Shown here: positions 1-64,000 of the stretch, in pieces
Numbering within the stretch: the stretch's first letter is position 1
Layout of the letters: each line of letters begins with the position of its first letter
Assembly: GCA_036785375.1 (NCBI GenBank)
Contig: JAWMAR010000155.1
Coordinates: 1,178,001-1,242,000 of the forward strand
DNA length: 64,000 nt
Direction: 5' to 3'
DNA from: Leucoraja ocellata
Taxonomy: Eukaryota
Notes under the pieces: model-generated
What the model saw: the letters and a program-made list of their open reading frames with translations, nothing else
Told to the model about the DNA's origin: nothing
Databases searched by the model: none
Translations under genes and position numbers: made by a program

Positions 1-550
1 TTGTATTTATTGAAATCTTTCTAAACATGTACCATAATACAATTAACCAATTCACCTATTGTGCAAAGTATGTTTATATGTTTGATTATAAATCGGTTCT
101 GTCTATTTTAAGGTTAGATATCACTTTTGAAGTTCAACCTGAATTTTCTAAACAAAACATGTTAATTTGGGTATATAATTGCCTTAATTAAACATACACA
201 ACTATTACAGGTTACCAGCGCGCTGAATGCGCCATTAAGAAGTTTTCAGTTATCCAGACGTGCATATCTAAGCATTATATCTACATAGTTGTAGATGGCG
301 ATAAGAAGAAAAAATAAAACATATATTTATTTTCGTTTAATTTTATGTTGAAAATAAAACAGTGCGGGTGTTATTTTTTCGAAAATATGTAAACGAAATC
401 TATTTTGCTTGCAATTGATTTATTGCAATTTATATCATATCTTCAACAAACTGTGCTTCACAGGTCAAATGTAAATGCTAGCTATTTAAAGTTGTGCGGT
501 GGTGTTTCACGGTTGCTCCTCTGCATTATTAATCCTGACGAACGTAGTTA

Positions 551-670
551 AGTGTAAGAAGGAAGTGCAGATGCTGGTTTAAACCGAAGATAGAAAAGCT
601 GGAGTAACTCAGCGGGACAGGCAGCATCTCTGGATAGAAGGAATAGGTGACGTTTCGGTCGAGAAGGTTA
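551..670 (-). mobile_element. Penelope-like terminal-repeat fragment with degenerate hammerhead motif
   Basis: Reverse complement matches the repeat at 57758-57883 and 40729-40824 (tctcgaccgaaacgtcacctattccttctatccagagatgctgcctgtcccgctgagttactccagc). Confidence 0.75.
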
Positions 671-2088
671 CGGTTCCTTTTCAGTGGAATTTTAAAAATA
701 AGGTCGGATCTGGTCTTGGTAGAGCAGCAAGATTATTTATATTTATTACCATATAAATCGAAATTCACGAATATAATAAGTATTATGCCAAATCTGGGCG
801 AGCAAATGTATAGAACCAGTCTAGTTGAACAATACCCATCCTTTATCTGAAAAGCCAAACACTGAAATATCGCTATAATTGTTTGTTAACACTACAAACC
901 GTTCTTTACTGAATGAATATTTTTCCGCTTTGATATTTGTTTTGATTATGTACGTAATCATTGATGTATTCAAAGTAAGGATTATAAACTTAAGGTTAAT
1001 AAAAGTTATGGCGCCTTCTATTGTGAGTGTGATATCTTCCAAAGAAGAACGAGTGCTGGATTGTTCAATATTTTTGAGACATGCCTCTTTTTATGCTTAT
1101 AATATAAATAAGTCACATGAATAACGTTTAAAATAGTTCCTGAAGTAAAGGCGTTATTTGTGCTTTTGGAATGACAGGAAAATAGAATGACAAAGGATTT
1201 TGAAATGTTTATTGCCTGTGTGGGAGAGTAAATAGATTTTAACTATCACTTGGATTCTACGGAGACTCAATTCAGTCTTACTTGTTGGTTTAACAGTGCC
1301 TTGCTTTGTCTTTATTCGCCATTACGCCTTTACACCTAGTGTTTAGGAACCATATTCACCACATAATATCTGACGTTACTACGGTTTATTGTGAATTGGA
1401 TAAATCAACATATGGTCCACAGCTTCAAAGGTTGACCGAAGCTGTATGATTTTAATAAGTCATGTGGGTGACATTGAAGACGTCAGATTGTCTACCAGGG
1501 GTGATTGCTTCGGACAAATATTGTTTCTTGGAGCGAACTTCCGTTATTTCTGCTCCTTATTAGATTCACCATAACCAAGAGTTATTCAGCAGCATTATTG
1601 AAATAATGTTGTGGCCAGTGTTTTTTTAACCAAGTTGCGAATATTCCCTTGTCACACATTAAAGAAATATAAATGGCAGGGTGAATGGTGTAGGATCAAA
1701 CGGCGTTCAGCTGATGCGCACTGAACATGATTTTTTGAACCAATAATTTATTCGCTTTGCAATCTGATGTCTTTAGACTAGCATTGAATAATGTGAAATA
1801 GGTTTCGACCATTCCCGACGATGCCATTCTACTATTAACGTTACTTGCATTTTACTGGGCAGCCTTTCCCAGTAAAATTCATTCGAAATCACAGTGGATT
1901 TTTTTTGTTTTACTTTAAACTCGGATATGATTTGTTTATACATCTAGAACTCCATCTTATTTTTTATTATTATTCAAGTTGCCGATTGAAGGCTTAAACT
2001 AAATGCTGTACCACAAGAAGCGGTTAAAATCTTCAACAAGCCTTAAGAAACGCAACGGGTCGCTGGGTGGGGTGGTGGTGGTGTGCGG

Positions 2089-2128
2089 GTGTGTGTGTGT
2101 GTGTGTGTGTGTGGGGGGGGGGGGGGGG
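2089..2128. repeat. (TG)n microsatellite followed by poly-G
   Basis: Directly visible. Confidence 0.95.
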
Positions 2129-5100
2129 TGGATTAAATCTCGGCATTTATTCATAATCGATCACATATCATTTTCACGTAATATGTATAATGTCTATGAA
2201 TGGAGTTTGTCTCTTCTCTCATAACACATTATGCTTTACATAAGTGTATTGGATCAGATATTTGCGGTGATTGTGTTCTAGTCGATCTGTTGCTGAAATT
2301 CAGTTTTGATGATCAATTCTGACGTCAAGTTCCATGTCTAATAAATATCACAAAGAATAAGGTATCGTGTTTTTGATTTCTGTGCAAAATCGATACTTGA
2401 ATAGCAAAATGACTACTTGCACGGGAAAAATATGGGGCACAAATGTTTGACGTGATTAATTTTTACATTGTTTTGTATTCTGGTCGTCTTGTTGTTTAGG
2501 ATACTAGTCCTTATACATGCATTGCTTTGTTGTCACGACTTATCAGTGAATGGACGTTAATTAATGCTCTCCAGAAGCTTGGATTGGGTAGATGATAGGA
2601 AGCAACAGGGGATGAATCCCTCCAAAATGGTTTGTCAACGATGAGAAAGAAAAGCCAGTGTCAATAAAAGAACCACTAATGATGGCCACACGTCTCTCAC
2701 CATGTTGTCTAACGTGCCTTTCCATCTCTTGTTGACTATAGTCAAGTGTAATAACTGCATATCCTCAGTCAAGCATTATAGCCTTTCACCGTGTGGATTA
2801 ATTAGTAAGTGTTGTCACCTCTTCACTTTTTGTGACCACCATTTTGGACAAATATCGAAGGAAGCAAGTACGTGGACATAGGGTGAATGTGGGATTGAAT
2901 TTCGATTTTCGCTGTTCCTATCACTTAGAAATCCACTTGGTTCTTAAAGGTTCTTAAATTAGAAACGACAGAAAAATTGTTAAGTCACCGGAAAAAATGC
3001 TTGCTCATTTCACCATCAACCATAGCGCAAATGAGAGCGCATGCGTATGCTTTTAAACTATATTGTATTTTAACCAATAAATAGGCCGAACTGGGTTTTA
3101 TGTGCAGAAAAGGGGAGAATCCTTCCCAATAAAATCAGTTTGCTTGTAGCTCGTAATGACACATGCATATTTTAACCATTTTTGTTTACCAAAACAGAGA
3201 TATTCGACTGAAATAAATCCAGCTCTAACCAAATTAACTTGGCTGAAACCTTGCATCCATTTTGGTAATTTGCCATCTATTTCACCATCGCGTGACTGAT
3301 TCGAGGAAGCACTTCATCCGACGTAATATCACATACCGCAGAAACAATTCAAGTTAAATCATGTAATCTTGCAATATTTTAACAGAGAACCGCAACATTT
3401 TGACACGTACAATTTACACAGAGATAACATAACATGATGTAATGCTTATTTTTTATCTATTAGTTACCAGGGAAAATATGACCCCGAGTCATTTAAGATC
3501 CACGCTAAGGGGTTTGCAGTAAGCATGCGCTGTTTGAGCAACAACTGAAAGAAAATTTGACCACTGAAGAACACAGCAATTTACAATGAGGGTGGGTGGC
3601 TATTGATTTCAACAAATATCTCGCACTCCGGCAGCAATTCGAGGTGATTTTCTGTATCCATTATGATATGGCACTAAGAAACATAATATACTTAATGCAA
3701 TTCCCAATAATTCCATCGAAATGTATTTCCAACAATTCATTTACCTGCGATCCAGGTCTAAATTTCAGGTCCCTGAATGTCCATGCAAAATAAGAAAGTT
3801 TTTCGTGGACTTGGGACGGGATTATGCTGGGCGAAATCTCGAAATCATGGTAATAAATTCATTAGAAGATTGCTTCCCTACAGATTGCAACGTGCCTGTC
3901 ATGTTGAGAAGCAGCTATTTGCTAACCGAATAGCCTGCTAACTTATTTCATTGTCAATTTACTCAAATTTGGAAGCGATCGATTTGTGACACGATGCTAT
4001 AATAATCTCATCCGAAAGAATTCCTGATTAAAAGTTAATACCTATTGTTTCCGTGTGCCTAACTTAGCGTGGACTTTAACATAAAAACTAACAGGACGGA
4101 ATTGTGGCCAGTTTTAAAGGCGACAAGGATAGAGCTATGAATAGTTTAATTAAAACTAGCTTATATTGTTAAACACGGTTTGGTGAAAAAAATCTGCTGA
4201 AAGAATCTGTTTCAGGTTGAATGCTTTTTAACAGATTCCTTTTTTAGTGGTGTCAGGCGCAATGTAATGCTTAGGACTTATTGTATAGTGCCCATTTTCC
4301 GTGTTCTCAGAAAACCCCCCCTACATAATCAAAAAGTGAACAGCAAACAAAAGATGTAGGCATTACAAGCGATTGAAGAGAGTGGGGAAAGTGCATGTTT
4401 TTAGTCAGGAGAACTCGGCCCTAAATCCGCTCAGGGATAGTACACAACAAGAAAAATCCACATTTATCGTGTTTTAATTATGTTAGATGCGATATGACTG
4501 TTTAACAATTGTAATTTAAAAGGCCATCATGTAATAAGCAATTCTGTTGTACATTCAATGCAGCCCATATTATTATGCTTATGTTTTACGTTTACTTTTT
4601 AGGTGAACACTTTGTTCAATGAAGTTTGCCCCATCTTTGATTTAAAGCTAGATACAAGACCCCAAAGGCAATGCTGTTCAAGACTATTTCGCTAATAGAA
4701 TGTGGGAGGCAAATTAAATGAAACGTGGAGGGGGAATATAAAATGGTCTTTGAGTAATAGAGATCACTGCGACTAAACCTCACTACAATACTGTAGAAAA
4801 TCGCATTGAACAAAATGGCGACCGTGTAGTAGTTTGAAATGTAAAGACCGAGAGTTAATGTTTCTCCACACTGATATTGCATCACCACCAGAACATGAAT
4901 TTGGTCGTTATTAATGCAGAGAACATTCATGTAATGAATGTATACATTTAGGAAAAATCTTTGGCAAATGTCCGACTCTTCACTCAAAGATTGTGACCTT
5001 TTAAGCCACAGCACTCTTTCGAGAGCAATTATTTTTTATCAGTTGAATACATTTGAACTTTCAAGAATGGACTAGCATTTTTTAATACAGAATTTGAACA

Positions 5101-5543
5101 GGTATAGCATCCTTACATCGGCGCACAATTGGCCTGTAGTCTAAAATGTATCAACAATTCCAACACTGTCCGGTCTGTACACGTCCTTCTATCTTTTATC
5201 TCTTTAGGAACGGTTCAGAACTAACGGACAGAAAACGCTTGACAGAGAGGAGAACAAATCGCTGACAAAGAACGCTTTCCGTTTCATCAGCGTCGTTAAG
5301 ACGACGAGGAAGAATCTCTTAGATAATAACTCCCACTTCAAAGAATTTTGCCCTGAATAGAGAATGTACCATCCTTTTTATACAGCCACAAGGGTTTTCA
5401 CTAAAGAGGACTCGACTGTTTGGTTATTTTTCACCGTGTTTATTTTTCGCCATTCACTGGGTACTTGTATAAAATAAACAACAAGACAATTACTAAAAGA
5501 CGAATTCCCAACTTATCTGCTCACGGGGCCCAGATCGAACCCG

Positions 5544-5743
5544 NNNNNNNNNNNNNNNNNNNNNNNNNNNNNNNNNNNNNNNNNNNNNNNNNNNNNNNNN
5601 NNNNNNNNNNNNNNNNNNNNNNNNNNNNNNNNNNNNNNNNNNNNNNNNNNNNNNNNNNNNNNNNNNNNNNNNNNNNNNNNNNNNNNNNNNNNNNNNNNNN
5701 NNNNNNNNNNNNNNNNNNNNNNNNNNNNNNNNNNNNNNNNNNN
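5544..5743. other. Run of Ns (gap or masked segment)
   Basis: 200 N. The left flank gatcgaacccg is the reverse complement of a tRNA/SINE B-box-like cgggttcgatc. Confidence 0.95.
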
Positions 5744-6993
5744 ATGGTTTTCGGCGCTAGATCTCTCAAGAAAACGTAATTAAGGAAAAAGAACAATAAC
5801 TTATTTAATAAGCTGTGAAGGAGGTCAGACAGCCTTACACACTGGCGGTGCAACAGAGCAAACTGAGGAAAAGATGATTGGATTATTAATATCTTTTCAC
5901 AGCTGTCCAGACTTTACTGGAATATATAGTAGATTAGGCTTTCTCTAAGGGAGAAACGAATATATTAACCCCATATTATTTATCTTGCATAGCAACCTAG
6001 TCCCCTTACTGTGCAACACGTTATATGCCCATTTGGTAGGCCCCTCACCAGAAAACGTGAAGAGAAAACGGCCAGGCTGCTGTAACTGCTAATGACAATC
6101 CTTATACTCCTGGTCTTTGTGTGTACATGTTTGAAGAATAGAGAGAGAAAAACAAAGGTCCTTATTTCAATTACTATCGCAGTTTGGGTTTATGTAACAA
6201 AGTTTATTTTGTAGTTCATTGGATTCCCGAAGGATTATAATTTTTGTCAAATATAGATTTTGATTCATCAAATGTGTCACAGGGGGACATTTGCACTAAA
6301 CTGATACGGAATTAATTTGTGCATGGTGGCGATTAATCAATGGTTCCTTGTGCTGATTAAATGTTTTCAGCAATACTATAATCACGAAGAATTTATACAT
6401 CTGTATGTCTCTGGTTTATTACTACCCTTCTGTTTATCGGCAATCATTTGTATAATTGGCATCTACGTGGATTTCGATTTCCAATCCCAAGTGCAGCAAA
6501 CAGTCGGTTTTAATCTTATTTTACAAAATTTATTAATTTTCCAAGACGCATTTATTGGTGAGTTATTTGACAATACATTAAGAAACTCTGCACAGTTCAT
6601 TCGTACATTGGCAAAATACAAAGTGGTTTCAGTACACATTCCAACGACTTCTGCTTAAATAGTAGCATTTCACCGTAACAATACCTCGGCCATACAACTT
6701 CTTCACCAACTATGTTTAGGGTTCCACAAATAGGAAAATGTGCGTCGCCGATGTTACTTATTTTCGACGGAAAATGCGCTTTGAATAACGTGTTTGTGGC
6801 GTAAAACGATGTATTAAGAAATGTGCTGCTCCTGACAAAAAAAAATGACCAGGTCAACGAGTTGGAGCTGTTCTTTAAATGTGGTTAATCATATATGTCA
6901 CAGATAGGACAGAACCAATGCTTTACTATACATATTAACAACAAATATGTAAATAGCTAAAATGTCTTTAAACCGTATTCATATCATTATCAA

Positions 6994-6999
6994 TTTATT
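6994..6999 (-). terminator. Candidate Zic4 polyadenylation signal AATAAA
   Basis: tttatt on the + strand ~940 bp past the Zic4 stop. Other candidates at 7192-7197, 7309-7314 and 7510-7515, so the used site is not determinable. Confidence 0.3.
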
Positions 7000-7932
7000 A
7001 CAAACCAGTACTCATGTATATCAAAATAGGATCAAAATACAGAAAGAAAATTATCCTACCTAGTCAAAACCGCCATTTATAAATCACTATAATTTACAGA
7101 ACACACGCTAATGATTTAAAATAATCTACGAAAAAAATTTACACTAACTGCCCTGTAATAAAACACTTTGGTTCACTTATACAAAATGTGTTTTATTGTA
7201 ACATTTTAAATAAATTATGTCAAGAAAAACAAAACAGGAAAACATGAACGAATTACTTAACAAAGACGGACGGTGCATATCAATACCAATATTTATATGA
7301 TTTACAAGTTTATTCTGTAAAACCTCCAATACGAAGCTTTTTTTGTGAAATGCTGAAAGCCAAGGAAGGCTTTTAACCAGACAGTATCCATCTTGTTTCG
7401 GCCTATAAAGGCTTCTGTACGTTACTATTCACATCAGGTGCATCTTCTAACGCTCTCCTGTCGTTCAAATGGCTATGTAATATATTCCCTCAACAAAACG
7501 ATATATTGGTTTATTTTCTCCAAAAAACAGGAAATAACCAAAGAAAAATCAAAAGTAGTTGGCCTTATATGCAAAATGTTATGGAAAATAATTCTACACG
7601 GTAATGGGGTGGGAGAGGGGTAAGGTGGGGGCTCTTGCGATCGGAAAGGTTTTGTAGTTGAAGGTGCATTACTCCTGACCATTGACTTCAATTTATGTAA
7701 GATTTCATTCAGGATACTTCCTCTTTAATACACGTCTGTATCATTTTGTGCATGCCAGTGCATTACATAATTTTCACATTACCTACAACCTAGGCGCTGG
7801 GCCTCCAGAAATTCATGTATTTCAAGTCAAATGTTGCAGTAAGTTTGGGATTGCAAACATCTAATTAACACATATTTAGTTAAGAGTTCTTATAGTGAAG
7901 GTATGTCCAGATAGTTTGCGTTCCGCGTTAGA

Positions 7933-8440
<508 letters not shown>

Positions 8441-11359
8441 TTATCTTCCACTATTAAAAGTACACATTAGTCACTAACCCGTGTTTTAATAAATAATGAA
8501 ATAACCACTTGAGGAATTATAGTTCTATGTTGCGGCCACTGTCTTTTAGATTACAATATACGTTATTCTAGCTGGTATCCATCATTCAGCCACGCTCTTG
8601 TGGTTTGCAGTAAAGTCCTGGCGGACCAAAAGCGGAAAATAGCAAAAAAAATCATATTGATAATTAACTTAATTTAAAAATTAACTTCATTAAATCTAAG
8701 CTTAACACAATGAACGACATCAGCAGTCAATATAAAACAGTGCAGCTACAGTGAAAAGCTACGTGCTTTGCAACTGAGTTCTTCTCCCCGAACTCTCAAA
8801 ATGTCGATTTAATATTGCACCGTAATTAGCCAAACGTTCAGAAAGCCGTTAGAATAATTTGACCTTCACTTGCTAGGTTGAGACGGCCAATCAACGATAT
8901 TAGTGTAGTACAAGCTAGTAGTAAGTTAGTGGGCCCATGGGGAAGCCCAGACGCATAAACACTGTTATTGTGCCGTGTCTGGAGCGTCCGACACTACGAG
9001 CATGAAGTCTGCTCTGACAATTCCCGGGAGCTCTAAACTCCTCCTGGCTACACATTTCTCCTTCTTTACTATTAATGCTGTGTATAAAAGAATGAGTAAT
9101 GTAAGATTAACTGCGACCAATCCTTGTTAACTGTCATTTCACCAGCTAGCTTAACCCTGGCTGAAATATTTAAAAAAATAGTCTCAATAGCCTTCCTCAA
9201 CTTTGCATCAGATAACTTAGGGAAAGATGGCTACCTGGTGATAAACTCCACAAGCTGTTTGCACATTCTAATAAATTATTTTAATATCTACGTTTAATTC
9301 CGGGTTTAAACCTTAAGTGGTAATATTTTATAAGTGAGGTGACAGAACTACTGAAGCCTTTGTTTACCCAGAGGCGATCTTTTCATGCTTGTTGAAATAA
9401 ATAATGTAAAAGGGACGGGATTTCAATTCAATAAAACCTGCCTATAAAGGACTGAAGCCAATCAAACTACATGAATATTTTACAAGATAATTACTTTGTT
9501 AATAGAATTAGTATACTTGCTATTTTTTATTTAAGAATTTAGCAACATTAGTATTTTCAATTTAAAACTGAAAGAGAAATGCAATATTTATCATAATTAC
9601 AGTGATTAATTGCAACATATGGAGAACGCTATTTAACTGAAATATGGAAATGTGTGAGCAATCGGCGCTGCAAAACATTCGGCCCTTTCATTGGTTGCTA
9701 TATTATTTTAAATAAATAGATATACGGTGGGTCGAATGGAAAGCACTTGTAAATTAAGTGCTCAGCACTCTAAACCGCTGAGCTGAAGTCGATGAAATGC
9801 TGGGAAAGTTTGTTTAGGCAGGCACAAGACAATGCTATCAAGTGTCAGCTACGCATAGGCAGCGCGCCTGCCCTGCGCCAGCAACGCCGAAAACATTTGC
9901 ATATGTAACATACTCCACCATTTAAAAATATGGGACGGAATAACGCCATGGCCTGATACATTTCTGAAATATGGTCTATGCATTTTCTCCCTCCCTTTTT
10001 CCATAAGCAGTTTTATACAGCGCCATCTGTGCTGGATCGTTTACAATATATAGAGGAAACATTTATTTTGTTCTTAATATGCACCCATGATAATTCATGT
10101 AAACAAAAATGGTCACAAACCACCTCTTGATCCGATATACACTGAAATTGGACTTCGATCGATAGAAAGCTAACCCACATTTCACGATTACGGGGCGAAT
10201 AGACGTTGTAGTGCAGCATACTGCCTCGGGTTAAATTATGTCCATTGATTTCACGGAGAATCCTTCTCTCTTTCACCACTCCAAATATTCGCCTCCCCCA
10301 CCTACCCCCCCCCCCCCCCCCCCCCCCCCTCCTCCGTTTTCGTTCCCTGGCCCTCCCCCATACTTCCCTTCGCAAACTATACTTGGAGTAACCACCGGCC
10401 AACAAAACATGTTCTGCTGCCCTCCGAATAGATAATGGAACTGAAATATGTGCAGCGTCTAAAGAGATAGCCGGTATTGGGTGAGGGTGGGGAGCAGAGG
10501 GTGTGAGGTTTTACGAGTAGCGGGAAGGTGGGAGGGTGAGGGAGGGGAAGGGGGGGGGGGGGGGGGGGGGGATAGATTTCGAGGGGTCTACGTTACCCTT
10601 TAATATTGTGTACCCCAGCAAGGCCGCGCGCAAGCAGAGCTCACTGCGAGGAACGTGCCAGCGACGCGTCAGACCGCTGCTTAAAACCAATTAATAGAAG
10701 CTGTTCTCGAGAGTGTGAAATTTTTACGTGCAGTTTCATTACTTATAGCTTGTCCTGGGAAGTTCAAAAACAGCTTTCAGTAAGCTTCGATTTACTTGCG
10801 GCTAACTAAAACTAGCAGATGTTTTTTGACACAGGTCCAAGTTTCACAAATGGTTCTGCAAAAAGGCATTTTTCGAAAAACTAGGCCTGAACACTTGCTT
10901 TCTTTACTCTTGAGGCTTATAACATGTTTAGCTCTATAAAACATAATCAGTGGAGACGGTAAAACTCGCATAAGTCCCGAACAGATGCAAATATTAAATT
11001 GAACATTACAACATTAAAATGATTAAGTTTGTATTTCTAGATTCTCGCAAAATTAACAGGAAATATACGCATTACTTTATCTTTAAAAAAATCAGCAAAA
11101 GTTCGCATTTAAAGCTACTTTATATCAAAAACAATGTTCACAGATACTTGAGGATGATGCTTTGGCAAAAATAAGCCTGCGCCTGAAAGATAAAAACTTA
11201 GTGTCTTAATTTTTTTTACAGAAATTGATCCTGCGCAGCTTCATAATTTGAACCTATAAGACTAGTTACAGCTAAAACATTATCAATTATTTATTACCCA
11301 CAACATTACGAAATTCTCAGAGCTGCGTCATTTATATATATGCTGGGAAAATTAGGCTA

Positions 11360-12657
<1,298 letters not shown>

Positions 12658-12779
12658 GCTTATAATGCCTGACTGCAGGAAAATAATAAAATAAACTTTT
12701 TTTTTTCAAAAGTTACCGAACTTTGAAAACTCGCCCTTTGCCAACGTGGAAAGCCATTCGGTGTAGAGAGTGCAGACGG

Positions 12780-13030
12780 ATGGCAGCAGCAGGAAGCATT
12801 GAGAAACTGAATTGAAATTCATGAACAGCTTTGTAGCCCGTCGGGCTCCGCGAGCAACACGCCGTCTCATTGGTGAGTTCCCAATGATAGACAGTGCCAG
12901 TTACGGACCCCAGACGGGACACATGCGTATTACACCCGACCGATGTTTGATGGGGTGGCGGGGAGGGGGTGGGGGGCAGGGCAGGGCATTGGTAATGGGT
13001 AAGGGAAGGAGGGGGGGAGTTGAGGGGTGA
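12780..13030 (-). promoter_or_regulatory. Putative Zic4 proximal promoter
   Basis: GC/CpG-rich. CCAAT boxes at 12869-12873 (ATTGG), 12881-12885 and 12988-12992, and a G-run block at 12951-13030, all within 400 bp of the ATG. Confidence 0.55.
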
Positions 13031-16000
13031 ATGGGAACATGGAAAAATCTTTTTGGCTGAAGGGCGTGGGATTTTTCTGCTAGTTTCTTGAAACACACTA
13101 ATTTTATTAGGGAAATCTGTAACCGTTTTCGCCTATTTCTGCTCTTCTAAGGGGAATCAGCTAAGGGAATAACAAAAAAACTGTACATTTTAAAAGTTGA
13201 TCAGAGCGGGAGTTGTTTTTTTGTGAAAATATCATAAATAGCGAATATTTGCCGTTTATTACCTAATTTCTGTGTTTACTTTTGCTAAAATCTGGTCGTT
13301 GCCGGGAGCTTCCGCCAACGATAAATTGGGAAGCATTTAAGATTCTGGTCTATATAAAGTATTCTCAACTATGAAATTAAATTATATGCGCCGATTATTA
13401 ATCTGGGTCTCACTTTATTTTGGAGAGATTAAAAGGACACAGAAAGCAGGGATTCTGCATTGCTGCAGGATTTTTAAAAATAATATGAGGTGTTACAACT
13501 GTGTTTGTTTTACGGACAAATATACAGTTAGACGTGTAGGAAAGTTTACCCGGTGTCTGAGCCAGTCAAATACCAGTATCTGTTTTGCAACATCAAACAC
13601 TGTGTCCCGCTCACCGCTGTACTGAGCCACAGCAGATCCTGTGGTTTATGCAAGAATTTAGTTTTTGCGGGCAAGACGGTTCGGCACTAAACCTTAAAAT
13701 GAGGTTATGGCCTGTTATACTCCGGCCGGATATTAGTTAGTGATTTTTATCTTTCCTGACACTCGCAGACTGCCAGGCGTGTTATGTTTTTTTGACAAAA
13801 TCAGACGGCTGGTGTTCTTAGCGGCACAGACGATCAAAGAGATTCCCAGTCAGAGGCATCTGTTAACTTTTTTTTCTTCCCGAGACTGAGTATGAAACTT
13901 TCTCAGCATGTAATAACTTATTGAGTTCTCTTGCCCGCAGTCCCGGCTTGGTAATTCTGTAAGCTAGAGTCCAGGGAAAGTTTGGCTTTTCGTGGAGGAT
14001 GTTGGATCGGACTTGAAGGTGGGGATGGGGGAGGGGGAGGGGGAATACTTCTATTTTCTTAGGCGTTGTATTTTATTTATTTTTTACCCCGGTCGGTACT
14101 GTTTTTCTACAGATTGGCAAGCGATTTGAATTACTGCCTACTTCACATGGATGCAAACGTGTTTCGTTTTAAAACTAAACGTGTTTCCAATTCCAAAGCT
14201 ACAGCTTGCGAAGGCGATCCCAGACCGTGCTTCGAGAATCTATACACACAGCGTAATCCGCAAATAGGAAACCCGCATCGCTTGTGGTGGAAAAGAAAGT
14301 AAACTGTAGAGTGTTTCGGGAGGCACGCAGAAAGATAACGTGATGATAAATGACTGTGTGCTTGTATCATTGCACGGGCACACGTGAATGAAAGGCTTTT
14401 AAAGCGATCTCCCGTCTTCATATCAACCTTACGATTTCATATTTTTATTCTAATACCCGAACGCAATGCTGCTTACAATCCCTCCCCCAACATACAGTCT
14501 TATGTCTGCATCTGTAACTTGCTTAGTGCAGATCGCCTGTGTACGTCGCCTTGAGTACAGACGTCTGCCATCTAAGTGAAAAGTAGTTTAGACTTTGATT
14601 TTTCAGAGAAGACCAGGGTGACAAAACAGGCTACTAACTCAAACATGTACGTTGTGGCTCCTCAGATTATTCACCAAGGGTACAAAAGGGGAACGGAAAC
14701 CTAGTGCTGCGATATCCGTGGATTTAGGCCGTCGTTCTAAGCTGATCAACGGCAGGGCTTGAAGCCTGCAGCCTTGCACACAGCAGACCTACAGTTCAAG
14801 AGAGAGAGAAAAAAAGGTAGGTTTTCAAAGGGAGGTGGGAGTTATAATGTGGAGAGAAATTTGTGGGGGCGGGGGTGGTGGTGGAAAGAAACAGAAATAC
14901 CAAATTTAAGCTGGGAGAGAGATAAGAAGGAGAAAATGCGTAAGCAACGTTATACGTGTGGGGAATGTATCCAGAGACACAAGAAAGAAAAAAATGGTTA
15001 AAAAGTATGATCAGATGAGAACACGTGGGGGAGGGATATAGGCATGGCGGTGGGGGGAAAGATCACAGTTGTTCAAACATTTCTCTTTAGTCATGGCAAA
15101 TATGTTGAATATAATGAAAGATTTGCACAATTTGTAAACACTAACCTTCAAAACGCAAGGAGGGTCAGGAAGATAATTCAGAAAAAATATGTTATTAACG
15201 CATATTCACTGTCAAACAATAATTTCACATATGGGTATTAAAAGGCTTTGGAATATCTCATGCAATAATACTTGTACTACGGTGTATGCTATATATTTAT
15301 AAACAGCAAATATTTCAATAGTTGACGTTTTTATTTCTGTTAATTCACGTACTATTTGCATCTACCATAGTTTGACCATCAGGTGGAATCACAAAGCGGG
15401 TGAATAATCTATAGATTTTTTGCGTGTTTTTATTTATCATCCAAAGAAAGCTCTGCTGTGCAACAGAGAAGGATGCAGTGTAGATCTGTGAATGCTGACA
15501 CGTTTATATCTTAGCCTCTAGGGCTTCACACTGCTGGCTTAAGATGGGATTTGTACATGTGCGTCTGCATTACCTGATCGAGCCCCCACCTTAGTGTCCG
15601 TTTGCCTGCTGTCTTCCGAGCAATTTTTCAGCAGCAATTGTCAATTCCTAGAAAAGAACAGACTGCTTATGCACGTTTCAATATATAAATGTTTCCGTAA
15701 ACGTAAATATACGAGAAACATACAAGTAAATCATAATGTCGAATAACATGTTCACATGTTGTCACTGTGGATACGTTATTCCACGTATGCATGCACTATT
15801 ACACCTAAAGTATCGAGGGCTGCAAATTTTGCAGTATTGTTTCGTGTCTTTGAAGTTAAAAGCACTAGACAGTAAGAATATTCCATTACGGTAGACTTTC
15901 AAATAAAAAAATAGTCAAAGTGAGATATACACCTCGCTAACGTTGCTAATGCTACATAATAAATTCATTTTAGCCAGATGAAACATTCTGTGCTTTACAT

Positions 16001-18892
16001 TAAGTATAGGATATATTAGATACGGTGAGACGTGCACTCATACCTAACAATAAGGTTGATGTGATTCAACAATTCACTTTATTGTGTTATATAATTGATC
16101 CCTTCACGCAATCATATGTTTTATTTCAAAAATTAAATGTAAACATCGATAAATTATGTGAGATTTGCTTTTCTGGAAGAGTAGTGCTAAATTTTCCCCA
16201 AATTATCTAGAAATTAGAATGTTACTCTTATTTTCATTTACTAGATAGTTTTCCAATGTGATTAAAACATCACATAACAAAACGAGCTAGATTTTATATC
16301 CTCCTTATGATCGGCAGTTCACTGTTTCCTGTACCCCATTATAAACAGGAAATTATTTCAGAATTCCAGGTCTGTAGACTACAGGATCAACACGAAAGAA
16401 GTCCAACTGAGATACCAAGGAACTTTGATTATACCTTTGTGTTGTATGAAAAACAGCGGAAAAAAACACTACGATGAATGCAATAAATAGACATGGTACT
16501 CCGCATAGTTAAAACACTACTGAGCAGTGTACATTCCTAATTATTTCCTCGCAAAATTGTATTTCGAAGGACACATTATAAAGGAACAGATTAGGGAAAT
16601 AATCTTTTTTGATAAAATCTTGGTGCTGGCGTTATTCTGATGCAATGTGTTCATGTCCTTTTTGACCAAATTTGATATGAAATATAGCGGAAAATCTCGC
16701 TATTTTGGGTCCATGCGTTATACTCCTTTCTTTCAACCCACTCATAGAACGTTTAACGTAATGAAGAGGGAAATTCTTCATTCTACTACAGTTTAATTCA
16801 GCTTGTTGCAAGTGCGTGAGTTGGTGCATGTTTGCAGTTTAAATCATAAGGTCTAATCTAAGGATATCGTGATTGATATTGCAAATAAACACAATGGACC
16901 CATTATATTTCTGGCAAAGGGCAATAGGTTGTCCATTAAATCACCCCAAAAACTTAAAATCGAACAACATGAAGCATTGGACAGCATTTTTAACAAGCAA
17001 CATAATATGGGATAGTATGTCTAATAGCTAGGATTGACTGCGCACACTCAAGCTGTGAGTGGTTTACGTTAGTGATGTGCGGTGTTGGAATTCCATGCCA
17101 TTCTATCTTATCATGATACATTTTGCAAATATTTAACTAAAGAAGTTTGATTATGAAGAAGGGTATAACATGTTTTATGTGTAAAATATGCAAACTGTCC
17201 ATGTTAACTAAAACCAGAATAATACCCCAGATTAAAGAAAGTAGCAACTATATCATACTGAATGATAGATACATCGCGGTTAAGTAGCAACATCAGCGTG
17301 GTGCACTTTATACAGAATGCAGAGTTACTTTTTTACCTTTGCTGCATTTTTAAATTAGATATTTATTCTGTACTTGGCGTACATACGATGCTACATCCAG
17401 GCCCCACCCCCTTGTAACTGAGGATATTAATTTCATGTACCAATAAGTCTTAGACTTTTGTCTGGCTAATTATATTGTTGAAAATAATCTTCAAGCAGCA
17501 CCAATTGAGTGCATTGTTTGGTTTTGCCTGAGCAATATATCAGTATCTCCGCCGTATCTGCTTTTCACTCGTCTTTTTGCAGACGTCAACTTAAAAAAAA
17601 AACACAGTTAAACATTTTTATGATACATTTCTTCTAATAACTGAAACTATAAAAGCTATAAAAGCAGGATCGGGGGAGTATAGTTGTTTTCGATGCATTT
17701 ATAGACGAAAAACAACATTTGTTTCAAAATATGCTTTAGTTTCTCCGAAGGAGGCTGGGATGTAATAACAGGTTATCACCATGGTAGAGAAAAATGGGTG
17801 CTCTATATACAGTTCTCATTAGAGTTAAGATCACTAGTTGCACTTTTAATGCAGCTACAATATAAACACACTACATATAAAATGCTAAATTATACGGGAT
17901 TTTGAGAGAATTCAACACACTTTTCAATGTCAGAAACAGATACACGTGATTAGTTAATTTACCCGCTGCGTTGACCGCGGAGAATAGATACCGTAGTCTA
18001 TATCTCACCACTAGTTTATGACTGGAACTGATTAAGCAGCGGTGGAAAGAAGCTAGAAACCAGATAACTTGTACCATTACGATTGTATATTTGTAAGAAA
18101 AGTGAAACTATCTAAAGATATACTATACTTCCCATGTCTAAAATCGTCATTGCAATTCAGCAACTAATGTCAGCACTCTTTTGCGAATTATATTGAAGTA
18201 TTCCACATTCATACCAAATTTAGAGAATCGATGCCAATGAATGTCCATAACTTGAAGGATATATATTTTGGTATTGTTCTGAAAATATCCCTATACCTTT
18301 AACGGTGACCATGTCCACTAGTAGTGCGTTGTATTCCTTTTTTTGCAAACACAGAACAATTATGGAGAAAAAGATCTCCTCGTTCAATTTGTTGCCGAAT
18401 TACTGCTAACTTTACACTAAAAAATAGTCTTGGTGACACTAACCCGAAAATGCGTTTTGCTAACAATATCATTAAATAGTGGTGATGCAGGAACGCTTTT
18501 TCTGGAATGAATCGGGGAATTATGGTTGTGGTTATACATTTCTATGTAGTTGCCTGTAAGGCCGATATTTAGGAAGATAGAAACCCACCAAGAAAACCAA
18601 AGCTCCACTCCAAAGTTGGTCTAATATACTCTTCCAAATCACATTGTATTCAAATTATCCGTAAATGAACAAAATAATGCAACTGTCATGGAAAAATATG
18701 GAATCTACATAGACTGGGTCGAAGGTTGTTGTTACAATACTATGGTCGTCAAATATTAATACTGGTACTTTCAGGCAGGGTACATTGATCTACAGCAAAC
18801 AGCTGCTTGCGGGATGTACTGTCACTAATTTATACAGTGAGCGACGACATAAAACAATGTAAATGACCACGATTCAGACTAGAGGTCCAAAA

Positions 18893-19433
18893 NNNNNNNN
18901 NNNNNNNNNNNNNNNNNNNNNNNNNNNNNNNNNNNNNNNNNNNNNNNNNNNNNNNNNNNNNNNNNNNNNNNNNNNNNNNNNNNNNNNNNNNNNNNNNNNN
19001 NNNNNNNNNNNNNNNNNNNNNNNNNNNNNNNNNNNNNNNNNNNNNNNNNNNNNNNNNNNNNNNNNNNNNNNNNNNNNNNNNNNNNNNNNNNNNNNNNNAG
19101 GCTGTTGTGTTTTTTTGAATGGGNNNNNNNNNNNNNNNNNNNNNNNNNNNNNNNNNNNNNNNNNNNNNNNNNNNNNNNNNNNNNNNNNNNNNNNNNNNNN
19201 NNNNNNNNNNNNNNNNNNNNNNNNNNNNNNNNNNNNNNNNNNNNNNNNNNNNNNNNNNNNNNNNNNNNNNNNNNNNNNNNNNNNNNNNNNNNNNNNNNNN
19301 NNNNNNNNNNNNNNNNNNNNNNNNNNNNNNNNNNNNNNNNNNNNNNNNNNNNNNNNNNNNNNNNNNNNNNNNNNNNNNNNNNNNNNNNNNNNNNNNNNNN
19401 NNNNNNNNNNNNNNNNNNNNNNNNNNNNNNNNN
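18893..19433. other. Two N runs (18893-19098, 19124-19433) separated by a 25-bp island
   Basis: Directly visible. Confidence 0.95.
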
Positions 19434-22400
19434 GACTGGGAACAGCCAGACACACATGCGTTATGAGGCCAACATTATTTTGTGTCAACAGCTTATCAAA
19501 TAAACAAATTACTACTTAGTTTATTGGTGGTATTTCATTGAAAATGCGAAAATACCATAGAAAGATTTTTTAAATACCTTGATTAGTATAACGCGCGGTT
19601 TCAATTGTAGTTATATTAATTCGAAATCTATTAATTATTCATTTTACAAGCTTGCATCTTAGTGGTTCGGTTTATATTTTTGATATAAGTTAGAAATTCG
19701 ATGATGCTAAATGTCACGCCGGTACTGGAACTGGTTTTGTTCAGAGTTCATCGTGTATTAAACAATGCTGAAGATAATCCAAGAGCTGGCAGTCATCGTC
19801 TTAAGTAAAGAACGTCAATTCAAAGGAAGTTAAAACAAACTATGAAATAATATCTATCATATCTTTACACCATTTGGGGTGTTTTTTTGGATGTCATTTC
19901 TTTCCAAGTATGTGTGGGGGCGAGTAAAAGCGTGTAAAGACGTGTAAGCGTATCAATTAAAAAAGTAACTAACCTGCAAAATGCTCATTGTCATATTTCG
20001 CCGTGAGTATGCATTTTACTCCAAGGAGGCACCAGCAAATCTAGGGGATTTTGACAACCAAATAACAATTCCAATCGTGGTAACTTTTTGTAGCAATGTT
20101 GCAGATAAATAGATATTTATATTACTAAATAACTTTGCGGGCACAAAAGCTTCAACAAAAAAGTGACGTTTAAACGTATAGGGCATGTATTTAGGGCTAC
20201 AAGTGTTCATTCGGTAAATAATATCAGCAATGCATAATACACAGCGAAATTACAGTTTGCCTTTCAATTTCTTTATGACAATATTTTCTGCGACAACATT
20301 AGTATCGCAGTGGATATGAGTGCAAAGCAAATGCAAACTCCATTTGTTTTGAATAGTTCAAAAGCTACAAATGTAAAATGCATATTGCATAAACACCTCC
20401 CCCCCCCCCCCCCCCTCCAAATATATTATTTATCTACAAATGAGTACAGTGATCATAGCATCTTGCTTATACCGTTATGATTTGGGGTATATTTTGTTCT
20501 ATATATTAATAATCCTAATAACATCTTATTTGCTACGTATATTTTAGTCAGTTTGTGTCGTAATTTCAATATCGTAGTGTTGAATAATCCTTACAATATC
20601 CTCCATAATGTCCATCCCTCCATTCACTTGTATTTCAAAAATTCTGGTAAATTTTCGGGAGCAACATAAAAGGATGTTGCGCCTTGTCGTGCATTAAGGT
20701 CATTTTTCAGTAACTATGAAAGATCGACGTCAATAAAGCGCACTGATTTCTAAAGTTCTGTTTCCTTTCCTTGTTCAAATACACCAAACTCGCTCTTCCC
20801 GTAATTCACGAATCTCCAGTTTTTAAGACTTCGAGCACCCTTCAGCATCCATAGCTGAAGAATAAATTATGAAAAAAGGAAAGAGAATAAGTGATAAAGA
20901 CCTGTTTTGTTTTTCGATCCCGCATTGGATTTAAAACAAATCCCTTTGAATATCGTAGTGTGAAATCCCTGTCTAATTGTAACTATACTAGAAATAATTC
21001 AGAATATTGTAATAACTCTGCATGTACAAATTATCCAATACACTTTTCGCACCTCCAACGTCGATGCCATGCACAGATTTCCGGGCAGGCAGTCAAATAA
21101 TGGGTAAAGTCAGGGGTGGCCTTCAAAGTTCTGCCTCCCGCCCCTAAACTAGCTCAGGCAACCTTCTGATAGTTGCAATTTTAATACAAAACTATCTGCT
21201 GAAAATCTCAATAATGTGTCCATTATAGAAAGTCTAATAACTCTGTCTAACTTCCAGCTTCTGGACGTTATTTTAAACAACAATTTGAAATGATATTGGA
21301 CTTTAGCCGGAAATCACCAGAATACCAGTTGAAAATTATCTTTGCTTTGATGACATTTTAGTTTAGTGCCAGTGTCCAAATCATACATATTTCCGGTTGC
21401 ATGGTTTTTTGTCTCAAACAAAGCAAATAGATAGCAAACAGTTCACAGAAGCGCCCACCACTAAAATCATGTTATTTCTACTATTATGGATATACCTAAT
21501 GTTAGTGTGGAAACATTAAAAAGTCAATGTGCGTTCAATTTGTTAATTTATATATAGAACAATTCCATATTGAACAATTATTTTCCAGTTCGACGTTTTA
21601 GTTCGAGCACAGCTAATATTTTTCGAAGGTATACATTATGTGGCATTGTGTGGCTTTGGCACATGTGGTCGGTCACGGGTCATGGGTCAAACGATATGGT
21701 ATTTCAAAAGTCGGCGACTTCAGAGCTATCCTTGCGCGCAGAAGCCAACTGACTAACTTCATTTGAATCAGTTTTGATAGAGATAAGTATAATAAACGAA
21801 ACGATAACACACTGGCTCAGGAATCAAACAATACGATCAACACGAAGAAATTCGGCCTCAGAAACATTCAAATTAACTTTGAAATAATTCCAATGTCCAT
21901 TCCAATGCTTGGAATATTTGCTTAGAGGAAGCAAGTAAACAATTATCAGTTAATTATCTTAGAATTCTAATGCGTTTTGCTTGCAGGAAAAACACCGATA
22001 AACGACACGCGTTGACCGACGCAATTGTTGAAGAGCTCTCTCACTGTACTAGAACATACATTTGAACACAAAACAATTCTAGTTGCGAGTGTGGTTTATA
22101 AGCGTAGCTGCGTTTTAAGAAGAGCATCAGTTAATACATGTTTGTCGCAAATAAGCGATTGAAAGATTAACTTCAAATTAGAAATCAAATTTAAGTTTTA
22201 AATTGAATTCATGGAACACATCGAATTTTAAATCAAGTTAAAACAATTCCTTTTTTAAACTAGTACTTCAGCCTACAGACGTATATCCCCCCACCCCCGC
22301 TCCTCCCTTCATAGAACAACCAAATGCTTTGCTATCCATCGACCGAAAACAATCCGAGGGATAATATCGGTACACACAAGTGCTTTCGAATGGAAATGCA

Positions 22401-24719
22401 TAATTCAAAGCCACTCGCACCTAGTTTTGCTTTTATTGGAACATGATGGCTCCTGACAAGGGCTATTCTGAGGAAACAAAAATCTGACTGATATCTCTAT
22501 TCTCTTTTTAGTCAATTGCATTTACATGAAAGATGATGGAAATTCAGGGGTCAGGAGTCGTTTAGTATAAGTCACTTGAATACACGTGCCTCTCTTACCG
22601 TCCGCCACCTGTTGAAGAAGATGTCTTCGATCATTTAATTCAGGTAACTGAAGTTTTTAAAGAAATCTACTTTGTAGCGGCAACTAGGTAGTCATTCTTC
22701 ATTTCGCCTTTTCAAGGTTTCTGGAAGCAGTTAGGGAATGTATGATGAAGCAGAAATGAGCCGTCAGGATGATATTTTAATGGCTTATATGTCACGTCGG
22801 TGCATGCGGCTTTGAACTCAAGCAGCCTGCGTTTCCTGCGGAGAACGCCGCAAATCCCACTTGATAACTTCTACCATCCTTCAAATTTAAAAATCAGTCC
22901 TTCTTTGTATATTGGGAGAAGTAGTCTAAAGATAATGCTATGGGAAACGTTTACTTTTCATACTCCTAAAGTGTCCCTTTAGAATTTGCACACTCAATGA
23001 GCAGTAAATCTTTTTGAATCAAATTGCTCCAGCTTCTGCTTCTAGACTGCTGTGATTTTAATATCAATGTTATCAGTATATTGCATCATTTAAAGTAACG
23101 CTATGTGGCTAGCTATTGTAATCACCCAGCAAGACAATATTATGTTCTACTTAAATCTTTAAGAACGCAGGAGATCCAGATATCCAACCAAAGCAGACAA
23201 ATAAGATTTCTTTTTGTGCACAAATATGGGACCTATCGCGTCAGAATAGTCAGTTTAACCACAATTAGTATCTTCTCATAAGGCAATTTTAGACCATTAA
23301 AGTACCTTAAAAATTACACTAATTCCCTATTCAATACCCACACCGGCCTCGTGCTTTCGACAAAGTAAGCACGTAGCCTCAAATTGTTGTAAATTGGAAA
23401 CTCAAGTGGCATGCATTTTAATTTGTTTTTGGTATAAGCTCTTAGTGCGAACCTTGTCGTCAGGTTCCTACCCCGTAATGATAAACATGCTTCCTTGAGC
23501 AACAGCGCTACTGTAAAATATCTATAGAACTTTGCTGCCGAATAACGTCCTAAGGTGGTCAATTAAACGCTGGGCTTTCGCATACTCCAATACCTTCGCG
23601 CGAAATATTTTGTTCGAAGTTAACCTGTTGTACTTTAACAGTAAATACTTTTTTTTTTAAGTGTTTGTTTGAAAAAAAAAAAGCGAGCAAACGTGTTCGT
23701 GTAAACTGGGTAATCACAAAACTGAATTGGAAAGAGCATAGATTGGAAGAAATAAGACAAGTATTTGAAAGCACTGCCCTTCCAAAGTGATGGTTTGCTA
23801 ACGGAGATAATAGTTAAAGGATGCGGTAAGATCTCTTTGTTATAAAATAAGACTTTAACTCGGAGGTTTAGCTTCAAGGAAGTTCATTGAAGTGGCGAAC
23901 AAAAGGTAAATTGAACGATTCCGATTCTGTGTTGGCTTTTTACGTTTCTATTACTTGAATGTAATTAGACTTAATGAATATGCAAACCGTTGGCCTCACT
24001 TTAAAAAAAACTTTACAGGGACACAGTAAATAGACTTTAACAAATTTGGGGCAGCGGATGGGAAAGTGTAAACTAAAAGATGATGTGGTAAAAAGCTATA
24101 TTTTCCTTTACTGACGATGTGCATAAACAATTTCCGCATTCATTGTCCGCAATCAATGAAAAGCGCACCACTTTTTATACATAAAGGGGGGAAATCCTTA
24201 CTTCCAGCTATTCTGCGATTGTGTGAGGACCTATAGATATGTATAGAGCAATTCATCGTCACCATAGTAAAAAAAAGGACCAAGCAAGATGTTTTCAATC
24301 GCCTTTTACATGTGGAAAGACAGGTTAATCAAGGGTTTCGTCTCGAAAACAACCGAGTGTTGTATGTTTGTACTGAATCCAAACATATGCATTTTCCAAA
24401 CCCAATTCAATAGAGTGTTCTTTCTCTTTTTGCTCACTCATCTGGGTAAGTGAATTTTCACCGGCGATCAAAAAGCTACTGAACAACAAAGGAAGCCGCC
24501 CGCTTTTTTTTTCTAGTCTGGAGTTGTGGCACATTAACGAATTTCAAACAGTCTGACAAGGGGTGACTGAATTGTGAAGTCGAAGAAGACAAGAGTTTTC
24601 TTCTGTTCTCTCTCCCACCCCCTTTCCCTCCTCCTCTTTCCATATTATATATATAAAAAAACGGAGAGGGGGAAAAAGAAAGAAAATGCGGACGGCAATA
24701 ATTTATCAGGAGGGACTGT

Positions 24720-24890
24720 CACGGGTGCACAATACCTGGGATTGATGAGGCGGGCGGGCCAATCAGGAGGCGGGATGTGCGCCCCAAACTGGTGATTGGC
24801 GCCAGGGCACAACGGGGCAGCGCCAGCCTGGCCAATTGGTGGAGACGCCGAGCGCCACGTGACTCCTCCCCCAACTCCCATTCATCAAGG
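24720..24890 (+). promoter_or_regulatory. Putative Zic1 proximal promoter
   Basis: GC boxes at 24749-24758 and 24769-24774. CCAAT/ATTGG at 24759-24763, 24795-24799 and 24832-24839. E-box CACGTG at 24856-24861. CpG-rich. Confidence 0.7.
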
Positions 24891-24927
24891 GGACGGTGTT
24901 GTCTTTTCAATTCATTTATCTGCAGGA

Positions 24928-24975
24928 ATGATTGCCGCTATCATTCTCGAGCTCACCGCCCGGCTGATGAGGTGA
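24928..24975 (+). other. Upstream ORF 1 in the presumed Zic1 5' UTR (MIAAIILELTARLMR*)
   Basis: ATG at 24928 to TGA at 24973-24975, between the promoter motifs and the main ATG. A second uORF lies at 25018-25071. Confidence 0.45.
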
Positions 24976-25219
24976 AAGTTTCTCCCCAGGAAGATAAACC
25001 GCAAAAGACAATATTGCATGATTTGCGTTTGCAGAGGGGGAAAATATCTTCAGCAAATTCCCACACGCTGAAGAGAGAGAAGAGAGAAAAATAAGGAGTT
25101 TTTGCAAGTCCTGCAGACAGACTCAGAGACTATTTTATATTAAGCAAGTTTCGTTGTGAATTGTTTGTAGTTTGCCTTTCTATATATTATTGTTCACTTT
25201 CTACCCCCATCGCCAGACG

Positions 25220-26195
25220 ATGCTTCTGGACGCTGGACCTCAATATCCTACTCTAGGAGTGACTACCTTCGGATCATCCCGACATCACTCAACAGGCGAT
25301 GTCAACGACCGAGAAGTGGGACTGGGGATAAATCCTTTCGCTGACGGGATGGGTGCTTTTAAAATCAGCCCCAGCACTCACGATCTCGCATCGGGTCAAA
25401 CTGCCTTCACGTCGCAGGCACCAGGCTACGCCGCGGCTCTGGGTCACCACCCCGGCCATGTGAGTTCGTACAGCAGCGCTGCTTTCAACTCGACCCGGGA
25501 CTTCTTGTTTCGCAATCGGGGCTTTGGGGAAGCGGCGGCGGCAAGTGCCGGTCACAGCCTCTTCGCTTCGGCCGCGGCTGCGGGCAGTTTTGCCGGACCC
25601 CATGGACATACCGACGCTGCGGGGCATCTACTCTTCCCGGGGCTTCACGAGCAGGCGACGACCCACGCTTCTCCAAATGCACATGTAATGAACGGGCAAA
25701 TGCGCTTAGGCTTTTCTGGGGACATGTATGGCAGAGCAGACCAATACAGCCAGGTCACTAGTCCCAGATCGGACCACTACGCCTCGACCCAGCTACACAG
25801 TTATGGTCCCATGAACATGAACATGGCGGCCCACCATGGGGCCGGGGCCTTCTTTCGATATATGAGGCAGCCCATAAAGCAAGAACTGATATGTAAATGG
25901 ATAGAGCCCGAACAGTTGACGAATCCTAAAAAATCATGCAACAAAACTTTTAGCACGATGCACGAACTAGTTACACACGTAACTGTGGAACACGTAGGGG
26001 GACCAGAACAGTCGAACCATATCTGCTTCTGGGAAGAGTGTTCAAGAGAGGGAAAGCCTTTCAAAGCCAAATATAAACTTGTAAATCACATCAGAGTCCA
26101 CACTGGCGAGAAACCTTTTCCCTGTCCATTCCCCGGCTGCGGCAAAGTCTTTGCTCGATCAGAAAATCTCAAGATCCACAAAAGAACTCACACAG
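25220..26195 (+). CDS. zic1: Zic1 coding exon 1 (ZOC box, ZF-NC, ZF1-ZF3)
   Basis: [24 protein letters not shown]..., ZOC motif [35 protein letters not shown]. Donor CAG|gtatgg. 976 nt, phase 1. Confidence 0.97.
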
Positions 26196-27638
26196 GTATG
26201 GAGAATTATTTTAAAAAATCACGGAGAAGTGAAATGTTACGGAGCGTTTATAATCGTTTCTATCATATTAATAAACAGGTCTCCCATATTATTTATTCAA
26301 TAGCAATTTTAACAATACATATGCAAATAAATATCATGTCAGAATAAAATGCACATGTTTAGCACTTTGATGTTCCTTAACTCTTGATGTTCCTTGCTGT
26401 GGCTGCGGTTCCTTAAAAAATAAGAACATATATATGTTTACCGCGGTTCCACGTCATGAAATGCTATACTTTAAAAAAAAATTAAAGTGGAATCAGTTAA
26501 CATAATATACGTCGTAGTAGTATTTATTTTCAATTAAATTGTCAATTTTATCTAAACATGAGAATACCTTTGGTTGCTTGGTTTCGTTAGAAATTCACAC
26601 CCGAAAGAGCATATACTTATGTTTTTTCACTCCCTTTAGTTTGGCTTCTTTATTGATAGTAATTAATTTTACACATATATATGTTAGTGGATTAGATAAA
26701 GCCGCGAAATCAACTTTCGACGATACAAAGTTCTATTCATGTAAATATATTTGCGCGTAAATATTATGTGCGTGTTTGTAAATGTGTACGAGCGCGTGTC
26801 CGAGTATATATGGGTATAATACGTTCCCACCGTGATACATATATATTGGGATCTTCCCGGGTTTATCGTCTTGTTAAAACTTGGTCCACGGTGTGTTTGT
26901 GAAAAAAAATGCACTCGACAACAATGTCGATGTTAGTGGCACATAATGGTGAGGTTGTTGTAAAGATTTAACAAAGTCGAGATTTAACATTTTCTCGACT
27001 GCAAAACCACCAGGGGCACTTAACAACAATTCACTTCACTGCATGAGATGTCCACTAACTCTTATTTTAAATAAACAGAATTGGAAACGGTTTAATTAAA
27101 GCGAAAATGCAAATAGAATTAGCAAATAATCATTTCCGTTGTCTGTTTAAAATGCTATTTCAGCATTTGCGTTACAAAAGCTGTATTAGTCTATTAGCGA
27201 AGCTATGCTTGTGTCAGGGAGAATCAATGTTTTAAATAAGAATTTGAATCCAAAAACTAGTCAGGTACCTATTTACAACTTTATTTGAGATACTATTGCA
27301 ATTAAAACAAAACAATTACTCGTGGGCATATATGCATGTAAGGCCGCTACGGCAGCTGCAATGTCTTGTAACTAGTCAGTGTCGATAATATAAATTAAGT
27401 AAACGATCAACATTATTAATCTGTGATTCATCCGCCATAAAATTCTAAACAGAGAAGATGGGGACATAACCTAATCATGCTGCAGATATTTAGGAGACGT
27501 GAGGCATAGTTGAAAAAATCGTGAGGCATGGTGATCCAAAATACGTATTTGTTTTCATGATGGCTGCTTTTCTTTGTTTTTTTAAAATAAGTTTAGTACT
27601 TTTGTATGTACACTCACGCACATACCCGGTCACACAGG

Positions 27639-27668
27639 CACACACACACACACACACACCCACACACA
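27639..27668. repeat. (CA)n microsatellite in Zic1 intron 1
   Basis: Directly visible. Confidence 0.9.
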
Positions 27669-27722
27669 TGTAACGTACACAATATATGTGTAAATAATGA
27701 ATTTCCAAGAAAAAAAACCTAA

Positions 27723-28004
<282 letters not shown>

Positions 28005-28320
28005 TGACAGCTCCGTGCAGATTAAATTATGGAGCAAGATCCCTTTTGTAACCATGTATGGTCAATATATTTTACTCTACCATAGGTCAAATTTAAATAT
28101 CGCCTACAGTTACGAAAACAAATCTATCAAGCATTTGTGCTGCATTTGTTTACTTGGCAACTTTTGGCGATTACATTTTTGAAACTGAATTTTGCAAAGG
28201 TCTCATTGTGTTAAACGATATATTATATAGAAATACATTTTACAAATTTAAGGGAAAGCCCTCACACAAACGCTATAGTTGTCTATAAGACTATTTTTAT
28301 ATGGTGGATGGTTTTTGTAG

Positions 28321-28521
28321 GTCCACGAAGCAGCCTCTCAAGGGTCACAGCCTTCTCCTGCGGCAAGTTCTGGCTACGAATCCTCAACACCCCCTACCAT
28401 CGTGTCGCCCTCTACAGAAAACCAGACCAACAGTTCAATGTCCCCGACATCATCTGCAGTTCACCACCACACATCCAACCACAGCACGCTCTCATCGAAC
28501 TTTAACGAATGGTACGTTTAA
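28321..28521 (+). CDS. zic1: Zic1 coding exon 3 (Ser/Thr-rich C-terminus)
   Basis: ttttgtag|[66 protein letters not shown]. Total CDS 1341 nt = 446 aa. This frame is not in the ORF track. Confidence 0.96.
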
Positions 28522-29200
28522 GTAAACCTACATAAAAATACAAAAAAAAACTTTTCAAAAAAGACTCCAAAGTTACGATCGCGAGGAATCAAAGACAAAA
28601 AAGCTGCCAATAGACGCCGAAAGGAATAATAAAAGAAGAAACCAAAACCTTTCAAAGGTTTAGTAGCGAATCTTAAAATGCATGTAGGACGATGCTATTT
28701 CTCTAGCCATTGCCAAGTGCTAGATATAGAGAACGATCTGATAAAGCTCTGAAATTGCATGTGTTCTATGGCAGCGGTCTTTTTTCTTTCCTTTTTGTAA
28801 ATATAGATTTACTAGTTTAAGAGTCTAATGTTTGAATCCTGTACATAGACATATCACAGGGGATTTGTCAACGTGGTATTTGCATATCTGGGCGACGGTT
28901 GGAAAAAATGCAATTATTTGTTTATGGATGGCAAAAAGTTACTATAGTCGATGTGTACCAAAATGTGAATTACTTTGTATTTGTCTCAACTGAGCGTCAG
29001 AAAGTTAGCAGATACTATTGTTATTAATGTGCTTTTTGTATCCAGTGCAAACCTTTCGTCCCAAAGTCTAGTCAGAGTAGTGAAGTGTTCAAAGTGTTGC
29101 TTGTTATGTCAAAAAAATATCGTAGTGCAAGCTTGGAACCCCGTGTTAAAATGTAACTTTGTTTTATGTAAGACTTGATATTAAAGCAAAATAAGAAATT
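28522..29200 (+). promoter_or_regulatory. Zic1 3' UTR with Pumilio elements and candidate poly(A) signals
   Basis: TGTAAATA at 28796-28803, TGTACATA at 28840-28847, AATAAA at 28628-28633, ATTAAA at 29180-29185. Confidence 0.55.
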
Positions 29201-32200
29201 TATCTGTCCATTGCCTTCGCAGTTGCGATAAATTTATGTATATATTCCCAATCTCCATATTTATCCGCATGTACGTAAATTACCGGTATTACGTGTTACA
29301 GATATTCGATATTTATGAAAAATGCATTCGTATGTAAGACCTAGTTTACAAACTGTTCCATAACATTTCGTACAATATTAAAGATTCCAAAATCCAATGC
29401 GCTGCATTCAGTATTTTTATTCATACGGCAAACTATTGCACGTCACAGAATAAAATAATCGAGGAAACATGGGTAACTGAAATATATTTGCTGGAATTTT
29501 CTCTATCAAACGACAACAAAAGTGCATTTGGAGATATAAAAAATGATGGACGTACATATCCCTTCTGAGCACTTGAAATCACTTAATTAATATTCATACC
29601 GAATTTTTTTAAATCAAAATTTTGGACCATTGTATAAAAATAGTTTGTATTAACATTGCGATTAACATTATGAGCCATAAACTATTAGAGGCAATAAAAA
29701 TAACCCAATTCAACGTAAATATTGGCGCAAGATATTATTTGTTGCGTAGTGTAAAAACAACCGCCTGACTTCACAGGAAGTTAGCGGAAGAATAATGTGT
29801 CTGTTTTGGGCGCTGGTGTTTCTGGGAATACGTTGATAAATATTTCCATCAATGTTGCAAATTTTGAAAGGCATTTTAGTTTAAAAAGATCAACATTGAT
29901 TACACATCCCTTTTAACTATTCAATTATGACATATTTCCCAAACTTTTTCTAAGGTAGGGGCAACGTGAGAGCATGGGTTTTACAATTAACTAAGGCATC
30001 TGCAGCTTCATATCTTTGCGATTATAATCGTTAATAGCTGGCATTAATTGAAATAATTCTTAATTTATGTTCTTCACTGAATTATAACCAATGGTTCTAA
30101 ATCCAACCACTTAGTGTAAAATTAAATCTACAAGAAGACAATTTATTTTATGTAATCTGATTTTCTTTGTACGTCTTTACTTATTTAATTCGCATCCAGT
30201 CTAAAAAAAATCCGTTCCATTCGATGATGCTCTGATAGCAAATTACTAAATGAGGAAAAAATAAAAATCTAAATTACTTATGCTTAATGACTGTAGCCGA
30301 ACGCCTGTTTCACTAAATCAGATTGTCTTCTTTGCTATTTACTTTGATAGATTTGCAGGCTATATTGCTTCCACTAACTTAGCTACGCTTGTTGGAACTG
30401 TTAGGCTTTGTTCTTCATTGTAGCTTGCATGACCGCCCCATTAAGCAGACAACATATCAACAGACAACACAAATCATGATGCTAGCTAAAGTTACGAATT
30501 CCCGTGATGTCCATGGAGTACACAACAGAAACTGACCTTCCGGGGGATGAGATTGATAGTTTCACTGTGTTTTTTTAAGAGTAGAGTTAGCAAGGCCAGG
30601 GCTATATGGTAAGTAGGCGGGTTTGACAGAAAATATAATTTCATATGGTCCAGGAACTGTAATGTAGCATTAAATGCAATTAGATTCATAAACATTAGTT
30701 CAGCAATCATACTCTGAAATATGATGTTTGTATTTTATAACATCTTAATGAAATAGTCTTAACTTATTAATAGGCATTTCGCCGAATGCTGATTTTGCCC
30801 AGCGAAGATAAGCTTCATCCAATATTTTTAGTAATTAATTGGCTTGCATACTATTTAAAAAAAAACGAGTGTCATGTTAGTGAATAATAGCACTTTTGAA
30901 AATAATCTTTACAGCAGCTGGTAACAGTCAGCCATAGCAGTGTTGAAAGTAAAATCAAATCATAGAGCGCCACCTTGCAGAGAGAAGGATTGCGAGATTT
31001 CTGAAGGCAGAGTGAGCAGCGAGTGGGTTGGAGCTTCACAGAGCAATAACATTAAAAAGGCCATTCACATCCAGGCACACGTATAGCTGTATTCCCCACC
31101 CCCATTTCTGGATCAGAGCGGTAGAAACATCAAAATCAGAATGTGGAATAAAAGTACACGAAAAAACCCACATAACCCATTTAAAACAATTCAATGCATG
31201 TTTCGTGTAAGCATTTAACACGGGTTACGTAAATGCACAGCATTGCAATACCGCTCCCCACCCCACCCCCTCTCCAACTCCCAGCCATATCGTACAGGGG
31301 AGCTTACTGTTTGTAAACATTTTTGTTTTAACTGGTTCCACTGCCCGTTACTAGAAAGGACATTGCCACTACAAATTATAAGTGTTGTCCTAATAATTTC
31401 TGACACATCAATAAAAGAAGCAGATTCATTTTTGGCGCCCGTGCGAGGTTCACCACTGGTAAGATAAACATTGCGGGAAAGACGCAACGCGTTTTGGATC
31501 CGGCCTGAAGGTTGAGATATTGCCCTAACACGATAGCGGATTTCCAAGTTCTAGCTCGTGGTAAATGTCCAATGCACATCCAGCTCACTCTATATACCCT
31601 TTTTTTTGCAGTTGCAAATGCGAAATATAATATTCATTACTACGCTGCTCGAAACCAATTGGTATTTTGTCTAAGATTAGGACTGTAGGGCGAGTAGATT
31701 GAAACCAAAGTTTGGCAAGCGTAACTTATCTGAATAGAAATGAAGCACCAACAACTATATTTTCAATTTCAGGTTATTACGAACAGCCAAATAGCTGTTT
31801 TTAATTGTACGACATCTCTCAAATGGGCCTGGACGTTGAAGACCAATCGTAATGGCCAACTATATTAAACCTTCTTGCTTAAATTCTATAATGGACATAA
31901 ATAATTATTGTTATCGTTTCATAATTTATCAACTATGAACGCCTATGAAGTATTGAGATAGAATGAATTGTGCCACATTATTTAGCCGAAACTGTAGACC
32001 ACGTTTTCAATAGTCTTCTTAAGAAAATATCAATCCTCACCTATTTTTTGATATAGACGTACGTACTTTTTATTTTGCGGGGTGTTTTCATTTTCCGTGC
32101 TCTATTCATTTTCGGTTTTCCAAACACAACTCTTTTTTTTTTGTTATTGATATAATACTGGAAAAGGGGAAATAACAAAAGGGTCAGGATTTCATCGAGA

Positions 32201-35200
32201 ACGTTTATCTGCTCGCAGCGTTCTGAATACAGCGCATACATTGGTGCTTCTAATTAACGAGTTCTATCCTTAATATGGTGGGGCGAAAAAACTGAAGGCA
32301 TAACTATAATAATAATTGCAATGTCCTAACCTTGTCTGTGCGGATTGATTAGCCTGTATACTTTGGATCTAGGTGGGTTCCGGCTATCAGAAGTCTTCGC
32401 TGGCTTATTATGTTGCTCCATTTGTTCTTATTTTAGCAGCTAGTATCTGTTATAGTGCCACAGTCACAAAAACATCCTGTTTCATGTTGACGACTCGAAT
32501 CAATGCAGGTAAATAAGATTATAGGTACGTATTTGTAAAATATAAAGATTTCGCCGTGTACATTGTCACATACAAAACAAGTGTATGCAAAACGTGTAAA
32601 TAGCGACTGGCTTTTAAAACCGCGCTTGGAACTTTTTGCCTTTTATATTTCCCTACTTAATCGAAGAAAGCAAATTGGCTGCCATGGGCTCCTGAGAGCT
32701 ATGCAATCCAATAACTAAAGAAACACGATCAGCCTGTGGAATATCACTGCTATTTTTAACATGCAGCTGGAAGCTGTCATCAATTTGTAATATTTATTCC
32801 ATCGCACGGAGTTTCCAGATGACGCACTCTACACAAAAAAAGAATTAAGTGGAATTAGTATCAAAAACATGCTACAATTCGCGTTTTAAATCCTGCCACG
32901 TTAACATTAACAGATTCGCCGACGCGATAGTTAAAGGAAAATAAATGGTTTGGCTGCTATATATTTTTTTTTCTCGCGCTCTTTATCCCAAATGATTTTT
33001 GCCTCACAGAGAAATTTGCTTTAGTAAACCAAAATATATTTCTGGTACTTCTGTCTGGTGGAGTAACCGTGAGTTGTGGAACATGCGCAGTACGCTTGGC
33101 CAACAGTGCCGCACGTGCTGGTGAATATTTATTACAACCAGCATCTCCTGACCTTATAGCAAAGGCTGTCCACTGATTCCGTGCAGGACAAATTAGTTGC
33201 CAGTCACTTACGGCAGCTATTAATACAGGTTAATGTGATACCACAATAATTAAATCTGCATAAATTATGATACTTTAAATATCCTCGCATCGATATTTAC
33301 AATCGCAGTCGATACTCACGCAGAATTAAAATGTTACTTTCCCCAGTTCCTCGATGTACAACATTTATCCAAATCAAGTCGTTTAATTTATTGATGTACG
33401 TATTTTAACATTTCAGCTGGTTTGCGTAAGAGTGTTATGAGCGTCAGTTGTCTGTTCAAAAACACCGACCTGAAATCTTTATACATGATGGAATAACGCT
33501 CATATGAAAACTACATTTTAAAAATGTTGACGAAGAACATATTTGGACCTTATCAGAGTTTGGTAAAACGTTTCTGATATGTACAATTGCAAATTTTAAA
33601 CAGAACTACGATAGATAGATAAATATTCCTCATGTTAATTCTAGCTACTTTATCGATAGGTTGATAAAGTGTGATTTTATATCATGCATTAAGCCATAAT
33701 TTTAATGCTGTATATTCATTTGTTTGCGTGTATGTGTGACCATATATTATATTTACATAGCTGACGATTATATGATAATGATACGATTATCATTGGTATT
33801 TTATGGAACTATGATTGCAGATCATATGTCAGAACAATAAATAATCTGGTCTATTGAATTTGACTGTTCGCTAGGCCCAGTTCAAGTAATACGTCAATTT
33901 ACACTCGCTTTCTTAATAACCATTTAATAAATATAACATCGTTTAACAATATTTCAGTTTTAATTGTCGTGTTTTATAAACGCTCTCATGTTATGTTTAA
34001 TATAGATTTCAGCGAGAACATTGAAACATATTATTAATCATCGTATGACCAAGAAATATGCCGTTGCAATAACTATAAATGTAAGTCCGCAAAAATATAG
34101 CAACTCCAACCAATATAAAAGGAAAACCAATCGGTGATTTGTTGTTTGCTGCATTTCCCCCCTCGCTTAATCTATCTGGCAATGAACACCACAGATTCCA
34201 ACTGTATTCAGCAATTGATTGACGCACAAGGACTTAATGTGGATTAAAAAAAAAAAAAGTTATAATATGATATTCCCTTCAGGATACACCCGTGTTGTTT
34301 GGTTTGCCGTGGTCGTAATATTACAAATAGCTTTTACTAAGAATTGAGAATGTATAACCATCGTAATGTTAACAACGGGGTCGCATGTAAATAATCTGCA
34401 AGCAAGATGAATTTATGGTGTTTTTGATATTTTAATGTAGGATTTTCCGCCGGTTTGCCTCGACAGGATTACGAATCTATTGGAGGTAAACCTACATTAT
34501 ATAACGTTGACGTTGTAAGTTGATTTTTCTTTACTTTTAAGCAGCTAATTTCGGTCCCAGAGCAGCTATTAACCAATACCAAATACATTGCATTTTATCG
34601 CGTGCATTAGGCAAATATTTAAGAATAACACTTGTAACACAAATACGTCCGCCGTGTAAAAATCAACAGACAGTTATAAATTCGGCAGAAATGAATATTG
34701 CTATTACTGACTGGTGTCTGAGATTTAATTATTGATGCTGCTGTATTAACGTATTTTCAATAGTAATTATTGAATGTTAGTAATTGAACTGTATATTTGC
34801 TCAAATATCACATTATGTCCAAATATTACAAACACACGTGAGTACGACGTATAAGGTGTTAAAAGCTTATTTTTACTGATCCCAAGAACGATAATAATCT
34901 ATGGATTCGGACGTGATGATAATGTGCTTATAATCATCAATGAGATTTACGCATGTTTTATAATATACATAGAATGTGCATTTGATAACGGATATTCTAA
35001 TTTTCAAACGATCTAGCATTGTCTTTCCATCCAACCAACATTTCGAAAGGTTCCCCTTTGCAAACCCACAACACTTTACCAACAAGTTTTTCACCTATCA
35101 TGAAGAACCTTATTTATTGCTTTTATACATTAAAAAATCCTATGCCACATTTCAGATATATACGCCGTGGTTATGTTGTCAATTGCTCAGATTATTTTCC

Positions 35201-35862
35201 TCCACATGATCCTTAGGCAGCAGAAACAGAAACTACTTTACGTTAGAAATTGACATTGAAAACCGTTTGGGTAATCAATGACTATGTGGCCAATTGAAGA
35301 TTGTGAAGCGCCACGAGTTTGGATGTTTTATTTTTCCCGATTGATAAATGACGGGCTGAATCTAATAGCAAAAATGACGGAATTTATTTTAATTTCCCAC
35401 TAAATTATTTCCAAATTTGTCATCATTATATTTGCAAATGTTACGTCTGCATATTGTTGACTATATGTTGCATTGGCATTTTCATAAATTTGGAAGAAGA
35501 CTGCGAGGAGGTTCTATGCTATAAAATACATTTTGCGATTTATGTAACCACAATGAATGTATTAACGAAAGATGAATGCAATTTCTACAAATTCGCCCCT
35601 GCGATGTCCATTGGTTAAATTACAAAACTACTTCGTTTTGGCTTGTTGGTAAGGAAGGTTTCTACTTTACACTAAGGGTGTGCAGAATGTTGCAAATATT
35701 GATTGCGCCGATACTTATTAATAACTACAAAGTATTATAAAAAAACAAGAAAATGTTACATTTATCAACCATGAATTTCAGTACCTTTTGCATATAACTT
35801 AATGGAAATGAAAAGTAGAGTTGTTTTATAGTGGAAATAAGTAGTTTGTAGAGATGGACATT

Positions 35863-36081
35863 CATGAGGCAATGAAAAGAAACGCAGGAATGGAGATGCA
35901 CATTGGATCTGTATAGTTCTCTCTCGCTGTATATGTACATATATACAATCACATATAATGTTATTATATGATATATACATATATATATATGCAGTTCGTT
36001 CCTACACACACACAGCTAGCTAACTAGCTATACTGATCCAATGCACATCTGCATCCCTGCGTTTCTTTTCATTCCCTCGTG
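35863..36081. repeat. Imperfect inverted repeat, 54-bp arms with an AT-rich spacer
   Basis: 35863-35916 vs reverse complement of 36028-36081: 47/54 matches. Confidence 0.85.
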
Positions 36082-36439
36082 ATGCCGGGTGAAAGATCAC
36101 CCTTAATAACTCACTTGCCTGCACTCGACGTGCACTTCGCATCTATCCCTCTGCATGTTGTTTTTTTTATTGTTTTACTGTGGAGAAAACTTTACGAATG
36201 AACTTTTCGATTCCTTGTATTTGTGCACAGCTAATTTACATTAACGTGAATTACATTAACGGGGCATTGTATAGTATTCTCAATGTTAAAATTACGAACG
36301 GAATGCAATTTTGCACGACTTGTTTCTTTTGCAGAATGTTGCACTTTTGCAAAGGATAAAGCTGTAGGAAGCAAGTTGCAGTGCTTCCACCTGCATGAGG
36401 AGACCAGGTCGGCTGTGGAGGCTCCTGACTAACAACTGG

Positions 36440-36665
36440 CCCAGGTACAGGGCACCTGCGCGTTCTTGCTGCCTCGCCATCTAATCACGTAACCCCCCCA
36501 CTCCTCGATAACGGTTGAATCACGCGGCGCCGCTCCAGTCCTGGTCTGCGCATGACCCGCGCCTTCCCGCCTAAATGCCCCGCGAGCCGCGGGCGTCAAC
36601 CGCCTAGTTCGAGCTCCTTCCATCCCTCATTCATCAAGGACACCCTTGGCCATTCAGGTCGTTCG
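36440..36665. promoter_or_regulatory. Small orphan CpG island, promoter-like element
   Basis: GC- and CpG-dense. NRF1-like TGCGCATG at 36547-36554 and YY1-like CGCCATCT at 36475-36482. Confidence 0.5.
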
Positions 36666-36707
36666 CCAAAACGTTCACTTCTGGTGTATTTCCTTTAAAT
36701 TTTCAGC

Positions 36708-37030
36708 AGGATCCAATCTTTTTGGCACACCTTGTGTCACCCAGTGGAGTAGTAACCAAGATCCAACATTCTGGCACACATTATGTCACCCAGTGGAGTG
36801 TTAGCATAATTCAATCTTCTGACACATCTTGTTTAACCAAGTTTAGTTTAGAAATACAGCTGGAAAAAGCACCCATAGTCAGGACCAATCCTGTGTCTCT
36901 GGTACTGTGAGGCAGCAACTCTACTGCTGCACCACTGTGCCACCCACTGGGGTCCACTGGAGCATCCATTGGAGTAGTTTGCAGGATCCAATCTTCTGGC
37001 ACAGCTTGTGTTACACACTGGAGTAGTTAC
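36708..37030. repeat. ~50-bp degenerate tandem repeat interrupted by a SINE fragment
   Basis: Unit aggatccaatcttctggcacaccttgtgtcacccagtggagtagtaacc at 36708, 36758, ~36808 (partial) and 36983. Confidence 0.75.
36841..36945 (-). mobile_element. tRNA-derived SINE, internally deleted
   Basis: Minus strand gtggcacagtggtgcagcagtagagttgctgcctcacag... (A-box-like head) joined to a (ctaaa)n-type tail. Confidence 0.65.
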
Positions 37031-37705
37031 CATACGGATAAGGTTAGTAACCCTGGAATGAGTTGATTCATTGCAACCAACAGATATCATCACAACCTCA
37101 TCTCCATATATACATCTGGTGGAAATGTGCTTGAGATCATGTCCCCACTCCTGACCTGGAATGGCCATTGTGTTACACAGAAACCCCAAACTCACTGATA
37201 AAATATGATACAGTCAAGAGCAATAAGAAGCCATCATCAATGATGCCAAATCAAAATATTGCAGATACCGGAAATATTAACTGAGAAAAAATATATTGCT
37301 GGCAGCATTTAGCACCACAGAAGAGAGGAATAATGCTAATTTTTCTGTAGTCTGACGTAAGAACTGGTGTAGTCACACCTTCTCTACAACAAAATTGTGG
37401 CCGAAGCAGCAGCTTTACACCTAGCCAACAGAGGGAGAACCTTGTCACACCCTTAAACATACCCACGTCCAGAAAAACCTCTCCAAGAATATGCTGGAAG
37501 CAGACAAGTGGAGTCTAGCTTAAAACATGGCTGTCTGTTCATTGCAACTAGAGGAGGCTAGAAAATCTTATGAGTGAGAAAAGAACGCAAGGTGCTACTT
37601 TTTTTGCAGTTGTATGTAGAAGTGTGAAATAAGGCAACAGAAATTATAACAATAACTATACTGAAATTATGACAATGGCTGGCCTATTTTTTAATTTTAG
37701 TTACA

Positions 37706-37835
37706 TTTAGTTTAGAGATATAACAGAAACAGGCCCTTCAGCCTACCGAGTCATGACCACCCATACAAAAGTTCTGTCCTACATGCTGGGGAAAATGTCT
37801 GGAAACCTATTAACCTACAAGCCCTCACATCTTTG
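37706..37835 (-). mobile_element. SINE 3' fragment with CR1-like tail
   Basis: tttagtttagagata...gaaacaggcccttcagcc is the reverse complement of a LINE-related 3' end. Confidence 0.55.
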
Positions 37836-39619
37836 CAAGGTATAACTTGTGTGCCAAGAGTAGTTTTTATCTGTCACGATTTGACAAAATAAATTAATAC
37901 ACTGTTAATAGACCCACAAGGCATTTGAGGGTGATAAAAGCAAAGGAATTTTTTGTGGTTTCAAATAAAATTAAGGATAATTAACTTCTAAGATATTGGA
38001 ACAGAGAAACGAGACTGACTAGATTTCTATGCTGAGATCTTGTGTGTACTTGATAAACCTAGAAGCTTCTTCCAAAAATTCATTGATGTTTAACAATAGA
38101 AAGATCAACAACAAGCTACAAAAATTGGATTCAGTCTTGAGTAACAGCAGAAACTGAAATGCCAGCAATGTCATTAAACATCTCAACCCTCGGACATTAG
38201 GGCAAAATGTCTTGATCGTTGGATAGAGATTTTTGCCTTGGAAACTTGAGAATTGTTCTGGGTAAATCAACAGTACCTTCAGAGATTTAAACCCATGGAA
38301 CATTGAACTTGCTTGCCTTGCAGTGAATAGTTTGATGCCAGCCAATGAACTGGATGGTTTCCAGCAGACATTTCTGGACATTTCTAGCTGCCAAACCAAG
38401 ATAAAATGGTTCACAAGGCTTAAACACGAGATATCCTTAATTTAGTTATTAGGCAATGGGATTTTATGACAGCACAAAAAGACAAATTACATTCACTGGG
38501 CAGGTATGATCAATAAGGAAGAACAATATTTGGTGGAGCAGAATTGATAGTATCCTGCACATGTTCCTCGTTCTGCTTTTAATGCAATTGATTGCACATT
38601 ATGCTCTTAAACCACCATCACAATAGTGATCCAAACTGAGCTAGAATTAGTAAGGATAGAAATACCGTAAATAGTGAGGTTCCTAATGCAATGATTCTTG
38701 CAGTCTAGTTCAATATTCTTTTTAACATTTGAATTATACATATATTGAATATATATATATATAACATCCAGTGGCATTTATCTCAAAAATTGATACATTC
38801 CGTTGTTAATATTGAAGAAACAATTGCAGCTGATCGAATTTCTAAGGTAAGGTAGTCAAAAATATATTTAAAAAAAAGAGAATTCATATTATTGTAAATG
38901 TCAAGCAGGTATTGAAAGTTAATTTTGAAATCTTATTCTTGAAATTGAAAATGTTTATAAAATAATTTACAAACATTGGTATATAAATGATGTCCCCATT
39001 GTTCAGATAAAAATAATGTTATTATATAATTTGGTTCAATGATAGTCTTGACTGTATCAATTTCAGCATTGTTGGCAGCCCACAGCAAAGATAGATCAGT
39101 TTTGCATTTTACTTTCTCATTGAATATATAACTTTAAATAAGTTAAGATTTTAAGCTGCAACATTTTGTTGTCTGTGTTACACAGGATTTGTGTCAAGAA
39201 AGTTTCATCTAACTGGAGGTGAGCTCTATTATTTTGGACACTTATTGTGGAATTAAATAATCATACCATTTTTTACATGTCTCAATGAGTCTTCATTATA
39301 GTTGATAAATGAACTTGATATAGGATTGAAATAACTGGACATGCATTTATGGTTATTGGTGCATTTATTCATGCTCTGCACAAGATTTTAATGGCAACAA
39401 TATCTGCAGTTCATATTCTCACTTAGTTCTCAGTGTGAAATTCTTATTTGCTACATGTTGTATTTTGATGCTTACAACATAACTATCTTGGAATATAGTT
39501 TACATTTCATTTAACTTCCATATATTCATTTAAATCCACTAAAAGCCCAATGATCTGCTATGCTTAGGAGGGTGCAAGGGGTGCAATGCAGTTGAATGGA
39601 AGATCAGGAATGGATCCGT

Positions 39620-40550
39620 ATCTTTATTGGTGACAGCAGGGAAGAAGCTGTTCCTGAATCTGCTGGCACATGCTTTCATCCATTTGTATCTTCTGGCTGA
39701 AGATAGAGAGAGAGTGACTGGGGTGTGAAGTATTTCTTTACATTGGCTGTTTTCCTGAGGCAGCTGGAAATATAGACGTTGTTGATGGGAGAGAGGCTGA
39801 TGGGCTAGGCTGCGCTCACAACTCTCTGCAACATCTTGTGGTCTTAGGAGAGCCGTTGTGATTCAATGGGATAAGATGCTTTCTGTTGTTCAAATATAGA
39901 AATTGGTAAGAGTAATTGGAGATGTTGAATTTTCTTTGCCTTCTCAGGCTCGAAGGTGCAGGCTCGAAGGGCCAAATGACCTCCTCCTGCACCTATTTTC
40001 TATGTTTCTCAGGATGTGGAGGTGATGGAGTGGTTTTGGCCATAATATCAATATTTTGGAGATGATCAAATAAGAATGAGCCAATCTTCCTGTTCATTTG
40101 ATATCAGAGTGCACTATATTGAGTTAAGTAGTTGCAATTACGACTGTGAGGTGGGGCCAAACTTAGTTTAGTTTATTAGTGTTTTGTTTATTATTGTCAC
40201 GTGTACTGAGGCACAGTGAAAAGCTTTTTTGTTGTTGTGTGCTATCCAGTCAGCAAAAAGTTTATACATGATTAGAATCAAGACATCCAGTGTACAGATA
40301 CAGGATGAAGAGAATAATACTCAGTTCAAAATAAAGTCCATTAAAGTCCGACAGTCTGAGGGTCTCCAATGAGGTAGATCCTAGGTCAGGACCACTCTCT
40401 AGTTAGTTATAGGATGGTTTAGTTACCTGATAACAGCTGATCAAGCCCATGTGATTTATCGATCATCATAGGCATGTCTATCTACATTCTCTCACCATAG
40501 AGGTTGGTGAGTGTTGTTGGAGACATGCCAAATTTCCTCAGCCTTCTAAA
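39620..40550 (-). mobile_element. Degraded Rex/Babar-like LINE pieces with a nested CR1 3' end (39945-40010, + strand)
   Basis: tgacagcagggaagaagctgttcctgaatctg is the reverse complement of the RFRNSFF-coding motif at 50385-50420. Tail tttattattgtcacgtgtac at ~40187-40206. The CR1 end ggctcgaagggccaaatgacctcctcctgcacctattttctatgtttc matches 55039-55088. Confidence 0.55.
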
Positions 40551-40728
40551 TTTTCAAAATTATTTGCTCTTTTAAATACCAATTCAAATGAAATGAAAGT
40601 CACCAGTGACAAAGTTGTGCAGTTACAGGAATTTGGTCATATGCAAAGGACACGTAATTCTATTTGGTGAAAGCATTTAATGCTGATTGTGTAGAATTCT
40701 ATCCAGAATAGGTTTGCTAGTGTGTCAA

Positions 40729-40824
40729 AGTCTGAAGAAGGGTCTCGACCCAAAACGTCGCCCATTCCTTCACTCCAGGGATGCTGCCTCACCCGCTGAG
40801 TTACTCCAGCATTTTGTGTCTACC
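40729..40824 (+). mobile_element. Short Penelope-derived insertion with hammerhead motif and 16-bp TSD
   Basis: Flanked by tttgctagtgtgtcaa (40713-40728 and 40825-40840). CTGAAGA-a-GGGTC-tc-GACCC-aaaacgtc (core GAAA mutated). Confidence 0.8.
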
Positions 40825-41081
40825 TTTGCTAGTGTGTCAAGTCAGGTGCAAAATTCAGCAAATGGTTGACAAAAAAAGTGAAATTGAATTTCATGTTTGC
40901 TACTGTATTTGAAGAGAGATTGCGCTGTGGCAAGCTTCCAATCATCTGGATGACCTCTCGGATAAATTATGTAGGTTAATCTGAACATAACTGATAATTT
41001 ATTTTAAAATTTTGGTAATAAGTTCATGTTTGTAAATATAAACATTGTAAGTAACTAAAACATAAACAGGCCTTCAAAGCA

Positions 41082-41167
41082 AGAAGGGTTTCGGCCCGAA
41101 ACGTTGCCTATTTCCTTCGCTCCATAGATGCTGCTGCACCCGCTGAGTTTCTCCAGCTTTTTTGTGT
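41082..41167 (+). mobile_element. Short Penelope-derived insertion with 13-bp TSD
   Basis: Flanked by ggccttcaaagca (41069-41081 and 41168-41180). Starts agaagggtttcggcccgaaacgtt. Confidence 0.8.
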
Positions 41168-41381
41168 GGCCTTCAAAGCATCCTGATTTTGTTTAAAAAA
41201 AAGTGCATATTATGTTTTTATGTATCTTTGTTAAATAGCAATACATTCTACCTATTTGGCTAATTATGTCTCGTATCTTGTATGCAGATAATACTGTGGA
41301 AGAGTTTTTGCCAGATCACAATGTATTTATGTTGTAACATAAGCAAAGATCTTTCAGAAATAAAAAAACTTTTATAAGATA

Positions 41382-41897
41382 CTAGCCAAGTGGGATCTCT
41401 GTCACATGGGAGGCCTGGTCCACCAACGCAACCCATTCCCCAACGCAATATTCCATCACTCACCCATAGCCAACAACTGCACAGGGGCTGCTCATTTCGC
41501 CTTATGCACCCTCCCTTCTTTTTAAACTTAAAAATGCACTTGCTAGCTGGCAGAACTCAGTGTCCTGTATATTTTTTTAAAAATGGATTTGCACTGGCTA
41601 GCTCGCAGAACTCAGTGTACTGTGACTTTAAAAAAATGCATTTGCTCTTGCTAGGGCTAGCAGAACTCAGTGTACTTGGATAGCAACAATGTTGCGAGCA
41701 GGGCTACAATCCCATTGTGACGTCACAGCTATAAGCAGTTATTTTTTTCCAAGTTTCTTCAGATATTTGACCATTTTGATTAATAACTCAAGAAATAATG
41801 CATGAATTTTTCAGATAGGGCGAATTTTGACTTCACGGATAAAACTCTACAGGAATATGTAAATTTTTTACCGTTAGAACGTGTAAAAAATTCTATT
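41382..41897 (-). mobile_element. Probable non-autonomous Helitron (3' end at 41382, other end lost in the gap)
   Basis: actagccaagtg resembles the reverse complement of the cacttggtctagt terminus at 49640-49652. Hairpin is degenerate. Confidence 0.45.
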
Positions 41898-42048
41898 NNN
41901 NNNNNNNNNNNNNNNNNNNNNNNNNNNNNNNNNNNNNNNNNNNNNNNNNNNNNNNNNNNNNNNNNNNNNNNNNNNNNNNNNNNNNNNNNNNNNNNNNNNN
42001 NNNNNNNNNNNNNNNNNNNNNNNNNNNNNNNNNNNNNNNNNNNNNNNN
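41898..42048. other. N run
   Basis: Directly visible. Confidence 0.95.
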
Positions 42049-42149
42049 TAAGGATTCAATGGCTTCAGGATATTTCAAAAGACATAATTCTGAACTGTTA
42101 TATATGGTAACGCACCAACCAATGTATATATAGAAGAGTCCGATGAACA

Positions 42150-42360
42150 GCAGGATGGTGGGTAAATGGAAGGATGTGCCAATAGAAGTAGCTGAGGCAG
42201 AAACAATGATAACATTTAAAATATATTTGGACAGGACTATTGATTGGAATGGTTTAGAGGGATATGGGCCGGGCATGGGCAAGTGAGACTAGCTAGGATA
42301 GGGTATTTTGGTTGGCATGGATGAGTTGAACCGAAGACCTATCTCCATGTTATATGACTC
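42150..42360 (+). mobile_element. CR1-type LINE 3' fragment
   Basis: ttggacagg...ggtttagagggatatgggcc...ttggttggcatggatgagttgaaccgaag, similar to the ends at 53540-53700 and 59000-59160. Confidence 0.7.
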
Positions 42361-43049
42361 AGATGCCATGTTAAAAGACAAATTGTTTTTTTGGTTGTTT
42401 GAAGTTAAGAAAAGATTGTGATAATTCCTTGATGTACATGTAACAATCTTGACATTGTGATAATCCTTTGGTGTATATCTAATAACCTTGTAGTGCACCT
42501 TGTTTAACATATTTACTTCTTCAATTAGTAAATCTTTGAACTTCTCCACCCTGAGGTGTGCAGACAGTCAGTTGTTGATTTTAATGGATTTTTGAAATCC
42601 ATGGGAACCACGGGGATAGGTCAGAAATGTAGCATTTAGGTAGAAGTTCAACAATGATCTTGTTTAATGGAAGAGTTGACGGGGCGGATTGATCTACTCC
42701 TTCGGCTATTTCTTATATTATGCTCATTTCATCCACAAAAATGTACTAAAATGCATTCCTTCATCAATAGAAATTACTCCCTTTTAATTTTTGATTATTT
42801 TTAATAATCTGGGTTACTGGGAGGTTTAGTTGGAAGGCACTGAGCTGAACCTTCTTCCTGAGACTTTACCAATATTGAGAGGATGAATATAAACATGAAA
42901 ATAGGTTTTTAGATTCATGCTAACTTTTTAATTACAATTATTGGTATTAATTATTTTACATTTTGTCATGGTTGTTGATATGTGGGCTCAAGAGTTAATT
43001 TATATTTATTGTTTTTAATTATATTTGTTGATAGTTACATCGTTGATAT

Positions 43050-45760
43050 TGAAATCATAGACATTTAGGGCAGAAGAGGAACGCATTTGTTCATCATGTC
43101 TTTAATCAGAAAATGGAAGTAACCAAAATTAGATTTACTTTTAATTGCTTGAACTGTAGCTTTGTTGGTTTTTGAGTACTTTTCAAGGTATCTTTAAAAT
43201 ACGATAAGTACAGTCGGTCTCAGAACCTCTACCCCTCCCACCTCTGCCTGAGTGTTCTTCCTGAGCTCTCTCCTAACTCTTCTGCCAATTAATTGAAATG
43301 TATATATTTTAGTTTATCTCTCTGCCAGGGGATGTAGCTCCTTTTTGTTCACTGTGTCTGGCCTCTCACAGTTTTATATTCCTTATTCATATCTTGCCTT
43401 TCTGTATTTTAATTAAAGTTAACCTTAGCCTAACTGATCTTTAAATATAATTTTCCCGCCTTGTCACAACCTTGTGATGCCCTCTGTAACTTCTTCTCTG
43501 CTGACCCACCCTTTATAGCTTGCCGTGACCAGAACGGCACACCATATTCTATTTGTGGCTTAATTTGTGTTTTATACAGTTTTAGTATCATCCACGTGTT
43601 TTTATATTCTTTGCTTTGGTTGATAGGGACAAATATACCATTTAAATCCCTATCTACAGTACCTTATAATACACTGTGAAGTAGTCCCGTAGGTGGAGAA
43701 TGGCACAATATTTGTCACAGCAGAAAATAAATAATACCTTTATTTAAATTGTATTCCCCAAAGTATAAATGACCTTATGTACAGCAATAACATTGTAAAT
43801 CCAGTGTTCGTAAATTGTGGAATGCCTATTACTAGCTATCTTACTACCTATTGTTTAAGAAGGAACTGCAGATGCTGGAAAATCGAAGGTAGACAAAAAT
43901 GCTGGAGAAACTCAGCGGGTGAGGCAACATCTATGGAGCAAAGGAAATAGGCAATGTTTCGGGCCAAAACCCTTCTTCAGACTGATGTGAGGACGGGGGA
44001 GGGGGGGTAGAAGAAAGGAAGTGGAGGAGCCAGAGGGCTAGAGGGAGAGCTGAGAAGGGGAGGAAACAGTAAGGACTATCTGAAATTAGAGACGTCAATG
44101 TTCATACCGCTGGGGTACAAACACCCCAAGCGAAATATGAGGTGCTGCTCCTCCAATTTCCGGTGGGCCTCACCACACCCTCCCACACCCTCCCCATCTC
44201 AGCTCTCCCTCTAGCCCTCTGGCTCCTCCTCTTCCTTTCTTTTTCCCACCACCCACCCTCACATCAGTCTGAAGAAGGGTTGCGGTCCGAAACGGTGCCT
44301 ATTTCCTTCGCTCCATAGATGCAGCCCCACCTGCTGAGTTTCTATTACCTATTGTGTTTTCTTTCACTTTATCTGCCCTATCCACTCCAAAGTCCTTCTT
44401 CCAACTAAATTCCATTTGACACTTTAAGCTCATCTAATCAGTCTTCCTGCTGCATAGAACACTCTTCCTCTTTATCAAATGCACTGCTAATTTTGCTATC
44501 AAGAACAAACCAAATAATTAATTATTATACTATAAAACAAAGTGCCAGCATTTAGACCGTGGACTCCCTGAGCACACAGACCTTTTAGTCGCTGAACTTC
44601 ATATTGGCTAACTGTTGCCATTTGTGTTCTTCTGCTGAACCAATTTTTAATTCGTCTTGGCTCATTCCTTCAGAATCAGTTCGTTTTTACTTTCCTGATC
44701 AATCTGCTTTTTGGGTCTTTATCAGACGGAACGTTAAACTACACATGGACTATATCAAATGAACTAACCTAATTTATTCACTTTCTAGCTCCCAATAAAA
44801 ATCAGTCATATTAGTCATTATGCCCTTCCCTTAACAAATTCACATTGATTGTCATTGATTAATAACCCTCTCTACATATTGATTTTTTCCCCATTGGCAT
44901 GTGTACCTCTGACCTGTAGGTATGTGGTCTATCTCTTTCACCTTTTTCAAATAATTACTTTGAATAGCATACATGTGGCCAAAGAAGATTGGAAAATGAG
45001 AGCTAATCTGAGCTTTTTATACATTTTTTTAAGAGCCAAGGAAATACTTTTTGGGCACAGTCATTATCCATCTTTACAGACGATAGACCCCTTAATAGTC
45101 AATCTCTGTGATAATCTTCTTGAATATTTTAATTTCTTCCTTCCTAATTATCTTGACTCTAATTGCTTTATGATAGCTGCCACCAAAATGTTCTCCCACT
45201 ACAAATATTTTAACCTACCTGGATTTGGTCCTTTAAACCAAGTTGATGGTCATCCCCTCTTTGCACTAGTGGTTTAATGATTTAAATAAAAGGTTCTACT
45301 GCATGCATCTCAAGTATTATACCTTTTTTTACCTTTACCTATGCTGTGGTCCCAATTATTTGTCAGGTAGTTTGAATCCCCTACTATTATCCCCCGTTGT
45401 TATCTTGTTATTTTTGCACTTCTCAGAAACATTTCTACATATTCTCTTCTATCTTCCTCTGACTATTTGGGTCTAAGTGCACACTCAGCAATATGACTGC
45501 CATATTATTGTTTCTCATTTCAAACCATATGGCATTATTTGATCATTCTAGCATATCATCCCTCCTCAGAGCTTTAATTGTATCCTTAAACAATATTACT
45601 CCTCCTTGTATTTAACCACCTTTAATCACAGATGAAAACTGTGTAACCAGGAATATTGAGTTGCCATTCCTGCTCCTCTTTAAATCGTGTTTTCTTAATA
45701 GGTACAATATCATACTCCCAAATGTCTATCTGCATCCTTGGTTCGTTGGCTTTATTTCCA
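43050..45760 (-). mobile_element. Old, heavily degraded CR1-type LINE ORF2 remnant, interrupted by a Penelope element
   Basis: Minus-strand QEWQLNIPG (APE endonuclease-region motif) at ~45645-45675 and 3' end-like sequence near 43055-43100. Boundaries approximate. Confidence 0.45.
43855..44342 (-). mobile_element. Penelope-like element remnant: GIY-YIG C-terminus plus inverted terminal repeats with two hammerhead motifs
   Basis: Minus strand 44076-44171 encodes EAHRKLEEQHLIFRLGCLYPSGMNIDVSNFR* (E..I..L...P.G.N end of the PLE GIY-YIG domain). Inverted arms ~43908-44060 and ~44190-44342. Flanking tacctattgt at 43845-43854 and 44346-44355. Confidence 0.85.
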
Positions 45761-46879
45761 AGACGTGCAATTAAATTATATATGAGTAGGATTACCAAAC
45801 ACCTTTAATTCCATGCAATCATAATTTTTCTTAACCTCATCAAAGATTTTCCCTTGCCTTCAAGACGAGTTAAAAAAACTATGACTTCAAGATTCAATTT
45901 TGTTTCTATTCTTTCTGAAACTGCTGTTAGACTCTTACAAATGTTCAATCTAGTTCCTCATTGTGACTGATGATCCCTATCAAGCTTCTGCTATTAAAAT
46001 AAAAGTTGAAAGTCTAGCACACTTTCAGATCAACTGTTAATACTGGTCTGCTTCACAGTTATCCTTAGTTACACAATTGTTATGTTCCCCTTAATTTAAC
46101 CCTGCTTATTTATATTATTATGCAGCACTTTCTCTCTCTTAACCAATCCTCACATTTATCAAATTCCATACCTATGACTCTACTATATATGTACTTTGTG
46201 CTGCCATTCTGTGTATGAATCAGTCTGCAATAACTAAATATTTATTAAAAAAAATAACACATTCTGGCCTATTTTCAAGTCTTGTACTAAACTCCCCTGC
46301 ACCATACTTATCTGCCTAAATATTTAAGATGCAACCTGTAACTGATTGTCTGTTAATGTTGTTCTGCAACCAGCCATTCAAAATGTATATCCAAATTATC
46401 CACATTTTGATTAAGTAGATCTACCCGTATGGTTTAACTCTGATCTTATAACTTTTAAGATGTATCATTGCATGGGGAATACCAAGTGATAATCAGCTTC
46501 CATAATTTTTGGAAAAGGAACTGATAGAAAATAAGTATTTTGCAATTTTTTGATTGAGACCTTTGACCTGAAATGCTAACTCTTCCTGTTTCCTCATGTG
46601 CTGTCTAAACTGTAGAATATTATTGGTGATATTTTTCTGTGATTTGTCCAAATGCATGGCATGATTGCATTGGGTATATGTATTGAAGTAGAATTTGTCA
46701 GTGGCTATTACATTTAAGGTTGTCTTTTATTGCGTTAATAATGAAATCCAGATCTTATGAAGATATGTTGCTGTTGATATCATTCAAATCTGAAAGTTAG
46801 TTTCTCTAAAGTAAAGTAAACCCTTTTTCATAATTTCTCATGTTACAAACAAAGACAGCTGGTTTAAAACTTACCAAAC

Positions 46880-47015
46880 NNNNNNNNNNNNNNNNNNNNN
46901 NNNNNNNNNNNNNNNNNNNNNNNNNNNNNNNNNNNNNNNNNNNNNNNNNNNNNNNNNNNNNNNNNNNNNNNNNNNNNNNNNNNNNNNNNNNNNNNNNNNN
47001 NNNNNNNNNNNNNNN
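46880..47015. other. N run
   Basis: Directly visible. Confidence 0.95.
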
Positions 47016-48167
47016 TTGTTCTATTTCATCTTATTTGATTTTGCATGCAAGGTTGATTGCATTCGAAACAGGGCGGACCATGTGAAGGTTGCAACCTCCC
47101 ACCCCACAGCTTTATAAGAAGTTGTGGGACTTGGAAAAGGACCTGGGGTAGTGCTGTTTACATGTGCATCTTTTGTCATTCATGGTGATAAATGTCATGG
47201 ATGTAGAAGGTATGTTGGAGAAGATGCAGCTAACAACTGGAGCACACTTTGTGGAAGACACACCCTGCAGCAATAGTTTGGCAGCATGAATGAATGGTAT
47301 TGACTTTATTTAGTGTTGTTAGAGCGGAACTCATGAAGGCAGGTGAAAAATATTCAGATGGAGGAAAGAGCATTTGATGGCAAGAAGTGAGTTGGATGTT
47401 ACAGGATATGCAACCTTGACATGCACTTGAGTAATTGTGTGTACATGGCTGGAAATGTTGAGCTTCAGATCAAGAATGAGCCCTGTATATTGATGATGGA
47501 GGCTCAGTGATGATAATATCATTAATTTTTAAGACATACCCTCCCTTGTTGTAGATGACCATTGCTTGGGGCATTTGTGGTATAAATGTCACGAGTTGCA
47601 TATCAACCCTGGATGCCATCTAGGTCTTGATTTGTATGCAGGCTTCTATCAGTTCATCAGAAATGATAAATCATTTTGAAGATTGTGCAATCGGATAGAT
47701 ATACAAACATACAAATTAGGAGTTGGAGTTGGCAACTTGATCACTTGAGTCAGCTTCACTATTCAATAAAATCATGGATGATCAGTGGAACAAATGTTTG
47801 GTTTCGTTTTGGCACTACCACCAATTGTCTTATTCAATTCTCCCCTTCACCCTGTCACAGAAAGGATTTTATCTCTCTTCCCCTCTGCAACTTCAAACTT
47901 GGTTCATTTCAAAATTTTCCTTGAACTAATGGAAGTTGCTGGATCTGAAATCTATAATTGTGATTTATGGGATAAACTTTGAACAGCAATCAAAAAGCAA
48001 AAGGCTGCAGGTGCTGGAAAAGCGAAATAAAAATAAAACTTTTTCTGTTACACAGTTGGTCAGTTAACATCTCTGGAGAGAAAATCAGTTCTGTGCAGTC
48101 ACCTATCTAAAAAAATGTTAACGCAGTTGTCTGACCTGATGAGTTCTTCCAGCATTTTATTTTATCA

Positions 48168-49651
48168 TCAATATTACTAAAAGTTTGATCTTGACTGCTT
48201 TTGGCCCACTGTGCTGCGATTTCCGAGAGAACACCGCCATCTACGGCCGTCATTTTTGGCCACCTCGATCAGAGCCCATTTCTGCCTTCCTGGACTGGAG
48301 TATTTTTCCCATTGATGAAAAATCAGAGAGAAATTAATGTTTTTTTTTTTAAATCACCATTCTCTCTGCTGCCCCTGCTGGAGGGAGTGGGAGGGACTAT
48401 AAAACCAGGAAGTGGTGTGCCTCAATCAGTCTCTGCAATATGGAGGTTACTCAGAGCTCTGAATGACACTGAACAAATGTCTACACGACTGTGAGTACCC
48501 TGAATGTGGTTTGAAAATGAAAATATGGTTAGTTTGGAGTAAAAAAGCACTGCCTGCAAATGGTTGTTTGGGTGGTTTGGATTGAAGTAAAAAGGCACTC
48601 TCTCTCTCTCTCTCTCCCCCTCCTCTCTCTCCCCCACATCTCTCTCTCTCTCCCTATCCCTCTCTCTCTCTCTCTCTCTCTCTCCCCCTGTCTCTCTCCC
48701 TTTCTCTCTCTCCTCCCCCCCCTCTCCTCTTCCCCCCCTCTCTTCCCCCCCTCTCTTCCCCCCCTCTCTTCCCCCCCTCTCCTCTCCCCCCTCTCCTCTC
48801 CCCCCTCTCCTCTCCCCCCTCTCTTCTCCCCCCTCTCCTCTCCCCCCTCTCCTCTCCCCCCTCTCCTCTCCCCCCTCCTCCTCCCCCTCCTCCCCCCCTC
48901 TCCTCCCCCCTCTCCTCTACCCCCTCCTCCCCCTCTCCTGTCCCCCACTCTTCTCTCCACCCCTCTACTCCCCCCCCCCCTCCTCTCCCCCCTCCCCCCT
49001 CTCTCTCCTCTCTCCCCTCTTTTTCTCCCCTCCTCCCCTCCATCCCCTCCCCCACCATCCCTCCCCTAAACCCCACTCCCCTACCCACTTCCCTCCACCC
49101 TCCCTCCCCTCCCTGCTCCCCACCTCTCCACCTCCACTCACCTCACTCCCCTCTCAGCACCCTCTCTCTCCCCCTCCTCTCCCCCCCTTCCCCCTCTCTT
49201 CTCCCCTCTCTCCTCCCCCTCCCTCCCCCTCTCCCCTTCTCTCTCTCTCTCCCCCCTCCCCTCCATTCCCTCCCTCCCCTAAACCCCCTCCCCTCCACAC
49301 CCCCTACCCTCTTCCCTCCACCCTCCCCCCTCCCTCCCCCTCCCTGCTCCCCACCTCTCCCCCTCACCCCCTCTCAATACCCCCTCTCTCTCCCCCTCAC
49401 TCTCACTCTCTCTCTCCTCCCCTCCTCCCCCACCTTTCCCCCCTCACCCACCCTCCCTCTTCTCCTCTCCACCCCCCTCTCCCTCTTGCCCCTCTCTCTG
49501 TGTCATAATATCAAGGGGGTTAGTTAGCATGAGTGCGGGGTGGGGGGGGGGGGGGGGATAGTTAGTGTGTGTGAAGCTGCATGCCGCCTCCACCCCCCCC
49601 CCACAACCACACGTTGGGGGAACAGACCCAACGGGTCTGCACTTGGTCTAG
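48168..49651 (+). mobile_element. Non-autonomous Helitron with a long internal CT-rich tract
   Basis: A|TCAATATTACTAAAAG 5' end. Subterminal hairpin CAGACCC-aac-GGGTCTG (49623-49639), 8 nt, then CTAG|T. No TSD. Confidence 0.75.
48596..49500. repeat. Polypyrimidine (C/T) low-complexity tract
   Basis: ~900 bp of almost only C and T on the + strand. Confidence 0.95.
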
Positions 49652-50129
49652 TTTGAATCTAAGAACAGATCAAAATTAGGCATTGAGGAGGTGCTGTGCA
49701 CCACCAACTGCAGCAAAAATGCACATCACATGAATCTCTAATCTCATAGCCATTATTTTCCTAATTTTATAGTTATGATGAAGCTAGGGTATCAACTGTG
49801 GTTAAATGATGAGTGCTGAAGAATATGCAAATACATGAGGAATCCAATTGTGTGGCACACAACCAAAATGGCATGCAAAGACCGAGTTCAAAGCTCTGTA
49901 GATTTTGTGTATCTTGTCATGAATGGTTGTGGGAAAATGAAATCTTATTGGAAGCAGTGGCCCCAAGAACATCCATATTGCATGTGAGTCTAAATACTAC
50001 TAAGTTAGTGCTAACTTGTCTAACTCACCTTATCCTGAGATCCTGAACTTCACAGAAATCAGTTTTCAGCTAATTGATTTAGTCCATATGATATCAAGAA
50101 ATAACCAAGAGTACTGAACATTGAAAATT

Positions 50130-50640
50130 CAGATGCACTGTGGAAAGCATCTCGTTGGGAACAGCTCTGCTTAAGACCACAGGAAATGTGAGAGTTGTGG
50201 ACGTAGCCCAGCACATCACACAAACCAACTTGCCCATCGTCTACTCCATATGCATTTCATGCTGTCTTGGGAACGCAGCCAACATAATCAAGGAACATTT
50301 ATACCTTTCCCTTTCTCATTCCCTTTTCTCCCTTCTCCTATCAGGCAGAATATATAAAATCTTAAAAGCGCATACCTGTACTACCAGATTCAGGAACAGC
50401 TTCTTTCCCACTGTTATCAGACAACTGAGCCCATCTTGCAAAAATGATTTGCAACCTATCTTATTGTAGCCCCTGCACTTTTAAAAATTATTTACACTTG
50501 CTCTGCACCTGTTTTGCTTAAATGCTGTAACAATATATTCTGCAATCTGGTATTTTTCTCCTTGCACTTGTATGGGGTTTCATTGTACTCATGTATAATA
50601 TGATATGACTGGATAGCATGGAAACTAAGGAAACAATACC
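50130..50640 (+). mobile_element. Rex/Babar-like LINE 3' fragment
   Basis: Translation SLLLSGRIY...TTRFRNSFFPTVIRQL resembles the C-terminus of Rex1/Babar-type RT ORFs. Confidence 0.6.
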
Positions 50641-51204
50641 AATACTAATACCAAATACAGTGGTACAAAATATGTTGCTGTTATACTGAGGCTTTGTACA
50701 TCAGAACAAACTGTAGTTCTAGCTGAACTGTTCCATAGATTTGTAATATTGCATCAACTAAATTATGTTTTAAATTGCTCAGTAATGCCATGTCCACTAA
50801 CACTAGGGAAAATATTCTTAATGCCCTATCAGTCTTACTCATTTGTAGTCAAGTCAATGGTAGCTCTTTAATATTGGAAATTCTGAATTTGGCATTGCAG
50901 GTGATACAAAAACTGATTGAACCATGGGGCATGAGTCTTAGAAATCCTTCTGTGCAAAGAGTCTACGACAAAGTATTTAGACACAAGATTGTACCTAGAC
51001 CTCTCCAATATACAATGTGTTCACAGGGTCTGTTTTCAAATTCTCTGGCCTGTAACACCTCTGAGACCTGTGACATTTTCAGGCTAGTTTTCAGCAATGC
51101 TCTTGTGCATGGATTGCCCTCTACATGCTCGTCATGGTCATGGTTGCTGTCAACTTCAGGTAATTTCAGGTGGCCACTGCAGATCTCAGCCTTATTTCAG
51201 CTGC

Positions 51205-51810
51205 ATTGGAGTTACAGGGGCATACAGCATGAAAACATTCCCTTCGGCCCAATTTGCCCATGCCGGCCAAGATGGCCCATCTACACTATTCCCACCTGCT
51301 CATTTTTGGGTCATATCCCTCCAAACCTTTGTAATCCATGTATCTATCCAACTGTCTTTTAAATGTTGTAATAGTACCTGCCTCAACTACCTTCTCTGGA
51401 AGGTTATTTCATATACCCACCACCTTCTGTGTGAACAGGTTGCCCCTCAGGTTCCTAGTAAATCTTTTACCTCTCACCTTAAATATATGCACCCTGGTTC
51501 TCAATTCTCCTACTCTGCATTCACCCTATCTATTCTGCTCATGACCTTATACAGCTCTATAAGATCACAGAGCCTCCTGCGCTCCAAGGGATAAAGTCCT
51601 AGGCTGCCCAATCTCTGCAGATAGCTTAGCTCAAGTCCTGGCAACATTCTTGTAAATATTTAATGCACTCTTTCGAACAATATCCTTCTTCGAGCAGGGT
51701 GACCAAACCTGAACACAATACCCCAAATGCAACCTAACCATAATGTAACATACATAATGTAACAATACATTCCAACTGCTATACTCAATACCCTAACTGA
51801 TGAAGGCCAA
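51205..51810 (-). mobile_element. CR1-type LINE 3' fragment
   Basis: Reverse complement of a CR1 ORF2 end and 3' UTR (cccttcggccc...catatccctccaaaccttt...tccatgtatctatcc). Confidence 0.75.
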
Positions 51811-52063
51811 TCACCCACATGGGAGAAATCATTCAGCTTTTTTGGTTGTAAATAGGATGTTTTGTACCTGAAGAACTGCTCCTATATGGCAGAGTTTGTT
51901 TTTAAACTTCATATAGGTAGAGGCAACGCTCTTCTGACTCTGTACCGTTTTCTGCAGTGTTATGGAGGAGAACTCCTCCATACACTGTCATTTCACCTAT
52001 TTGATCAAGTAGTGCTGACAAAACATGATTTTACTCATGTTTTGTAAGCTTGTCAGATTTACT

Positions 52064-52270
52064 TGTGGAATTCTTTGCACCAGAAAGCTGTGGAGGTCAG
52101 TGGATATTTTTAAGGCAGATATTCTTGATTAGTAAGGGTGTCAGAGGTTATGGGGAAAAGGCAAGAGATTGGGGTTAGGAAGGAGAGATAGATCAGCCAT
52201 GATTGAATGGCGGAGTAGACTTAATAGGCTAAATGACCTAATTTTACTCTTGTTCCTTATGACCATATGA
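52064..52270 (+). mobile_element. CR1-type LINE 3' end
   Basis: Similar to 54870-55090 (tggaattct...gagg...gatcagccatgattgaatggcgg). Confidence 0.75.
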
Positions 52271-52534
52271 TCTTACTGTAAACGTAAATCAGTTATATCA
52301 TGAAATCATCCCAATGCTTGTTCTATTCTAAGTCCTTTCTGGTGAACTCACACTCTAGATGACCCTTGCCTCATGCCAGACTTTGGCCTATTATTGTTAC
52401 TCCCTGTTTTACATACATTTTTTAACCGCTTGGTTCATATTTTGTGGAACTAACCTTTGATGTGGTCCTATGGAATGTCGAGCTCAATGGCATTATGTGT
52501 GGGAAATTGTGTTTTATGAATTTGTTTTTAAGTT

Positions 52535-53700
52535 TTTGCAGAGGTGACCAAAGGGATTGATGAGGGAATGGTAGCAATCATTGTCTACATGGATTTCAGT
52601 GGAGGCTTTTAATAAGGTCCCACATGGGAGGCTGGTCTGGAAGATTAGATCACATGGGGTGCAGGGTGAGCTTGCTAATTGGATACACAATTAGCTTGGT
52701 GGAAGAAGTTGTTGGGTGTAGGTGGAGAGTTCCTTTCAGATTGGAGACCCGTGACCATTAGTGTGCTGCAAACATCTGTGTACTGTTCTCTGCTGTTTGC
52801 ATATATACTAACAATCTGGATGAGAAAAGAGGTGGTTTGATTAGTAAATTGGAGGATGACACCAAAATTGTGATGTTGCGGACTGTGAAGACTTTTCTCT
52901 GTTTCAAGTTACACCAGGATCTAGGTCGACTGAGATAATAAACAAAGAAATTGTACATTTAATTTAACACAAACATATACGAAATGTTGGATTTTGAAAA
53001 GTTAGACCACGCTAGAATATACCCAATGAATGACAGGCATAGAACAGTGAACCCAAGGGATGCAAGTATGTAGTTCTCTGAAAATGGCGACACAAGTAGA
53101 CGGTGGTGAAGAAAGCGTATAGAATATTTACCTACATCGGAAGGGGCATTGATTATAAGGGTTTGGACTACATGATATAGCTGTACAAGACATTGGGTGA
53201 GGCCGAACCTGGAATACTAGTGTGCAGTCTGGCCACCATACTGTAGGGATGTATTTAAGCTTAAAAGGGTGCAGAAAAGAATCACAAGGATGTTGACTGG
53301 GGGCTTGAGTTATGAGGAGATTATTGATCGTCTGGTACTGTTTCTCCTGGAGCAAACAAGCGGTAAGTGGTGAGCTTGTGGATGTTTATAAAATCATGAT
53401 GGACAAAGATAAGGTGGATAGTCAAGTCAGGATACTAAAACTGGAGAGCCTGAGCTTAATTGTGAGAGGGGAATGATTTAAACGGCACCTTGAGGAGCAA
53501 GTTTTTACACAGAGGGTGATGTGTATGTGAAAAGAGATGCCAGAGAAAGTGGTTAAAAGGCAATTGGATAAGTACATGGATAGGATTGGTTTAGAGGGAT
53601 ATGGACCAAATGTAGGGAAATGCAACTTGCACAGGAAGGTACCTTGGCATGGAAAGGTTGGGGAGAAGGGCTTGTTGCATTCCTGTTTCTCTATGTTTCT
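52535..53700 (+). mobile_element. Degraded CR1-type LINE (RT domain to 3' end)
   Basis: VYMDFS...KVPHGRL-like and DDTKI-like remnants with many indels. Ends ctatgtttct. Confidence 0.75.
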
Positions 53701-53868
53701 CAGGTGTTATTGTGCACTTTCCATCATCATTAATTAATTTCACTCTTCTATCCTACCCTCTGCCTCTTGTTTCTCCTATGGATACTGCTGCTCATCCTTT
53801 TAGGTGTTATGATAGTGATATAGATGGAGGAGGAAGTCTCTTCTTTCATCCTCCAATGACAATGCAAT

Positions 53869-55095
53869 GATAGGGGAGAACCAGTGGATGTGGTGTATCT
53901 GGACTTCCAGAAGGCTTTCGACAAGGTCCCACATAAGAGATTAGTATACAAACTTAAAGCACATGGCATTGGGGGTTCAGTATTGATGTGGATAGAGAAC
54001 TGGCTGGCAAACAGGAAGCAAAGAGTAGGAGTAAACGGGTCCTTTTCACAATGGCAGGCAGTGACTAGTGGGGTACCGCAAGGCTCAGTACTGGGACCCC
54101 AGCTATTTACAATATATATTAATGATCTGGATGAGGGAATTGAAGGCAATATCTCCAAGTTTGCGGATGACACTAAGCTGGGGGGCAGTGTTAGGTGTGA
54201 GGAGGATGCTAGGAGACTGCAAGGTGACTTGGATAGGCTGGGTGAGTGGGCAAATGTTTGGCAGATGCAGTTTAATGTGGATAAATGTGAGGTTATCCAT
54301 TTTGGTGGCAAAAACGGGAAAGCAGATTATTATCTAAACGGTGGCCGATTGGGAAAGGGGGAGATGCAGCGAGACCTGGGTGTCATGGTACACCAGTCAT
54401 TGAAGGTAGGCATGCAGGTGCAGCAGGCAGTAAAGAAAGCGAATGGCATGTTGGCTTTCATAGCAAGAGGATTTGAGTATAGGAGCAGGGAGGTTCTACT
54501 GCAGTTGTATAGGGTCTTGGTGAGACCACACCTGGAGTATTGCGTGCAGTTTTGATCTCCAAACCTGAGGAAGGACATTATTGCCATAGAGGGAGTGCAG
54601 AGAAGGTTCACCAGACTGATTCCTGGGATGTCAGGACTGTCTTATGAAGAAAGACTGGATAGACTTGGTTTATACTCTCTAGAGTTTAGGAGATTGAGAG
54701 GGGATCTTATAGAAACTTACAAAATTCTTAAGGGGTTGGACAGGCTAGATGCAGGAAGATTGTTTCCGATGTTGGGGAAGTCCAGGACAAGGGGTCACAG
54801 CTTAAGGATAAGGGGGAAATCCTTTAAAACCGAGATGAGGAGAACTTTTTTCACACAGAGAGTGGTGAATCTCTGGAACTCTCCGCCACAGAGGGTAGTT
54901 GAGGCCAGTTCATTGGCTATATTTAAGAGGGAGTTAGATGTGGCCCTTGTGGCCAAGGGGATCAGAGGGTATGGAGAAAAGGCAGGTACGGGATACTGAG
55001 TTGGATGATCAGCCATGATCATATTAAATGGCGGTGCAGGCTCGAAGGGCCGAATGGCCTACTCCTGCACCTAATTTCTATGTTTCTATGTTTCT
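53869..55095 (+). mobile_element. Young 5'-truncated CR1-type LINE (RT domain, 3' UTR, (TTTCTATG)n tail)
   Basis: YLDFQKAFDKVPH, GVPQGSVLGP and KFADDTKL motifs. A single in-frame TGA at 54553-54555 replaces the expected TGG. The ORF continues to 54999. Confidence 0.95.
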
Positions 55096-55124
55096 ATTAA
55101 AGAGGTATACAAAGATCACCACCA

Positions 55125-55863
55125 TGTGGCGCCCACGATGGCCGCTTCGCCAACAGTCTGTCTCATCCTTTTCTTCTTTGTTGTTTTTTAGTATGTGTTA
55201 AATGTATGTTTTTAGTGTTCTTTAACTTATTTTATATGGGGGGTGAGGGAAACTTTAAAACAATCTCTTACTTCGACGGAGATGCGATTTTTTTCCATAT
55301 CGTATCTCTGTCCGCACTGCGGCCTAACATTGTGGAGTTGGCGGCCTCTGCTGGAGACTGACTTCGGGAGCTCCAACTGCAGGAGCCTATTACTTTAACA
55401 TCATGGAGCTGCCGATCCCTGTCGGGGATCGACCTTGGAGCTCCAACCGCGGGAACCAGTGGACTTTAACATCATGGAGCTCGCAGTCCCTGGTTAGAGA
55501 CCGACTTCGGGAGCTCCAAGCTGCATGAGCTTCGACCGCCCCGATACTGGAGCTTTTATCGTCCCGATGCTGGAGCTTCGATTGCCCCGACGCGGGAACT
55601 TCGATCACCCGACTGCGGGAGTTCCGATCACCTGACTACGGATGGTTCGACTGCCATGACCAAGGGAGAAAAAAGAAGAAGTAGTTTAGACTTTATTGCC
55701 TTCCTTCACAGTGAGGAATGTGGGGAATCCACTGTGGTGGATGCTTATGTTAACTTTTATGTAGTTGTATGTCTTGTTGCTTTGTTTTAGTATGGCTGTA
55801 TGGTAATTTGAGTTTAACTGATCCTTAATTGGTACACGTGACAATAAACCTTTGAACCTTTGA
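55125..55863 (+). mobile_element. Unclassified SINE/non-LTR-like element with internal CpG-rich tandem repeats
   Basis: Repeated ggagctccaa and ggagcttcgat-gccccga units at 55355-55650. Tail gtacacgtgacaataaa(cctttgaa)n. Confidence 0.55.
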
Positions 55864-56859
55864 AATAATTTGCACTTATGGTGATCCAGAAGGACATTTG
55901 AAAATAAAGAAGAATGCGTATCACAATGAAACATTGTTCAAGAACATACCTGGCACATTTTGTATAGTCTCTGCTCATGTCATGCTTACACCTTGGTGGC
56001 TCCTCTGCCATGAAGAAGATAATTGTCTTCTCCACTCTGATGAGGTGTTGTAATAGAGAAATCCTTCCTCAACTATCGGTATCCTCCTTCCTAATCATCA
56101 TTGTGTTTGCCAAAGTTGATTAGATGAAAGACATTGAAAACCTTTTATTTACGCTACATCTGTAAGCGACTCTTGTCTTGACATGCTGAGGGTATATAAT
56201 ATCCTTGAAGGGGAGAGAGTGGAGTAGGGGTAGTGTCCTTGAGAGGGAGGGAGTGTATAGGGAATGAGCATGTTTGTGTGTATTTCACCCATCTTCTGAG
56301 CTCAGGAAAATAGGTGAAATACACACTGCATATTCCCTACACACTCCACTCTCACTTCCCCACTCCCATTATCACCCCAACTAGGCTATGTGTGTGTTTC
56401 ATCTACTTTCTGTGATCATGAAATTTCTTGTGATACTGCTCCATTAAGTGGGCTTTGTGACCTTTGCATCACTTCCTGACAGATCCTTTTTGTTTCAGTT
56501 CCTTACTTAGTGGGTGCAGGGCATCCCTTCTGATGGGTCACAAATTAGTCTTCTATGTCCCTTTATGTAAATTATGGAGACCTCTCACTCTCCGTCTCCC
56601 TTATATCCCGTTTCTCCTCTCTGGCAGTGGGTTTTGCTGATATCTGGCTTCCATGGAAGTGAGATATTAAAGACTGATTGCCCTTTTCTGCAGCTGGTGA
56701 ATTTTGGCTGACCTATTGAGAACATTTCAGCTATACTTTCTGAGTAGAAAACATACTAACATTGTTGTTCATTTATTTTTGATCAATTTCATGTTTTTCT
56801 GTGAGAAACACAAAATGATGCATGTGCTTTAGGCAAGACCAGGGGGCTGCACAGCTGTA

Positions 56860-57458
56860 TTCCATAACACCAGCGGTCCCTGCCCAGATGCCATAAGACC
56901 AGCTGGCCACGCGGCCGGGCGCCGTGAGTCCAGCGGACCGCAGCCTGTTGAAGTAAGCCACTGCTGAACTCGGCCCTGTTCATCTCTGACTGATGGACAG
57001 TGCCGCATGGTGGAAACTCTCAGATGGCCACGCAGGCCGTTGCCAAACCCCGATAGGCAGCCGCCGATGGAACCGTGACACCGGCGGATGCTGGGCAAAG
57101 GACTGATTGGAGAACTGGGGGTCAACCTTCCACACCTTCAAGGTCAGCTGCAGGCGGTGCTCCCCGAGGCACGATGTCTGAAGACCTTGAGAGGAGAGAA
57201 GAATAGTTCACTGGCAAATCGAATGACGTGATGGCTGCAATGGGCCGTAATGGCCAGTTAGCTGTAGCTTGGAGTGTGTACAATGGCACCAAAATCTGGA
57301 GGAGTCTATTGCATATAGACTCAGTGGGCTGTTTCCATGCATGGGGTACTTTGTTAGGGATTGTCTTTATGTGTTGGCAATAATTGCACTGATGAAAAAA
57401 TGTATTTCAATGTACCTTTGGTACACGTGACAATAAAAGACCCATTGAACCATTGAAC
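56860..57458 (+). mobile_element. Unclassified GC-rich element with the same gtacacgtgacaataaa tail
   Basis: Tail at 57421-57458 followed by (ccattgaa)n. Left boundary approximate. Confidence 0.45.
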
Positions 57459-57489
57459 AATGTTTCTTCTCACCAAAAAAAAGGAATGA

Positions 57490-57685
57490 TAGATGCTGGA
57501 ATCATGAACAAAAAAACAAACTGCTGGAGGAATTCAATGGGTCAGACAGAACCTATGGAAGGAAATGCATAGATGATGTTAAGGGGTGGAACCCTCCTCA
57601 AAGGTCACAACCCAAAACATGATCTGTAATTTTACTTTCACAGATGCTGCTTGACCCCCTGAGTTCCTGAAGAAGTTTGTTTTAT
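57490..57685. mobile_element. Old inverted pair of Penelope-like terminal repeats
   Basis: agatgctgg...aaactgctggaggaattcaatgggtcag... facing ...cagatgctgcttgaccccctgagttcct...gtttgtttt. Confidence 0.55.
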
Positions 57686-57757
57686 GTTTATAGACATAAT
57701 GGTGGAATAGGTCCCAATACAGGTTTTGGCAGTTGTATTAGCAAGCACTTTTATAAG

Positions 57758-57883
57758 GAAGAAGGGTCTCGACCCGAAACGTCACCCATTCCTTCTCTCC
57801 AGAGATGCTGCCTGTCCCACTGAGTTCCTCCAGCTTTTTGTGTCTACCTTTGATTTAAACCAGCATTGCAGTTCTTTCCTACA
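57758..57883 (+). mobile_element. Penelope-derived repeat with hammerhead motif
   Basis: gaagaagggtctcgacccgaaacgtcacccattccttctctccagagatgctgcc... Confidence 0.8.
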
Positions 57884-58274
57884 CTTTAATGAGGATGTTG
57901 CTTAGTCCATAGCTAATCAAAAGATTCAAGAATAATTAGGATGCAACATGCATTTGATAAAGAGCCCTGTCATATTGGATTTCAAACCTCTCACTAACAC
58001 TCTGTCATAAATGTATATTTGAATGTGTTACAGATGCAGGAATCCTAAGAGAAAATATTTACAGGGATGATATACTATTGGTTGGTTTTGGCTGTTGCTT
58101 TCCACTGACTGTTGTTATTATTCTACATTTGTTTAGTGCTTTCTAAAGAATTTAAACTTGAAATATTGAAAGAGAGCTGCATTTAAAATACTCAAGGACT
58201 TTGGTTTATCGTTTAGAATGGTGCCCAAGCCATTTGCTTCCAGACATGGCTGAATAGTTAGGTCCTCAAGACAG

Positions 58275-59160
58275 GTGATCTAGACGTAAATGTAGATGGT
58301 GAATAAAGGGCCTGTCGCAGGGTGACGCCTGTTTGGTGGTGAGTAGTTGCCCAAAGAGTCGTACCTTTTTCTGTTCGCTGCTGGATTTTCAACATGTTGA
58401 AAATTTTCGGCAACCTGCAGCGACTATGACTGGTGGCGGCAAGTCGCCAAAAAAAATTGCATGTGGGACAGGCCCTTAACTTTGCTGATAACACTGGCCG
58501 AGTGGGACAGGCCCTTAAGTTTGCTGACAAACTTGGTTGAGTTGTAGACAGTGAGGAAGGCTGTCACAAGATACAGTGTGATATAGATCAGCTGTAGAAA
58601 TTGGCAGAGAAATGGCAGATGGAATTTAGCCTGTGCAAATGCGAGGTGTTGCACTTTGGGAGGTTGAATGTAAGGAGAGTATACAGTTAATGGCAAGGCG
58701 TAACAGCATTGCAGAGGGATCTTGGAGTCCAAGTTCATAGCTCACTAAAGGTGGCAACATACAGTAAGTAGATAGATTGGCAAAGAAGGCATATGGTATG
58801 CTTACCATCATTACTAGGGGTATTAACTGCAAGTCAGGAAGTCATAATGCAGACAAATGTCCAACGCTGGAGAGCATAGCTATAAAGTGAGAGGGGAATC
58901 TTTGATGGAAATATGCAGGGCAAGTTTTTAAACAGAGGTTGGTGGGGCCTGGAACACTTTGCCCGTGTTGGTGGTGGAGTCAGTTACGATAGTGGTGTTT
59001 AAGAAGCTTTTAGATAGGCACATGGAAGTGCAGGGAATAGAGGGAAATGGATCATGTGCAAGCAAATTAGATCAGTTGAGATAGGCATCATGTTTGGCAC
59101 AAACATTGTGGGCTGAAGGGTCCACTCTTGTGCTATACTGATGTATGTTCTATGTTCTAT
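58275..59160 (+). mobile_element. Degraded CR1-type LINE fragment interrupted by a MITE
   Basis: DLDVNVDG...KFAD, WQMEF..KCEVLHFGR. Ends tatgttctatgttcta. Confidence 0.75.
58307..58476. mobile_element. PIF/Harbinger-like MITE
   Basis: TIRs AGGGCCTGTC (58307-58316) and GACAGGCCCT (58467-58476), flanked by TAA on both sides. Confidence 0.7.
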
Positions 59161-59496
59161 AAATAATACATAGAGCATGGCCTGGTAGATTGAAGAGAAC
59201 AGCAGCAGCGGTTGTGACTCTTAAATGAACATCCTATTCCCCCACCTGCGTTTTCCATGGACCTGAGAACGGCAGGGAAAGTGGCCATGTGGCTTTGTGA
59301 GGAATTCAAATGCAAGCTGCCATTGATTGCTTGTCATTGTAAAGCATGGTGAGTAAATGCCAACATAGGTAACACACAATCAACAATTAGATTATTTTAT
59401 TTGGTGATCCTGACCATTGGCATGCTTAAACAAAATAATATATCACCTGGCCAGCTCTGAAAGAACTTGGTAATGCTTGAAAGAGTGAGAGATAAG

Positions 59497-60190
59497 TTGT
59501 GGGGGGAGAGGTTGTGAGGGGAGAGGTTGTGAGGGGAGCGTTTGTGGGGAGGAGGGGTTGTGGGGGGTGAGGGGTTGCGGGGGGAGGGGTTGTGGGGGGG
59601 AGGGGTTGTGGGGGGAGAGGTTGTGAGGGGAGAGGTTGTGAGGGGAGCGTTTGTGGGGAGGAGGGGTTGTGGGGGGTGAGGGGTTGCGGGGGGGAGGGGT
59701 TGTGGGGGGGAGGGGTTGTGGGGGGAGAGGTTGTGAGGGAGAGTGGTTGTGGGGGGAGAGGTTGTGGGGGGATGGGCTGTGGGGGGGTTGTGTGGGGGGT
59801 TGTGTGGGTGGGGGGGTTGTGTGGGTGGGAGGGTTGTGTGCGGGGGAGGGGTTGAGGGGTTGTGAGGGGGAGGGGTTGTGGGGGGGAGAGGTTGTTGGGG
59901 GAGGGGTTGTGCGTGGGGGGAGGGGTTGTGTGGGGGGGAGGGGTTGTGTGGGGGGGGAGGGGTTGTGTGGGGGGGGAGGGGTTGTGTGGAGGGGGAGGGG
60001 TTGTCCGGGGGGAGGGGTTGTGTGGGGTGGGGGTTGTGTGGGGGGCTCTCGTGCTGGGCGGCTGGGCGGCTCTCGGGCTGGGCTACTCTCGGGCTTGCCG
60101 GCTGGGGGGGCTGGGAGGCTGGGCAGTTCTCGGGCTGGGCGGGTCTCGGGCTGGGCGGATCTCAGGCTTGGCGGCTGGGGGCTGGGCTCT
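59497..60190. repeat. G-rich degenerate tandem repeat (ggggagggttgtg-like units grading into gggctgggcggctctc-like units)
   Basis: Directly visible. Confidence 0.9.
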
Positions 60191-62848
60191 CTCACTCACG
60201 GACTCTGGACTCAGCCTTACCTCTGGGGCTTTTCTACATTATTTAACCTAGCCAGTGGTCAAGGAAATATGACATCACGTGAAAGATTTTGGGAGAACAC
60301 TATCATTTTGTTTGTATAATATGCAATTGTGCAGAAAAAAACTATGTGTTTAGAAAAAACATATATTGAACAAATATTGACCCTTTGAAAATTAATCCTT
60401 GTATTATGACTTCTGTCAAGTTGCAAGGCACTTGTGTGCATGATCTATTGTTTCTCACCACATGCCAGCTTGGAATAGAGAGAGTACAATCCATTTATGT
60501 TACAGTACATTTCACTGTTTATAGTGCTGTCCACAAAATCAATGGCATCTTCTATTACAAGGAAACCAGCAATCACTACAAAATTATGTGCTCACTCTTT
60601 CTACTGCTCTATGAAACGTGAAAATGAAATACCATAAGCCCTACTTAAATGTAGTGTATCATTGACTACCCCCATGAACCATGAGATGTAACAAATACCT
60701 ATAGCACCAACCAGAAAGAGTCAAAAATACATTTTTGTTTATTGCCACAATTATTTGATATCATTTGGTCTTTGTCCTGCTCAGTGGTTGCACATACGAC
60801 TGTAATAGCAGCAGATTTGAGCAAGGATATCGTCATTGAAATGGATTGAAACACAAAGGTCCCACACTATTCTTCATTCAGATTCAGGTAGGTGGGCATA
60901 GAAGGATATTCCTGAAAATTCTTGATAGATATAGCTTTGATCTCAGCTGATCAGCTCTCTTTTTTCCTATTCTAGCTTTTTGTCCTGCTCTATGTGCATC
61001 CTGTTAATTCATTGCATCATGCATTATCCCAAGATGGCCTTCTAGTACACTCAAATCTGGGCACAACTTTTCCACGGAAGCCTCAATGTCACAATAAAGT
61101 CCATCGGCATCTGCTGCACTGCTGTTTGTGGATGTAAAGAATTTTAAAAGACTGCAAAAGCACCAAATATTTGTATTATCATTACAACAGACAGTAGAAA
61201 GCAATTAGCAACTAACTAGACAATAGTTTATGATCACTTTAAGTAGAATCATTGTAGGATCCTTCTTGCTGCTGAATATGTGTTCAGCTGTACATCGTTG
61301 GTAGAGATAGAAGGTAGGAAGTAGCTGACTTCTTATGACCACCTGTTCCACATTTACAATCTTAAACACAAAGAAATATTTGGGCTATAGGCGGTATTAG
61401 CACAAATCCAGATATACTCACTAGAACTTAGAGCCAAAAAAAGCTATTGTAATGATAAAAATCATAGTTGTGCTTTGCCATATTTTTTCTTTTATTAAAG
61501 TTGAATGGTTTTCATTACTGTATACCTATTTTAGCTGTCTGCTGCAGTAATGCCAAGTGATTTGGATCAATCTAGACTTCGCTCTACAAAAACACGAGAG
61601 ATTTTATTATAAACAACAAAAAGTCAAAAGCAAGGTATACTTGGTTAGAGCTATTGGTTGCTATTTTAATTGCCTTATTTGCAGAGCAAATTGGGCATAT
61701 TGAAAGGGGAGTTGATTTTTAAACAGGTTTTTTTTATTTTTAGTTCTTGTATTTAATCAAATGTTTAAGGTTTCTGACTGTCATATGCTTTTAATCAGGG
61801 ACAGAGTCTTTTTCAGACTGCAGAACATATAAATGGACTTCATTAATTTGAAGAAATATGTGAACACCTCAGCATTTATTGGAGGTTAAATTGTCATAGA
61901 AAGATTCTTATATGCTTGAAGTCATTTGCTTCAACACTTGCACTTCCAAGTGCATTTTTCCTTATCTGTACTACAGACAAGTTTGGATGACAATGACATA
62001 TTCATGTGTAAATATTTACTTCTGACTTTATCATACAGGTGTGTTTGTAGACAACTATGAATACTTATGAGTTCACTCTTTTGCTAAAAACAGGCATATT
62101 TATACTGTTAAGTTGTTTCAGCAACTAAAGTGAGAAGGAAGTTACTTAAAAATTTGGCCAGCAATTGCCCAATCCCATCTGCTTCACTTGCAAATACCGT
62201 TGTGGTGTTATGATTATTTTTCCAATTAATTAACTGTTTAAATGTGAGACGAAATAAATATATTTTTAGGGTGCATGAGTACCAGCGTACAATATTTCAT
62301 ACAGAGAAGTATATGCATGCCTTTAAAAACCATTTAAAATTACTTTTAGCATATTTCCTCCCATGCATTTAAACAGTTCATTAAAAGAGATACAGAATTA
62401 GTAAACAATACCCTCTTGTTTATGAAATGGAGCAAATGATTTTGACAATGGCCATGATTTTGCATGATGATTTCAAAATTTTCAATTGTTTTCACATTGA
62501 TTGTTACTATTCTTACCTCTTAGTTGAAAGATTTTGGCTTTGGATTACACTTTGGGGATATGAGCACAAAAATCTATTCATTTTTTAATTTTTTTTCTAT
62601 GTTTCTATAAAATTGAGAGTACAGTACTGACAGTTTGTTGCACTTTTGGAGATATGCATGGTTTGGATGATATGCTAAAGCAACCCCATGTCTTTGTTCT
62701 GAGATACGTAAATGTAAAATATCGTAGCAGGATTTTAAATGTTGGGGTATTATCCTCTTTTTAAAATTTACCACTTAGTCAGCATTGCTAAATCAGATAA
62801 TCTGGCTATTATCATATTGCTGCTTGTGGGAGTATGCACGCACAAGTT

Positions 62849-63370
62849 AGTCAAGTCAAGCCAAGTCAATTTTGTTTCTATAGCACATTTAAAAACAACT
62901 CTCGTTGACCAAAGTGCTTTACATCAGTGCAGGTACTAACATGCTACAAACAGTGGTACATAGATCAACAATACATACATAAATACACACATACAGCACT
63001 CCCTCAGAGGACCTCAAGAAACGCTTGTGAGTAGAAATGTTTTAAGTCTAGACTTAAAAGAGTTGATGGAGGGGGCAGTTCTGATGGGAAGAGGGATGCT
63101 GGTCCATAGTCGAGGTGCTGCAACCGCAAAAGCGCGGTCGCCCCTGAGCTTATGCCTAGACCGCGGGATGTTCAGTTACCCCAAGTCGGCCGACCTGAGG
63201 GACCTGGAGGTGGTATGATGGGTTAGCAGATTTTTGATGTAGGTGGGGGCAAGCCCATTAAGGGTTTTGTATACATAAAGGAGGAGCTTGAAATTGATTC
63301 TTAACTACACTGGGAGTCAGTGGAGAGTGGACAGAATCGGGGTGATGTGGTCCCTTTTTCGAGTGCCAGT
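62849..63370 (-). mobile_element. L2-clade LINE 3' fragment
   Basis: Minus strand reads RSLRSADLG*LNIPRSRHKLRGDRAFAVAAPRLWTSIPLPIRTAPSINSFKSRLKTFLL, then a (ttgac)n tail. Confidence 0.8.
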
Positions 63371-64000
63371 AGAATGTAAATGAGAATGTAAAACACTATG
63401 GAATATCCTAAAAGTTGTGTGAGCTGTAGCATGAATAGAAACCTGATAATCTTTTCAATTATGATAAAATAAAATGACCTCAAAAATCCAACATTTGATA
63501 AGAATTTTGATAGATTTGATATCTTTTAAAAAGCTATTAAATCTCAAGAATTGACAAATCAAGCATCAATGATCTGCCTGCATGTGGTGTACAGAAATTA
63601 GTGTATGTAGGTCCCATATTCTGCATAGAATAGCTGCCATGTTCTCTTTATATTTTAGATAACGGTGGAGTGAAGATTTATATTTACATCGAAGTTAAGG
63701 AATAGTCCCCAAGAACGTACTCAGATTTACAGTTCATATTCATACATTGTTTTTCTAGTACATAGCTACAGAGAAAAACCTTAGTTAGCAGCCAGACACT
63801 ATTTCAGGTTAAGGTTACAAACTGGTTTCCTAGTCTTCTAACTTATTGGCAGTCTACATTTACAAAAAGTGGCATAACTTCCAAATACAGGGTTTGCATT
63901 TGCAATGTGTCAGTAAGGTCATTACTGCAATGGTCAGCAGGACACCTTGTTAGAAAGGCTTTCCTATGGCCCAGCTGTACTAATAGGAGATCAAACAGCA

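What the first reader, a model, noticed from the sequence alone, without database searches (positions are those of the whole stretch)
1..36700. At least 36.7 kb CpG-retaining, transposon-poor domain with a sharp right edge (methylation-canyon footprint)
Seen: by hand I count 23 CpG in 34261-34860 and 0 in 38881-39480, both AT-rich non-coding DNA. Recognisable transposons are nearly absent left of 36.7 kb and dense to the right. The switch occurs within ~100 bp after 36665. Established: germline methylation erodes CpG, and developmental transcription-factor loci lie in large unmethylated, Polycomb-marked valleys. Inference: this is a long-lived unmethylated domain that GC-based CpG-island callers would miss. 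Its left edge is outside the window.
Basis: partly seen in the sequence, partly recalled or inferred. Interest (0 to 1): 0.7.

Follow-up and report, generated by a model that had tools for sequence, protein, structure and literature searches.

The report
Zic4/Zic1 methylation-valley footprint in ray
About 55 kilobases around the developmental genes Zic4 and Zic1 of a cartilaginous fish have kept their CG letter pairs and carry almost no transposons, likely because the region stays unmethylated in the germ line, which is already known for these same genes in human, mouse and bony fish.

Summary
CpG o/e is 0.86 left and 0.27 right of a step at 36,672 (support 36,594-36,771). The domain covers the head-to-head Zic4/Zic1 pair of a cartilaginous fish, probably a batoid. 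It extends 17.8 kb left of the window (core 54.5 kb), with a graded shoulder to about -25.5 kb. None of 60 background 10-kb stretches exceeds o/e 0.69. Repeats cover 129 non-exonic bases of 1-36,672, against 28.5% to the right. Contigs of 3 of 4 laid runs bridge the step, so it is not a mis-join. At the duplicated Zic2/Zic5 paralogue locus, CpG transitions affect 16 of 2,055 CpG sites inside its domain and 45 of 599 outside, which is what lack of methylation would produce. [quoted passage not shown] Methylation and H3K27me3 were not measured here. Verdict: a real, expected new member of a known class.

The parts
1..36672 (.). CpG-retaining, AT-rich (GC 0.38), repeat-poor domain. It is the right two thirds of a 54.5-kb core that starts about 17.8 kb left of the window (G000:C155 ~1,160,200), with a shoulder to about -25.5 kb
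540..668 (.). The only high-copy repeat found in 1-36,672. It keeps 4 of 4 family CpG positions
7933..8364 (-). Zic4 coding exon 2 (last zinc fingers and C-terminus). The reading frame shifts near 8,206 in this assembly
11512..12657 (-). Zic4 coding exon 1. The reading frame shifts near 11,776, in an A run, in this assembly
12658..25219 (.). Divergent interval between the Zic4 and Zic1 start codons, inside the domain, with no repeat detected
25220..28521 (+). Zic1 coding span, exons 25,220-26,195, 27,757-27,920 and 28,321-28,521. Exon 1 is 95% identical to elephant shark Zic1 protein
36291..36672 (.). Small GC-rich CpG island at the right edge (GC 0.61, 23 CpG in the last 250 bp), single-copy in the genome. 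Candidate boundary or regulatory element, function untested
36706..37034 (.). Degenerate local ~50-bp repeat present on both sides of the SINE (36,706-36,832 and 36,963-37,034), CpG-free. It supports continuity of the assembly across the SINE
36840..36950 (-). First high-copy repeat outside the edge (SINE-like; class recalled, not library-checked). It keeps 0 of 8 family CpG positions at 7.7% non-CpG divergence

Best explanation
The region is a 54.5-kb CpG-retaining, transposon-poor domain over the divergent Zic4/Zic1 gene pair, and is likely the mutational footprint of a DNA methylation valley (canyon, broad non-methylated island) kept unmethylated in the germ line. Shown: the CpG step, the genes, the lack of repeats, the same plateau at two other Zic loci, and about 10-fold fewer CpG transitions inside than outside the paralogous Zic2/5 domain. 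Inferred: outside the domain, 5-methylcytosine deaminates and CpG decays to TpG/CpA (o/e 0.2-0.45), while inside, unmethylated CpG mutates like any other site and drifts to o/e 0.8-1.0 even in AT-rich DNA. Inferred from mouse and fish work: Polycomb with TET activity, dense transcription-factor binding and the embedded CpG islands keep DNMT3 out, and selection on regulatory DNA removes transposon insertions. The sharp right edge would mark a boundary stable over a long time, probably anchored by the 380-bp CpG island at 36.3-36.7 kb (untested).
For: The step at 36,672 has 2lnLR 384 against a shuffle maximum of 158. All 27 of 27 consecutive 2-kb bins have o/e >= 0.65; the next longest run in 364 kb is 3, and 0 of 60 background stretches have all five bins that high. 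TpG/CpA rho is 1.14 inside and 1.23 outside. The Zic2/5 locus (~30 kb) and a C12 Zic-family locus (~22 kb) show the same plateau. Between the tandem Zic2/5 copies, CpG transitions are 16 of 2,055 inside and 45 of 599 outside (Fisher p = 1e-17), while non-CpG transitions differ only about 2-fold (72 of 27,414 and 68 of 12,208). After ascertainment correction the implied CpG loss rate is 1.0x inside and 10.1x outside. Five repeat copies in the Zic4/Zic1 core lost 10 of 44 family CpGs against 18.4 expected (p = 0.006). The SINE 170 bp outside the edge kept 0 of 8 (p = 0.045). [quoted passage not shown] A cartilaginous fish genome is globally methylated at about 65-70% (PMC5437953).
Against: There are no methylation or chromatin data for this species. 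The strongest mutation test is on a paralogous locus, with edges defined from CpG content in one copy. One in-domain repeat (about -11.6 kb) lost 5 of 8 family CpGs, like outside copies. The repeat test is rough, because subfamily structure and seed-centred alignments were not corrected. Cross-run differences listed (40 of 441 shown) include CpG-type transitions in 3 of 10 left of the edge and 5 of 30 right, so they show no visible reduction; the sample is small and selected. In mouse ES cells, CpG-rich but A+T-rich inserts become methylated (PMC4204011 abstract), so sequence alone would not be expected to protect this AT-rich DNA.
Confidence: 0.88

Rival explanations
1. Purifying selection on dense conserved regulatory DNA, or a generally low local mutation rate, keeps CpGs although the DNA is methylated.
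For: Non-CpG divergence between the Zic2/5 copies is about 2-fold lower inside the domain. Transposons are excluded, which itself implies selection.
Against: The CpG-specific drop is about 10-fold and leaves no excess over non-CpG sites. The plateau is uniform over 27 of 27 bins, including introns and intergenic DNA. Repeat copies inside mostly keep their CpGs.
Confidence: 0.06
2. The domain is unmethylated only in part or only historically: a cluster of separate islands and enhancers, or an older valley that has since shrunk. The sequence footprint would then overstate the present valley.
For: CpG content integrates over tens of millions of years. The left side has a graded shoulder (o/e 0.61). 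One in-domain repeat is decayed. The medaka domain is only about 20 kb.
Against: There is no dip below o/e 0.65 in any 2-kb bin of the core. The right edge is under 200 bp wide. Recent divergence at the paralogue shows protection continuing to the present.
Confidence: 0.04
3. The step is an assembly mis-join, or only reflects the absence of CpG-poor repeats on the left.
For: The assembly seems indel-prone (two frame shifts in Zic4; 10 gaps in 5,770 bp against run X2). Listed contigs break inside the SINE at about 36,915-36,920.
Against: Contigs from 3 of 4 runs (X2, X4, X9; three organisms, three studies) span 36,672 with at least 230 bp on the right. That bridged part has 0 CpG against 8.3 expected at o/e 0.86. 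A genome-unique local repeat lies on both sides of the SINE. Repeats here are richer in CpG than unique DNA (0.32 against 0.23 right of the edge), so removing them cannot raise o/e. X2 may come from the same species and study as the assembly.
Confidence: 0.01

Closest known systems
DNA methylation valleys / canyons / broad non-methylated islands (Li et al. 2018, PMC5806489; Long et al. 2013, PMC3583005)
   Same: Large domain over developmental transcription-factor genes that extends far beyond CpG islands and has a low deamination rate. [quoted passage not shown]
   Different: Those are defined by measured methylation; this is a sequence footprint only. It lies in a cartilaginous fish, is 54-62 kb long, and has GC (0.38) below the genome sample (0.44).
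Medaka zic1/zic4 large K27HMD (shown in PMC4331722 Fig. 1D legend; the original Nakamura et al. 2014 study is recalled, not read)
   Same: Orthologous gene pair inside one hypomethylated, H3K27me3-marked domain.
   Different: About 20 kb in medaka against about 55 kb here. H3K27me3 is not measured here.
Transposon-free regions (Simons et al. 2007, PMC2241635)
   Same: A stretch of 10 kb or more without transposons over a transcription-factor gene, associated with H3K27me3 domains. Here about 36 kb (669-36,839) has no detected repeat.
   Different: It was called here with a small home-made library and read depth over 8 kb, not a curated repeat annotation. A few repeats lie in the left part of the core.
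Classical CpG island (Gardiner-Garden / Takai-Jones)
   Same: CpG o/e above 0.6.
   Different: GC is 0.38, so the domain as a whole fails the GC criterion. Only 5-12% of it is island.

Membership tests
DNA methylation valley / canyon | At least 5 kb long (minimum given in PMC5806489) | tested here: met
   CpG footprint core of 54.5 kb; length of the footprint, not of measured hypomethylation
DNA methylation valley / canyon | Measured low mean CpG methylation across the domain (threshold about 10-15%, recalled) | not testable with these tools
   No bisulfite or nanopore methylation data reachable
DNA methylation valley / canyon | Covers developmental transcription-factor genes | tested here: met
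   Zic1 and Zic4
DNA methylation valley / canyon | Low CpG deamination rate compared with flanks | tested here: met
   Direct at the Zic2/5 paralogue (16/2,055 against 45/599). Weaker at this locus through repeat copies (10 of 44 decayed against 18.4 expected); cross-run differences inconclusive
DNA methylation valley / canyon | Polycomb / H3K27me3 marking when silent | not testable with these tools
   Known for medaka zic1/zic4 (PMC4331722); no ChIP data here
DNA methylation valley / canyon | Orthologous locus is a valley in other vertebrates | tested here: met
   Zic1 and Zic4 in Table S2 of PMC5806489; Zic1 in 21 of 21 mouse samples
Transposon-free region | At least 10 kb without transposon-derived sequence | tested here: met
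   No non-exonic base with 2 or more library hits in 669-36,672; single-copy depth at 28.5-36.75 kb. Low-copy or ancient families and N stretches could be missed
Classical CpG island | GC at least 50-55% together with CpG o/e at least 0.6-0.65 | tested here: not met
   Domain GC 0.38; islands cover 12% (lenient) or 5% (strict) of 1-36,700
CTCF-bounded domain | Strong CTCF motif at the edge | tested here: inconclusive
   Best edge matches score 11.9 and 12.7 bits with a recalled matrix; 34 sites of at least 12 bits occur in 364 kb

The most novel reading that the evidence does not exclude
In batoids the Zic4/Zic1 valley is an unusually large (54-62 kb), AT-rich protected domain whose right edge has been held within 200 bp by a discrete 380-bp orphan CpG island. 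Slowly evolving cartilaginous-fish genomes would then record germ-line-unmethylated domains and their boundary elements legibly in raw sequence. That would give a sequence-only map of ancestral jawed-vertebrate valleys, and a natural counter-example to the mouse ES-cell rule that A+T-rich, CpG-rich DNA becomes methylated.
Probability: 0.2. Interest if true: 0.5.

Novelty: new member of a known kind. Interest (0 to 1): 0.22.

Why it matters
If true, the Zic1/Zic4 methylation valley, known from mammals and teleosts, would extend to cartilaginous fishes and so to the last common ancestor of jawed vertebrates, which is expected but is a useful data point. It also shows that valley extent and edges can be read from CpG o/e in repeat-free DNA of such genomes without bisulfite data, and it names a testable boundary candidate (36.3-36.7 kb). 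It does not reveal a new mechanism.

Tried and rejected
CTCF boundary: two IUPAC matches lie just outside the edge (36,734 with 2 mismatches, 36,937 with 1), but with a recalled matrix they score only 9.5 and 11.9 bits, and 34 sites of at least 12 bits occur in 364 kb. Not supported. NRF1-like, GC-box and CCAAT motif scans (recalled motifs) showed nothing specific to the edge. A shared boundary type among Zic domains: a GC-rich island right at the edge is seen only at the Zic1 right edge, 1 of 7 edges examined. Rfam found 0 matches in the window at gathering thresholds. Cross-run single-base differences were too few and too selected to test CpG mutability (40 of 441 rows). No RNA holder was listed for 33,000-39,500, and no RNA reads were laid, so transcription of the edge island and of Zic1/Zic4 is untested. 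The Zic4 frame shifts were not checked against reads. No relatives' genomes are held. Earlier-findings look-ups returned nothing. Literature searches for a description of this valley in cartilaginous fish found none in an open-access library; 'zic' does not occur in the main text of the little skate genome paper, whose supplements were not searched.
Full report
Observation. CpG o/e is 0.856 in 1-36,700 and 0.265 beyond, at GC 0.38 and 0.41. A binomial change-point fit puts the step at 36,672 (interval 36,594-36,771), with 2lnLR 384 against a maximum of 158 in 300 shuffles of 1-kb blocks and 37 for GpC. TpG/CpA, the deamination products, rise from rho 1.14 to 1.23 across it. Island-type windows cover 12% (11 segments) or 5% (3 segments) of the left part, so callers would see islands but not the domain.

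What is in it. The domain holds two zinc-finger genes head to head. The plus-strand gene (coding 25,220-28,521, three exons) is Zic1, 95% identical over exon 1 to elephant shark Zic1. The minus-strand gene (12,657-7,933, two coding exons) is Zic4 by its named best hits. The window is G000:C155:1,178,001-1,242,000 in a 3.44-Gb assembly. The genome's Zic2 is 96% identical to a Mobula protein and 82-85% to two shark proteins, so the animal is a cartilaginous fish, probably a batoid (inference).

Extent. With 200 kb fetched to the left and 100 kb to the right, the plateau continues to a change point at -17.8 kb (interval -18.2 to -17.4 kb), followed by a shoulder of o/e 0.61 to about -25.5 kb. The core is therefore 54.5 kb, and about 62 kb with the shoulder. 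The right edge is sharp and the left is graded. All 27 of 27 two-kb bins from -18 to +36 kb have o/e of at least 0.65, and the next longest run in the 364 kb is 3 bins. In 60 background stretches of 10 kb, chosen by round coordinates on large contigs, the median is 0.44 and the maximum 0.69, and 0 of 60 have all five bins at 0.65 or more. AT-rich background bins have a median of 0.34 (43 bins), against 0.85 for the 21 AT-rich domain bins. The Zic2/Zic5 locus on C255 (about 30 kb) and a Zic-family locus on C12 (about 22 kb) show the same kind of plateau.

Transposons. Against a 0.9-Mb library from the same genome, only 129 non-exonic bases of 1-36,672 (one repeat at 540-668) have two or more hits, against 28.5% of 36,673-64,000 and 32-34% of the far flanks. 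This library sees only high-copy families. Laid contigs of four public runs give single-copy depth (7-98) in all 15 bins of 28.5-36.75 kb and 7e3-1e7 in 10 of the 15 bins beyond. Repeats are richer in CpG than unique DNA right of the edge (0.32 against 0.23), so their absence cannot explain the plateau. Single-copy, AT-matched DNA gives 0.97 inside and 0.26 outside.

Mis-join test. Listed contigs of 3 of the 4 runs (X2 to 36,902, X4 to 36,919, X9 to 36,915; three organisms, three studies) span 36,672. No listed piece of X6 does. The bridged 230 bp hold 0 CpG against 8.3 expected at the domain's rate. These contigs break inside the SINE at 36,840-36,950, but a local ~50-bp repeat that the genome search found only here occurs on both sides of it. 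The step is real.

Mechanism tests. The Zic2/Zic5 locus is present as two tandem copies about 98.5% identical over 43 kb, either a duplication or an uncollapsed haplotype. Between them, CpG transitions affect 16 of 2,055 CpG sites inside the domain and 45 of 599 outside (Fisher p = 1e-17). Non-CpG transitions are 72 of 27,414 and 68 of 12,208; sites within 3 bases of a gap were dropped. Because TpG-to-CpG gains are counted too, a ratio of 3.0 inside and 4.4 outside is expected without hypermutability. The observed ratios are 3.0 and 13.5, that is CpG loss of about 1x and 10x the background rate. This is the signature of unmethylated against methylated germ-line DNA, but it comes from the paralogue. 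At the window's own locus, five repeat copies in the core lost 10 of 44 family CpG positions against 18.4 expected from outside copies of matched divergence (p = 0.006). One of the five lost 5 of 8, which goes against the reading. The SINE 170 bp outside the edge kept 0 of 8 (p = 0.045). These repeat tests are rough. The 40 of 441 cross-run differences shown contain CpG-type transitions in 3 of 10 left and 5 of 30 right of the edge, which is inconclusive.

The edge. The last 380 bp of the domain are a single-copy GC-rich island (GC 0.61, 23 CpG in 250 bp), followed at once by CpG-free DNA. CTCF-like matches beside it are weak and not rarer than background (motif and matrix recalled). The other six Zic domain edges examined have no such island. 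Whether it is a promoter, enhancer or barrier is untested, and no RNA evidence was obtained.

How it most likely works. Shown: the plateau, the edge, the genes, repeat exclusion, and loss of CpG hypermutability in a paralogous domain. Inferred: the domain is unmethylated in the germ line, so CpG is not eroded. From the literature: cartilaginous-fish genomes are globally methylated (PMC5437953, passages). Valleys are hypomethylated in germ cells, have low deamination rates in island and non-island parts alike, and depend on Polycomb, probably through TET, in non-island parts (PMC5806489, passages). Transposon-free regions coincide with H3K27me3 domains at transcription-factor genes (PMC2241635, passages). 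I put this reading at 0.88, selection alone at 0.06, a partial or historical valley at 0.04 and artefact at 0.01.

Relation to what is known. Zic1 and Zic4 are listed among orthologous valley genes of human, mouse and zebrafish (PMC5806489 supplementary Table S2), and Zic1 appears in all 21 mouse sample columns, including sperm and oocyte. Medaka zic1/zic4 lie in a ~20 kb hypomethylated H3K27me3 domain (PMC4331722, passages). That island prediction fails in fish because non-methylated DNA has high CpG o/e but ordinary GC is published (PMC3583005, passages). It works like a valley. Formal membership needs measured methylation, which could not be tested. My searches found no description of this domain in cartilaginous fish, but the library is limited to open-access papers. 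Skate methylomes exist (PMC10115646, passages; supplements not searched). One tension is worth keeping: in mouse ES cells A+T-rich CpG-rich inserts become methylated (PMC4204011, abstract only), whereas this domain is more AT-rich than its genome.

Verdict. It is also expected, as a new member of a known class at a textbook locus. Interest 0.22.

Noticed in passing
window 11,776 and 8,206 (Zic4, minus strand): Zic4 has two single-base frame shifts in this assembly, both in short homopolymer runs, while its zinc-finger stretches stay 94-100% identical to bony-vertebrate Zic4. Most likely assembly indel errors (run X2 shows 10 gaps against 10 substitutions in 5,770 bp nearby). Recent pseudogenisation is not excluded.
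   Followed up: partly
G000:C255:1,530,993-1,573,934 and 1,580,146-1,623,598 (L046-L055): The whole Zic2/Zic5 locus is present twice in tandem, about 98.5% identical over 43 kb: a recent duplication or an uncollapsed haplotype.
   Followed up: partly
G000:C12:6,184,900-6,187,100 (L035-L036): A divergent Zic-family gene (about 55-57% identical to Zic1, Zic3 and Zic4 proteins; possibly Zic6, label recalled) with a frame change. No close match to skate Zic3 was found in the assembly at E <= 1e-30. The search gives lower bounds only.
   Followed up: partly
window coordinates +66-68 kb and +120-128 kb (L021, L026-L027); C255 1,644-1,648 kb and 1,664-1,670 kb: Smaller AT-rich, CpG-retaining patches (o/e 0.6-0.9) in the gene deserts beside the Zic pairs; candidate distal enhancers with their own unmethylated footprint.
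   Followed up: no
window 53,860-54,999: Reverse-transcriptase-like reading frames of a LINE-type element (type recalled from the translation).
   Followed up: no
window 55,300-55,760: The only strong CpG bump right of the edge lies in a repeat with 23-bp tandem units, probably a young insertion not yet decayed.
   Followed up: partly
window 48,500-49,500 and 59,500-60,050: Long C/T-rich and G-rich low-complexity arrays that lower the apparent CpG o/e of the right part.
   Followed up: no
window 40,730-40,830, 43,850-43,960, 57,760-57,870, 540-668: A very high-copy short repeat with a palindromic core that resembles a minimal hammerhead motif (resemblance recalled). Rfam gave no match at gathering thresholds.
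   Followed up: partly
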